A stretch of 64,000 nucleotides of DNA from Bdellovibrionales bacterium (GCA_965262715.1 OZ253553.1:1-64000); one strand, 5' to 3'. Shown: positions 1 through 64,000, counted from the stretch's first letter. Notes: generated by a model not told the origin, from the sequence alone. A program made the numbers and translations.

Positions 1-163
1 TTTAACGTGTTTTGCTTTTTATTCCCTTTTTGAAAACTGCCAATAAGTTTCTAGGTGGAGGTTCTTCAAACCTTTTACAGATTTTCTTAAAGGTTTTCAT
101 CATTTTTTCAGCTCCACCAGGTTTTGGCCCTTTTCTCTGATTTTGCTCTTTTTTTAATGCCAT
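1..163 (-). CDS. Small basic hypothetical protein, 3' end runs off the window (MALKKEQNQRKGPKPGGAEKMMKTFKKICK...)
   Basis: Manual translation from ATG at 163; AGGTG RBS-like sequence upstream; paralog at 461-575. Confidence 0.45.
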
Positions 164-686
164 ACTTTCACCTATAAATTAAAATAAGATATATAAAATA
201 TTATCGGTTCATCATCTATTTCTCTAAATGTTTAAATCTATGACAAAGTAACATAGAGAGTGAAGAAAAACAAGATGTGAATATATGATCAAAGCTTTAA
301 AAATGGTTCATGATAACTTAAACCCTCTTTATTCCGGGATCCAGCAAACCGGCACTCTGGCAAACTGTACCCGGGATCAAAATATCCGGTATCTGTATTT
401 TGAATTTTTGCCTCTAAAAAATTTTACCCTACCTTTACATTCTTTTTGGTAACATGCTCTTTAAGCATTTTTAGAGGGATGTCTATTATAAATTTTTTCA
501 AAGGTTTTCATAATTCTTTTAGCCCCACCAGGTTTTGGCCCTTTTCTCTGATTTTGCTCTTTTTTTTAATGCCATATTTTCACCTATAAATTAAAATAAG
601 ATATATAAAATATCATCGGTTCATCATTTATTTCTCTAAATGTTTAAATCTATGACAAAGTAACATAGATAGTGAAGAAAAATAAG
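81..686. repeat. Direct repeat of ~195 bp (about 81-274 and 492-686) covering the promoter and 5' end of two small paralogous ORFs
   Basis: Near-identical sequence visible by eye (ccaccaggttttggcccttttctctgattttgctc...gtgaagaaaaa). Confidence 0.9.
461..575 (-). pseudogene. Frameshifted paralog of the 1-163 peptide (37 aa if one base is removed)
   Basis: T8 at 560-567 versus T7 at 149-155 in the other copy; the corrected frame ends at TAA 461-463. Confidence 0.45.
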
Positions 687-840
687 TTTCAAATGTACAA
701 CTAAAACTTCATATATTCTGATTGTCAGGGTATGTTTTTGAATCAGTATCAGATCAGAGCCTTGTAGTATAATATTTGAAGACTTTATATTTTATAACAG
801 GTTGGGTTTTTGTACAAATATTGTTAGGTATATAAAGGTT

Positions 841-994
841 AGAGAGTTATGGTAGGCATCTGATCTAGCTCAGGCTAGCGGCTCAAGGGATAAAGATTTT
901 ATAAAATACTTTACTATAATGGGTTTTTAAAATAACGGTACTTCAAGGCACGGGGGTTGCCTGCTGCTACTGAAGATGCCTACCATAACTCTCT
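841..994. other. 154-bp element closed by a perfect 21-bp inverted repeat (structured RNA or MITE)
   Basis: agagagttatggtaggcatct (841-861) is the reverse complement of 974-994; internal hairpins ctagc-tcag-gctag and ggca-cgggggt-tgcc. Confidence 0.5.
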
Positions 995-1168
995 TATGCA
1001 TATTTATGCAACAAGGTCTAACAGGTTTATAAAAAAATGCTCAGAGGTTCTGTAGGTAGTGAGAAAGCGTGTCTCAATAAAATCAATAAGCTTTAAAAAT
1101 AATTGTACTTAATCTTATTGACATAAATGAAGAAGGCAAACTATGAAGAGGGAAGGGGGCTTAAACTT

Positions 1169-2344
1169 ATGGAAGATGTAGTTATTGTCAGTGCCAAGCG
1201 CACGCCTATTGGTTCTTTTCTTGGAGTACTTGCTGATGTGCCTGCTCCTAAATTGGGAGCTATTGCTATTAAAGCTGCTATAAAAGAGGCTGGAATAGAC
1301 CCACAGGAAGTTCAAGAGTGTATTATGGGAGAGGTTCTCACATCTGGTGTTGGTCAAGCCCCTGCCAGGCAAGCTGCTATTTATGCGGGACTTCCCACAT
1401 CAACTCAGTGTATGACCATCAATAAGGTTTGTGGATCAGGATTAAAAGCTGTGATGCTTGCACACAATGCCATTAAGTTAAATCTAGCTGATATTGTTGT
1501 TGCTGGAGGACAAGAAAACATGTCGCAAGCTCCTTATATTCTTAAAGCAGCTAGGCTGGGCCTGCGCTTAGGGCATAAAGGGCTTATGGACTCTATGATT
1601 TTAGATGGACTTTGGGATCCTTACGATAATATGCATATGGGAAGCTGCGCAGAGCTGTGCGCAAGTAAGAAAAAACATACAAGACAAGCGCAAGATGCCT
1701 TTGCTATAGAAAGCTACAAGCGTGCAAACAATGCTCAAAAACAAGGGTTTTTTGATAATGAAATTATAGAAGTACAAACTGAAAAAAACAAAAAAACTGT
1801 TACTATTAAAACGGATGAAGAACCACAAAGAGTGCAATTTGAAAAAATACCAAAACTTCGCCCTGTTTTTGAGAAAGACGGTAGTGTCACTGCAGCCAAT
1901 GCGAGTAAAGTCAATGATGGAGCTTCTGCTCTCGTACTCATGTCGAGCAGATTAGCTCGGAAAAAAGGTATAAGACCTATGGCAAAAATTTTATCTCAGG
2001 CCTCTTTTGCAATGGAACCTAAATGGTTCACCTTAGCTCCAACTGGAGCCATAAAAAAAGCTCTAGAAATGGCTCAATTAAAATCATCAGACATTGGTCT
2101 TTGGGAGATCAACGAGGCCTTTGCGACTCAAACAATGGCTGTTATGGAGGATATAGGGATTCCACCAGATCGTTTAAATATAAATGGAGGTGCTATTGCA
2201 TTAGGGCACCCTATTGGCGCAAGTGGAGCGCGAATACTCACTACTCTTCTGCATTCTATGGAAAGGCAAAAATGTAAAAGAGGTCTTGCTTCTTTGTGTA
2301 TTGGTGGTGGTGAAGGGTCTGCGCTTATCGTAGAGAGAGTATGA
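1169..2344 (+). CDS. Acetyl-CoA C-acetyltransferase (thiolase)
   Basis: [28 protein letters not shown] and CIGGG motifs; ATG 1169 follows a purine-rich RBS (track start 1127). Confidence 0.95.
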
Positions 2345-2602
2345 TCTTGAATAGAACCCTAATTTAAATCACTAAATTTGATATTTATGCAACAAAATCC
2401 AACAACACCATCTTTGCTGAGTGACTGATAGTAATAAATGCGCTGCATTATTTCATAATGACAATGGTAGAATTATTCAACTATTGAACTTAAAAGTTTT
2501 ATAGTATGCTAACAAACATTGTATAAACTATATCAATCAGTAAGATTGTTGTAAGTTTACAGATAAATCATCAAAAAGTGAACTTAGGTAAATAGGGATA
2601 TA

Positions 2603-4273
2603 ATGCTTACAGTACTGATATTTTTACCTCTTATTTCAGCTTTTTTATTGCTACTGCTTCCAAAGCACTATCAAGAATCCATTGGATATATAGCTTTTAG
2701 CTTTGCTATCTTAACATTTTTATATTCACTTTGGGTCCTTATTCATTTTGATAAAACAACAGCCAGTTTGCAGATGGTAGAAAATATCCCTTGGATCAAT
2801 TCCTTAGGGATTTCTTATTTTATTGGGATTGATGGGATTTCTCTTTGGCTTATTATTCTTACAACTTTTATTTCACCTTTTATGATTTTAGGAAGTCTTT
2901 CAACTATAAAGGACCGTGGTTTTTATTTTCACATATTGGTTTTGGAGTCTTTGATGTTGGGTTCTTTTTTAGCTATGGATGCTATTTTATTTTATATATT
3001 TTTCGAGGCGTCTTTAATTCCTATGTATTTTTTAATTGGTATTTGGGGAGGTCCTAGACGTATCTATGCTACAGTGAAATTCTTTATATTTACCATGTTT
3101 GGGTCTGTTTTAATGTTGGTGGCTATTATTGCTATGATGTTCACTGTTCAGGCTCAGTTAGGTCAAATCAGTGCTAGCATCTTAGATTTTTATCAAATCC
3201 AGATCCCTTTTGTTCTTAATTTATGGACAAGTCCACAAACATTGATGTTCATTGCTTTTTGCCTAGCATTTGCTATCAAAGTCCCCTTATTTCCTGTGCA
3301 CACATGGTTGCCAGATGCCCATGTGGAAGCTCCTACTGCAGGCTCTGTGGTTTTAGCAGGAGTGATGTTAAAAATGGGTGGTTATGGATTTATCAGATGG
3401 GTTATTCCCATGTTCCCAGAGGCTGTTGAAAGCTTTGGATGGGTCTTTTTAATATTGGGAGTCATAGGGATTATTTATGGAGCATGTGTTGCTATGGTTC
3501 AACCGGACATAAAAAAACTAGTTGCTTACTCATCTATTTCTCATATGGGGTATATCATTATAGGTTTATTTACTCTAAATATTTATGGTATCACAGGCGG
3601 TATTTATCAAATGCTAAATCATGGTATTAGCACAGGAGCTTTATTTTTACTTGTAGGTATGGTTTATGAAAGAACTCACACCAGAGACATCAAAAGTTAT
3701 GGAGGGCTTGCTCATGTGATGCCTTTATATGCTATTGCCTTTTTTATTATCACACTTTCAAGTATAGCTGTTCCTGGAACAAATGGATTTATAGGAGAAA
3801 TATTAATTCTTCTTGGTGGGTTTATAGCAAATAAGACTATAGGGGTGTTAGCTACAATAGGTGTTATTTTAGGCGCAGTGTATATGCTTTGGATGTTCAA
3901 GTCTGTCTTTTTTGGAAATAAAAGTAAATTAGTTGAACAAATAAGTACTGATTATCAAAAAAATTACAAACAGCTGGATTTATCCTTGAGAGAGCTTTGC
4001 ATTCTTATACCCCTTGTGTTTTTAGTGTTTTGGATGGGACTTTTTCCAAATACCTTCTTAAACTACTCTAAGGTCAGCATTGATCATTTAGTGAATCATC
4101 CAAAGACCTATTTACTAAGTGTTCAGATAGACAATAATTTAAGACAAACAGTTTTAAATGAAATTGAAGAAGAAACAAAAACAAACATAGAGCAAGTACA
4201 AGAAACAATAACAAAGGCAGAAGAAGTTAAGTCACCAGAAGGCATAAAAACAAAAATAGAGGAAAGTTTATGA
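2603..4273 (+). CDS. nuoM: NADH-quinone oxidoreductase subunit M
   Basis: GIDGISL, FYIFFE, WLPDAHVEAPTAGSVVLAGVMLKMG and AYSSISHMG motifs. Confidence 0.93.
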   Translation: MLTVLIFLPLISAFLLLLLPKHYQESIGYIAFSFAILTFLYSLWVLIHFDKTTASLQMVENIPWINSLGISYFIGIDGISLWLIILTTFISPFMILGSLSTIKDRGFYFHILVLESLMLGSFLAMDAILFYIFFEASLIPMYFLIGIWGGPRRIYATVKFFIFTMFGSVLMLVAIIAMMFTVQAQLGQISASILDFYQIQIPFVLNLWTSPQTLMFIAFCLAFAIKVPLFPVHTWLPDAHVEAPTAGSVVLAGVMLKMGGYGFIRWVIPMFPEAVESFGWVFLILGVIGIIYGACVAMVQPDIKKLVAYSSISHMGYIIIGLFTLNIYGITGGIYQMLNHGISTGALFLLVGMVYERTHTRDIKSYGGLAHVMPLYAIAFFIITLSSIAVPGTNGFIGEILILLGGFIANKTIGVLATIGVILGAVYMLWMFKSVFFGNKSKLVEQISTDYQKNYKQLDLSLRELCILIPLVFLVFWMGLFPNTFLNYSKVSIDHLVNHPKTYLLSVQIDNNLRQTVLNEIEEETKTNIEQVQETITKAEEVKSPEGIKTKIEESL

Positions 4274-5751
4274 ATGTTCCTGTTTTTTTAGACTTGTGGA
4301 TTATTGTTCCTTTTTTGCTTTTGTTCATGACAAGTTTGTTTTGTCTTACTTCAAGGTTCTGGGGAGGAACTCATCAACAAAATCGATTGATTATTTTCGC
4401 TCAAGCCTTATTTGGAATGTCATTATCTTTATTATTTGTTATTTTCCTTTATTCCAATTTAGATTCAGAAGGTGTATTTGTTTTTTCAAAAACTCTTATT
4501 TTTGATGGGCTTTCTTATTATGCTAGTCTTTTGGTTATTGTTCTAACAATGGCTGTTTTATTTTTATCTCAAGGCCATCCTGCCTTAAAAGAGCAATTTT
4601 CAGAGCATCTTTTTTTGGTTTTAAATGCATGCATAGGAATGTTAGTGATTATTTGGTCTAATGACTTAATAGTTGCCTTTATAGGCATTGAATTGATGTC
4701 GTTGGCTTTTTATATTTTAGCAGGTTTAAGTTTAGAGCAAAAGCTTTCAAAAGAAGCTGCATTTAAGTATTTTGTTTTAGGTAGTGTTGGCTCAGCTATT
4801 TTTCTGTATGGAGTGGCACTGATCTATGGAGCTATCAATAGCACATCTCTCTCTGATCTTGCTCAAACAAGTTCTTTATCAACTATGGAAGACCCTATTT
4901 TATTGATAGGCCTAAGCTTATTAATATGTGGACTTTTCTTTAAAATAGCTTTGTTCCCATTTCATGCATGGGCACCTGATGTTTATCAGGGTTCCCCTAC
5001 ACCTGTTACAGCGTTTATGTCGACAGCGGGTAAGTTGGCCCCTTTTATTCTCTTTTTACGTATTGCAGGTATAGGCATTCTAGCATCTTTCACAGGATTT
5101 ATTGAGATCATGCAATGGCTTGCTGTATTAACAATGTTGGTTGGTAATATTATGGCACTTCGACAAGAATCTATTAAACGGGTTCTAGCCTATTCTAGCA
5201 TAGCTCATTCTGGATATATAATGCTTGGAGTGATTGCTTTGAGTTTGGGTTCATCTCAGGGCATGCCTGCTGCTAGTGTTTTATTTTACTTTGTAGCTTA
5301 TGGTTTAATGAATATAGGAGCCTTTGCATTTGTATACTTGTTGGAACCCACAGAGCACGCTATTGTTACCATGGATGATTTGCAAGGTTTATCTCAAAAG
5401 AGACCTTATATAGCTTTAGCTTTAAGCATTTGTTTATTAAGTCTAGCTGGAATCCCTCCTACATTTGGATTTTTTGGAAAATTTTATATTTTCTCAACAG
5501 CGCTTAATGCAGGATTGGTATGGGGTACGATATGGGCTGTTATAAGCTCTGTGATCAGTTTATATTATTATCTTAAGCCTATTTTAAATATGTATATGAT
5601 GGAGCCTTCTGATCGGAAAGTTGGTGAAAATCAGGATGTTTTAGTCAAATATTTACTTTTCACATGTGCTGGATTGATTTTATTTTTTGGTATCTTTGCA
5701 GATTTAATTATTGGTCAAGTCGCAGAAACCATGTCCCTCATCTTTCAATGA
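4270..5751 (+). CDS. nuoN: NADH-quinone oxidoreductase subunit N
   Basis: EAAFKYF, FKIALFPFHAWAPDVYQGSP and SLAGIPP..GFFGK motifs; ATGA overlap with nuoM. Confidence 0.93.
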   Translation: MNVPVFLDLWIIVPFLLLFMTSLFCLTSRFWGGTHQQNRLIIFAQALFGMSLSLLFVIFLYSNLDSEGVFVFSKTLIFDGLSYYASLLVIVLTMAVLFLSQGHPALKEQFSEHLFLVLNACIGMLVIIWSNDLIVAFIGIELMSLAFYILAGLSLEQKLSKEAAFKYFVLGSVGSAIFLYGVALIYGAINSTSLSDLAQTSSLSTMEDPILLIGLSLLICGLFFKIALFPFHAWAPDVYQGSPTPVTAFMSTAGKLAPFILFLRIAGIGILASFTGFIEIMQWLAVLTMLVGNIMALRQESIKRVLAYSSIAHSGYIMLGVIALSLGSSQGMPAASVLFYFVAYGLMNIGAFAFVYLLEPTEHAIVTMDDLQGLSQKRPYIALALSICLLSLAGIPPTFGFFGKFYIFSTALNAGLVWGTIWAVISSVISLYYYLKPILNMYMMEPSDRKVGENQDVLVKYLLFTCAGLILFFGIFADLIIGQVAETMSLIFQ

Positions 5752-6065
5752 GTTTAGAAGTCATCTCAAAAATCTTGTTTGTTCTACAAATAAACGGGTT
5801 TTTTGCACAAATAAATACTGATTTGAAGTTACAATTTATAAATCAAACTGCTCATTCACCTTGAAATATTTTTTTTAACCTACATGTATCTTATTAATAC
5901 AAGAATTGATAACCTTATTTTTACTTAATGTGTTACCTCAGAATATATGTTATAATTAATTAGATATGTAACGAAATAAGACAGAGGCAGGTGCGTTGTT
6001 TTTTTATAAAGTGAGAGACTTTACATTATCTTTTTTGTTAAATAAAATATAAGCTGGTTAAACTT

Positions 6066-11588
<5,523 letters not shown>

Positions 11589-11676
11589 CCTGAGTTCATG
11601 GCAATGATAAGTTTTAAATAGAGAAATAAAAATATTTTCCTTAACATTTTGTAAAGCAACGAAAAGTATCTCCTTA

Positions 11677-11775
11677 CTAAAAATAAACAGATTTTTGAGA
11701 TAGTCAGCATTTTACTGAAGGCGTAAGCCTTCATGCTGACTACCCAAAAACTGCTAGAAGCAGGTTTATTTTTAG
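11677..11775 (-). repeat. Structured repeat family A, copy 1
   Basis: Outer stem ctaaaaataaac/gtttatttttag, a side hairpin, a long stem and an apical tgaaggc-gtaa-gccttca hairpin. Confidence 0.75.
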
Positions 11776-11846
11776 GGAAATGAAATAGGTGAAAAAATTC
11801 AAATTACAGGTGCCGGATTGCCAGATCCCAGAAAAAGAGGGCTTAA

Positions 11847-12180
11847 CTAGAACCGGTCTCAAAAATAAAAATTTGATAAACATTGCTAGTGGTTCATAAC
11901 TTTATCTAACTACCAATGTATATCAATGGTCATCTTCGTCTATAAACGTTTGTACCTATTGCTTCTAATTTCTTGTATAAAAGGGTTGTCTTCCTCAAAA
12001 TGAATCACGCCGCTGGCGTGCTTTCTGGCACTGATCCGATGGTGAAAAACCATCAGATCAGTACCTAGAAAGTCTATTCATTTTGAGTAGAAGCCATCTA
12101 ATGGGATGTTTTGTATAATGCAAAACTGGTATTTTTTCTAAAATTGTTATCTCTAGTAGCATTTTTGAGATGGCTTCTAG
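11847..12180. mobile_element. MITE-like remnant bounded by CTAGAAnCnnTCTCAAAAAT inverted ends (same motif also near 5755, 14117 and 17514)
   Basis: ctagaaccggtctcaaaaat (11847) versus atttttgagatggcttctag (12161-12180); no ORF inside. Confidence 0.5.
11994..12087 (+). repeat. Structured repeat family A, copy 2 (nested in the MITE-like remnant)
   Basis: ctcaaaatgaat/attcattttgag outer stem, cacgcc-gct-ggcgtg side hairpin, gatggt-gaaaa-accatc apical hairpin. Confidence 0.7.
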
Positions 12181-12194
12181 TTATGAACCTAAAT

Positions 12195-13136
12195 TTATAT
12201 TTGTTTTTGTTTTGTATATAAACACAGAAATTCAAACATTGTATCTACAGCAGCCAGGGAAGTTATGTCAGAATGATCATAAGGAGGAGATACTTCCACA
12301 AGATCAGCTCCAACCAAGTTATGAATTTTAAGAGTTCGCAATATCTTTTGTGTTTCATAAGTTGTTAAGCCTCCAATAACAGGAGTTCCTGTCCCAGGAG
12401 CGCAGCTAGGATCTAAACAATCAATATCAAAGCTAATGTAAGTTGGAATATTATCCTCATAGGATGGGAGCTTTTGTAAAAAAGCTTCTAAACCATTCTT
12501 ACGTATATCGTCAACTGTATTGATGTTAATTTTGTGTTTAGCTGCAAAATCTAAATCTTGAGAATCTGTAAGAGGGCCTCTAATACCAAACTGAAAAACA
12601 TGTCCAGGTTTTATAAGTTTTTCTTCTATAGCATGTCGTAAAAAAGCTCCATGATGATATTCACATCCCCATGCTGCTGGGAATGTATCTAAGTGAGCAT
12701 CAAAGTGCAAAAGCCGAACAGGACCATATTTTTTCTTGATGGATCTTAAAATAGGTAATGTCAGAGAGTGATCTCCACCAACACCAATGAATTTTTTGTT
12801 GTCTTTAAGAAGTTTATTTATAAATTCTTCAATAAGCTTATAAGTACGTTCTTGATCTAAAGGAACAGTTGGGCAATCTCCTATATCTGCAACTGTTAAT
12901 TGTTTTGTCCAGTTGATTCCTAGAGGCCAATGATAACCTCTTCCTAAAGAAGAAGTTTCTCGAATACGGCTAGGAGCAAATCGTGCTCCGGGCCTGTAAG
13001 ATACTGCTCCATCATAAGGTAGGCCAAATAAAGCAATTTCGTAATCTGAAGACAAATCAGTTAGAGGTAGTCTAAAAAATGTTTTTATACCAGAAAACCT
13101 TGGAGATTGACGTCCTTTCAAACGATCAGATGTCAT
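12195..13136 (-). CDS. speB: Agmatinase (ureohydrolase family)
   Basis: GGDHS, DAHLD and SFDIDCLDPSCAPGTGTP Mn-binding motifs. Confidence 0.88.
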   Translation of the reverse strand: MTSDRLKGRQSPRFSGIKTFFRLPLTDLSSDYEIALFGLPYDGAVSYRPGARFAPSRIRETSSLGRGYHWPLGINWTKQLTVADIGDCPTVPLDQERTYKLIEEFINKLLKDNKKFIGVGGDHSLTLPILRSIKKKYGPVRLLHFDAHLDTFPAAWGCEYHHGAFLRHAIEEKLIKPGHVFQFGIRGPLTDSQDLDFAAKHKININTVDDIRKNGLEAFLQKLPSYEDNIPTYISFDIDCLDPSCAPGTGTPVIGGLTTYETQKILRTLKIHNLVGADLVEVSPPYDHSDITSLAAVDTMFEFLCLYTKQKQI

Positions 13137-13357
13137 TGTTTTGTTCCTTTTTTTAATTTATTTTTGATATAGTTCTTTATAATAAAATCACAGTTTCTTT
13201 CTTATCGGATTTTTGTTAAAAATGATAGATTTTTCTTAAGCTTAACTTGCACTTTCAATACTATACTCTTTCAGTAAAAAAAATACAATAATTCAACTCA
13301 CTATCAATCATTTCAATTTGGAAAATAAAAATAGCTAATGTATTTCTTTGTGTTAAA

Positions 13358-14056
13358 ATGCCACAAAAAGGATATATTATGAGCTTAAGAAGACAACAAG
13401 TAAGCCCACAGGACTTTAAAGAAAGATCTGAATATGTTAGGAAGCTTTTTTGTCATGAAAGCAAAGTACTTCTTGCGGCAAAAAATCGGGCAGAAAAAAT
13501 CCACCCAGGAGTGATGATTTCTCCACAAGAAGGTAAAATACTCCAATGTCTTATAAGATCTATTCAAGCCAAAAAAGTTATAGAAATTGGTGCTTTTACT
13601 GGTTATTCAGCCCTATGGATTGTGCAAGCTCTTCCTTCAGATGGACAATTTTGGACGTTAGAGTTACAAAAAGACCATGCTCATTTATCTAAGCTTTCCC
13701 TATCTGAGGGACAGCCATCTTGTCAGTATGAGGTTATGCAAGGACCAGCAGATCAATCTTTAAAGATACTTGAAGAACATGCTCCTTTTGATGCCATTTT
13801 TATTGATGCCAATAAAGATGGATATATTCAATATCTGGATTGGTCAGAAAGACATTTAAGAAAAGGAGGGCTTATTATAGGAGATAATGCTTATCTATTT
13901 GGTCATATTTATAAAGAAGATAAGCCTTCAAATGTGGGTTTATCATCATGGAACTCAATGCATAAATTTAATGAAAAGCTCTCTGATGCTAAAAAGTACA
14001 CTTCTACTATTTTGCCAACAGAAGAAGGTATGGCAGTAGCCATAAAAGAGTTTTAA
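13358..14056 (+). CDS. SAM-dependent O-methyltransferase (caffeoyl-CoA OMT-like family)
   Basis: IEIGAFTGYSA, FDAIFIDANK and GGLIIGDN motifs; start may be the second Met (13379). Confidence 0.9.
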   Translation: MPQKGYIMSLRRQQVSPQDFKERSEYVRKLFCHESKVLLAAKNRAEKIHPGVMISPQEGKILQCLIRSIQAKKVIEIGAFTGYSALWIVQALPSDGQFWTLELQKDHAHLSKLSLSEGQPSCQYEVMQGPADQSLKILEEHAPFDAIFIDANKDGYIQYLDWSERHLRKGGLIIGDNAYLFGHIYKEDKPSNVGLSSWNSMHKFNEKLSDAKKYTSTILPTEEGMAVAIKEF

Positions 14057-14141
14057 GATGATTTATAAAAAATAGATTTTGTATTTTGCAACTTCGTATT
14101 ATTTACTGCTCATGTGTTTTTGAGATGAGTTCTAAAATAGG

Positions 14142-15182
14142 TTACTCTCTGATATTTTGGAGTGCCCATTTGACAAGATCTTTAAGATAAAGTTGTTTTT
14201 TAAATTTAGAAATTTCAGGTATAAGAGGTGTTAACTTTTTATTTGTGGCGACAATAATGGCATTACGACGGTGACCATTAGGAGATGTGCGATTTAAGGG
14301 TGTCAACTGAAACTTTTTTTGTAATTTGCGATTTGAGAGAGTCAAAATCTCTTTTAGTTCAGTAATGATATCTTCTTTTTTAGAACTAGGTTCTTCAATT
14401 AAGCTTCCAAAAGCTTTTTTATTCCATGGGCAAACTGTTTGGCAGATATCACAGCCAAAATACCAATCTCCTATCTTTTGCCTGAGGTTTTCTGGTGGAA
14501 TTTTTCGAGATTCAATTGTTAAATAAGAAATACATTTTCTAGCATCTAAAACTTTAGAAGATAGAATCGCCTGTGTAGGGCAAGCGTCTATACATTTTGT
14601 GCACTTGCCACAACGGTCGGGATTTAAAACTTGAGCCTCTGCTCCTTTTAAGGTGGTATATATTTCTCCAAGAAAAAATAAGCTTCCATGCTTTTCAGAG
14701 ATTAAGCAAGTGTTTTTACCTACCCAGCCCAGTCCTGCTAAATAACTTAACTCGCGCTCGAGGACAGGCTGAGAATCTGTTAATGGTAAGAAAGTATGTT
14801 CAGGAAAGTGCGCTTTAAGTTTTATGGCCATTTCATTTAACTTATGCAAAAACCAATGATGATAGTCTCCTCCTCTTGCATAACGAGCTATCTTTAAGCC
14901 TTTAAAAGGGTTTTGATTTTTCTGAGGGTGTGGTACATAATCCATAGCTACGCAAAAGGAGCCTACAGCGGAAGGTAAAAGCTTTTGTGGGTCTTTTTTA
15001 TACGGGATATGCTTTTTAAGATATTCCATGTCTCCATGATAATGAGATTTGATCCATGTCAGATAAAAATCCATACTTTTAGGAGTTTGAAACTTTGTCC
15101 ATCCAAAACGTGAAATGCCTTCAGATGCAAAAAGCTCCTGAATTTTTGTCGTAAAATCAGATGATGCCATGGGATTTTTCAT
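14142..15182 (-). CDS. queG: tRNA epoxyqueuosine(34) reductase
   Basis: IARYARGGDYH, AGLGWVGKN, CGKCTKCIDACPT, CISYLTIE and GCDICQTVCPWN motifs. Confidence 0.93.
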   Translation of the reverse strand: MKNPMASSDFTTKIQELFASEGISRFGWTKFQTPKSMDFYLTWIKSHYHGDMEYLKKHIPYKKDPQKLLPSAVGSFCVAMDYVPHPQKNQNPFKGLKIARYARGGDYHHWFLHKLNEMAIKLKAHFPEHTFLPLTDSQPVLERELSYLAGLGWVGKNTCLISEKHGSLFFLGEIYTTLKGAEAQVLNPDRCGKCTKCIDACPTQAILSSKVLDARKCISYLTIESRKIPPENLRQKIGDWYFGCDICQTVCPWNKKAFGSLIEEPSSKKEDIITELKEILTLSNRKLQKKFQLTPLNRTSPNGHRRNAIIVATNKKLTPLIPEISKFKKQLYLKDLVKWALQNIRE

Positions 15183-15406
15183 ATATTCATTTATCCAATA
15201 ATAACTTATTTTAACAAGCTTGTAACTTTAATCAATATATGGCACAAGTTATATAGCATCATTACAAGTGTATTTCAGCCTTGGTTGTTTAGTTATCATG
15301 GATTTTTACCGATTTAAAGAATGTAGGGCTGTATCAAAAGAAGTCATAAGGTTATCAATGTTTTATAAAAAAATAATATTGGTTTTAAAATTTCAATTAT
15401 AATAAT

Positions 15407-16255
15407 ATGAAGAATTTTAATAAAAAAAAGAATCTAACATACTTTCCTGTTGTCATATCATCTTTATTGATTTTAATGATGATATCTCAAAATTGTGTAA
15501 GTAAAAATAACAGTAGTGTTTTACCACAAACACCAGGGCTACTACCTCTAAAAGGCCCAATGAATTTTGAAATCAAATATGAAGGAGAACGGGCAATTTT
15601 TGATATCTTATGGCAAGTAAGGGTACATCATTATAACGAATATAACGGCGGAGGGTGTTATATTGGATCATATAAAAAGATCAATTTTAGAGAAACAGAT
15701 TTAAATATAGAAGTAGATCAGAATGATGTATTACAAATAGATAATACTTTAGGAGTGAATGTTTTTGCGCAAGCTTTTATTCAATTTGAAGAAGCAGATT
15801 GTATTACGTATAGAAAAGGATCACTTCAATTAGTACCCTTTGACTCTAAAAAGGCTGACCCCATTTGCCAGCAAGCTACAGTACTTCCTCCTCATATTAA
15901 TCCTACCTCTAGTATGAATCCAACATCACCTTATATGATAGAAAGCATAAATAAGTCCCTATATCACTTTTCCGTTGGAGATTCTATAGGTTTAGAGCTT
16001 GTCAATTTGCGTAATGAAAACACTCAATTTACATGGAGTATCAAAAATATGGGAGATGATATAGAACTTGCTGACCAAACTCATCAAGATACGACTATTA
16101 CACATACTTTCTCAAATAAAGGTGTCTATGATATCTCTGCAATTGAGAGAGAAACAAATTTTGAAATCAGCACACAACTGCTTATTGGTAAATGTGAGGA
16201 TACAGAGGCTTCTGAAGAAATTATCATAGATATGACATCTGCTACATCTAATTAA
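15407..16255 (+). CDS. Exported/lipoprotein-like protein with a C-terminal PKD-like domain
   Basis: Signal-like N-terminus ending SQNC; FTWS...HTFSNKGVYDISA PKD-type signature. Confidence 0.6.
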   Translation: MKNFNKKKNLTYFPVVISSLLILMMISQNCVSKNNSSVLPQTPGLLPLKGPMNFEIKYEGERAIFDILWQVRVHHYNEYNGGGCYIGSYKKINFRETDLNIEVDQNDVLQIDNTLGVNVFAQAFIQFEEADCITYRKGSLQLVPFDSKKADPICQQATVLPPHINPTSSMNPTSPYMIESINKSLYHFSVGDSIGLELVNLRNENTQFTWSIKNMGDDIELADQTHQDTTITHTFSNKGVYDISAIERETNFEISTQLLIGKCEDTEASEEIIIDMTSATSN

Positions 16256-16464
16256 TTCTGTTCATTTATTTCGTATATAGGGTTGGGGTCAACGGCAGGC
16301 TTGTGAACTAGCTCTTACCCAGTGCCAAAAATATCTATAAATTCAAAAGTGTTGCACTTGCTATTTGAATTTACATATTGCTATTTTACAGACTTGTTTG
16401 TATAAATATTAGCTTATGAGCTAAAATAGCTTGAAGTAGCCTTAGTTTTTTAATAGGAAGAGAA

Positions 16465-17379
16465 GTGATGACAAATGCTTTAGAATTGGAAAACTTAAAA
16501 AAATCATACGGAAATATACAAGCAGTTAATGGTGTTTCTTTTCAGATCAAGTCTGGAGAGATATATGGTCTGCTTGGTCCTAATGGAGCGGGAAAGACAT
16601 CTATTATTTCTATTATTACTTCTCTGGAAAAGCCTCAATCAGGTGTTGTTCATGTGTTTGGTAGGGATATTAGTTTAGAAAACAAAGTCACCAAGAGTTT
16701 GATAGGCTGTGTCCCTCAGGAAGTTGTCAATCATGGGTTTTTTACAGTAGAAGAAGTATTACATTTTTTTTCTGGTTATTATGGACTAGAAGATAATACT
16801 GAGCGCATTAATGCTCTTTTAAGGCGTTTAAGGCTATGGGAGCATAAAGATAAAAAAATCCCTCATCTCAGTGGTGGCTTAAAGCGTCGATTTATGATTG
16901 CTAAGGCTTTGGTTCATGCTCCTAAGCTGCTTTTATTAGATGAGCCGACCGCAGGACTAGATATTGAATTGAGAGCGTCTCTTTTAGAATTTGTTAAAAC
17001 ACTTAATGAGGTAGATGGTTTAAGCATATTATTGACAACACATTATTTAGAAGAAGCAGAAGAGCTTTGTGATACCATTGGTATTTTAAATGAAGGTGTC
17101 TTACAAAAATCTGGCTCTATCAAAAATCTTATAAAACAATTGACTTTAAGACGTGTTGTTTTAAAGCTTAGCAAAAACATCAATGTAAAATCTGATTATC
17201 TTGTTAAGCAAGAAGAAAATCGAGTCACTCTTAAAGTACCTTATAATATAGGTGTTGGGGAGGTCATGGAGCAAATAAATATTGATTCTAAACACATCTT
17301 TGATATAGAGGTGCATGAAGGAGATTTAGAAGAAGTTTTTGTCAATGTTGTTGCGAAAGCAAAAAATGATGAAAAATAA
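16465..17379 (+). CDS. ABC-2 type exporter ATP-binding protein (no adjacent permease)
   Basis: GPNGAGKT Walker A, LSGG signature, LLLDEPT Walker B and H-loop. Confidence 0.92.
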   Translation: MMTNALELENLKKSYGNIQAVNGVSFQIKSGEIYGLLGPNGAGKTSIISIITSLEKPQSGVVHVFGRDISLENKVTKSLIGCVPQEVVNHGFFTVEEVLHFFSGYYGLEDNTERINALLRRLRLWEHKDKKIPHLSGGLKRRFMIAKALVHAPKLLLLDEPTAGLDIELRASLLEFVKTLNEVDGLSILLTTHYLEEAEELCDTIGILNEGVLQKSGSIKNLIKQLTLRRVVLKLSKNINVKSDYLVKQEENRVTLKVPYNIGVGEVMEQINIDSKHIFDIEVHEGDLEEVFVNVVAKAKNDEK

Positions 17380-17633
17380 AACATTATTTCTCTCTTATTT
17401 TTTTATCTAAGATTCCTCTTTCATGTCAAAGCTCATAATTTCAGTTACAGTATACCGGATTGCTTGAACGCCATATCCCGGAACAGAGATGTTGTAAAAT
17501 GCAAAATATTTATTTTTGAGATGGTTTCTAGTCATAAACCTATATAAATATTGATTTTAGGGAGGATATATATGTAAAGTTATAACTAGTTTCTTTATAA
17601 AGATAACTTTCAAAAATAAACTTAGGATGTTTA

Positions 17634-18452
17634 ATGATGATTCTAGCACCAAACATCTCAACAAATATAAAAGATTCAACTTTACTATCTAGAGGTGTAA
17701 AAGATCGCATTTCTATTGTGATTCCAGCTTATAATGAAGAGGCCAGATTACCTTCTACAATTAGAAGCATTAAATCTTTTTTTATAAAACTAGCTTTAGA
17801 CGTGGAAGTGATCATTGTTGTGGAAAAATCAAAAGACAACACTTTAGCACTAGCAAAGCAGTATATAGATGATGAAAGTATTAAAACTCATGCTCATTTT
17901 CAACTCATAGATAACAAAGTCCATCGAGGTAAGGGTTATGCTGTGAAGTCAGGTGTACAATATGCTACAGGAGAGTACATCTTCTTTTGTGATGCAGATC
18001 TTGCTATCCCTTTAGCGGAGATTCTAAGATTTCTCGCAGAGTTTCAAGAACGTCCAGATATTGATATGCTTATTGGTGACAGAAAATACCATCAGTCGTC
18101 TATTAAACAAACTTTTATAAGACGAAAGTTTGGATATATTTTTAATGTCATTGTACGAAAATTAGCAGATTTAAATGTTAAGGATACACAATGTGGGTTT
18201 AAAGCCTTTCGTCATAATGCGGGAAAGGAGATTTTTTCTTCTTTAAAATGTGATCATTTTGCCTTTGATGTGGAGATACTTCTTTTAGCAAAGCATTTTG
18301 GATATACCTATCATAGCCATCCTGTGATCTGTTTGAATAATGACGAAGGCAGTAGTGTTAATTTATGGCTAGACCCGTTTAAAATGTTAAAGGATATTAT
18401 GGTAATGAAATACCGTATTCTAAGAATGTCCCATCCAAGCAAAAATAATTAA
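17634..18452 (+). CDS. GT2 glycosyltransferase, polyprenol-phosphate glucosyltransferase-like
   Basis: IVIPAYNEEARL, RGKGYAVK, DADL, DTQCGFKAF and FAFDVE motifs. Confidence 0.9.
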   Translation: MMILAPNISTNIKDSTLLSRGVKDRISIVIPAYNEEARLPSTIRSIKSFFIKLALDVEVIIVVEKSKDNTLALAKQYIDDESIKTHAHFQLIDNKVHRGKGYAVKSGVQYATGEYIFFCDADLAIPLAEILRFLAEFQERPDIDMLIGDRKYHQSSIKQTFIRRKFGYIFNVIVRKLADLNVKDTQCGFKAFRHNAGKEIFSSLKCDHFAFDVEILLLAKHFGYTYHSHPVICLNNDEGSSVNLWLDPFKMLKDIMVMKYRILRMSHPSKNN

Positions 18453-18595
18453 ATTCTATTTAAATTGTTACTTGAAATAACTGATAGTATATAAGAGGCT
18501 ATTTTTAGAAAAATAGTTATTTTGATCTTAAATATCTTCCAATAAAATTTTTTTCACTTTATAATGATAGAATAACTCTAAGTAAGGGGTTCTAA

Positions 18596-19699
18596 ATGAA
18601 CTTGAATATTGATTTTCCGACAAGAACTATAGAAGCCTTAGTCCAACAGAATAAAACACTTTCAGCAAAACTTATTTCTATTTCAAAGCTCTGTGATGCG
18701 CAAGAAAAAGAAATTAGACAACTTAAAGATCAATATGATATTTCTTACAAAGAGAACCAAGAAAAGGCGGAGAGATACCAAACGCTTTTAGAAACTTATC
18801 AAAAAATACAAACCCTTTATCAAGAATTACAATCATCTTATCAAGAACTAAAAACCTCTCAAAAACAAGCTGAGGATAACTTAGTCAATACAGAAAAACA
18901 ATTTGCAATACAATACACTGAGTTTTTAGAAAAGCAGCAAGCTTTGAGAAATAAAAACTTAGAACTGACATCTTATATCTCTCGTTTTGCAAGATATAAG
19001 AATCGCATTCATATGCGAGTTAATCCTTATCTTAAAAACCTTAAGGAAAAGATCATTCAGAATGAAAGAGAGGATCTTCAACAGAGAGAAAAAATATCAA
19101 CTTTTCAAAAGCAACTCAAGGAGGCCTACCAACACATTCAGCAGATATCTTTAGATATACGTAAAAAAGAAGAAAGCTTTCAAAATAAAATAGAGCATCT
19201 CACTGAAGAGATCAATCAAAGAAAGATGGAAAATCAACATAATAAAAAGTATATAACAGATAATAAGTATTTAAATGAGCGACTCTTAGAAGAGAAAAAT
19301 AAAAATTCTGAGTTAAAGGAAACCTTAACATCAAGAAACCAAGAGATATCTCATTTGAAAGAAGAATATCGTGCGCAGATCGGTAAGCTTCAAGAACAAG
19401 TTCAAGCCCTCTCAGTGGAAAAAGAAGACTCATTTCACCAGCTCAGAATTTTTTCTAAGGAGTTGATCAAAAAAGAAATCAAACAGTCTCAAGTTAATAC
19501 TCTATGGCAAAAAAAGCTCACAACACAGGTGGAAAACTTGCAGAACACTCTTAAAGCAGAAGATTCAAAGAATGCAAAGATAGAAGAGGAGAGGGAGTTT
19601 ATTGAAAATCATCCTTTATCTCAAGACAAAAACAAATTGCATCAAATCTATCAAGCTTTATTAGAAGTGCAAACAGGTATTTTTAAAACAGTTTCTTAA
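18596..19699 (+). CDS. Long coiled-coil hypothetical protein
   Basis: 367-aa ORF rich in E/K/Q/L heptads. Confidence 0.75.
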   Translation: MNLNIDFPTRTIEALVQQNKTLSAKLISISKLCDAQEKEIRQLKDQYDISYKENQEKAERYQTLLETYQKIQTLYQELQSSYQELKTSQKQAEDNLVNTEKQFAIQYTEFLEKQQALRNKNLELTSYISRFARYKNRIHMRVNPYLKNLKEKIIQNEREDLQQREKISTFQKQLKEAYQHIQQISLDIRKKEESFQNKIEHLTEEINQRKMENQHNKKYITDNKYLNERLLEEKNKNSELKETLTSRNQEISHLKEEYRAQIGKLQEQVQALSVEKEDSFHQLRIFSKELIKKEIKQSQVNTLWQKKLTTQVENLQNTLKAEDSKNAKIEEEREFIENHPLSQDKNKLHQIYQALLEVQTGIFKTVS

Positions 19700-19747
19700 A
19701 TTTTATAATCAGTCATATATGAGCTTTTATATTTTTTGACATAAAAA

Positions 19748-19776
19748 AAAGGCAAGTTTTTGAAAAACTTGCCTTT
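19748..19776. terminator. Bidirectional intrinsic terminator between convergent genes
   Basis: aaaggcaagttttt-g-aaaaacttgccttt hairpin with a flanking A run. Confidence 0.7.
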
Positions 19777-19816
19777 CTAAACTGTCATGGATTAAATGAC
19801 AAACTTATATCAGATA

Positions 19817-20872
19817 TTAATTAACAAATAAAGCTGCCTCTTCTGATGACTTCTCTTCTAGCATTGCATCAACAATACCTTGAATTCTTGCTTGTTCAGT
19901 TATAGCATCTTCTGCATCTTGAAGTTCTTGACTAGTTTGTGCAGCTTTTGCTCTTAAAGCAGCTAGAACATTTTGAGCATCTTCTTCAATAGCTTGAATT
20001 CTTACTTGTTCAGCTATAGCATCTTCTGCATTTTGAAGTTCTTGACTAGTTTGTGCAGCTTTTGCTCTTAAAGTAGCTAGAACATTTTGAGCATCTTTTT
20101 CAATACCTTGAACGCTTATAGCATCTTCTGCATTTTGAAGTTTTTGACTAGCTTCTGCAGCTTTTGCTCTTAAAGCAGCTAGAACATTTTGAGCATCTTC
20201 TTCAATATTAGCAATTTCAGTTTCTGATAACAGACGTAATTCTATTCCGTTATCTGAATTGACTGCATAGATTAAGTTAGAAGATGAAGGTTGAACAGTG
20301 CTAGAAGCTTGAATATCTTCAGCAGCTATTTCAAAAACAGCTTTTACTTTGTGGCCGTATTGGTAGCCCAAATCTTTTAATGATTCTTCAGTGAAACTAG
20401 CAGCATAAAGGACTTTCATCATATCCGAAGATATCTCATGAATTTGACCAGAAATACCATTATCATCTCTCTTAACTAGAAAAACGACAACATCACTATC
20501 AGTATCTTCATTCCACCAAGTAGGAACAAAAATCTGAGTATCGTCCTTCAAGATAGAATTGTCTGATGAGTATGGATGCTCTGTTTGGCCTTTAGTAGTT
20601 ATGTTACTAATTTGACTTTCATCATCAAATGAGATTTCAAAAGGAGTATCAAAGTTTTGACTTTCCTCTCGTGTAGTAGGAATAAATTTACCAGCCTTAA
20701 GTAATGCATTTGCTCTATCCATAAGAGTTTCTTCATTATTAAGTTCACGAGTTTCTTCAACATTTTGAGCAGGACTTGCTGTATCTGCTCCTGGTTGTCT
20801 GACTGATGTTGGGGAACATCCAACAGACGTTAGGAAGGCCGAAGCCATAAATAAAACATATAAGTTACGCAT
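19817..20872 (-). CDS. Lipoprotein with three C-terminal ~33-37-aa helical repeats
   Basis: Lipobox SVGC after a hydrophobic stretch; IE(E/K)DAQNVLA(A/T)LRAKAA..SQ.LQ.AEDAI x3. Confidence 0.75.
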   Translation of the reverse strand: MRNLYVLFMASAFLTSVGCSPTSVRQPGADTASPAQNVEETRELNNEETLMDRANALLKAGKFIPTTREESQNFDTPFEISFDDESQISNITTKGQTEHPYSSDNSILKDDTQIFVPTWWNEDTDSDVVVFLVKRDDNGISGQIHEISSDMMKVLYAASFTEESLKDLGYQYGHKVKAVFEIAAEDIQASSTVQPSSSNLIYAVNSDNGIELRLLSETEIANIEEDAQNVLAALRAKAAEASQKLQNAEDAISVQGIEKDAQNVLATLRAKAAQTSQELQNAEDAIAEQVRIQAIEEDAQNVLAALRAKAAQTSQELQDAEDAITEQARIQGIVDAMLEEKSSEEAALFVN

Positions 20873-21507
20873 AGTAATCTCCTATTAGGTTAATGAGCAT
20901 CTAAATTAAGATGTTCATTTAAGTTAAAATTAAAATAAAATAATACAAACTTTGTCTTGTAATTTAGCAAGTGGTATACCAGTTATGCTTTTTAAGATTT
21001 TTATTTTAATAATGTATAGAAATAAAAAGATATAAGACTTTGAAAGCATTATTGAATTTACAAATCTATCTCATTATAAAATTAGATTTATTTTATTTGG
21101 AAAATAATTTGAAAACATGTATTTAGAGACAAAAGTTGTCACTTTAGATAAATTTTGTGACAATTTATGTCTCTTTATCCTTCTGATTTAATATGAAAAG
21201 TTCAAAACAAACAGGCTGTCAGTCTCCCGGGATTTCCGGTTTCCCGGACTACAGAGATAGCAATTAAGCAAGGTTTAACTTAGGTAAATCAGTAAACAAC
21301 AACAATCTTTTTAAAATTATAAAAGCTACGTAAGATCAGTTAATAAGTACCTATATTCTGGCAGTCTGTTATATTGGAGAGCTTGTAAAATATACCTTTA
21401 AAATAGAAGATAGATATAAATGAGTGGAAAATACATAAATTAGTTCTTCTCAAAGAGATGTTAATTGTGCTAAGTCTATCTACATATTTTATTAAGAGGT
21501 TGTATTT

Positions 21508-22053
21508 ATGGATAGGCATTCTTTGTCAACATCTTCTCAAATGACTTACAATCGAGATATTGCTTTTTCAGGAAGTTTTGATCCTATAACTCTTGGGCAT
21601 ATTTCTTTGATAAAGCGCATATTACCTCGTTTTGAGAACATACATATTGTAGTTGCTAGTGGAGGGGATAAGGAACCATTGTTTAATCTTGATGAAAGGT
21701 ACGTTTTAGTTCAACAGTCTTTGAAGGATGTAGAGCTTTTATCTGACCGCATCAAAATAACAAGATGGGAGGGATTGCTTGTAGATTACTGTCAGACCCA
21801 TAACATTCCTTCTATTTTAAGAGGTTTGAGGAATACGAATGACCTTCAATTTGAAAAAATAATGGCAACTATCAATCACCAACTTAATGAACGCATTGAG
21901 ACTATTTTTTTGCTAGCAAATCCTTCTTATAGAGATATTTCTTCAACAGCTATTAAAGAGCTTGCAAGAGTTTGCACAAAGCCTCAGCAATTAAAAAAGT
22001 TTTTGACAAAATCAGTTATAGAAGCATTTCAAAAAAAGGAGCTTACATTATGA
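21508..22053 (+). CDS. coaD: Pantetheine-phosphate adenylyltransferase
   Basis: GSFDPITLGH, ILRGLR and ISST motifs. Confidence 0.92.
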   Translation: MDRHSLSTSSQMTYNRDIAFSGSFDPITLGHISLIKRILPRFENIHIVVASGGDKEPLFNLDERYVLVQQSLKDVELLSDRIKITRWEGLLVDYCQTHNIPSILRGLRNTNDLQFEKIMATINHQLNERIETIFLLANPSYRDISSTAIKELARVCTKPQQLKKFLTKSVIEAFQKKELTL

Positions 22054-23234
22054 TGTTATCAAAAAAAATAAAAACACTTAAACCTTCACCTACTTTAGCT
22101 TTAACTGCGCTAGCTCAAAAGCTCAAATCAGAAGGTCATGATGTTATTAACTTATCTGCTGGACAGCCTGATTGGAGTACATTTCAAAATGTTATTGATA
22201 TAGGTATTAAAGCGATGAGAGAAGGTTTTACAAAATATACACCTTCTGGAGGAATTTCTGAGCTTCGCAGCGCAATTGCAGAAAACTGCAAAAAACATTT
22301 AAGTATTGATTACACTGAGGAGAATGTCACAGTTTCAACAGGATCAAAATTTGTTCTTTTTTCAGCATTGCAGTCAGTCATTGATGAAGGAGATGAGGTG
22401 ATTGTACCTGCCCCTTATTGGGTCAGTTATCCGGAGATGATCCGTTTAGCAGGAGGAAAGCCTGTAGTTGTAGAAACGCAAGCAGAAGATCACTTTAAGC
22501 TTACAGCAGATGAGCTTAGAACAGCTTTGACAGATAGGACGAAGGTTTTATTATTAAACTCTCCAAGTAATCCAACTGGGGAGAGTTATTCTAAGGAGGA
22601 GTTAACAGCCCTTGCTTCTGTGATGGGAGATTATAAAGATACTTTAATTTTCTCTGATGATATTTACAGTCAGTTATTTTTTGATGCAGATTATGCTCCT
22701 CATATTTTAGATGTAGCCCCTGATTTACAGGAAAGGGTGTTGATCTTAAATGGAGTTTCAAAAACTTATGCTATGACAGGTTGGCGTATTGGCTGGGCTG
22801 TAGGGTCAAGAGTTCTTATTAAGGCTATGACGTCTTTTCAAAGTCAATCTGTTAGCTGTGCCACAAGTTTTTGTCAAAAAGCTGCTATAGAGGCACTCAC
22901 AAACACATCTTCTCAAGTCAAACAGGTTGTATTAGACCTAAAAGACAGAAGAGATTTTGCTTATAAACTTTTTAGTGATATTCCAGGATTATCATTAAGT
23001 CTCCCTTCTGGGGGGCTTTATCTATGGATGAATATTTCTTCATTTTTAGGTTCAAATGGCAAATTTACAGATTCTAGAGAGTTTTGTAAAAAACTGTTAG
23101 AGGAGCAGAAAGTGGCGATTGTTCCAGGGATTGAATTTGGAGTTGAGGGATATATAAGAATTATTCATGCTGTTGACAGGGAGACAATGTTAAAAGCACA
23201 TAAAAGGATATCTGAGTTTCTTTTAAGTAAATAA
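22050..23234 (+). CDS. PLP-dependent class I/II aminotransferase (aspartate aminotransferase-like)
   Basis: NSPSNPTG, DDIY and SKTYAMTGWRIG motifs; ATGA overlap with coaD puts the start at 22050. Confidence 0.92.
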   Translation: MMLSKKIKTLKPSPTLALTALAQKLKSEGHDVINLSAGQPDWSTFQNVIDIGIKAMREGFTKYTPSGGISELRSAIAENCKKHLSIDYTEENVTVSTGSKFVLFSALQSVIDEGDEVIVPAPYWVSYPEMIRLAGGKPVVVETQAEDHFKLTADELRTALTDRTKVLLLNSPSNPTGESYSKEELTALASVMGDYKDTLIFSDDIYSQLFFDADYAPHILDVAPDLQERVLILNGVSKTYAMTGWRIGWAVGSRVLIKAMTSFQSQSVSCATSFCQKAAIEALTNTSSQVKQVVLDLKDRRDFAYKLFSDIPGLSLSLPSGGLYLWMNISSFLGSNGKFTDSREFCKKLLEEQKVAIVPGIEFGVEGYIRIIHAVDRETMLKAHKRISEFLLSK

Positions 23235-23266
23235 CTTATCTATAATACACTTTTTACAGATTTAAT

Positions 23267-23295
23267 TTGAAAAATCCTTGTAAAATGGCTATAAT
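23267..23295 (+). promoter_or_regulatory. Sigma70-type promoter for tmRNA
   Basis: TTGAAA-17 bp-TATAAT, 45 bp before the mature 5' end. Confidence 0.6.
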
Positions 23296-23339
23296 TAAGG
23301 TATATCTGTTAAAGATTTTATTTTCAACTATAAGTATAT

Positions 23340-23694
23340 GGGGGTGATTTGGCTTCGACGTAGATTGTGAAGCTTAAAGAGCATGTCAGGGAGAGTGTCC
23401 TTGTTAAAAAAACTCAAACTTTTTAATCGGCAACGATTTAGCTTTAGCTGCATAATTTAAATTGCAGCCGACTCTGAAGATTTTGGTTGCGCATTTTCAA
23501 GAGTCGTCACTTAGCAGCCTTTGATTTTTGTGGGTGATCTTGCCAGCATAAAAATCGAGATCTTACTGGCGGACAGCTTAGGAGCAGTTGTTTGTAGATG
23601 GCTTCTAAACAGCTTCTTAAAATACAAACTAAGCATGTAGGGCTTTAAGGAGAATCATTTACGGACCGGGGTTCAATTCCCCGCACCTCCACCA
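23340..23694 (+). ncRNA. ssrA: Transfer-messenger RNA; tag (A)GNDLALAA* at 23429-23455
   Basis: 5' GGGGGTG...TTCGAC and 3' GGTTCAATTCCCC..CACCTCCACCA; acceptor stem with G3.U70; tag ORF ending ALAA-TAA. Confidence 0.96.
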
Positions 23695-24127
23695 GTGACA
23701 CCAATTCGAACCTTCTTGTTTTAAGCAAGGTATTGTTTAGGTTCAAAACTTTTTATATCATATTCCAAACATGTTTAAGCGCAAAACAAAAACTTGCTAT
23801 GCTGCCAGCCTTCTTTTCTTCTTAGAATCTATTTTTTAAGTTTTTGAAGTTGTTGGATTGAAAGATTTGTTATTTGAGCAATAAGCTGCAGTTCCATATT
23901 TTGCTCTATCATCCGCAAAGCCACCTTTTCCATTCCCTACAGAAAATATAGCAAAAGAAAGAAAGGCTTAGCAAATATACTCAAGGTACTCCTTTTAACA
24001 TTGAATCTATACTCGAAGATCATGAAAAAACATACCTTGTTAGATTTAAAAATGAAAAATAATCTAGCTTTATTAAGTAATTTCAATTATTTAAATTTCT
24101 CTTTTATTGCTTGACGTCAAAAATCAA

Positions 24128-24232
24128 TTGACTTTACTTAGCAATATATATTATTATTAATTATACAAACTCGCCCTATATGTCTTTGTATATATAGGTT
24201 CAGCCTACCTAGAAATGGGTAGGCTTTGTTTT
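24128..24232 (+). promoter_or_regulatory. Promoter plus structured leader with a terminator-like hairpin upstream of the NYN gene
   Basis: TTGACT..TATTAT; hairpin cctatat/atatagg; hairpin agcctacc/ggtaggct followed by ttgttttt. Confidence 0.5.
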
Positions 24233-24242
24233 TTAGGTTCTT

Positions 24243-24840
24243 ATGAAAAAAATTATTGCTTATATAGACGGGTTTAATCTTTATTACAGAGCATTAAAAG
24301 ACACTAAGTGTAAATGGCTTGATCTTGAAGCTTTAGTAAATAACTTAATGGCAAATCATGAAATATTAAAAATTAGATACTTCACGGCTATAGTGAAAGG
24401 AAATGAAAAAGCTTACCATAGACAAGATGCTTATCTTAAAGCTTTAAAAACAAATTCAAAAATAGAAATACATAAAGGCCTATTTAAGTTTAATAAAAAG
24501 CGTAAAAAATATATAGAAAAAAGATCAGATGTTAGCTTAGGTGCTTATATGATATATGATATATGATGCATGTAAATTAAATCATGATTACGCTCTCTTA
24601 ATAAGCAATGATTCAGATTTTTATGAACCACTTATAATCCTTGAAACCAAATTAAATAAACCTGTTATAGTTGTAAATCCAGATAGAGAGGAAGGGTTTC
24701 CTTTTGACTTCCTAAAATTAAATAAAAAATTTGGCATTCCTCTTAAGGAAATACGAATGCGAACTTTAGAAAATTCACAATTGCCAAACCCTGTAATTTT
24801 ATCCAATGGTAAAGAAATTAAAAAACCCACTTGCTGGTAA
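24243..24840 (+). pseudogene. NYN-domain (PIN-fold, LabA/DUF88-like) RNase, frameshifted
   Basis: YIDGFNLYY, EKRSDV and LISNDSDF motifs; 7-bp tandem duplication (gatatat) at ~24551-24564 splits the ORF. Confidence 0.85.
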
Positions 24841-25403
24841 AAATGATAAAAATACCTTTTTTTATTTAAATAATGAATAAAATTCACTTTACTATCAAGA
24901 AAAACTCATTGCTTTTAACTAAGATTTTTAAGCTGTTTCTTGATAGGATTTACAGCTTTTTTATAAGACATAAAAATGAAATCAAAATTAATAAGATTTA
25001 AAGAAGTTTGGGGTGGCGATTTTCGTGCCAACTTCCCTTTTAATTATTTTACTATGGACACTATAAGATATTTTATTTATTATTACCTCTAGCTTATTGT
25101 TTTTATTAAAGAAAACAACAAGCAGGCTCCTGGCTAAAATATTTTTTATCACTACAAGAAATATTCTCATTTTGAATCTATTTTGCTCTAAAATCAAGCG
25201 CAAGCATTTTTTGTCCTAAACGCGTTATAATCAAGATGATTTTTAGACAGTCTTACACGGCATTCTGAAGCGTCTGAAGGCCATTTGTAAAACAGGCTAA
25301 CAGCCTTCAAGATCTTATAAACAAAGAAAGCTAAGAATAAAATAAACAGAGTTTAAGAGAGATAACAGCCTCTTTGATAGAGTTTGTTATAGGTATTAAT
25401 ACT

Positions 25404-25448
25404 CTTTAAACAACTAGGCAAGGAGTTGCACTTACAACTTGAATCCAC
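25404..25448 (-). mobile_element. Isolated IS30 left end
   Basis: gcaaggagttgcacttacaacttgaatccac matches 31311-31341. Confidence 0.8.
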
Positions 25449-25690
25449 TTTATAAATTAATGAATTAATTCATAAAAAATGAACTATCTAGAAAATTTCC
25501 AATATTATAAAAAATCTATTAACGGTCTTCACAAAATAATGAATCCATCTTGCAACTTAAATCTAACATTAAGATGAAGATTGATTTTTATATCTCGAAT
25601 AACTGTTCTCTGAGTGAGCTGCTCTACTTATTCAAGTCATATCCTCGATGTGATTAATACAAAGGAGCTTTGAAAAGTTAAATAAGTATT

Positions 25691-25894
25691 TCAAATGATT
25701 TGAAATTTTAACTCCTTTAATTGTTTTAAAGGAATATGCTCTTTGGCTTTTAATATTTCGATACCAATTACTTTACCATCACTGTCAAAGTCAAGAATGA
25801 CTCCATTTTCTACTTCCTGAGAATCAACAATTTTTTTATTATCATTAAGTCGAATAAAAACAGCGTCTAATTTCTCATCAAAATGAATTCTCAT
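25691..25894 (-). CDS. DUF2283-family putative antitoxin
   Basis: MRIHFDEKLDAVFIRL...GVILDFDSDGKVIGIEIL. Confidence 0.85.
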   Translation of the reverse strand: MRIHFDEKLDAVFIRLNDNKKIVDSQEVENGVILDFDSDGKVIGIEILKAKEHIPLKQLKELKFQII

Positions 25895-25896
25895 AT

Positions 25897-26010
25897 TTAC
25901 CTCTCATTGTACAAATCTTTAATTGTTCGATCAAAGTAAGCTGTTACAACTTTAATAGGATCAACTTTATTATTGATCACAAAACGTAATATTTTATTAT
26001 TATTTTCCAT
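25897..26010 (-). pseudogene. C-terminal remnant of a DUF4258-like toxin
   Basis: Manual translation KILRFVINNKVDPIKVVTAYFDR; located directly upstream of DUF2283. Confidence 0.6.
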
Positions 26011-26135
26011 TATTCATCTAAGATAATGGTTTAAATCACGATTCATTAAAATCACTTTTTTTGTAATCTACCTAGAAAATTTCCAATATTATAAAAAATC
26101 TACTGAGAGCTTTAAAAAAACCAATAAAAACTCAT

Positions 26136-26663
26136 TTATCTGATATTCAAACAAGATTCTTTTGCAAGCTTTTGTAAATATGAATAAGTAATTTTTTGAT
26201 TATCAGAAGTCTTTTGCCCTATATGAGCAAATAAACCAATAGATTCAATAAGAATAGGAGTATCACTAAAAGGACTAGAACTTTCTCTAAATGCTTGTCC
26301 CTCATGAAACCAAATAGGAACTATCTTTAACTTAGGTTTTACATAAGCAATCATTTCCCCTGTAACTTCACTTGCTATATAACGTGTTTCTGGAGAGAAG
26401 AAAAATACTTCACTCGTTGGTAGACCATCTTGTGACAACAGGTTGCAAGACAATTTAATATAAGCAACTTCCTTTTTTAAAAATGGCCATAAAACTAATG
26501 GCCTTAATCCTTGATCTTCTAAAGCCCTCTTATCATTCTCACTTTTATAAACTGTAACAACATCTGGTTTATAAACTTTTTGACTACTCATTTCCTTATA
26601 TTCCTTATCAGATGAACACAAACTTAAGAAAAAAAAACCAAAAATTATGATAAACCATTTCAT
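26136..26663 (-). CDS. Exported hypothetical protein
   Basis: Signal-peptide-like N-terminus; 175 aa. Confidence 0.65.
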   Translation of the reverse strand: MKWFIIIFGFFFLSLCSSDKEYKEMSSQKVYKPDVVTVYKSENDKRALEDQGLRPLVLWPFLKKEVAYIKLSCNLLSQDGLPTSEVFFFSPETRYIASEVTGEMIAYVKPKLKIVPIWFHEGQAFRESSSPFSDTPILIESIGLFAHIGQKTSDNQKITYSYLQKLAKESCLNIR

Positions 26664-27011
26664 AATATTATGGTCGGTTGTCCTTATCTTAAGTTTGAAT
26701 ATATTTTGTTTAAAGTTCTTGTGCTATGATTTAGAAAGTCTCTTAGTAAATGTCCTATTTTAAAATTAATACATATTAACTGAACAATCCTCGACTTGAA
26801 GTGAAGTCGAAAGATTCAAATAGGAGGATCAATTGAAAATTGACTATCATCAACACAATATTAGACAAACCAGAATCCATTAAATATTTTTTATAGCTCA
26901 GGATATAAGTTTCAAGCCCATTTTTTTACATTGAAATCGATTAAGAGATCTTTAATTACTTCTTGAGCTATAATAAATAATAAATCTCAAATTTTAACCG
27001 ATATATAGTTT

Positions 27012-28334
27012 ATGAAAAAAATAAAAAAAATAAGATTTGATGCCTTAGCTGGATATATTAGAAATTCTGGAACTCAACTAATAGGTAAAGAACTTCAATG
27101 GTATGAAGAAAAAAATATCCTCGGCTTAATTTTTTTTGACTACACCGATAAATTATATAATACGATTATTCTTGGTCAGGATGAGAACTTAAAATATAGA
27201 TGTATAGACATAGCTTGTGATTTTCATTCAAAACATCTAGCAGAGAAAGATATTCAGAAAAAAATAACCTATTGGATAAAACAGCCAAGAAATGCTTTTT
27301 TTCAAGGAGATGGACAAAAAGGTGGCCTAGATTTTCTCAAACCTTTATTTCCAAAAGAAAAACTAAATGATTATTTTAAACTACTAGTATTTGATAAAAC
27401 TTATCTTCCAGCTAATCAATTAATTTCATATCTGATGAGATATTATGAGACAGATGACGTTAAACCCGTCAATCAATTTCAAAGAGAGGGATTTCATTCC
27501 AGATTATGGGAGCTATATTTATATGCGATGTTATCAGAAAATAATTTTTTATTTGAAAAAACTAATAAAATAGATTTTCTATGTGAAAACCTTAATGGAA
27601 AAATAGCTATTGAAGCAACTGCTATTAATCCAGAAGAACCAAATAAACTATTTAATAATACACCTTATAGTAAATGCAAATCCATTCAAGAAGTTCATGA
27701 AGAAAATGATAAACAATTTGATCACAGATGCATAAAAATAAGTAAAGTATTAATGAGAAAATTAAGAAAGAAATACTGGGAACAGTTTAATGATATTCCT
27801 TTAATAATAGCAATACAAGATTTTCATGCTCCATTTTCATCTCAAACATTAGTTCCTCACATGATGAGTTTTCTATATGGTGAAAAGCTAGTAGAAAAAA
27901 GTAAAATATATAAATTAATAAATATAAGTGATCATAAATACCAAAATAGAAGAATAAAATCCAATTTTTTTAAAGCACCAGGATCTGAATATATAAGTGC
28001 GGTTATGTGCAACACCCAAGCAACACTGCCTAAATTCAACCGCATAGGAATAGTAGCTGGATTTAAACCTAGTGATGATATTTCAATTCAAAGATCTATA
28101 AATTTTATTGAAAATGGAGATCTCAGTAAAATTAAAAATGTAAATTTAGATGTAAAGCACGATAACTACTTTGAAACATGGTCAGAAGGATTAAATATCT
28201 TTCACAATCCTAACGCTAAAGTCCCTTTAGATCCAGACATTTTCCCAAACACATTTCACTATTATGTAGATAGAGATAGTATTTATCCTTCACTGTATAT
28301 CTTAAATTCCACAAGTCTTCGTCTGGAAAAATGA
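27012..28334 (+). CDS. Conserved hypothetical protein with a probable PD-(D/E)xK nuclease fold
   Basis: FQREGFHSRLWELYL, IDFL...IAIEAT and WSEGLNIFHNPNA motifs. Confidence 0.6.
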   Translation: MKKIKKIRFDALAGYIRNSGTQLIGKELQWYEEKNILGLIFFDYTDKLYNTIILGQDENLKYRCIDIACDFHSKHLAEKDIQKKITYWIKQPRNAFFQGDGQKGGLDFLKPLFPKEKLNDYFKLLVFDKTYLPANQLISYLMRYYETDDVKPVNQFQREGFHSRLWELYLYAMLSENNFLFEKTNKIDFLCENLNGKIAIEATAINPEEPNKLFNNTPYSKCKSIQEVHEENDKQFDHRCIKISKVLMRKLRKKYWEQFNDIPLIIAIQDFHAPFSSQTLVPHMMSFLYGEKLVEKSKIYKLINISDHKYQNRRIKSNFFKAPGSEYISAVMCNTQATLPKFNRIGIVAGFKPSDDISIQRSINFIENGDLSKIKNVNLDVKHDNYFETWSEGLNIFHNPNAKVPLDPDIFPNTFHYYVDRDSIYPSLYILNSTSLRLEK

Positions 28335-28626
28335 TAACAGAAAATGCTTCAAAAAATATCTTTAATTGTTTGCACTATAAACTTTTTAACATAATAATCT
28401 CAAGTAAATATAAATATTCAAAGAAGAGTCTCTTTAAAAAGACCCTTGCTATACCCCTCTGATGTTAGCAAGTTTTTATGGTCATCTAGATGTTGTAAGG
28501 AATTTAATTGATTCTGCCATAACTTAATTATGACATAAAAAGATACACAGTGAAAAATTTTATTAGAAAAGCTAAGTGTGGCACAGCATATTGAATTCTC
28601 ATAGAGGCTCAAAGAAATAAATTAAA

Positions 28627-28983
28627 CTATTCTTTTATACCTTCTAAAGCCTGTTTTATGTCATCTAAGTCATCTTTTATATTATTTATTTCTTGCCTTA
28701 TGTCATCTAAGCTATACAAGCCTTCTATATTACTTACATCTATCTCATCTACTTTGTCTTTTATATCATCTAAGCTAGATATCCCATTTATATTACTGAC
28801 ATCTACATCTATTTTTCCGATTTCATTTTCTATCCTATCTATTTTTAAACCTAATAAAAGCAAAGAATAAAGAATCAACCCAATAGGATCACTTTTAAGA
28901 ATATCTCCATCTAATTTGAGTTGTTTTTCATTCAATTTTATAAAATCTATTAATGTTTTGGATAGATCATCAAGGCCACTCAT
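28627..28983 (-). CDS. Hypothetical acidic coiled-coil protein with a short internal repeat
   Basis: DVSNI.G..SLDDI occurs twice. Confidence 0.6.
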   Translation of the reverse strand: MSGLDDLSKTLIDFIKLNEKQLKLDGDILKSDPIGLILYSLLLLGLKIDRIENEIGKIDVDVSNINGISSLDDIKDKVDEIDVSNIEGLYSLDDIRQEINNIKDDLDDIKQALEGIKE

Positions 28984-29324
28984 GTTATTTTTATCGGTGA
29001 ATTTTAATTTTTCCTCAAATCGAATTTAACGATACTTGAGAATGGTTTCATAAAATACTAAAGAGTTATGTTACATTGCCTATCTCAAAAATAAGCAGGT
29101 TTAAAAAATATCTAAAAAATTCATTTTAGAAAGTATGAGTTATATAGTAAAAGCACTTTGGAAGTTCCATTAAAATCACCTATTATTTCAATAACATGTC
29201 CTAAAATATAAGTTTTATTTCCATCTTATACAACCATTCATAAAATTCTCTCTATCAGTTTGATTTACAAAATGAACCCGAGATATACTTTTAAGCTCCA
29301 GCAATTGAAGATAGGAGATATTAA

Positions 29325-29855
29325 ATGTCAAAGTTAAGCTTTACTAACTCCTTACTAAAAAATCCTGATCAGGTAAATATCCATTATAGTTGCGCTAGCT
29401 ATGGCAGGTGCATGTCATATATAAAACATTTAATTGAAGAAATTTCTGTTTTGCATAAAGAGTTTCGACAAATAGAAAATCAAAGATTAAATGATAGACA
29501 GCCTTACCTTATCCGTTATATCTACCTAAGTTTTAGGACAATACTAGAACAAATAGCAATTGCTATTGCATTGGCAAATAAAGATGAAGTATTTTTTACA
29601 AAAAATAAAAAACTATTTGATAATTTATCAGGTTGGAATTGGAGGTATATCTTTAAATCAACAAGAAAGGTCAATGAAAAATTTTATCCATATCCTAAAA
29701 ATATCAAAACTAATAACTACTTGACACAATCAAAATATAAGGAATTTTACAAATTTGCAAGTGACTGTGTTCATGCAAAAAATACAATTGATATAAACAA
29801 AGATTACTTCAGAATTAAAGAGAAGAAATTAATTTTACCATTTTTTCCGGCTTAA
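29325..29855 (+). CDS. Hypothetical protein, possibly a divergent HEPN-like helical protein
   Basis: RBS AGGAG; FRTILEQIA..NEKFYPYP..YKFASDCVHA pattern. Confidence 0.55.
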   Translation: MSKLSFTNSLLKNPDQVNIHYSCASYGRCMSYIKHLIEEISVLHKEFRQIENQRLNDRQPYLIRYIYLSFRTILEQIAIAIALANKDEVFFTKNKKLFDNLSGWNWRYIFKSTRKVNEKFYPYPKNIKTNNYLTQSKYKEFYKFASDCVHAKNTIDINKDYFRIKEKKLILPFFPA

Positions 29856-30017
29856 TACAGATGATACAGCAAGTCTTATTTGTGATACATTAGTATTATT
29901 TTCTTATAAATACTCTTAGATTTTATTTAAAAATAAAACAGAAAAATTCTAAGAAGAATATCCATTAAGTGGAATTTATTTTATTTATCGTGATCTTAGA
30001 AAAACACTAGAAGAAAA

Positions 30018-31342
30018 TGTAACTTCAAATCGTAAGTGCAACTCTTTTGTGTTTATAGATATTTTTAAAAGTTGTATCATTTTAGGATTAATATTCCAAC
30101 AAAGTTTTAATTATCATAAAAGATTATTGTAAATTATTTAATTTGAATGAATGTATTTTGATATTTATGGCAAAGTCTCGTAGTCCTCGAGCTAAAGCTC
30201 TGCGGAAGAACGATTCTTTGCCATAAATATCAAGATTTACTTACTAAAAACTGTTATATAGGATAAGTAATGTTGAATTAATAATAACTTCAGCAAACCA
30301 TCTTCTGTCTATGAAACTCATTAGGACTTAGATAACCTAAACTCTTACGAGGACGATTGTTTAAAAGAACTTCAACTCTTTTTACATCCTTTTGAGTGAT
30401 CTTTCTGAAATCTGTCTTCTTTGGAAAATACTGACGGATTAAACCATTTGTGTTCTCATTTAAACCTCGCTCATAAGAACTGTAAGGATGTGTAAAATAA
30501 ACTTTACATCCGGTATATTTACTGATCTTCTCATGACATGAAAACTCTTTACCATTATCCAAAGTCATTGTACGAACAATCTCTCCTTTAAGAGCTTTAG
30601 AAATAGCATGAAAAACGGCTTCAGATCTCTTAGATTCTATTTTGACGATCCTCGTCTTCTTAGAGCATCTATCTACAAGTGTCACTAAAGCTCCCTTGTG
30701 ATTTCTTCCTATCATCAGATCACCTTCTATATCTCCTATCCGAAGCTTCTTATCTACTATCTGAGGCCTCTTATCAATACTCACCCTATTCTGTATCTGA
30801 CCCCTTTTATCAAATCTACTTGTACCATATCGCTTCTTCCGTTTTTTCTGACATCTTAAAAATTTGTAGAGAGAACCTCCTGATTTCTTATCTCGTAGAA
30901 TATGCTGATAAATACTCTCATGACTTATAGACAAACCTTTTAGTTTAAGAAAACCGGATATCTGTTCCGGACTCAAACGATCACGAAGAAACCTCTCAAG
31001 CTTATTAATGACTTTTTGTGTTATCTTTATATGTCTATGAGAGTTTTGAAGACGATAAACCGCTTTTTCATGGGCTTGTTGATGGCGATAACCTCGCAAA
31101 CCTTTGTTACGATTCAATTCCCTATATATGGTGCTTTTATCTCGACCTAGCTGAGTAGCAATTGAACTTATTGATTTTCCACTTTGCAAAAAAGCTAAAA
31201 TCTGGTATCTCTCACATTGGGTTAGATGAGTGTACTTGCTCATGGAATACTCCTTTCATTATTTAAAGCGATTGATTAGAGTATTCCTCTAACCCACTTT
31301 AAATAACTACGCAAGGAGTTGCACTTACGACTTGAATCCACC
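30018..31342 (-). mobile_element. IS30-family element, copy 1
   Basis: Imperfect ~27-bp TIRs (ttcaa(a/g)tcgtaagtgcaactc); full transposase ORF. Confidence 0.93.
30290..31243 (-). CDS. IS30-family transposase
   Basis: HTH STIYREL, GDIEGD, DNGKEF, ERGLNENTNGLIRQYFPK and NNRPRKSL motifs. Confidence 0.95.
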   Translation of the reverse strand: MSKYTHLTQCERYQILAFLQSGKSISSIATQLGRDKSTIYRELNRNKGLRGYRHQQAHEKAVYRLQNSHRHIKITQKVINKLERFLRDRLSPEQISGFLKLKGLSISHESIYQHILRDKKSGGSLYKFLRCQKKRKKRYGTSRFDKRGQIQNRVSIDKRPQIVDKKLRIGDIEGDLMIGRNHKGALVTLVDRCSKKTRIVKIESKRSEAVFHAISKALKGEIVRTMTLDNGKEFSCHEKISKYTGCKVYFTHPYSSYERGLNENTNGLIRQYFPKKTDFRKITQKDVKRVEVLLNNRPRKSLGYLSPNEFHRQKMVC

Positions 31343-31505
31343 AAAGATTAAAAAAGAATATCAATTATAAAAAGTTTTTTTAAGACAAAAAATGCTAGTT
31401 TATACACTTGATTGAATGTAAGACGTAAAGCGTTTTAAAAACAACTTTAGTAATGACAAAGCAAGATTTATGAACTATTAGACTTAAGAGTTTTAAGAGT
31501 GGCAT

Positions 31506-31925
31506 TTAAATAGCTACAAATGTTAAACGATAATCCCTATAAGCAGCTTTTATAATAACTTTTCTTTTATGTGCCATGGCAACACCAATAATGCCAACCG
31601 TTGCACCTATGGCAGCCCCTTTAGGGCCTAAGAAGCGACTACCTAACCAAGCACCTGCTAAACCTGCACCAATATAACAAACAGCAACACCCGCCTTCTT
31701 AAGAATATTATTTGTTTGCTTATCTTTAGAATAAAAGCGAATACCTTTTTCTTTTTGTGCCTTTAAGTACTTTATTAAACTTTTCTCATCTTTAAACTTC
31801 ATAAACACCCTTTCATTAAAGAGTTTATCATGGTTATTAAGTTTATTAAAGATTTCTAATCTTTTATTTTCTTTTGAATCATTCTGATCTAAATACTCTA
31901 TAAAAGAAAAAAGATATTGATACAT
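31506..31925 (-). CDS. Hypothetical membrane protein with a glycine-zipper motif
   Basis: GAGLAGAWLGSRFLGPKGAAIGATVG. Confidence 0.6.
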   Translation of the reverse strand: MYQYLFSFIEYLDQNDSKENKRLEIFNKLNNHDKLFNERVFMKFKDEKSLIKYLKAQKEKGIRFYSKDKQTNNILKKAGVAVCYIGAGLAGAWLGSRFLGPKGAAIGATVGIIGVAMAHKRKVIIKAAYRDYRLTFVAI

Positions 31926-32144
31926 CTAATAAATGTATTGCATTTAAACAACATATCTAAAGCTATATTTATTTATGGTTTATGACAACTTAAGGTATTA
32001 TAAACTTGCAAATATTTCATTTCAAAACATATTCTTCTAGGTCCTTAAAAAAAAGAGTAAATATAAACTCTATTTTAGGTTAAGTTTTTAATAACATGCC
32101 GATAGTTAAATTATGAACTTGCTCTTTGTCTCTGTCTTTGGTGG

Positions 32145-33461
32145 TGGTCTGTACCCCATAAACTGGAGAGTTAAGTGATAAAGTAACTCACTTGAGATTC
32201 CTGAATTTTAGCTATAAAAAGCTATAAGATCAGGAGGAAGATCATGGGCAAAGTAAGAAGACGATTTAATGTTGAATTTAAGGAAGCTATTTGTAAATCG
32301 ATGCATGAAGGCAGATCTTTGTTAGAGATTTGCCGGGAGCATCAACTTCATCGCCAAACAGTCTTAGAGTGGTTTAAGAAGTATCAACAAGGGACACCTT
32401 TGGGAAACCCTTCATCAAGGGAGAGATCTCTAGAGAGACAAATATATGCTCTTCAGGCAAAGGTAGGACAGCTCAGCTTAGAAAACGAGTTTTTAAAAAA
32501 AGCCAAAAAGGAGCTTCAACAGAGGAAAAGCGTAGGATCGTCGGTAATCACTGGAAAGAATTTGGATCAATTTCAAAAACGTGTAAAGCGTTAGGGTTAC
32601 CTTTAAGTAGCTACTATTACAAGAGAAAGATTTCACAGCAAGAGCGAGAGCAAAGGGATTTTGATTTGAAAGAGCAGATTGAGAGGATACAGTGTAAATA
32701 CCCGATGTATGGAATACGTCGTATTCAATTGGAACTTGAGCAAGAGAAGAGTATTAAAGCCAACCACAAGAGGATTGCTCGCATTATGCGGAAATACGGT
32801 TTAAAGGCTTTGATTTACAAAGGTTTTAAGGTTTCAACCACGGATTCTAAACATTCAAATCGAGTTTATCCGAATTTAACTTTTGGCATTGAAGTGAATA
32901 GACCCAACCAGCTTTGGGTAACAGATATCACATACATTAGGATTCAAGATGGTTTTGTTTTTTTAGCAGTGATTTTAGATATTTTTTCAAGGAAGATTGT
33001 AGGGTGGGCTATTTCTAGAGAGATCAACACAGATCTTTGTTTAGGAGCTTTAGAGATGAGTTTAGATCAGAGATCAGATACTAAAGGATGTATTCATCAT
33101 AGTGATCAAGGTGTTCAATACACCAGTAAAGATTATACCTACAAGCTTAAAGAAAAAGGCTTTAAGATCAGTATGTCGAGAAAAGCCAATTGTTGGGATA
33201 ATGCATTTGTTGAATCTTTCTTTAGCTCTTTAAAACGAGAAGAGGTTCATCTGTGTGAATATAAAACTTTTGAAGATGTGTTAAGAAGTATTCCAAAGTT
33301 TATCGAAGGTATGTATAATAAAAAAAGGCGACATTCTTCATTAGGTTACTTATCACCTAATGAATTTGAAGCTAAATGGAAAACAGGAGAATTAACAACA
33401 ATGGGAATCTCAGCAGTGAGTAAAATATGGAACGGATCCTCCAAATAAAGGGTACACCTCA
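32145..33461 (+). mobile_element. IS3-family element with a 3-bp target duplication (TGG)
   Basis: TG...CA ends; TIRs tggtctgtacccc / gggtacacctca; TGG on both sides. Confidence 0.93.
32244..33448 (+). CDS. IS3 transposase OrfA/OrfB joined by a -1 frameshift
   Basis: OrfA HTH; A7G slippery site at 32495-32502 with the -1 frame open into WVTDITY / HHSDQG / ESFF (DDE). Confidence 0.9.
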
Positions 33462-35428
33462 TGGAGTGGCTCTTTTCAGTTTAACTGGTTTTATCCGTTA
33501 TACTTTATTATATCGCTCTAAAAGAGTACAAAGGTTGGAAAAGACACATTTTCCATCTTATGATATAGGAAGTTTTATTAAAGAGTTTCGTAAGCCGAAA
33601 TTAGATGCTCAGTCTGATGTCATTCAAGCTTCAAATATTTTGAATTCAAACAATTTAAAAACAAATCCAAAACACCATGATTTACCTATAGCTCCAGTTA
33701 TAGGTGATAGTGTTATTGCTGGAGCAAATGTATTTTATCAATATATGTGTATAGATAATCATGTCTATGAAGGGATATCTAGATTATCAGGTGAAAGTAT
33801 AGATAACTTTTCTGATCTATCAGCAAAAGTACATACTTATAGCAATGATTATCAAGGACTTACAGAGGGTGCTCTAAATAAGCTTAAAGGAAGTGTAGCT
33901 GAAAGCCATGTTGCTGAACATTTTAAGGAAGCTGGTGTAGAAGTAGTTTGGCCAGAATCTTCTAATCAAGAGGGATGGGATTTATTGTTAAATGGTAATC
34001 AAGTGAATGTCAAACTGGTCAGTGACGCTAATAATTTGGCAGAACACTTTAAAGAAAACTCTCAGATTCCTGTTGTGATCCCATCTGATGCAGATAATAT
34101 TCCAGAAACAGCATTTCATTTTGATCCCTCTGAAGGGGTAGATCATTTATTTGATTATCTTAAAGACAATCCTGAAAACGTAGTTATCGTAAATGAAAGT
34201 CTTTCTTCTGCAGATCTTACAGAGAGTGTTGAAGAAGGTACAGATTTTGCTTTAGGTGTTGATGAAGGTATTCCCGGCTTTAACTTTCCATTGGTCACAG
34301 CAGCTGTTTCAGGTTGGCGTGAAATCAAGCTTCTTGACAAGGGGCATACAGAAATGGAGACTTCTCTTAAAAATATAGGTCTCGATGTAGCTGGTATAGG
34401 AGTTGGCTTAGGTGTAGGGGCAGAGGCTGGTGCAGTGGTAGGCTCTCTTATTTTGCCCGGTATTGGAACAGCTATAGGTGGGGTTTTAGGGGGCCTATTT
34501 GGTGCTACTGTAGGTCGAGAGATCACAAATGATGTAAAAGAAGAACCCCTTAAAGAGGCAAAAAAGAAAATGAAAAAAACAGTTAAAAACCTTAAAAAAG
34601 AAACTCAAAAAACAGCTATAAAATATAAAAAGCAGTTTAATCAAGATCAGAAAATAGAGCAAAATGAATTAAAAAAACAAGCCCTTCAAGCAAAACAAAA
34701 AATTAATAATGAAGTCAAAAGTTTAAGACTGTGGTCTATAGAAAAAGAAAAACCTTCAAGACACTTAAAACAAAATTTATTGAAGAATATTTCTGATGAG
34801 GTTATGTCTATTAAACAATTAGAATGGAGTGACTATCTTTGGCCTAATCCACAAACAATTGTATGCCTAAAGAAAAGGAGCGTTATTAAAGCTTTAAGAG
34901 TGAAGATTGAAAATGATTCATATGTAGATAGAGCTAGTCTGTTTGAAATGTGTGCAAAAGAAGGCTTATGTCGTTCATATATTCTTTCTGATATAAAAAG
35001 AACAGAAGAAGACAGAAAAATGCATGAAAGTCAATTAACTGATAGTATTAGAGAAAAACAAGATACCTTGTTAAACCAACGCTTAACCAGTATGAAAAAA
35101 CTTTCCTCAAAAGTCACAGAATACACTCAGCAAATAAGAAAAGAGTTATCTCCTTATATTCATCAAGTTAAAATTTTTCAAGATTATGTTCAGAAAGAGG
35201 CTCGAAAGTTAGGAAAAAACATTGAAAAAGCAAAAGCTGCTTAGTAAATTTTTTGATGAACAGAATTAAAATAACATAAAGGTTAAGATGATTAATAATT
35301 AAAGTAATTTTTGAAAATATTCTATTAAAATAAAAGGGTATGGGGCTATATCTCTTATTTTCTAATAAACTTTATAGAATCAGACATTTATATCTATTTC
35401 TTTACAGTTATTAGAGAGGTTAAAAAGG

Positions 35429-36730
35429 ATGAATAATAAAGTATGCTCAAATTGTTTTATTGATAGTGGGTTAAGAGCTTATGTAAAAAATAATGGTAAA
35501 GATAGAGGTTGTACTTACTGTAAAAGCAAAGAAGTAAAAAGCCTAGACTTTCAAGCTTTAATAGACTTTATGTTTGAAGAGATTAAGAAAGTATATCCTC
35601 CTCAACCTAATTTACAGGCGCTAAATCCATCTCTAGATCATTTAACACATGTAATCACAGAAAATTTAACCCCTCTTTACAAAATAACAGAAAGAGATCT
35701 AACAGAAAAAGACCCTTTATTAACAGATATTATTACCTCTCTGAAGAATAAGTCACAGTATTGGTATGTTGAAAAAGACAAAGACGAAAGAATGATATGG
35801 CATCAATGGCGTCTATTTTCTCACAATATATCATATATAGATCGAATTTTTATTTCTGATGAGGATTTAAAGCTTTTGAAAACAATAGAAAAATTAATAA
35901 ATAAGTATAATTTAAAAACTATTTTAAAAAAAGAAAAAACCTTATTTCATAGAGCTAGAGCTTTTAAACAGAAATCAATTGCTAAGATGATTATAAATTA
36001 TGCAAATTTTCCTAAACCATCTGCCATAGAACACCAAAAAAATGGCCAAGTTATATATACAGCAAATTTAAATAAATCTACTCCACAGGAAATCAGAGAT
36101 ATATTATTGTCCATCTTAGGCCCTCCTTTATCAGAAGATATAAAAAATCAATCTACTCGTATTAGTCCTGCTGGCATACCCGTTTTTTATTGCTCCACTG
36201 ATCCAATTGTTGCCATAGGAGAAGTTGCTCTAAGTTGGGGAAAAAATATTAAGCAACAAAGCGGAGTTTGGGTAGGTGATAATATTCCAATAGCTGTATT
36301 CAATCTAAACAGAGACATCCCTATTATTGATTTCAGTAAAATTAATATTCCATCTTTTTTTGAAGCAAGCTCTAACAAAAAAGAAAGAAGTGAAATGGTA
36401 TTTTTATCTTTAATTATTAAATCTTTTTCTAATCCAATCAAAAAAGATGGCCGTGAACATACAGAATATGTACCAACACAAAATCTCTCTAATTTTTTAA
36501 AAAATCAGTTTTTTAGTTTTAGTTCATTAAAAAGTTGTCCATTAGGAATTAAATACCCAAGCGTAACGGATAAGGGAACAGAAGGTAAAGGATTCTCATA
36601 CGCATTTTTCATAAGAAGAGATGACCCACGTTTTGAAGACATCTTTTCATTAAAGTCTATACAAACTGCAAAATTTAAATCCGGACCTGTCATGGATAAT
36701 AATAAAGGCAGATATGTGCAGATATCTTAA
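35429..36730 (+). CDS. RES-domain protein with an N-terminal Cys-pair (HEPN/RES-NTD-like) domain
   Basis: CxxC..CxxC, FHRAR, RISPAGIPVFYCS, EYVPTQ and GIKYPS motifs. Confidence 0.82.
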   Translation: MNNKVCSNCFIDSGLRAYVKNNGKDRGCTYCKSKEVKSLDFQALIDFMFEEIKKVYPPQPNLQALNPSLDHLTHVITENLTPLYKITERDLTEKDPLLTDIITSLKNKSQYWYVEKDKDERMIWHQWRLFSHNISYIDRIFISDEDLKLLKTIEKLINKYNLKTILKKEKTLFHRARAFKQKSIAKMIINYANFPKPSAIEHQKNGQVIYTANLNKSTPQEIRDILLSILGPPLSEDIKNQSTRISPAGIPVFYCSTDPIVAIGEVALSWGKNIKQQSGVWVGDNIPIAVFNLNRDIPIIDFSKINIPSFFEASSNKKERSEMVFLSLIIKSFSNPIKKDGREHTEYVPTQNLSNFLKNQFFSFSSLKSCPLGIKYPSVTDKGTEGKGFSYAFFIRRDDPRFEDIFSLKSIQTAKFKSGPVMDNNKGRYVQIS

Positions 36731-36790
36731 TAATAATTCAGACACATCTCGACAATATAAATATTAACATTCCAAAGAAAGTTTAGAGTA

Positions 36791-38338
36791 ATGATTCAAA
36801 AAATAGCAAAAGACTATTTTAAAAATATTGAAGATGACCTTCTTAAAGAAGGCTTTAAGGCCTTTTCTAGAATTAGAAAATATGAAATAAGACAAAAAGA
36901 TCACAGAATAGAGCTATATATTCCACCTCCAAAAACATCTTCTGGAAAAATTCAATACCAGTGTCCTAATAGTAAGTGTAACCTTCAATTTTATATAGAA
37001 TTTCAATCTATAGAAAAAATATCAATGACATGTCCATATTGTGGAAAATCTTCTGAAGAAGAACAATTTGTATCAGAACAAAATAAAGTCAATATAATAG
37101 AAGAAGTTTGTTTCGCATTTTATCAAGACTGCTTAGAAATTTTTAAAAAATCATTTAAAAAAAGAATATATCAATTGCATCTTTTAAAACTATACAAAAC
37201 TAATAAAATTTTTGAAGAAGCTAAAGAATTGAGCTTTGGTATGCACAAGGCTTTTTTACTTTATTTCATAAAACCAAATAACGAAGAAGTTCCTAAATCA
37301 AGTCTATTGCTTACATTACGTGTTGGTACAGCGGTAGAGACAAAATTGTTACATAAAATAAAAAAACTTAAATTTGAAGATATAAAAAAGAAATTTAGTA
37401 TAGGCATTAATAATTACATTAAAAATCCCAATTATCCCAAAAAAGGCTCTCAATATTTTTCTATTGGTATTAATATCTCATATAAGTTGCCTTCAGAAAA
37501 GGTTAACCCTGTTAGAGAAGACCTTTTAAGGAATATTAAATGCATTAAGTGTTCGAATGAATACGGAATTTATGAGATAGGGTTTTTTTGTCCAATTTGT
37601 GGGACATATAATTTAAAACATCATTTTAATAGGGAAAAAGAATTGATAGAAAAACAATTAGAAGAAGCTGAGAAAAAAAAGAAAGAAGATAAAGAATACA
37701 GTTATCGTCTATTTGGGAATGCTCATGAAGATGTTCTAACAACTTTTGAAACCTATCTAAAAAAAATATTTTTTATGGTGAAATCTACAGTTTTCCAAAA
37801 TAGTTTTTATGAAAAAGATAATAATCAAAAACGTCTATCATTTCCTAACAACCTGTTTAAAACAACACTCTCAATAATAAGATTTTCTACTTTTTTCAAG
37901 AGCTCTTGCAAAAAAAATAACAATCAATATTATTTATCTTTTCAAAATATTAATAAAATAAAAAATCACTATAAACAAATTAAACTAAATCCATTCAGAT
38001 GTCTTACTAATAAAGAAAAGAAAGAACTTGAATTATATATTCAAGAACGACATCTCTTTGGACATAACCTAGGAATAGTTGATGAAAAATTTAAGAATAA
38101 ACATTATACTAAAGAAAGATTTAAAGAAAATATAATCTTAATAAATAATGAAACAATCCTATATTTTCTTTCTATCTGTCAAAAAGTTATTTTTTCTATC
38201 TCAGATGAAATAGAAAAAAGGTGCTGGATACAAAAAAAGACTTTTAATCTTAATTTATCTAAAGAAGTTAATCTGTTAGAAGACGACTTAGAAGTTATTG
38301 AATTACTCAAAAAATCTTGTTATTTAAAAGAACAATAG
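36791..38338 (+). CDS. Zn-ribbon plus HEPN-like protein
   Basis: CPxxxC, CPYCG, CxxC and CPICG pairs; C-terminal Rx4H motif QERHLFGHNLGIVD. Confidence 0.7.
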   Translation: MIQKIAKDYFKNIEDDLLKEGFKAFSRIRKYEIRQKDHRIELYIPPPKTSSGKIQYQCPNSKCNLQFYIEFQSIEKISMTCPYCGKSSEEEQFVSEQNKVNIIEEVCFAFYQDCLEIFKKSFKKRIYQLHLLKLYKTNKIFEEAKELSFGMHKAFLLYFIKPNNEEVPKSSLLLTLRVGTAVETKLLHKIKKLKFEDIKKKFSIGINNYIKNPNYPKKGSQYFSIGINISYKLPSEKVNPVREDLLRNIKCIKCSNEYGIYEIGFFCPICGTYNLKHHFNREKELIEKQLEEAEKKKKEDKEYSYRLFGNAHEDVLTTFETYLKKIFFMVKSTVFQNSFYEKDNNQKRLSFPNNLFKTTLSIIRFSTFFKSSCKKNNNQYYLSFQNINKIKNHYKQIKLNPFRCLTNKEKKELELYIQERHLFGHNLGIVDEKFKNKHYTKERFKENIILINNETILYFLSICQKVIFSISDEIEKRCWIQKKTFNLNLSKEVNLLEDDLEVIELLKKSCYLKEQ

Positions 38339-38545
38339 ATCATTTTTAACTTTAATAAAAATTAAGTCTATATTTGTCTTAAAGAGATAAATATTTTTTA
38401 GAAGATTTTACACAAATTGTGGTAGTTAATTATAATAAAAGATTTTTTGCAATATAAACAGCACCAATTCTTACAAGCTATGCTTGTGCTGCAAGTAGTA
38501 AGGCTGGAGCAAATACAATACCTATCTCCATTTCCATTCTTATCT

Positions 38546-38711
38546 CTTAAATCATCAGAAAGGTAGCTTTGTGTTAGTGAGCTTTTTGGCAAGGTCTTCT
38601 GAGGATGAAAATCCCTTTTTAATTCTATTAACAGTCACTTTCTCAACATCAAATAAAATCTCCTTAGCACAATAACTTGATCCAAGTAGCAATGAGATAT
38701 TTATAATCAAT
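38546..38711 (-). repeat. Island module, part B (only copy without the +1 frameshift; 5' end cut by an IS30 end)
   Basis: Homologous to 41259-41460, 46315-46475 and 54241-54450; translates IINISLLLGSSYCAKEILFDVEKVTVNRIKKGFSSSEDLAKKLTNTKLPF*. Confidence 0.85.
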
Positions 38712-38908
38712 CGTAACTTCAAATCACAAGTGCAACTCTTTTGTGTTTATAGATATTTTTAAAAGTTGTATCATTTTAAGATTAATATTTCAACAAAGTT
38801 TTAATTATCATGAAAGATTATTGTAAATTATTTAATTTGAATGAATGTATTTTGATGTTTATGGCAAAGCCAAAGTAGTCCTTAAGCTAAAGCTCTGCGG
38901 AAGAACGA
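38712..38908 (-). mobile_element. IS30 right-end remnant
   Basis: Near-identical to 30018-30213 and to the reverse complement of 44237-44432. Confidence 0.9.
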
Positions 38909-39151
38909 CAAAATATAAATGGAAAAGCCTGTTCAATAGAATGTCCCTTTTTTACGTTATTTATTTGTATTTAACGAAAAAATGGAACATATCTTTTATA
39001 AGGTCGTTAAATGATCAATTGGAACTGAATTCAATTAAAAAGAACCAAAACGATGAAGTCAGGAGAAAAGGCCAAAATAAGCTCCATAGAGTAAGAATAC
39101 AAATGCACTTTCAATAGACTGTCCAATTATTTTTGGAGCTTGTCTTTTTAT

Positions 39152-39604
39152 CTAAAAAACTGATTTAAATATTCTTATTAGAGGTGTATCAGGAAGAGTT
39201 GTAGAAGGTTCTTTTTCAATTTTTTCTCTAACATCCTTTAACTTCTTGTTGACAGCATCAATATCTACAAAAGATTGGAAATATTTAGTAACCTTATCAA
39301 GAAAGGCTTCTTCTTCTTGACTCATAACACGATCTTTCCAGAAAAGTAGACGAGTAAAATAAACAGATTGGGATCGATGACCTGGCTCTGTGATTTTAGG
39401 TAAAATTTCATCTATGGATGCTGGATCTTTCAGCTCTTTTCTTAATATTTGTTTTTCATTTTCATCTAGTTCTAGAGATTTAATGTAAGAGTTTATCATG
39501 TCTACTTCTTTTTCATGCACATTATGATCAACATGAACTGCTAAAACCACTAATCTCCACATATTAAAGAAACTTTCTGATGACATTACTAAAAACCTCC
39601 TCAA
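39152..39604 (-). CDS. TerB-like (tellurite-resistance B fold) protein
   Basis: LAVHVDHNVHEKE and D..MSQEEEAFL paired helical motifs; start may be MSSES. Confidence 0.65.
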   Translation of the reverse strand: MRRFLVMSSESFFNMWRLVVLAVHVDHNVHEKEVDMINSYIKSLELDENEKQILRKELKDPASIDEILPKITEPGHRSQSVYFTRLLFWKDRVMSQEEEAFLDKVTKYFQSFVDIDAVNKKLKDVREKIEKEPSTTLPDTPLIRIFKSVF

Positions 39605-40057
39605 ACTAACTTATTATTATAACTTTTCTACTTGAAAACAACAAAAACTATACCTTATAAAGCTTGCTCCTGACTCGAAGTTTTTCCCTGAGTAAGAACA
39701 CTTCCTCGATCACTGCCATATCTGTAGTATATCTATGGCAATGACAAACATAACGATCTCCACAAAGTTCGAGCCTTGACGCTGATGCCACTGCTTCACT
39801 GTTCCGATGAAAAATTATCCTCTATCGCCTGTTATTGCACTACAGATTGTCATATTGAATCAGTAAGAAATATTATATCCTACTAAATACCAAAATTCAA
39901 TTTTTCTTAAGATATTATGATAAAAATTCTTAAAGAAGCAAAAGCAGATATTGATTTTTACTCTAACAAGGCAAAAGCTTATAAAAAACTTCTAGAATCT
40001 GCAATAAAGACTTTGCTATATTTCAAAGAAAGAACTAAAGAAAAACTAAAAACAAGT

Positions 40058-40296
40058 CCTGGCTTCATCGTTTTACACATACTTCATTTAATAATTTTAA
40101 TAGTTTATGTGTTTCAGGTGTCACTACATTTGCTTGTTATTTGAGAGAGCTTTGGAAGTGTATGTTAAGTTAGTTTTTGTCTTCTCCTATAAGTTTTGTT
40201 TGAGAAAATTTGATATTAAGAGCTTCATAAATATGTCTTTGAAGGTTTGTGACATTTGAAGGTAGAATAAATTTTCTTCCTGTTATCTTATCCAAA
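40058..40296 (-). mobile_element. IS1634-like 3' remnant
   Basis: Minus-strand fragment DKITGRKLFLPSNVTNLQRHIYEALNI*, then tgtagtgac and a terminal ...gaagccagg. Confidence 0.45.
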
Positions 40297-40335
40297 TCAT
40301 GAGTGGAGATATCTAGTATTTCAGTTACTCTACTA
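40297..40335 (-). repeat. Island module, junction motif only
   Basis: tcatgagtggagatatcta matches 41661-41679 and 58945-58963; 40498-40530 also resembles 41709-41740. Confidence 0.6.
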
Positions 40336-40340
40336 ATTTC

Positions 40341-40441
40341 ACTCAAAATAAACCAGCCTCTGGCTGTTTTTGGGCAATCAGCGTGATGGTTAACACCATC
40401 AGCAAAATGCTGATTGCCTCAAAAATTTGTTTATTTTGAGT
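40341..40441 (+). repeat. Structured repeat family A, copy 3
   Basis: actcaaaataaac/gtttattttgagt outer stem, cagcc-tct-ggctg and tgatggt-taac-accatca hairpins. Confidence 0.75.
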
Positions 40442-40632
40442 AGATAGATACTCTTCTTTTTTTACACAATATTAAGGAAAATTTATCTTTTTTTATAATA
40501 TGCAATAATGGTCCTCAAATCTACAAGTATCTAAAAAATATAAAAGCAATATTAATGAAATTAAGATATTGACTTTGTTAATTTTTAGTATATACTGAAA
40601 ATATGATGATATGCCTGCGGCAGTTTTAGAAC

Positions 40633-40923
40633 ATGAAATTTGAATGGGATGAAAATAAATCAAAGCAAAACTTAAAAAAGCATGGAATCCACTTCTTTCT
40701 AGCAGTCACTGTTTTTGATGATCCTTTTGCTTTAATTGCGCCAGATGAAAAACATTCTACTGCAACTGAAAAACGAAAGTGGATTATAGGAAAATCTGAT
40801 AAAGGAGTTCTCGTTGTTGTTTTTACTATAAGGCTTCATCAAACTTATCGCATCATTAGTGCTAGAAAAGCAAATAAAAAGGAGAGAGAAAATTATGAAA
40901 AATATAAAAGAATTTCCATTTGA
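40633..40923 (+). CDS. BrnT-family toxin (DUF497)
   Basis: FEWDENK..NLKKHGI.F and RIISARKA motifs; TTGACT-16-TATACT upstream. Confidence 0.92.
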   Translation: MKFEWDENKSKQNLKKHGIHFFLAVTVFDDPFALIAPDEKHSTATEKRKWIIGKSDKGVLVVVFTIRLHQTYRIISARKANKKERENYEKYKRISI

Positions 40924-41161
40924 AAAATCTAGACGTATTACAGAAAAAGAAGCTTCTGCTGCTGCAAAAGCTATTGAAAAAGTAACAGGTAAAAAACGTC
41001 AGGCAAGAGGAAGGCCTATAAAGATAGAAAAAGACAAATATATTCCTATTTCTATCAGATTACATCCAAGAGTTTTAAAATGGGCTAAAAGAGAAGCAAA
41101 AGAAAGAAAAATAGGTTACCAAAGTATCATAAATGAAATATTAATGAAAAAATCTATTTAA
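40895..41161 (+). CDS. BrnA-family antitoxin
   Basis: RGRP, ISIRL and GYQSIINEIL motifs; overlaps the toxin 3' end. Confidence 0.88.
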   Translation: MKNIKEFPFEKSRRITEKEASAAAKAIEKVTGKKRQARGRPIKIEKDKYIPISIRLHPRVLKWAKREAKERKIGYQSIINEILMKKSI

Positions 41162-41258
41162 GTTTCAATAATCGTTGATTTTCCATATGTAATTTATAGG
41201 TTTTATTTGTATTAATTACAACCTATTTATTACATTTCTTTTTTTCAACAATATATTT

Positions 41259-41700
41259 TTTAAATCATTAGAAAGGTAGCTTTGTGTTAGTGAGCTTTCT
41301 GGCAAACCTTTCTGAGGATGAAAGTCCTTTTTTAGTCCTACCTGTGGTTAATTTCTCAACATCAAATAAAAGCTCTTTGGCGTGGGTAACCTGATCTAAA
41401 TAGCAATGATATGTTTATGATAATTTTAATGAGTGTTTTCATTATTTCCTCCTGTTTTTAAAAATTTGTGTATATTCTTTATAATTTTGTGTTTTCTTAA
41501 AGCTCTTAAAATAGAGCTTTTTGACCATGAAGATTGAGTTAGCTCCTCAATATCACGAGTGGAAAGCTTGAAATCAACATAGAGTTTCCATAATATTTTA
41601 ACGCTTTTTTTTTTTGGAGTGTTAAGAAAATGTGTAATAAATAAAGATACATGGCCAGAATCATAAGTGGAGATATCTAATACTTCCCTTACTCCATCAT
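41259..41700 (-). repeat. Island module, complete copy (part A HTH-like ORF 41426-41716 plus part B)
   Basis: Aligns end to end with 54241-54660. Confidence 0.9.
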
Positions 41701-41917
41701 ACCAACCAATATGCAATAATGGTACTCAAACTAGCAAGCAGTTGAAGAATCGTTTTAGGAGACAAACTTAAATTGTGCATTCTTGATCCATTTCCATTTT
41801 TTAATAAATTAATTTCTTTAAACCAATGTGTTAATTACTAAATTAAAAAGCGTTCTGTCTTGACAACAAAACTTAAAATCTATTTTTAGAAAAAGTTCGG
41901 ATTAGTTTCAACAGTGT

Positions 41918-42748
41918 TTATAAATCTAATTGTCTATAAGTCCTTTTTACTATTCGAAAAACATTTTCATATTCAGGTAATTCTTTAAACATTTGAATTG
42001 AAAGCCTCTTATCCCATAATTTTTTAAGACGTTTTTCTTTTTTTAGAAATTCACCACTTCTTTCTTTAAGTGAACTACCCTTAAATTTTAATTTTCTATC
42101 AACATATTCATTAAGGTTATCTAAATCTACTTTTGCTTCAGAAATGAGATAATAGAAATCAAATAAATCTCTAGGTTCGTTTCTAAATGGTGTAAAAAGT
42201 GTACAAGTTTTCTCAATAGCAATTTCTTTCAATGAATAAACTCTTACAGTTGGATTTTGTAGAAAGTCAGAATATTCTTCATAAGTTTTAATAATACTTT
42301 TTTCTTCCACAGAATCAACTAAAATCTCCCTATAAGTGATATCAATCTTTATTTCTTTTGCTTTCCCTGGAAATGGACCAATATAAGAGATATAAAAGGT
42401 GTGAGTGTTATATGTTGATATCTCTTGCCTAACATGGCTAAACTGAATCCCCACTTCTTTCTTTATCTAAGAGAAAGTTGCTTCGAACTCCTTTAAAATT
42501 TCTTTAAGAGATATTTCTTGTATAAGTGTGAAATCTAAGTCTTCCGAAAAACAATAATCGCTGAAATAACAACGTCTAAGAGCTGTACCTCCTTTAAAAA
42601 TAAGATGGTCCCTTAACTTTGAATTGGAAAGACCAAATAAAAACCATGCAAGACAGTAATCTTTTTCAATAACAGCTTCAGGGACCTTACGCATTCCATC
42701 TTGATAAACCCTATTTGAAATAAGTGAAATATTTCTTTGTGGAATCAA
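41918..42748 (-). pseudogene. AbiEii-family nucleotidyltransferase toxin with an in-frame TAG at 42467-42469
   Basis: EKDY, FKGGTAL, FSEDLDF and EK...RDLFD motifs; both track ORFs are in the same frame. Confidence 0.88.
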
Positions 42749-42750
42749 AC

Positions 42751-43093
42751 TTATGTCCTTATTACAGCTTTAAACTCTTCTTCTAATATATTAAGTCTCA
42801 AATGCCACCTGGAGTCATATCTTCCTTCGTCTATAAGACATGGATCCAAAAGAAGATATTTTTTACTAATTTTATTTTTTAACTTCTTTAAAAGGCTTTC
42901 TTCTGCAACTTGATAAACATCTAATAGGAAACCCAGTCTTCTAAAAACAACTCCTATATTAACTTTAAATGCATATTTAACTAACTTATTTATATTAATT
43001 TTATTTCTTTTTATCCATAAACCTTTTGCAACTTCAGTGATCCCTCCGCAATACTGAGGGAGTTTAAGACCATCAATAATTGTTTTTTCAATA
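42751..43093 (-). pseudogene. AbiEi-family antitoxin, 5' part removed at the IS30 junction
   Basis: EKTIID..P.YCGG..E, RRLGFLL and W.L..N motifs; abuts the IS30 TIR. Confidence 0.82.
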
Positions 43094-44432
43094 GGTGGAT
43101 TCAAGTTGCAAGTGCAACTCCTTGCATAGTTATTTAAAGTGGGTTAGAGGAATACTCTAATCAATAACTTTACATAACGAAAGGAGTATTCCATGAGTAA
43201 GTACACTCATCTAACCCAAAGTGATAGATACCAGATTTTAGCTTTTTTGCAAAGTGGAAAATCAATAAGTTCAATTGCTACGCAACTAGGTCGAGATAAA
43301 AGCACCATATATAGGGAATTGAATCGTAACAAAGGTTTGCGAGGTTATCGTCCTCAACAAGCCCATGAAAAAGCAGTCGATCGTCTTCAAAACTCTCATA
43401 GACATATAAAGATAACACAAAAAGTCATTAATAAGCTTGAGAGGTTTCTTCGTGATCGTTTGAGTCCGGAACAGATATCCGGTTTTCTTAAACGAAAAGG
43501 TTTGTCTATAAGTCATGAGAGTATTTATCAGCATATTCTTGGAGATAAGCAATCAGGAGGAGATCTCTACAAATTTTTAAGATGTCAGAAGCAACGCAAG
43601 AAGCGATATGGTACAAGTAGATTTGATAAAAGGGGTCAGATAAAGAATAGAGTGAGCATTGATAAAAGGCCTAAGATAGTAGATAAGAAGCTTCGGATAG
43701 GAGACTGGGAAGGTGATCTAATGATAGGTAGACATCATAAAGGAGCTTTAGTCACTCTGGTAGATAGATGTTCTAAGAAGACGAGGATTGTCAAAATAGA
43801 ATCTAAGAGTTCTGAGGCAGTTTTTCATGCTATTTCTAAAGCTCTTAAAGGAGAGGTTGTTCATACAATGACTTTGGATAATGGTAAAGAGTTTTCGTGT
43901 CATGAGAAGATCAGTGAATATACTGGATGTAAAGTTTATTTTGCACATCCTTACAGTTCCTATGAGAGAGGTTTAAATGAGAACACGAATGGTTTAATCC
44001 GTCAGTATTTTCCAAAGAAGACAGATTTTAGAGAAGTCACCTCTAAGGATGTAAAAAAGGTTGAGTCTCTTTTAAACCATCGCCCTCGAAAGAGTTTAGG
44101 TTTTCTAACCCCTAATGAGTTTCATAGACAAAAGATGGTTTGCTGAAGTTATTCATAGTTTATCCATTTAATTTTACTTATATATAATAACTTCTGAAGA
44201 TGCTTATTTGACAGCTTGATGTTTATGGCAGAGGATCGTTCTTCCGCAGAGCTTTAGCTCGGGGACTACTTTGGCTTTGCCATAAACATCAAAATACATT
44301 CATTCAAATTAAATAATTTACTATAATCTTTCATGATAATTAAAACTTTGTTGAAATATTAATCTTAAAATGATACAACTTTTAAAAATATCTATAAACA
44401 TAAAAGAGTTGCACTTGTGATTTGAAGTTACG
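43094..44432 (+). mobile_element. IS30-family element, copy 2 (inverted relative to copy 1)
   Basis: TIRs ggtggattcaagttgcaagtgcaactc / gagttgcacttgtgatttgaagttacg. Confidence 0.93.
43193..44146 (+). CDS. IS30-family transposase
   Basis: 317 aa; about 26 substitutions versus copy 1 by manual comparison; GDWEGD intact. Confidence 0.95.
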   Translation: MSKYTHLTQSDRYQILAFLQSGKSISSIATQLGRDKSTIYRELNRNKGLRGYRPQQAHEKAVDRLQNSHRHIKITQKVINKLERFLRDRLSPEQISGFLKRKGLSISHESIYQHILGDKQSGGDLYKFLRCQKQRKKRYGTSRFDKRGQIKNRVSIDKRPKIVDKKLRIGDWEGDLMIGRHHKGALVTLVDRCSKKTRIVKIESKSSEAVFHAISKALKGEVVHTMTLDNGKEFSCHEKISEYTGCKVYFAHPYSSYERGLNENTNGLIRQYFPKKTDFREVTSKDVKKVESLLNHRPRKSLGFLTPNEFHRQKMVC

Positions 44433-44509
44433 AAATAATATATATACCAAAGCTAGCTTATAAACTGAGAGAGTAATTTAAATCAACAGTCTCACTTTGA
44501 TAAAATGCT

Positions 44510-44608
44510 AAAATGACTACTGAGAGTAGTCATTTTTTTAGTTATTCAAATAATATCTTGCAAATACTTTGATAAAGTACTAAAATGACTACTATGAGTA
44601 GTCATTTT
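44510..44608. promoter_or_regulatory. Two 11-5-11 inverted-repeat operators (probable AbiEi autoregulatory sites)
   Basis: aaaatgactac-N5-gtagtcatttt at 44510-44536 and 44582-44608. Confidence 0.75.
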
Positions 44609-45391
44609 GATGGAAAAATAAAGAAGCTTCAACACCTTTTACCTACTAATGGGATTATCACCCAACAGTGCATGGACTTATATGGCATATACCGTCAGCT
44701 TTCAAGGAAATATGTTTTAAGTGGTTGGCTTGAGCGTGTGGGGAATGGAGCTTTTAAAAGACAAGGTAATAATGTGAGCTGGGAAGCAGCCTTAAATGCC
44801 ATACAAAAGCAATTGAAATCACCTGTGCATATTGGAGCCAAGTCTGCTCTAGAAATCAAAGGAGGGGGTCATTATTTAAAACTAGGTCGTTATTTTAAGA
44901 TGTTTCTTTTTTCATATACCACCACATGCAATCTTCCTAAGTGGTTTTATGATCAAAATTGGAAATTAAGATTTATGCTTATTAAGACAAACTTATTTCC
45001 TGAAGGCTTTGAGGTAGGACATACAAAAGAAGAGATGAAGGGCTTTGAGGTGGTTCTCTCATCAAAAGAACGAGCTATATTTGAGCTTCTGTACCTCATA
45101 CCGAAGCACCAAACATGGAATGAGGCTGATCTCATATTTGAAAACCTTGTGTCTCTTCGACCCAAAGAAATACAAATTCTATTAGAGAAGTGTTCCTCTA
45201 TAAAAGTTAAGAGAATGTTCTTATTCTTTGCTGAACGACATAATCACCAATGGTTTAAAAAATTAGATCTTAAAAAAATTGATCTTGGATCGGGAGACCG
45301 ACTTATTCACAAAAAAGGAAAACTGGATAAAAAATATCGAATCACTGTTCCTAAATCTTTATTGAGTGAGAATAATTATGACAAAGACTAG
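44585..45391 (+). CDS. Type IV TA antitoxin, AbiEi family
   Basis: SGWLERVGNGAF, SSKERAIFELL, LLEKCSSIKVKRMF and IDLGSG motifs; start may be 44594. Confidence 0.88.
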   Translation: MTTMSSHFDGKIKKLQHLLPTNGIITQQCMDLYGIYRQLSRKYVLSGWLERVGNGAFKRQGNNVSWEAALNAIQKQLKSPVHIGAKSALEIKGGGHYLKLGRYFKMFLFSYTTTCNLPKWFYDQNWKLRFMLIKTNLFPEGFEVGHTKEEMKGFEVVLSSKERAIFELLYLIPKHQTWNEADLIFENLVSLRPKEIQILLEKCSSIKVKRMFLFFAERHNHQWFKKLDLKKIDLGSGDRLIHKKGKLDKKYRITVPKSLLSENNYDKD

Positions 45392-46304
45392 CTTTAAAGG
45401 ACAGGTCATGCTTATGCTTGACTGCCTTACACAAACATTCCCTTCGGACTTATTTGCTCTTAAAGGAGGAACGGCAATTAACTTTTTTATTCGTGATATG
45501 CCACGCCTTTCAGTTGATATTGACCTTACCTATCTCCCTCTTAGTGACAGACAGTCCTCGTTAAAAAATATAGAAGATGAACTTAAGAATATCGCCGGAA
45601 ATATCAGGCGTAACATTAAAGACTCTAAGGTTATTTTGAGTACTACTAAAGATAAATGGATAGATAAAATTATAGTTTCTAGAGGTAGTGTCAATATAAA
45701 GATTGAGCCCAACTTTATTCTTCGAGGAGTGGTTCATCCAATTCAGAGCATAGACCCTTGTAAGAGGGTACAAAATGAATTTGGGTTTTCTTATGAAACT
45801 TCTGTCTTATCATTTGAGGATCTTTATGGAGGAAAAATTTGTGCAGCTTTAGATAGACAACATCCAAGAGACTTATTTGATATAAAATGTCTTCTTGATA
45901 ATGAGGGACTTACAGACTCATTAAGGCAAACTTTTATTGTATACCTTCTCTCCCATTCTCGTCCTATTCACGAAATATTAAAACCTAACTTACTCAATAT
46001 AACAGAAGTTTATGAAGGAGAATTTATGGGAATGGTTACTGAAGGAGAGGAAGCATCTCTTAAAGAACTTCTTTCTACAAGAGAAAGAATAATAGATGAG
46101 ATAAACACTTCGCTCACCAGAGAAGAAAGGAAGTTTATTATCGGATTTCAAAATGCAGAGCCGGACTGGTCAATCTTCCCACTGGAGATTCAATACCTTC
46201 CGGGTATCAAGTGGAAGCTGATAAATTTAAAGAAGTTAAAGTATGATAACTCTTCAAAACACAGTGCTTTGGCTGACAAATTAAGAGAAAAATTAGATTT
46301 TTGA
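45378..46304 (+). CDS. Type IV TA toxin, AbiEii/AbiGii nucleotidyltransferase
   Basis: FALKGGTAINFF, PRLSVDIDL and GGKICAALDRQHPRDLFD motifs. Confidence 0.92.
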   Translation: MTKTSFKGQVMLMLDCLTQTFPSDLFALKGGTAINFFIRDMPRLSVDIDLTYLPLSDRQSSLKNIEDELKNIAGNIRRNIKDSKVILSTTKDKWIDKIIVSRGSVNIKIEPNFILRGVVHPIQSIDPCKRVQNEFGFSYETSVLSFEDLYGGKICAALDRQHPRDLFDIKCLLDNEGLTDSLRQTFIVYLLSHSRPIHEILKPNLLNITEVYEGEFMGMVTEGEEASLKELLSTRERIIDEINTSLTREERKFIIGFQNAEPDWSIFPLEIQYLPGIKWKLINLKKLKYDNSSKHSALADKLREKLDF

Positions 46305-46314
46305 GTGCCCTCAA

Positions 46315-46475
46315 TCTGATGATGAAAATCCTTTTTTAATCCTCTTAGCAGTCATCTGCTCAATATCAAATAAAAGCTCTTTGGCGTGGGTAACCTGATC
46401 CTAATAGTAATGATATATTTACAATAATCTTAATAAATGTTTCCATCCTTTTATTTTCTTCTGTTTTTAAAAATT
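46315..46475 (-). repeat. Island module, part B
   Basis: tcaaataaaagctctttggcgtgggtaacctgatc shared with the 41.4 kb and 54.4 kb copies. Confidence 0.85.
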
Positions 46476-46512
46476 CGTGGCTACGGTGGTATAAGGCAGC
46501 AGTTTAAGTTCT

Positions 46513-47463
46513 TCAAGGCTCATTGGGTGTATTGAGGAACTCTTGCATTAAATGAGTGAGGTGCTGCCAGCTAGCTTCCCCTAGTGATGCCCGATCAATG
46601 ATGAGGTGGTGAATCCTTCTCCTAAGTGTCGAGTCTCGGTTACTGATAGAGGCAAGCTGGATTTGCGGGTGTGGGGAAAAGAGTTCTTGGCTGAGGGGCC
46701 AGCTAATGAATTCATCTTTGGGGTTTATAATGATAAGAGTTGGAGGCATGAGATGAGGGTTGTCTGTAAAGTGTTGGTTGAATTTCTTTCTGCCGTAATT
46801 GAGGGCTGAATAGGCATTGAGGCTGGTTCCGTAGTTAGCCATATAGGACCTAACATTGAGGCTAGGGATGACCAACTGGCCTGACACCATACCAGTCAAG
46901 AAGCGGGAGAGCCGGCGCAGTTGCACAGTAGGGGCAATCCAAATAATTTTTAATTGCTGTTTGACGAGTTCGGGAAATTCGTAGAGTAAATTGCCTTGCA
47001 GAATAGCTCCAATGGAGTAGCCCAAAAAGATTATGGGGTCACCTTGTGCACGCTCAATAAGCTCACATAAGTGAAGCCTCGCATGCTCAAGGAGAACGAA
47101 ATAGTTGGCTGTTTTCATTTCGCGCAAGCTTCCCCGGTGACCATAGAGAGCGGCATTGAGAACATCGTAGCCCAATTGGTTGAAGTGATGGACCATGTCA
47201 GACATGCTACGAGGGTCGTTATTGAGGCCATGAATACTGAGAACCACTCCTTTTCTTTTTTTGGCTTGAGGAGTAAGGAACCATTGGCTGAGCATATCGG
47301 AGTTCAAGGGAACGGAGGAGGCATTGAGTTGTTCCATCCTTGTAATGTCTTGTAATGTATTGTCGCATGGTGAGGAGTAGAGGGGCCGAGAAGTAAGTAT
47401 TGCTGCAGGAATAAAGGAATAAATCGTCATTTTAATCATCGACCCAAGTAAATAATCCAACAT
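46513..47463 (-). CDS. Alpha/beta hydrolase (esterase/lipase-like), visibly more GC-rich than its flanks
   Basis: IHGL oxyanion motif, GYSIG nucleophile elbow, and D and H candidates. Confidence 0.82.
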   Translation of the reverse strand: MLDYLLGSMIKMTIYSFIPAAILTSRPLYSSPCDNTLQDITRMEQLNASSVPLNSDMLSQWFLTPQAKKRKGVVLSIHGLNNDPRSMSDMVHHFNQLGYDVLNAALYGHRGSLREMKTANYFVLLEHARLHLCELIERAQGDPIIFLGYSIGAILQGNLLYEFPELVKQQLKIIWIAPTVQLRRLSRFLTGMVSGQLVIPSLNVRSYMANYGTSLNAYSALNYGRKKFNQHFTDNPHLMPPTLIIINPKDEFISWPLSQELFSPHPQIQLASISNRDSTLRRRIHHLIIDRASLGEASWQHLTHLMQEFLNTPNEP

Positions 47464-47615
47464 TAAAACACCGCCTTTAATTCATGTAACCGTAGACCCC
47501 CTCTTCTGTCTAATACTTCTCAGGGCATCCACTCCATTTTTTCTTTAAATAGCGCAATCTATCATATATAGTCCTCTTACCATCTTCAAAATACTCCTTT
47601 ATTCTCATTCATACT

Positions 47616-47737
47616 TATGATTTTGTGTACCCTTAAAGCCTTTAAAATAGAGTCTTTTGGCGATGAAGGTTGATTTAGCTTCTCAATATCATGAGTGGAA
47701 AGCTTGAGATCGATGTAGAGTTCTTTGTAAAATTTTA
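47616..47737 (-). repeat. Island module, part A (partial)
   Basis: caatatcatgagtggaaagcttgagatc core shared with the other copies. Confidence 0.85.
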
Positions 47738-47793
47738 GGTTTTTTCTCATGTAACTTCTTGATTAATTCAATATAAATGAATGTTGAACAACT

Positions 47794-48243
47794 ATGATTG
47801 ATGTCTGTATATCAGGAAGCTATAACCAAGAGCATGGACCTTTGATTCCTGTAGTCGTCTTTGCTGTAAAAGATATAAGATCTCTTTCAAATATAAACCA
47901 TATAAAAATTCCTTCAAAAGCTCCAAGATATAACGCACTTATTGATACAGGAGCTGGTATAACCAGTATATCAAAGAAAGTGATTGAGGATTTGAACCTG
48001 GAAAAATTCATTGAAAAGAACATTGTTGGTGCCACAGGAAAAGGATCTGTGGATACTTTTATTATTTGTATAGGCCTTTTAAAAAATCTCACGGTTAGAG
48101 AAATTAGAGTTTTACCTCCAATAGAAGCACCTAAGTTTGTTAAAATAAATTTCCCAAATGAAGAAAGAAGTGGAAAGAAAAGCATAAATATCATAGAAGG
48201 TCTATATCAGAAACAGCTATGTATAGATTCAAAACTTTATTAG
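47794..48243 (+). CDS. Retropepsin-like aspartyl protease (C-terminus possibly replaced)
   Basis: ALIDTGA motif; no obvious LLGxD motif. Confidence 0.65.
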   Translation: MIDVCISGSYNQEHGPLIPVVVFAVKDIRSLSNINHIKIPSKAPRYNALIDTGAGITSISKKVIEDLNLEKFIEKNIVGATGKGSVDTFIICIGLLKNLTVREIRVLPPIEAPKFVKINFPNEERSGKKSINIIEGLYQKQLCIDSKLY

Positions 48244-48420
48244 GGGATAAATTATCTTCTAGAGAATTTCAACGTCAGGCAAATGAAGTTTTTATTAAAT
48301 GCAAAATTCTTAATCAGATGTCTGTACCTGTTTCTCTTTCATCTTGATGACAAAATACGAAATAATAACCTTAAAAATAAATGAAAATACAACTTATTTA
48401 AATCTTCATGCAACAACGCC

Positions 48421-48522
48421 AGTCCTTTTTACTATTCGAAAAATATTTTTATATTCAGGTAACTCTTTAAACATTTGAATTAAAAGTCTTTTATCCCATA
48501 ATTTTTTAAGACGTTCTTCTTT
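48421..48522 (-). repeat. Duplicated fragment of the AbiEii 3' end (41939-42041)
   Basis: About 100 bp near-identical by eye. Confidence 0.8.
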
Positions 48523-48591
48523 CTAGAGATAAAAATAAATTTACCAAGTGTTATAATTGATGTGTTTAGATAATCTCAAAAAGATTTTTTT

Positions 48592-49488
48592 TTAAAATGT
48601 AAGGAGATTTTCAGGGCAAGAACTAGAAAGTATAATTTTTTTTATATCGCTTATGTAAGGCTCTATTTCTTCAAAGTCTATTCTTCCATCTGATGATAAC
48701 TCTTCTTCAACTTCTTTTAATAAAGCTAAAAACTCTTCTCTTACTTCCTCTGAAAAAGTTGCTTCGCTATGAATTTCTTCAAATTTCGCTTTGAGATCAG
48801 TTAACACTTCAGGTATAAGACTCGGTGGATTTATTGTTATATTTTCTATTTCATCTTTAACTTCTGAGATCTCTCTTTGAGCTAAGTGTCGCTTTTGTGG
48901 AGCCACTGTTTGAGTTTGAGCTCTTCTTCTTCTCTTTTCTTCTTCGATGCGCGCCCATATAGTTACATTTATTGGGTGGGTGTTAAACTCTTTGGCCACT
49001 TCTTCCAAGTCCTGACCTTGTAAGAGCTTTTCAGCAGCTTGAGACTTTTCTTCTAAACTGAAATCTAGTCCCCTTCGCAGTTGTGAAGCTTCGCCTGTTC
49101 TTTCTCTTTCACTACGTATCAATCTAAATATATCTCCTGGAGTTGTATTAAATTCTGTAGCTAAGTCTTCAAAAGCGACCCCTTCTTCTACCTTTTCAAG
49201 TAACTCTGAAATTCTGTTTTGAGTAAGATGTTGCAGAGTGGAAGGTCGTTGTTGCCTTTGCCGTGGAACTGTCTGCTCATTTGTTCCTTGTCTTGCAGCA
49301 TGAACCCAATTACGAACACTTTGTACACTAGCATTGAATCTTCTTGCTACGTCTGCAACGGTACTACCACCATTTACCATTTGTACAGCTTCTGCTTTTT
49401 GTTCTGGAGTAAAATCAGCAAAAACTAACTCATGACTCAGTAAGAGGATAAAGAAAAAGAAAAGTATATAGCCTTGTAGAAAATTCAT
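48592..49488 (-). CDS. Secreted protein with three HTH-like repeats
   Basis: Signal peptide ending VFA; FTPEQKAEAV..VADVARRF..VRNW and two related repeats. Confidence 0.7.
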   Translation of the reverse strand: MNFLQGYILFFFFILLLSHELVFADFTPEQKAEAVQMVNGGSTVADVARRFNASVQSVRNWVHAARQGTNEQTVPRQRQQRPSTLQHLTQNRISELLEKVEEGVAFEDLATEFNTTPGDIFRLIRSERERTGEASQLRRGLDFSLEEKSQAAEKLLQGQDLEEVAKEFNTHPINVTIWARIEEEKRRRRAQTQTVAPQKRHLAQREISEVKDEIENITINPPSLIPEVLTDLKAKFEEIHSEATFSEEVREEFLALLKEVEEELSSDGRIDFEEIEPYISDIKKIILSSSCPENLLTF

Positions 49489-49728
49489 AAAACATAATCC
49501 TTATGATATGGTTATTTCAAGCTCTTACATTATTTGTTCAAATAAATCTAGGTTTTTTGTTACTATTTAAAGATTCTTTAGAATCTAAATAATTTAAATC
49601 AGTCTTGTTTTTAAAAGCATTCAAAATTATGTCTTTTTAGTTTATAAGGTTTCTATGATGTAATAAATAACTAAAATCACTCTATATTTTTAGTAAACCC
49701 TGGAATGAACTTTTTCAAGTTATTTTAA

Positions 49729-50425
49729 GGTTCATGACATCATGAGTTGACTTCTAGAGTGTTTAACTTATTGTTATGACTATGAAAAACAAGTATATTA
49801 TCTGTTCCCTCATTTCTGAGAAGAAATTTAGAGAAATTATCCGTTATTTTTCAGGAGATTTAACAGCTCAACAAATAAGTTATTTTTCCGGTATAAGCAG
49901 AAATGCTATTAACAGAATTTTAAAAAAGCTTCGCATAAGAATAGCTGAATTTTGTGAAAAGGAAAGTATTTTTTCAAAAGGAGAAATTGAAATAGATGAA
50001 AGTTATTTTGGAGCTAAACGGGTTCGTGGTCTTCGTGGTAGAGGATCAAGTGGGAAAACGATCGTCTTTGGTTTGAAAAAAAGAAAAGGCAAAGTATATA
50101 TACTCAAGTGATTAAAAATTGCTCACAAAGCATTCTCGTGCTTCTCATAAGCCAAAAAACACCTAAGAGTGCTACTGTTTTTACAGATGGTTTTAAATCC
50201 TATGATAGCCTTGTAAATATAGGGTATAAGAGACATTACCGTGTACATCATGGAAAGAATGAATTCGCTAAAAAAGAAAAAAATATTAACAATCACATTA
50301 ATGGAATAGAAAACTTTTGGGGTCTGGCTAAAGTAAGACTTTTTAAGTTTAGAGGTATGAATAAAAAAACATTTACTATTAATAAAAAAAATACACCTAA
50401 TAAGGTCCTGATGGTGTCATGAACC
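49729..50425 (+). mobile_element. IS1595-family element with a frameshifted/truncated transposase (49776-50422)
   Basis: TIRs ggttcatgacatcat / atggtgtcatgaacc; EIDESYF, TDGF and HINGIENFW motifs. Confidence 0.88.
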
Positions 50426-50487
50426 TTTATTTATGCCATTGCTTTAGGCAATCTTTTATTAAAGGATAGTAAGTGAGGAGAGATTAG

Positions 50488-51452
50488 ATGAGAGTGTTAT
50501 ATCTATTTCTATCGATACTGGTGGTTAGTGTTTTTGCAAATGCTGATATTTGTGATTCTAATTGGCTTGCAAGTGTTAATGGTAATCGTGTAAGAAGTTT
50601 TGTTAATAATATTAATATTGGTGTAGATATTAATCAAGATTGTGACTTACAAGGTAATCGTCCTTTACTTTACATCGAGCTATATTGATTGATGAAATTG
50701 ATCCTCGTGTGATTGAAGTGCTTATTTATGAGGGTGCTGATGCTGATATTGAAAATCTTGATGGAGACACTCCTATGGACTATGCAAAGAGCCGATTTGA
50801 GAGGGCAATGGCAAGGCTTCATATGGAGAGTAGGGCGTATCAAAGGGAGCAGGTCATTTATAATGGTATGATGGGAATGGGCTCACTAGATTATACATTC
50901 AGTATTATAGATGATACTTACAGTAGGCTTTGTAGTTTTGCTTGGTGGAAAGATATTAATGAAGACCATAGCGAAGGTTTGGTTCAATCGCTTTTAAGTA
51001 CTTCCGGGGTAGATATCAACAATATTTGCAATTCAAATAATGATCGTCCAATCCATTTATCATTAAAGGGGAGTTCTGTTAGATTATCGCCTGATATTTA
51101 TTCAGCAATAGCTGATCTTATTGATGCAGGTGCTGATCTTCATGTTAAAAATAATAATGGTCATTCAGCTTTGGATCTTGTAGAGATGAGGTACCATGAT
51201 ATTACAAATAGAACGATTCAGCTTCAAGAAAGATGGTGTAGAAATGAAGCAGGAAATGATGAATTTAGATATAGAACTGAAGAGGTTGAATATGAGATAG
51301 GTCTTTATGCTTATATGAATGCATCAGTTACAGAGCAAACCTTCGATCAAATAAAAAACAGAATATTAGCACAACTTTATAGATTTAAATTTGATAAACG
51401 GTTAATAGAGAGAAATGTATTATGTCCTTATAGAGGATTTGATATGCCATAG
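50488..51452 (+). pseudogene. Secreted ankyrin-repeat protein, copy 1, frameshifted
   Basis: 5-bp duplication (tttac, 50664-50673) relative to the intact paralog. Confidence 0.85.
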
Positions 51453-52014
51453 ATAAGATTTTATATTTATATAATCTTAACATCTTTATTTTCTGGGATC
51501 TGGCAATCGAGCAATCGGGCAAACTGGCATTCAGGCATGACCATTCAAGTTCAACTTTTCTATTTGCAAGCACTATATATAGATTGAAAAGAGATAAGTA
51601 GTGATAAAAGCTAATGATAAAAATGGGCAGAGGCTCGCCTCGAGAGGCTCGCCTCAGGGCAATGATTTTGGATTTAAGAAAGAAATTGAAAGTCCAGCTC
51701 AAACAGTTCCCGGGGGCCGGTTTGCCAGATTTCCAGATCCCGGATAAGTAAAGGTGCTTAGATAAGAAAGATTATTATTTATTACTAGATAATCTATTTT
51801 GTTTAGGTCTTAAGCTTCCATGATATGGCTACCGGTCTCTGGGAGTCCGGCAAGCAGTTCGGGACCAGTTTGCCAGCCTGCCTGATTGCCGGATCCCGGA
51901 TAAATAAGAGTATTATTACTGATTAAAAAAACCCTTGTTTTTATCTTTTATCTATGCCATTGCTTAGACAATATGATTAAAGTTATTAAAGAATAAAAAA
52001 TAAGGAACAATGAG

Positions 52015-52998
52015 ATGAGAGCGTTATATCTATTTTTATTGATAATGGTGGTTAATGTTTTTGCAGGTGCTGATACTTGTGATTCTAATTGGCTTGCAAG
52101 TGTTAATGGTGATCGTGTAAGAGCTTTTATTAATAATAATGTTAATTTTGGGGTAGATATTGATCAAGCTTGTGATTCAAAAGATAATCGTCCTTTACAC
52201 CGAGCCATATTGATTGATGGAATTGATCCTAGTGTGATTGAGGTGCTTCTCAGCAGGGGTGCTAATGTTGATATTGAAAATACTGATGGAATTACTGCCA
52301 TGAATTATGCAGAGGATCGGCTTGAAAGAGCGATGGTCAGGTTTTTGCCAGAGAGTGTTGCATATCAGAGGGAAGTGGCAATTTATAATGCTATGATGGG
52401 AATGGGCTTACTAGGTGATAATGGTATGATGGGAATAGGTTCACTAGGTTATACATTCAGTATTATTAATAGGTTTTGTGATTCTGCTTGGTGGAAAGAT
52501 ACTAATAGTGATCATAGTGATCATATGATTCAATCGCTTTTACGTATTCATGGGGAAGATATCAACAATATTTGCAATTCAAATAATGATCGTCCAATCC
52601 ATTTATCATTAAAGGGGAGTTCTATTAGATTATCGCCTGATATTTATTCAGCAATAGCTGATCTTATTGATGCAGGTGCTGATCTTCATGTTAAAAATGA
52701 TGATGGTCATTCAGCTTTAGGTCTTGTAGAGATGAGGTACCATGATGTTGCAAATAGGATGATTCAGCTTCAAGAGAAATGGTGTAGAAATGAAGCAGGA
52801 AATGATGAATTTGGATATGGCATTAGAGAGGCTGAATATGAGATAGGTCTTTATGCTTATATGAATGCATCAGTTACAGAGCAAACCTTCGATCAAATAA
52901 AAAACAGAATATTAGCACAACTTTATAGATTTAATTTTGATAAACGGTTAATAGAGAGAAATGTATTATGTCCTTATAGAGGATTTGATATGCCATAG
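52015..52998 (+). CDS. Secreted ankyrin-repeat protein, copy 2
   Basis: Signal peptide; RPLHRA..LLSRGANVD..DGITAM and LIDAGADLHVKNDDGHSAL. Confidence 0.85.
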   Translation: MRALYLFLLIMVVNVFAGADTCDSNWLASVNGDRVRAFINNNVNFGVDIDQACDSKDNRPLHRAILIDGIDPSVIEVLLSRGANVDIENTDGITAMNYAEDRLERAMVRFLPESVAYQREVAIYNAMMGMGLLGDNGMMGIGSLGYTFSIINRFCDSAWWKDTNSDHSDHMIQSLLRIHGEDINNICNSNNDRPIHLSLKGSSIRLSPDIYSAIADLIDAGADLHVKNDDGHSALGLVEMRYHDVANRMIQLQEKWCRNEAGNDEFGYGIREAEYEIGLYAYMNASVTEQTFDQIKNRILAQLYRFNFDKRLIERNVLCPYRGFDMP

Positions 52999-53036
52999 AT
53001 GAGATTTTATATCCGGAATCTGGCATTCAGACAGAC

Positions 53037-53097
53037 TGGTCTGTACCCCATAAACTGGAAAGTTAAGTGATAAAGTAACTCACTTGAGATTCCTGAA
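53037..53097 (+). mobile_element. IS3 left-end remnant (IS3-like right ends also near 53385-53408 and 58584-58605)
   Basis: One mismatch versus 32145-32205. Confidence 0.8.
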
Positions 53098-53446
53098 GTG
53101 TGACTTATGATATTCAAAAAGTGTTACCTATGTCCCAGGGTTGGACACTTCCCAGATCACTGCTATACCTGTAGCATTAGATGATATAAGAAAGAACTAT
53201 TGACTTTAATTTAGGATCAATTTTGCAACTACAACTAACTCGTTTTGTGTTTTGCCTGAATATCTTGTATTAACCGCAAGACAGTCTTGACATCTTTTAT
53301 GTCAAATAAAGCAAACGATTGAGATTGAGTCTCCAAAAAATCCATCCCCGAATTAAGATAACTCTTTGAAAATCCCCGATGGTCACCAATAAAAAGGGTA
53401 CACCTTAAACTCCATGATGAAGTATTTTAAAAGGTAGAACTTGATG

Positions 53447-53761
53447 TTATGCCACTTTACTGGAGTTAGGATCTTCAAGAGATAATTTAACTTTTAAATT
53501 AAAAACTTGTGCAATATGTTTTGTAAGTTTATCTGTACTCCATTTTTGTCTTTTCAAGACAAAGTCTGAAACAAATTGAATTGATAAGTTAGATCTCTTA
53601 GAAAATCTTTGAAGACCCATTGCTTTAATAGTTTCACGAAGTGCTTCATCTACAGTAAGCCCTTCATGATTTACTATATTTAATAAGTAACCCTGAGCAT
53701 ATTCAAGATTATCAAACTTTTTAGCTATAATTTTATCATAACTTTTATTTCTGTTTGGCAT
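53447..53761 (-). CDS. Putative HTH addiction-module antitoxin
   Basis: ATG overlaps the toxin 3' end; YAQGYL..ALRETIKAMG pattern. Confidence 0.75.
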   Translation of the reverse strand: MPNRNKSYDKIIAKKFDNLEYAQGYLLNIVNHEGLTVDEALRETIKAMGLQRFSKRSNLSIQFVSDFVLKRQKWSTDKLTKHIAQVFNLKVKLSLEDPNSSKVA

Positions 53762-54071
53762 AATAACCCCAATATTCTTTAGCTTTTTTAATATCCCTGT
53801 TTTGTGTCTTTTTATCTCCACCAACTAATAACAAAATAACCTCGTCATCATCTTCTCCAAAATACACTCTAAAACCAGATGCATATTGAATCTTTATTTC
53901 AAAAACACCATCTTTTAAATTCTTAAGCGACTTTTTTGCACCACCTTGTGCAACTCTTTGAATAAAACGGTCAATAATAATTTGACTTTTGATGTCCAAA
54001 TTATTAATCCAATCTAAAAAGGGAGATCTACCACTATCAGTTATATAATAATCAACCCTTTTAGCTACCAT
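53745..54071 (-). CDS. RelE/HigB-family toxin (addiction module killer protein)
   Basis: GRSPFLDW, GVFEIKI, GFRVYFG and LLVGGDKKTQNRDIKKAK motifs. Confidence 0.92.
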   Translation of the reverse strand: MVAKRVDYYITDSGRSPFLDWINNLDIKSQIIIDRFIQRVAQGGAKKSLKNLKDGVFEIKIQYASGFRVYFGEDDDEVILLLVGGDKKTQNRDIKKAKEYWGYYAKQK

Positions 54072-54240
54072 TTTACCCTTCTGATTATAAACTACATAAA
54101 AATATGTAGTTTGTCAAGCTCTTTAAAAACACCTTTAATTCTTTTTATCAATTCATCTTAACCTTCTACAACCAAATATCCTATATAATGTTCCTTGATA
54201 AACGAGAATTGTATAAAAGCAACATTGATACATCATATTT

Positions 54241-54660
54241 CTTAAATCATTAGAAAGGTAATTTTGTGTTAGTGAGTTTTTTGGTAAGGCTTTCTGATGA
54301 TGAAAATCCTTTTTTAATCCTCTTAATAGTCACTTTCTCAACATCAAATAAAATCTCCTTGGCGTGGGTAACCTGATCCAAGTAGCAATGATATGTTTAT
54401 GATAATTTTAATGAGTGTTTCCATTATTTCCTCTTTTTTTTAAAAAATTGTGTGTAAATATCCTTTATGATTTTATGCTTTCTTAAAGCCCTTAAAATAG
54501 AGCTTTTTGACGATGAATATTGAGTTAGCTTTTCAATATCACGAGTGGAAAACTTAAGATCAACATAAAGTTTTAAGTAAAATTTTAGCACTTTTTTCTG
54601 GAGTGTTAAGAAGATGTGTAATAAATAAAGATACATAACTAGAATTATCGGCGGAAATGC
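54241..54660 (-). repeat. Island module, complete copy
   Basis: Same left end (ttaaatcattagaaagg) as the 38546 and 41259 copies; both ORFs frameshifted. Confidence 0.9.
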
Positions 54661-57003
54661 CTATAAACATAGCTGCTGAAATATTATAGATTTTAGTTTT
54701 TGACAATCTGTAGCCGTAGTGCCGCCGTTTGAGCCTACACAGTGCCATGTATAATGTGTATTTGTATCGGCTATCGCTGAGTCATTTGCTGTGCCAGAAG
54801 AACAACCATTTTGTTGACTGTTATTACAAACGCCGTTTACCGGTGCAGATTTTGCTTTTTGACAATTTGTAGCAGTAGTGCCGCCATTTGCACCTACGCA
54901 GTACCATCTATAATGTGTATTTGTATCTGCAATAGCGTTGTCATTAGCAGTACCAGCAGAGCAGCCATTTTGTTGGTTGTTATCACAAGCACCGTTAATA
55001 GGTTTTGCCTTTTGACAATTTGTAGCAGTAGTGCCGCCGTTTGAGCCTACACAGTGCCATGTATAATGTGTATTTGTATCGGCTATCGCTGAGTCATTTG
55101 CTGTGCCAGAAGAACAACCATTTTGTTGACTGTTATTACAAACGCCGTTTACCGGTGCAGATTTTGCTTTTTGACAATTTGTAGCAGTAGTGCCGCCATT
55201 TTTACCTACACAGTGCCATGTATAATGAGTATTTGTATCTGCTATAGCTGAGTCATTTGATGTGCCAGCAGAACAACCATTTTGTTGACTGTTATTACAA
55301 ACACCGTTAACAGGTTTTGCTTTTTGACAATTTGTAGCAGTGCTGCCTCCATTTGAACCTTCACAGTGCCATGTATAATGAGTGTTTGTATCGGCTATAG
55401 CTGCATCATTTGCTGTGCCCGAAGAACAACCATTTTGTTGACTGTTATTACAAACGCCGTTGACAGGAGGTATAGCTTTTGTACAACTTGCTGTTGCACC
55501 ACCATTTGAGCCAACACAATGCCATGTATAATGAGTACTTGTATCAGCTATTGCGCCGTCGTCTGGAGTCCCAGCAGTACAATCATTTCTGATGGTGTCA
55601 TCGCCGCAAACACCATTTATTGGTGCTGCTGTATCAATGGCCATACTGCAGCAACCTGTAGCATCAGTGCCATCGTTGGTACCTAAACACTGCCACTGAT
55701 AATGAGTTTCTGAATCATCTATGTCATTTAAAGTACCTTGAATACAACCATTTTTGACGGAGTTATTACATTCTCCATTTACGATTGAAGATGGATTGCG
55801 TGTAACAGCTTGGCCTAATATAGAATTGTCACAGGTCTGATAACTTAATGGACCAGGTAAAGGTCCGGAAAAATAACAATAGCTGCCATCTGATGGACAG
55901 TAATTATAATAAAACTGTTCAACTATATCATCTACCGAAGTTTGACTATCTATAGTGGTAGAAGAAGAGGTTGAAGCTTGTATTGCTATAGTACTTTTTA
56001 CACAGACTTCAGTTGAAGTGATGTCTATTACACCATCACTGCAATTTAGTACATCCTCACTGCCACTATCAATTTGAAATTCACATTGATTCGCATTTTG
56101 AATATTTGTATGTAATGTCCAAGTTCCACCTTCAGGTCTTAAATACTTATAAATGTTATTACTTTCTAACATCACAGCAATTTCTTCATCATTATGTTTA
56201 ATAGTTATTGGATTAAAATGAGGTTTAGAATTAGAGCTCACTTGCAAAACTTGTTTTCGATAGGTGAGGCAATCAGAATTGTCAGGATCTTCTGCAGACA
56301 CCTCAATAGTAACAGAACCAGTAGATTCATCGGTAAAGTCTAATTCAATACTTTCACTATCATCTTCGTTTGTCTCCTCAGTTGAAGAAGGTAATGTGAC
56401 TTTCCATATAATGTTCGAAAAATCTGTAGCATTCTTTAATTCAAAAGTGGCAGTCTGTCCAACAGTCAAAGAACCGCTTTCAAGAAAGATCTCTAAGACA
56501 TCTGTTAATGAGCATTCCTCACCAATCACGAGTTTTTTACTGGCCACAGTTAACAAATCGGAGTTTTTATAAGATGTAGCAAAAATATCATAACTTCCAG
56601 GTTTTTTAAATTGATATTGATATTCTGGTTCAGTTGTTGTCTCTTCTCCATCAGTAACAGTTTCAAAGGATCTAGTAATTTTCCATTTAAAATTTTCAGA
56701 ATCAGAATGACTATTCATAACCTTTAGTTTCACATCACTATCAATTAGGAAATAATCTTCTATCGAGATGCTTTCATCTTCTGATGGTAAATAAGCAATA
56801 ATATAACCTTTATCATTAGATACCGTTTGTTCAGAAAACAGGTTAGGAGCTTGACTTATATTTGAACCGCAGTTTTGAAAAGCTAATAACAATAAAAGTG
56901 AAGCCAATAGAAGTAGATAAAAAGCATTATTAAAACTTAACAAAAAATGCTTTTTTATGTTTTGTTTTTTTATAACCCTAAAGAATTTCATTATTTTTTT
57001 CAT
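54661..57003 (-). CDS. Lipoprotein-like surface protein: FQNC motif, PKD/Ig-like region and seven ~52-aa Cys repeats
   Basis: LLLLAFQNC; YQFKKPGSYDIFA; repeat NGVCNNSQQNGCSSGTAND..DTNTHYTWHC.G.NGG.TATNCQK. Confidence 0.88.
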   Translation of the reverse strand: MKKIMKFFRVIKKQNIKKHFLLSFNNAFYLLLLASLLLLLAFQNCGSNISQAPNLFSEQTVSNDKGYIIAYLPSEDESISIEDYFLIDSDVKLKVMNSHSDSENFKWKITRSFETVTDGEETTTEPEYQYQFKKPGSYDIFATSYKNSDLLTVASKKLVIGEECSLTDVLEIFLESGSLTVGQTATFELKNATDFSNIIWKVTLPSSTEETNEDDSESIELDFTDESTGSVTIEVSAEDPDNSDCLTYRKQVLQVSSNSKPHFNPITIKHNDEEIAVMLESNNIYKYLRPEGGTWTLHTNIQNANQCEFQIDSGSEDVLNCSDGVIDITSTEVCVKSTIAIQASTSSSTTIDSQTSVDDIVEQFYYNYCPSDGSYCYFSGPLPGPLSYQTCDNSILGQAVTRNPSSIVNGECNNSVKNGCIQGTLNDIDDSETHYQWQCLGTNDGTDATGCCSMAIDTAAPINGVCGDDTIRNDCTAGTPDDGAIADTSTHYTWHCVGSNGGATASCTKAIPPVNGVCNNSQQNGCSSGTANDAAIADTNTHYTWHCEGSNGGSTATNCQKAKPVNGVCNNSQQNGCSAGTSNDSAIADTNTHYTWHCVGKNGGTTATNCQKAKSAPVNGVCNNSQQNGCSSGTANDSAIADTNTHYTWHCVGSNGGTTATNCQKAKPINGACDNNQQNGCSAGTANDNAIADTNTHYRWYCVGANGGTTATNCQKAKSAPVNGVCNNSQQNGCSSGTANDSAIADTNTHYTWHCVGSNGGTTATDCQKLKSIIFQQLCL

Positions 57004-57157
57004 TGCTCTATACTTTCATCATCGTTGTATTACGAACCTTCTTTTATGTGCTATGTACTGCTAGTTGTCCAAAAATTTGAAAGGTAAAATGAATAAAAAT
57101 ATCAAAAATGTAAATCTTTAAAACCAAGCCAAAAGACTGGGTTTTTAGCCTACCTGG

Positions 57158-57333
57158 ACTGTAACTTACGTACAAAAGTTACAGTATTAAGTTATTGAAA
57201 TAACTACCGATACAGGTATTGAAGGGCTTTAATTGCTAATAGTCTTTGGTGTAGAAAACGACCAAAAACATCAATGATTTTAAGGGGACAGGACTGTAAC
57301 TTATGTACGTAAGTTACACTATCAAGTTATTGA
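57158..57333. promoter_or_regulatory. Two 28-bp palindromes upstream of the repeat-protein gene
   Basis: actgtaactt-N8-aagttaca(g/c)t at 57158-57185 and 57293-57320, each followed by aagttattga. Confidence 0.6.
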
Positions 57334-57408
57334 TTTTATTGAGTTATTCGAAGTTTCTATCTTTTTTCGATATGGCATTAAGGTCATGAAAAAGTCCAGG
57401 ACCGTTGT

Positions 57409-58012
57409 AAATTGATACAATATGTGCTTCTATGTGCCTTTCTTAAAAATAACTCCTTATATTTCCATTTTAGTGAGTTTTAAAGATTTCCTTAACATGA
57501 TGTAAGAGAATGAAGGGAGTCTCCTTACTAAAGAATAAACATGCTTTTGAGGTAGTCAGCTTTTTATTGAAGGTGTGAACCTTCAAGCTGATTAGATACA
57601 TTTAAAGAGTCTATTATCTATAAATTAAACACTGTAATCTTTAAAAATCTCAGTGAGACAAGCCTTAACGCTTGTCTATTCCAAAAGTGGTCAGAGACCA
57701 GTTTATTTTTAGTGAAACAATTGCAAATTGATACAATATGTGCTTCTATATGCCTTTCTTAAAAAAAACTTCTTATATTTCCATTTTAGTGAGTTTTAAA
57801 GATTTCCTTAACATGATGTAAGAGAATGAAGGGAGTCTCCTTACTAAAGAATAAACATGCTTTTGAGGTAGTCAGCTTTTTATTGAAGGTGTGAACCTTC
57901 AAGCTGATTAGATACATTTAAAGAGTCTATCATCTATAAATTAAACACTGTAATCTTTAAAAATCTCAGTGAGACAAGCCTTAACGCTTGTCTATTCCAA
58001 AAGTGGTCAGAG
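57409..58012. repeat. Tandem 288-bp duplication (57409-57696 and 57725-58012; third partial copy ~58220-58287), each with a partial family A element
   Basis: Near-identical sequence with a period of 316 bp. Confidence 0.92.
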
Positions 58013-58067
58013 TTAGGAGATGGATTGTTTTTTAGAAAAACAAGGAAAAATCTTTGGAGCAATGATT

Positions 58068-58159
58068 TTGATGTTTTAAGCCATTTCTGGAAGTCCTCGA
58101 TTGATCGCTTTGGTAGCGATCAATCTGCGGAAGATCTCGTCTTTGGCTTAAAACATCAA
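58068..58159 (+). repeat. Structured repeat family B (related copies inside IS30 at 30158-30233, 44216-44292 and ~38852-38908)
   Basis: Long outer stem enclosing AGTCCTCGA-hairpin-TCTGCGGAAGA. Confidence 0.7.
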
Positions 58160-58288
58160 CTCTTAATTCCTATGATAAAGATTATAGGTGATTTGTAAGG
58201 AGAAGAGACGGTAAGAGGAAGATTTCCTTAACATGATGTAAGAGAATGAAGGGAGTCTCCTTACTAAAAAATAAACATGCTTTTGAGA

Positions 58289-58462
58289 ATGCCAGCATTA
58301 CAAATGATGAGAGATCGTATAAGGCAAGAAGCTCGACAGGAAGGGTTGCAGAAAGTTGCTATAAATCTTCTAAAAACAACTGATATGGATATACAAGCCA
58401 TAAGTAAAGCAACAGGGCTTTCAGAAAAAGAAGTCTTGCAAATTCAAAGCAAGTGCCAATAA
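58289..58462 (+). CDS. Stand-alone C-terminal tail of an Rpn/YhgA-like (PD-(D/E)xK transposase_31) protein
   Basis: RQEARQEGLQKVAINLL..MDIQAISKATGLSEKEV motif. Confidence 0.65.
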   Translation: MPALQMMRDRIRQEARQEGLQKVAINLLKTTDMDIQAISKATGLSEKEVLQIQSKCQ

Positions 58463-58828
58463 TGTACTTGTATCATTATATGACTTGTACAATACATACA
58501 TTTATACAACTCTATTTTCATTTGTTTATAAGAGGTAAAACTTTTTAGGAAGTTTGTTTCTAATCAAATAACGTAACTTCAAATGAGGTGCACCTTTTAT
58601 TTGGCCACCACTTCAAGTGAATTTTGTTTATTTCATCCTAAAAGCTCTAATAATGACAGTACAAAACTTTGCCGCACCTGCGCCTCATTCAGCTGTTTTA
58701 AGAAGGTTACGGCCTTCTGATGAGTGAGGTAGAATCTCGTTCTTAGAGATAAGATCATCATACTCACGACATAATAAATTTAGGTGTTCAGAACTGAAAT
58801 ATGACACAGTCATCCAAAATTGGATGAG

Positions 58829-58978
58829 TTTTTCAATATCACGAGTGGAAATCTTTAAATTGATGTAGAGTTTTAAGTAAAATCTCATCACTCTTTTCTG
58901 GAGTATTAGAAAAATGTGTAATAAATAAAGAGACATAGTTGGAGTCATAATTGGAGATATCTAAATATTGTATACTCC
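58829..58978 (-). repeat. Island module, part A with junction
   Basis: Homologous to 61157-61285 and 54530-54660. Confidence 0.88.
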
Positions 58979-58987
58979 ACCAATCCT

Positions 58988-60394
58988 GAGGATGTCCCAC
59001 GTTTCGGTGAAATTGAAGTTAAGCAGAGCTTGATGTTTTGCTACGCCTGTTTCTATTGTTAGTCAATAGGTTTAAATTTTCTTCCATTGTATTTAAATCT
59101 TTATACCCTTTAATAGCTCTAAACTTTTTTTCAGCTTCAACTAAAGAAGCAGCAGCCCATCTCATAACCTGATCTGGAGAACTTCTCCAGTTCTTAACCC
59201 TGCTGACTTTATCTCTTACAATAGAAAAAGCAGACTCAATAGGATTTGTAGAAGATAAGGTTCTCCTTAGCAGTGGAGATACCTTCAACTTGATAACTGT
59301 CAGTGTCTCCTCCTTTGCTTCCTTAAGTGAAGCCAATGCTGCATAATTAATCCTGCTTAACCAACTCAGTAACTTATTGTATTCTCTCTGAGCAGAATCA
59401 TAATCATTAAAACCATGCACCATCTTCCAGCGACGCTTAAACTCTAAATGACGTTCCTGAGGTAAATAACTTAAAACATTCCTCTCCTTGTGGTGAATAC
59501 AGCGTTGAACTACTGCTCTCTTACCAAAAACTCTATTAATAGCTGTCCTTAAAGATCTGCTACCATCAATTACAAAAAGGTAAGGCTTATCTGAACAAAG
59601 ACCTCTTGCTATTAAACTCTCTAATAAGTCCTTGCAAACTTCCCAGTTCTCTGTATGACCCTCTCTAAGACCCAGAACTAACTTCTTACCTTCAACTGTG
59701 ATGCCAAGAGCTACAACCACTGTCCTTGATCCAAAAACAACACCATCAATCATAATTGATGAAAACTTATCCTTACTCAGATCACGACCATTTAAAGATT
59801 CAAGAAACTTCCTAGATGACTTATTAAAGACTCTGCTCACTGTACTCTTAGAAAGACCCGTCCCTCCTACAATATCATCAAGAAGTTCATTGTAATTACG
59901 ACAAGATACCCCTCTCATAGCATGACTCAAAACTTTATCACAAAGTATGTCATACTTTTGAAGCACTGAATAAGACCGCAGCTTAATATCAGAACCTCCC
60001 TTCTCCTTCACCCTAGGCTTCCTCACCTGAAGCCTTTGACCTTGTGCAAGAACACTCCCAGAATCACTACCCGCTCTGTAATATCTTGTATCACGACCAC
60101 GACCATGACGCTTACCACACAGTGATAATAACTCATCCTCAAAGAAATCATGGATCATATTAATAACCATTGATCTCATGCGATGCTCTAGGATCTCTCG
60201 AATCTCATTTGACTCAGATGATAAAACTTGAATTGAATAACCATTCTTACTACTCTTCATAATAGCTCCTTTCTGTTATCTATTTCCTGATAAAATAAAA
60301 ACAGTAAACAACGGCTAGACCACTTAGGATAGCCGGGAGCTCTACTTTCTTCTAATTTCTATAAGAAAATTTCACCGATCTATGGGACAACCTC
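58988..60394 (-). mobile_element. IS256-family element with an 8-bp target duplication (CCAATCCT)
   Basis: TIRs gaggatgtccca..cggtgaaatt / ttcaccga..tgggacaacctc; ccaatcct at 58980-58987 and 60395-60402. Confidence 0.95.
59019..60260 (-). CDS. IS256-family (mutator) transposase
   Basis: IMIDG, VIDG, QRCIHHK and STNPIES motifs. Confidence 0.94.
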   Translation of the reverse strand: MKSSKNGYSIQVLSSESNEIREILEHRMRSMVINMIHDFFEDELLSLCGKRHGRGRDTRYYRAGSDSGSVLAQGQRLQVRKPRVKEKGGSDIKLRSYSVLQKYDILCDKVLSHAMRGVSCRNYNELLDDIVGGTGLSKSTVSRVFNKSSRKFLESLNGRDLSKDKFSSIMIDGVVFGSRTVVVALGITVEGKKLVLGLREGHTENWEVCKDLLESLIARGLCSDKPYLFVIDGSRSLRTAINRVFGKRAVVQRCIHHKERNVLSYLPQERHLEFKRRWKMVHGFNDYDSAQREYNKLLSWLSRINYAALASLKEAKEETLTVIKLKVSPLLRRTLSSTNPIESAFSIVRDKVSRVKNWRSSPDQVMRWAAASLVEAEKKFRAIKGYKDLNTMEENLNLLTNNRNRRSKTSSSA

Positions 60395-60595
60395 CCAATC
60401 CTTTTGACCCTTATAAAATACTTGCTTCTCAAAATTATAACAGTAAGTTAACTCCTATAAAAGTCAACTTAAGGTGTCATGAACCTACTAAATAATTGCG
60501 ATCAAGTTGGGATTTATCTAATATTGTTTAAGATTTGCACAAAATAATTTACAAGTTCTAAATTTGTGGTATATTTGTTGTTAGGTGGTGATATT

Positions 60596-60811
60596 ATGAA
60601 AGCTACAAAAAATAATTCTCCTATTTCTATAGACTTGACTGAAGACACCAAAAGTCTTCTTGAAAATTTCTGTAAGAAAAAAGAAATAGATATCAATGAT
60701 CTAGTTGAAAATGCAATACTTGAACACATTGAAGATGAAATGGATAGGTCTATCATTACAACGAGAGAACATGAAGAATTTGTTGAGTGGAAGAAAAAAA
60801 AGCACGCCTAG
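60596..60811 (+). CDS. RHH/RelB-like antitoxin
   Basis: RBS AGGTGG; LVENAILEHIEDEMD; directly upstream of a RelE gene. Confidence 0.75.
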   Translation: MKATKNNSPISIDLTEDTKSLLENFCKKKEIDINDLVENAILEHIEDEMDRSIITTREHEEFVEWKKKKHA

Positions 60812-61076
60812 ATGGAAAATAGTTTTTCAAAAATCGGCTTATAAAGAATATCAAAAGCTTCCTCAAAAATTTCAAGAGAAGATAGACAAACTCCTAGAAC
60901 GTCTTAAAATTAACCCTTTTGATGATGTTTTAAACTTCAGGAAAATTCAAGGAAGAGAGCATTTTTATAGAATTAGAGTCGGAAATTATAGAATTGTCTA
61001 TACATTAAAGAAATCCATATTAATCATATTTATTATCAGAATAGGTCACAGAAAAGATATTTACAAATTTTTTTAA
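60771..61076 (+). CDS. RelE/ParE-family toxin (start uncertain)
   Basis: KIQGREHFYRIRVGNYRIVY..IRIGHRKDIY. Confidence 0.88.
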   Translation: MKNLLSGRKKSTPRWKIVFQKSAYKEYQKLPQKFQEKIDKLLERLKINPFDDVLNFRKIQGREHFYRIRVGNYRIVYTLKKSILIIFIIRIGHRKDIYKFF

Positions 61077-61095
61077 ATTACTCTTACTCTTATTT

Positions 61096-61285
61096 TGATT
61101 TTGTGCGTTCTTAAAGTTCTTAAAATAGAGCTTTTTGACGATGAATATTGAGTTAGCTTTTCAATATCACGAGTGGAAATCTTTAAATTGATGTAGAGTT
61201 TTAAGTAAAATCTCATCACTTTTTTCTGGAGTATTTAAAAAGTATGTAATAAACAAAGATACATAGCTAGAGTTATAAGTGGAGA
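61096..61285 (-). repeat. Island module, part A with junction
   Basis: Homologous to the other copies; ends at gttataagtggagac. Confidence 0.88.
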
Positions 61286-61347
61286 CGCACAAGACATCTT
61301 TACCAGATTTAAATATTGCTAAAAAAAGAATGAAGGATGTTTTATGA
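61284..61347 (+). pseudogene. C-terminal remnant of a HigB/Gp49-like toxin
   Basis: Manual translation THKTSLPDLNIAKKRMKDVL*, with ATGA overlap into the HTH gene. Confidence 0.5.
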
Positions 61348-61652
61348 AGAAAAAACATTATAAACCTGCAAAACCTTTTTTTAAGAAAATCCTTGAGGAT
61401 CCAGAAATACGTATTAAATATGAAGAAGAAAAAGCAAAAACTGAAATTGCTTTAATGGTTAAGAGAGCAAGAAAAAATGCTTTACTTACACAGTGTGAGT
61501 TAGCAGAGAAAATTGGAACGAGTCAAAGTGTTATTGCCAGACTAGAAGGGGGTCATGACTTATGTACACCATCACTTTCTTTGCTTTCTCGAATAGCTGG
61601 TGTTTGCGGCGGTATTTTAGAGCTTGGATTTGTTTTTAAAAAAAACTTATAA
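61344..61652 (+). CDS. XRE-family HTH protein (HigA-like antitoxin)
   Basis: LTQCELAEKIGTSQSVIARLE..PSLSLLSRIA. Confidence 0.88.
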   Translation: MKKKHYKPAKPFFKKILEDPEIRIKYEEEKAKTEIALMVKRARKNALLTQCELAEKIGTSQSVIARLEGGHDLCTPSLSLLSRIAGVCGGILELGFVFKKNL

Positions 61653-61681
61653 GATTTAACAAACTATTCTTTAAGAACTGT

Positions 61682-61890
61682 ATTGTCATTCATAGTATGA
61701 TTTTGTGTTTTTTTAAAACCCTTAAAATAGAGCTTTTTGACGATGAATATTGAGTTAGCTTTTCAATATCACGAGTGGAAAGCTTGAGATCAACATACAA
61801 TTTTAAGTAAAATTTTAGCACTTTTTTCTGGAGTGTTAAGAAGATGTGTAATAAATAAAGATACATAACTAGAATTATCGGCGGAAATGC
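61682..61890 (-). repeat. Island module, part A with junction (duplicated together with the repeat-gene tail)
   Basis: 61698-61990 is nearly identical to 54468-54760. Confidence 0.88.
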
Positions 61891-62073
61891 CTATAAACAT
61901 AGCTGCTGAAATATTATAGATTTTAGTTTTTGACAATCTGTAGCCGTAGTGCCGCCTCTTGAACCTACACAATGCCATGTATAATGTGTATTTGTATCTG
62001 AGATGGCTGCATCATTTGCTCTGCCAGCAGAGCAACCGTTTTGTTGACTCTCATCACAAACACCGTTTACTGG
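61891..62073 (-). pseudogene. Orphan single Cys repeat downstream of the stop codon of repeat-protein copy 2
   Basis: Manual translation PVNGVCDESQQNGC...TATDCQKLKSIIFQQLCL*; no start codon. Confidence 0.75.
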
Positions 62074-62111
62074 ACAGGTTTTTGAATGTTCCAGGAAAAA
62101 ATTTAGAAATT

Positions 62112-64000
62112 TTACTTACGTTTGAAACATATTGCTGATGTACCGCCATTTGAACCTTCACAATGCCATCTATAGTGGCTGTCTGTATCTGGCGCGTCGT
62201 TTGCAGTGCCCGAAGAGCAGCTATTTTTTGGGTTTTTACGGGCGTTGCTACTACAAGCACCGTGTATTGGTGGTTTCGCTTTTTGACAATCTGTAGCAGT
62301 AGCACCGCCTTTTGCGCCCATACAGAGCCATGTATAATGTGTATCTGTATCATCTATTGCGCCATCGTCTGGAGTCCCAGAGCTGCAGCCATTTCGTTGG
62401 CTGTTATCACAAACTCCTTCGATGATACTTTTTAATCTAGTACAACTTTGATTTCCACCTCCATGCAAACCTTCACAAGTCCATAGATAAAGGGTGGAAT
62501 GTGTATTATCTGGCAATGCCTTTGCAGTCCCAGCAGAGCAACCATTTCTTTGACTTTGATCACAAACGGCATCGATAGGTATCAGCTTTTGACAATCTAT
62601 AGCAGTAGTGCCGCCATTTGCACCTATGCAGTACCATGTATAATGTGTATTTGTATCTGCAATAACGCCGTCGTTTGGAGTGCCGGAAGAGCAGCTATTT
62701 TGTTTACTGTTATCACAAACGCCATGGATAGGCATTAGTTTTTGACAACTTTGTGCTGTAGTGCCGCCGTTTGCACCTACGCAGTGCCATCTATAATGAG
62801 TATTTGTATCGGCTATTGCGCCATCGTTTGCAGTGCCCGAAGAACAGTCATTTCTTTGAGCATTATTACAAGCACCGTTAATAGATTTTGCCTTTTGACA
62901 ATTTTGTGCTGTAGTGCCGCCGTTTGCACCTACGCAGTGCCATGTATAATGTGTATTTGTATCTGTTATAACTGCATCATTTGCTCTGCCGGAAGAACAG
63001 CTATTTCTTTGACTGTTATTACAAACGCCGTTAATAGGTTTTGCCTTTTGACAATTTGTAGCAGTACTGCCGCCATTTGAACCTTCACAATGCCATGTAT
63101 AATGAGTGTTTGTATCGGCTATAGCTGAGTCATTTGCTCTGCCAGCAGTACAGCTATTTCTTTGGCTGTTATTACAAACACCGTTTACTGGTGCAGGTTT
63201 CTCTTTTTGACAATTTTGTGCTGTAGTGCCGCCATTTGTACCTACACAGTGCCATGTATAATGTGTATTTGTATCAGCTATAGCTAAGTCACTTGCTGTG
63301 CCGGAAGAACAACCATTTTGTTGACTGTTATTACAAACACCGTTGACTGGTGCAGGTTTCGCTTTTTGACAATTTGTAGCTGTACTGCCTCCATTTGCAC
63401 CTACACAGTGCCATGTATAATGAGTATTTGTATCTGCTATCGCTGAGTCATTTGCAGTTCCAGAAGAACAACCATTTTGTTGACTGTTATTACAAACGCC
63501 GTTTACTGGTGCAGGTTTCGCTTTTTGACAATTTGTAGCTGTACTGCCTCCATTTGCACCTACACAGTGCCATGTATAATGAGTATTTGTATCTGCTATC
63601 GCTGAGTCATTTGCAGTTCCAGAAGAACAACCATTTTGTTGACTGTTATTACAAACGCCGTTTACTGGTGCAGATTTTGCTTTTTGACAATTTGTAGCAG
63701 TGCTGCCTCCATTTGAACCTTCACAGTGCCATGTATAATGAGTGTTTGTATCGGCTATAGCTGCATCATTTGCTGTGCCCGAAGAACAACCATTTTGTTG
63801 ACTGTTATTACAGACGCCATTGACAGGGATAGCTTTTGTACAACTTGCTGTTGCACCACCATTTGAGCCAACACAATGCCATGTATAATGAGTACTTGTA
63901 TCAGCTATTGCGCCGTCGTCTGGAGTCCCAGCAGTACAATCATTTCTGATGGTGTCATCGCCGCAAACACCATTTATTGGTGCTGCTGTATCAATGGCCA
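62112..64000 (-). CDS. Second Cys tandem-repeat surface protein (5' end outside the window), 12 repeats in the window
   Basis: Cys codons of the repeats checked between 62.7 and 64 kb share the frame of track ORF 62112-62735; 63680-64000 is near-identical to 55316-55642. Confidence 0.85.
   Translation of the reverse strand, partial: AIDTAAPINGVCGDDTIRNDCTAGTPDDGAIADTSTHYTWHCVGSNGGATASCTKAIPVNGVCNNSQQNGCSSGTANDAAIADTNTHYTWHCEGSNGGSTATNCQKAKSAPVNGVCNNSQQNGCSSGTANDSAIADTNTHYTWHCVGANGGSTATNCQKAKPAPVNGVCNNSQQNGCSSGTANDSAIADTNTHYTWHCVGANGGSTATNCQKAKPAPVNGVCNNSQQNGCSSGTASDLAIADTNTHYTWHCVGTNGGTTAQNCQKEKPAPVNGVCNNSQRNSCTAGRANDSAIADTNTHYTWHCEGSNGGSTATNCQKAKPINGVCNNSQRNSCSSGRANDAVITDTNTHYTWHCVGANGGTTAQNCQKAKSINGACNNAQRNDCSSGTANDGAIADTNTHYRWHCVGANGGTTAQSCQKLMPIHGVCDNSKQNSCSSGTPNDGVIADTNTHYTWYCIGANGGTTAIDCQKLIPIDAVCDQSQRNGCSAGTAKALPDNTHSTLYLWTCEGLHGGGNQSCTRLKSIIEGVCDNSQRNGCSSGTPDDGAIDDTDTHYTWLCMGAKGGATATDCQKAKPPIHGACSSNARKNPKNSCSSGTANDAPDTDSHYRWHCEGSNGGTSAICFKRK

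Follow-up and report, generated by a model that had tools for sequence, protein, structure and literature searches.

What is the short module that recurs, always in one orientation, among unrelated genes in this Bdellovibrionales DNA, and how did it come to be repeated there? The window (the whole stretch of 64,000 nucleotides that was analysed) had been read from its sequence alone as holding nine pieces of such a module, made up of a part A, a part B, or both, and all on the minus strand. A blastn search of the whole 2.94-Mb genome with the two full copies (Table 1; minus strand) as queries recovered all nine in place, every one on the minus strand, with E values ranging from 2e-4 for a 36-nt junction piece to 0. 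The same pieces were recovered independently by a repeat search as families D6 to D8 and D11 to D14. Some of the islets between module pieces are just 0.4 to 2 kb long.

The shared ends first proposed for the module were confirmed (B end, CCTTTCTAATGATTTAA; A end, ATCTCCACTTATGA..), and homology at the A end reaches about 30 nt beyond the boundary originally drawn, up to a TGGTGGAG core. Pfam matches bear out the cargo named earlier, namely DUF533/TerB, BrnT/BrnA, two AbiEi/AbiEii loci, a hydrolase, ankyrins, and Gp49/HigB-like, ParE/RelE, and HTH_3 genes; they also reveal four IS-type genes in the same stretch that were absent from that description (Table 1). The B remnant at 46.3 kb and the A remnant at 47.6 kb might be taken for one full module split by insertion of the hydrolase gene, and this was rejected. 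The A remnant has a different natural tail, so the order A-hydrolase-B is simply another arrangement.

Table 1. Module pieces, anchor, IS-type genes, and related loci (positions above 64,000 lie outside the window)
Feature	Position	Strand	Remarks
tmRNA gene (ssrA)	23340-23694	plus	Rfam RF00023, 164.5 bits; aragorn
20-nt flank after tmRNA gene	23695-23714	plus	with TCCACCA, recurs reverse-complemented elsewhere (27/27-nt matches)
B-only remnant	38538-38722	minus	blastn match 38538-38707; open 55-aa B frame 38555-38722; 75% identity over 53 aa (tblastn with B)
Junction piece	40295-40337	minus	degenerate att core ATTAGTAGAG at 40322-40337 plus first 36 nt of A extension; truncated; copy of dispersed ~150-nt repeat X abuts
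Full short module	41240-41720	minus	degenerate core 41687-41701; A ORF 41426-41716 (96 aa, N-extension and HTH without Recombinase half); B 41268-41442, +1 frameshift
IS30-like gene	43193-44146		Pfam
B remnant	46315-46479	minus	frameshifted; 3' end cut by AbiEii gene; follows hydrolase gene
A remnant, HTH part	47586-47750	minus	blastn match 47615-47747; upstream of hydrolase gene; variant tail ..KIISMNENKGVF, identical tail type in database proteins P0006 and P0007
HTH_Tnp_1 gene	48592-49488		Pfam
IS1595 pieces	49776-50422		Pfam
Full short module	54230-54680	minus	A ORF 54424-54636; B 54250-54424, frameshifted; type i junction, fused ~25 nt past core position to 3' end of Cys-rich repeat gene
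A 5' remnant	58816-58983	minus	exact core TTGGTGGAG at 58970-58983; blastn match 58816-58964
IS256/Mutator transposase	59019-60260		Pfam
A remnant	61093-61310	minus	degenerate core region 61295-61310; blastn match 61093-61285
A remnant, type i junction	61696-61910	minus	96% identical to 54-kb copy, including end of repeat gene
Gene 1 + B pair, gene 1 intact	1161545-1162208		B frameshifted
Gene 1 + B pair, gene 1 intact	~1191740-1192352		both frames open
Further LSR relics	2823269-2823910; 1922121-1922246; 1188250-1188968		

The TGGTGGAG core, just upstream of which the left ends of the modules diverge, is the reverse complement of CTCCACCA, the end of a tmRNA gene that lies 15 kb upstream of the module array and was missing from the sequence-only reading. 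The 3' end of this gene, ..CCTCCACCA at position 23694, is the proposed anchor (attB side) of a stack of islands. Its end together with the following flank (27 nt) is found directly before a 5' fragment of a gene designated here gene 1 (1194408-1194434) and beside a bare TGGTGGAC core (1164645-1164671). A core of 8 to 9 nt, CTCCACCA(A), occurs at 58970-58983, 91296-91311, and 98431-98445, is degenerate at 40.3, 41.7, and 61.3 kb, and is lost in the type i copies; cores in the window are 8 to 9 nt at best and degenerate in four copies. A stretch of about 150 nt upstream of the core, at 1197 kb and at a tRNA-Ala gene (1205 kb), was considered as a shared recombinase-side arm of the attachment site and rejected, as it is the dispersed repeat X, which has 322 matches.

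Across the genome, module matches merge into 38 places. From 38.5 to 98.7 kb there are 16 such places, every one of them on the minus strand and pointing at the tmRNA gene at 23.3 kb, and core genes start again at about 97 to 100 kb. The remaining places form about nine further clusters on either strand, with orientation common within a cluster. Just five of about 10 clusters have a tRNA or tmRNA gene no more than 50 kb away and in the predicted geometry (chance expectation, roughly 0.28), and taken alone this result is not significant. The module and gene 1 were not found, with the queries used here, in a genome of the same genus, which gives no synteny signal because it is too diverged (DNA identity just 73 to 81%) and rearranged. 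Logan contigs from public runs are short and break at modules and IS elements, leaving few module-module joints, with sides of less than 30 nt, and a scan of genome contigs for a 21-nt module motif gave four matches, all unrelated.

Profile comparison identifies part A as the N-terminal extension and helix-turn-helix (HTH) of a family of about 155 aa, gene 1, whose layout is an HTH followed by the first half of a PF07508 Recombinase domain. Part A matches the HTH region of this family by hhalign (95.5%; E value, 1.4e-8) and is 57% identical to a 127-aa ORF of another genome (G022) that carries PF07508 (E value, 1.8e-8; 35 bits). PF07508 is present in 17 of the 22 proteins scanned and in an intact gene 1 paralog of this genome that lies outside the window (27.9 bits; cut-off, 21.1), and four of the five PF07508 matches above the cut-off in the genome stand 28 to 33 nt upstream of B-only copies. 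These matches uphold the suggestion in the sequence-only reading that part A is the start of a small PF07508-type gene. The part A ORFs of the window have themselves lost the PF07508 half and have no Pfam match, and a BLASTP comparison of part A with the genome's own intact gene 1 was not significant (E value, 2.3). A database search with part A gave no longer homologs, and at near length it gave 12 lineage-restricted small ORFs and nothing else.

Part B is a conserved 57-aa gene, with a hydrophobic N-terminus, that follows gene 1. It has no Pfam or PHROG family. Gene 1 + B pairs with gene 1 intact are found twice in this genome (Table 1) and also in other genomes, at loci L093, L094, L097, L101, and L127. 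Gene 1 itself is widespread: an ORF of its type was found in 73 of 151 sampled genomes of the order, and a library clustered at 50% identity holds 656 cluster representatives of ORFs of about 155 aa with half a Recombinase domain. An AF2 model of gene 1 (pLDDT, 86) has serine-integrase complexes as its top PDB matches, at weak Foldseek E values of 0.04 to 0.27.

A link between part A and a large serine recombinase (LSR) is preserved in this genome at 91485-91303 (minus strand), where the relic of an LSR C terminus reads in frame, with one internal stop, through ATTGGTGGA into part A. Further LSR relics lie elsewhere (Table 1). The window has no LSR body or fragment and no PF00239 match, and no intact cognate LSR was found anywhere in the genome, where PF00239 has two matches only, at 1840857 and 2049952. 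The "LSR-like" gene at 1840509-1841276, which contains the former match, was rejected as the cognate LSR because it encodes a different sort of enzyme, a small resolvase of 255 aa.

In relatives, gene 1 is, judging from reading frames and gene order, the distal piece of an LSR gene that has its putative attachment site inside the reading frame. Unsplit forms with Resolvase and Recombinase domains and a gene-1-like C terminus are found among database proteins (P0058, 737 aa; P0140, 671 aa), and open frames that span LSR and gene 1 occur in contigs of two genomes (784 aa in G149:C46 and 650 aa in G099:C126). A hand cross-tabulation of two genome searches gave 25 contigs with both LSR and gene 1. 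In 18 of these the two are on the same strand with gene 1 at 1 to 42 kb upstream of the LSR; three others have them fused or adjacent, and four are arranged otherwise. The integrase gene stands at the tRNA-proximal end of the island in 9 of 11 elements and reads into the tRNA or tmRNA gene, on the opposite strand, in 9 of the 11 checked. At the far end of the island, the att core TGGTGGA, which is the tRNA end in reverse complement, forms the start of gene 1.

Reading phase connects the two pieces. The core is in the same phase for LSR and distal gene 1 in all four pairs matched by script, and "VRFGG" is encoded on both sides of an island in G014, with a 15-nt repeat in the same phase; G085 has the same phase too. 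A core match at gene 1 was not found in three of nine pairs (G089, G044, and G079). Boundary repeats are longer in relatives than in the window (15 nt in G014 and 13 nt in G030). The layout of the array is seen again in G014, which retains an intact LSR and also has type IV secretion genes and BREX. Among five complete genomes of one genus searched with P0058, three have gene 1 relics without a nearby LSR (in one of the three an LSR lies about 3 Mb away) and two have nothing. A related-locus search with P0058 also found nothing.

We consider it probable that the module is the attR-side end of LSR-using, partly conjugative integrative islands that insert at the 3' ends of tRNA and tmRNA genes and that the array is their fossil stack behind the tmRNA gene. 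The comparative data on relatives give backing to one of the readings first offered for the modules, that they are the repeated ends of serially integrated islets. Because the window has no LSR and the genome no intact cognate one, serial integration as the origin of the array is reconstructed and not observed; it is something that we infer, as would be any present function of the modules. With the att site inside the LSR frame, the free or tandem form would encode one long protein consisting of a catalytic domain, a Recombinase domain, a zinc ribbon, a coiled coil, and a tail of about 150 aa, in which a short extension is followed by an HTH and a second half-Recombinase domain. The gene would be severed on integration. 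Its body would stay beside the tRNA or tmRNA gene and read into it, and the tail (gene 1, part A) would land at the far end of the island, starting at the core TGGTGGA (MVD/MVE or ..GG) and followed in one clade by the 57-aa part B gene. In this genome, islands would have piled up behind the tmRNA gene and some tRNA genes. Deletion would then have removed the recombinase bodies and most of the island genes, so that the severed tails persist as same-oriented punctuation among toxin-antitoxin, Abi, and IS cargo. An internal deletion would account for the lack of the Recombinase half in the short A+B form, and some copies would later have been multiplied by local duplication.

How much of the array is due to duplication has to be weighed against this. 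The copies at 54 and 61.9 kb, like others outside the window, were duplicated along with the 3' end of a Cys-rich repeat gene, a point absent from the sequence-only reading. That gene end is common to the upstream side of the module in five copies (54, 61.9, 73.5, 83, and 2735 kb), the junction is common to five to seven copies in the genome, and the 54- and 61.9-kb copies are 96% alike over 300 nt (family D6). The 41- and 91-kb copies have a downstream flank in common, and one internal deletion and one B frameshift are common to all of the short A+B copies, of which there are six or seven. The common deletion, frameshift, and repeat-gene junction point to duplication, not independent insertion, for part of the array. 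It is nevertheless unlikely that the array came mostly from segmental duplication and homologous recombination of one block (repeat-gene end and module) and not from repeated site-specific insertion, because at least four window copies (40.3, 41.7, 58.9, and 61.2 kb) have a left boundary of their own at the att core, past which the sequence is unrelated, and the copies are just 75 to 90% alike and separated by unrelated cargo. Duplication also leaves unexplained why the orientation toward the tmRNA gene is uniform and why G014, where the LSR is intact, has the same layout.

The remaining explanations treat the module as a mobile or recombining unit in its own right. Parts A and B could be a free-standing, self-spreading pair of selfish genes, for example an HTH regulator and a small membrane peptide that act as an addiction pair. 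The two genes overlap, B has a strong ribosome-binding site as well as its hydrophobic N-terminus, and copies are located among toxin-antitoxin and Abi loci, but neither A nor B matches any toxin-antitoxin family, an LSR reading frame has A as its tail, and B follows just 6 of 33 gene 1 ORFs in other genomes and is frameshifted in six copies of this one, all of which makes such a pair very improbable. We give slightly less credence still to an integron-like cassette array with the modules as recombination sites for a recombinase encoded elsewhere, a possibility raised in the sequence-only reading. The single orientation, the small cargo units, and the many toxin-antitoxin genes do recall chromosomal integrons. 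However, the cargo lies on both strands, the modules consist of decayed coding sequence and vary in extent (A only or B only), PF00589 matches only at 892939 and 1303918, far from the array, so that no tyrosine integrase is nearby, and the lack of an intact cognate LSR leaves service in trans without support. An ordinary MITE or other non-autonomous transposon would account for the small size and the 38 places and is the hardest of all to credit: as had been noted before, the module lacks terminal inverted repeats (none were consistent in the two full copies examined), its copies are clustered with a common orientation within clusters, and its content is homologous to protein-coding genes conserved across an order.

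If the modules are the severed tails of integrases, the split itself might have a role, and we put forward with considerable doubt that it is a built-in state switch and no accident. Only the circle or a tandem junction would encode the full-length LSR, complete with its additional tail (HTH and half a Recombinase domain), and this form would be competent for integration. Once the island is inserted, directionality would be set, or re-excision repressed, by the truncated LSR acting with the free tail and, in one clade, with the 57-aa B protein. The tail-bearing end of the island, mimicking a tRNA 3' end, would be a landing pad that receives the next island, so that the system itself would build defence-rich stacks. 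Were this true, hundreds of small "recombinase-domain" ORFs in databases would be working parts of a switch.

Read as old island ends, an odd repeat becomes a readable history, in which the 75-kb stretch behind the tmRNA gene would contain the remains of integrative islands that brought in toxin-antitoxin and abortive-infection genes, with severed integrase tails marking where those islands ended. This reading would also account for the widespread unnamed half-Recombinase ORFs of about 155 aa, each being the distal half of an integrase gene that was split when the island integrated. Such an explanation helps in the calling of island boundaries and in annotation.

Several known systems resemble the array in part. 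In the Myxococcus phage Mx8, attP lies in the int coding sequence and integration alters the C terminus of the product (IntP/IntX), a tyrosine recombinase. The composite SCC islands of staphylococci (CcrAB) are serine-recombinase islands stacked in one orientation at one site, rlmH/orfX; some are without a recombinase of their own, and the recombinase gene is not known to be split. The paper on the Dehalococcoides islands takes up SCC as well (PMC3146451). The tycheposons of Prochlorococcus are islands beside tRNA and tmRNA genes in which newcomers push older elements outward, strewn with fragmented integrases and partial tRNA copies (bioRxiv 10.1101/2020.12.28.424599). Most use tyrosine recombinases, with an LSR in 27 of 937 elements, and, unlike the array described here, the excerpted text of that preprint mentions no split of the integrase gene.

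The archaeal SSV-type "suicidal" tyrosine integrases, from archaeal viruses and plasmids, have attP in the integrase gene, and integration into a tRNA gene partitions the gene to both ends of the element, a trait called exclusive to archaea in the part of a review on which we draw (PMC8371274). The likeness is in one respect only, an attP inside the integrase gene, which we infer here from geometry and reading phase. The enzyme in the present case is a bacterial serine recombinase, and the array is therefore not an SSV-type member; just a C-terminal accessory module would be severed, with the catalytic body left whole. The system would be a bacterial serine-recombinase counterpart to the archaeal self-partitioning integrases.

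The closest published precedent appears to be the tandem ssrA islands of Dehalococcoides, which use the serine recombinase DsiB. Several of them follow one another in the 100 kb downstream of the tmRNA gene, and repeats of the tmRNA 3' end form their boundaries (McMurdie et al. 2011, PMC3146451). As described in the sections of that report drawn on here, the integration module is on the reverse strand beside attL and has the LSR as its leading gene, the LSR frame overlaps attP/attL, and some islands have no integration module (PMC3146451). Here, too, the array stands behind a tmRNA gene in one orientation. In contrast to Dehalococcoides, the severed piece is predicted to be a folded DNA-binding module of about 150 aa (HTH and half a Recombinase domain) with its own ORF starting at the core and, in one clade, a 57-aa gene following it. 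The crossover would be at the acceptor/CCA end and not in the T-loop, the LSR family uses many tRNA genes besides ssrA, and in this window the tails alone survive. It was suggested that DsiB is complete only on the circle or beside an island that supplies "the requisite 3' gene fragment" (PMC3146451). Gene 1 would give that idea a concrete protein module, and with it a way to test whether directionality is controlled by the split.

All nine loci of the ~420-bp module that the sequence-only reading had placed in the window, minus strand throughout, were recovered by blastn with the two full copies as queries, and repeat detection in the window recovered the same module families independently. 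The genome is a single contig of 2.94 Mb (33.6% GC), and the window covers its first 64 kb; the housekeeping genes of the window have 55 to 67% identity to their counterparts in Bdellovibrionales MAGs. Across this genome, the blastn matches merge to 38 places. All 16 between 38.5 and 98.7 kb are on the minus strand, and the remainder form about nine more clusters, found on either strand with uniform orientation within each cluster. Module boundaries are sharp in an alignment of six near-full copies, and no consistent terminal inverted repeats were found in the two full copies. The cargo reported between copies is likewise as listed, with four IS-type genes in addition.

Part A of the module, which encodes an HTH-like peptide, forms an uninterrupted reading frame in several copies. 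Its relatives in the database number only 12 and range from 72 to 111 aa, and it matched no Pfam family. The earlier suspicion that it is the start of a small PF07508-type gene is borne out by a 127-aa ORF of genome G022, which has 57% identity to part A and runs on into PF07508 (E value, 1.8e-8). We refer to this ~155-aa family, with an N-terminal extension, an HTH, and the first half of the PF07508 Recombinase domain, as gene 1. Profile comparison aligns part A with the HTH region of the family (95.5%; E value, 1.4e-8), and the BLASTP match between part A and the intact gene-1 paralog of the same genome was not significant. Four of the five PF07508 matches above the cut-off in the window's own genome are located 28 to 33 nt upstream of copies consisting of part B only, and gene 1 is intact in two pairs with B (161 and 150 aa; see the table). 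The full module of the window keeps the gene-1 tail (..NIYK..GGNNGNTH, overlapping the start of B) and is devoid of the Recombinase half, which makes it an internal-deletion form.

Part B, with a GGAGG ribosome-binding site, is an intact frame of 57 to 58 aa in the module copies at 83k, 808k, 1165k, and 1192k (positions in kilobases); the copy at 1141k gives a match of 56 aa, and that at 38.7k has a frame of 55 aa. A +1 frameshift is common to six copies (41k, 46k, 54k, 91k, 876k, and 948k). Family searches returned no known family for part B. Its homolog follows only 6 of 33 gene-1 ORFs of other genomes, so that B is a clade-specific companion of gene 1.

At a threshold of E ≤ 1e-3, the gene-1 family comprises 656 cluster representatives of a 50%-identity library. 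PF07508 is present in 17 of the 22 family proteins scanned, and two long proteins, P0058 and P0140, also contain a Resolvase domain, with the gene-1-like stretch C-terminal. Gene 1 was found in 73 of 151 sampled genomes of the order, with 1 to 8 matches per genome, many of them close to the end of a contig (within a few hundred bases); the window's own genome has 14. Several sampled genomes contain two or three copies at a spacing of 3.5 to 7 kb, with BREX, AbiE, AbiG, an AAA_13 ATPase, and a ResIII helicase as neighbors. The AF2 model of gene 1 (pLDDT, 86) shows a three-helix HTH, then a hairpin and three more helices, and its best PDB matches are serine-integrase complexes (E value, 0.04 to 0.27; 74 to 75 columns; rmsd, 2.6 to 3.2 Å), a weak but consistent result.

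We propose that gene 1 is the severed tail of a large serine recombinase (LSR). Downstream of the tmRNA gene of G014, a relative, and on the other strand, is a 624-aa LSR (Resolvase, Recombinase, and zinc ribbon) whose final codons come from the tmRNA 3' end (..VRFGG, then GGGNRTPV). After it come genes for type IV secretion, a TIR effector, and BREX. A further 38.7 kb away, the tmRNA end and flank recur as a 15-nt repeat where a gene-1 copy begins. This copy shares the strand of the LSR, and its open frame reads ..VRFGG, as in the LSR, and then RSLRL..; another gene-1 copy is found 7 kb past the first. The order in G085 is gene 1, 31 kb, LSR, and tRNA-Ala. Among the 25 contigs with both genes, cross-tabulated by hand from search results and from kindred genomes, so that their independence is overstated, 18 have gene 1 on the strand of the LSR and 1 to 42 kb upstream of it, 3 have the two fused or adjacent, including open frames of 784 aa (G149:C46) and 650 aa (G099:C126), and 4 have a different arrangement. 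Of 11 elements checked, 9 have an LSR that runs into a tRNA or tmRNA gene (targets: tmRNA, Ala, Asp, Met, Pro, and Asn); of the other two, the G052 element has no tRNA or tmRNA target by Aragorn, and that of G008 reaches the contig edge. A tRNA-end 9-mer is detectable at gene 1 in four of nine pairs, all four read in the same phase by LSR and gene 1, and was not matched at gene 1 in G089, G044, and G079; phase agreement in G014 and G085 was seen by inspection. The shared phase accounts for the conserved N-terminus of the gene-1 family, MVD/MVE, which is ATGGTGGA, the reverse complement of TCCACCAT; the att core (TGGTGGA) is likewise the reverse complement of the tRNA end.

No intact LSR of the gene-1-linked type was left in the window's own genome in a whole-genome search, and relics are present (see the table). 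Homology to the C-terminus of the G014 LSR is found at 91485-91303 (minus strand), in a stretch that, with one stop, continues in frame via ATTGGTGGA into part A (..GSSKTGIGG, then VAEVLDISTYDSS..) and directly adjoins the module at 90861-91309; it is the relic of an unsplit gene or of a tandem junction. Likeness among the module left ends breaks off just upstream of TGGTGGAG. A 27-nt sequence, TCCACCA plus the 20-nt flank just past the tmRNA gene, is repeated as its reverse complement at TGGTGGAC cores at 1164645 and 1194408; a gene-1 5' fragment directly follows the latter core, and the former has a flank-like inverted copy instead.

The stack from ~23.7 to 98.7 kb is downstream of the tmRNA gene, with every tail pointing at that gene, as likewise in G014, and core genes start again near 97 to 100 kb. 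Such a stack would have arisen by serial island insertion, after which the LSR bodies and most genes would have been lost, and IS insertions and local duplications may have shaped it further. A junction with the Cys-rich repeat gene is common to the 54k and 61.9k copies and, beyond the window, to three to five others. Counted against the island reading is the predicted tRNA geometry in other clusters, found in only 5 of ~10. We read the window array as the remains of serially inserted islands, thinned and partly duplicated.

Paralogs of the Cys-rich repeat proteins are found at 73k, 83k, and 2735k, in each case with a copy of the module after it, and the 780-aa copy has a weak Colicin-DNase match at its C-terminus (E value, 2e-4). 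The interval 57405-58300 of the window, which separates the repeat-protein gene from the module remnant at 58.8k, contains 292-nt direct repeats (98% alike) and a third partial copy. The islet that comes first after the tmRNA gene contains the HEPN/RES protein followed by a 515-aa protein without a family match, a candidate defense or toxin pair. Repeat X, a dispersed repeat of ~150 nt ending in ..GATGCATTTTAGTGAAA, gave 322 blastn matches, 199 of which extend to its 3' end (window 40338-40490; genome 1191566, 1197561, 1205133, and many more). It adjoins three module cores, including that at 40.3k, and several tRNA gene ends (Ala, Asp, Gly, Arg, Ser, and His), and seems to prefer tRNA-end-like sequence; at 858247-860987 of the genome, beside tRNA-Ser(gct), seven 431-bp tandem units each contain repeat X and then a copy of the tRNA 5' end. 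In G014, IS-end-like sequence (..CTGTCACCCATGTCTCCGG..) is found just outside the core of both gene-1 copies (L105, C1, about 6720-6900 and 13730-13800), one of which has an rve transposase gene alongside, so that an IS apparently also targets this site. At a G085 locus (L093, C1:675639-679100, positions 1-1490), the opposite strand carries a gene for a group II intron-type reverse transcriptase that stops shortly before the gene-1 start, and the att-core region there may be an intron target.

Coordinates of LSR relics, gene 1 and B pairs, and selected cargo genes
Feature	Location	Strand	Remark
LSR relic	own genome 2823269-2823910		
LSR relic	own genome 1922121-1922246		
LSR relic	own genome 1188250-1188968		upstream of the 1192k gene 1 + B pair
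Gene 1 + B pair	own genome 1161545-1162208		gene 1 intact, B frameshifted
Gene 1 + B pair	own genome, around 1191.7-1192.35 kb		gene 1 intact, B open
Cys-rich repeat protein, secreted-looking	window 54661-57003	-	51-53-aa repeats (..VNGVCNNSQQNGCSSGTANDSAIADTNTHYTWHCVG..)
Cys-rich repeat protein, secreted-looking	window 62112-63998	-	51-53-aa repeats (..VNGVCNNSQQNGCSSGTANDSAIADTNTHYTWHCVG..)
433-aa protein, HEPN/RES N-terminal and RES domains	window 35429-36730	+	first islet behind the tmRNA gene

In the literature searched, no description of a split serine integrase was found, and a 2021 review (PMC8371274) terms self-disrupting integrases exclusive to archaea. Stacked islands containing fragmented integrases are described in the tycheposon preprint (bioRxiv 10.1101/2020.12.28.424599). 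The study of Dehalococcoides by McMurdie et al. (2011, PMC3146451) reports tandem ssrA islands with a serine recombinase overlapping attP/attL and already raises the idea that a 3' gene fragment is required.
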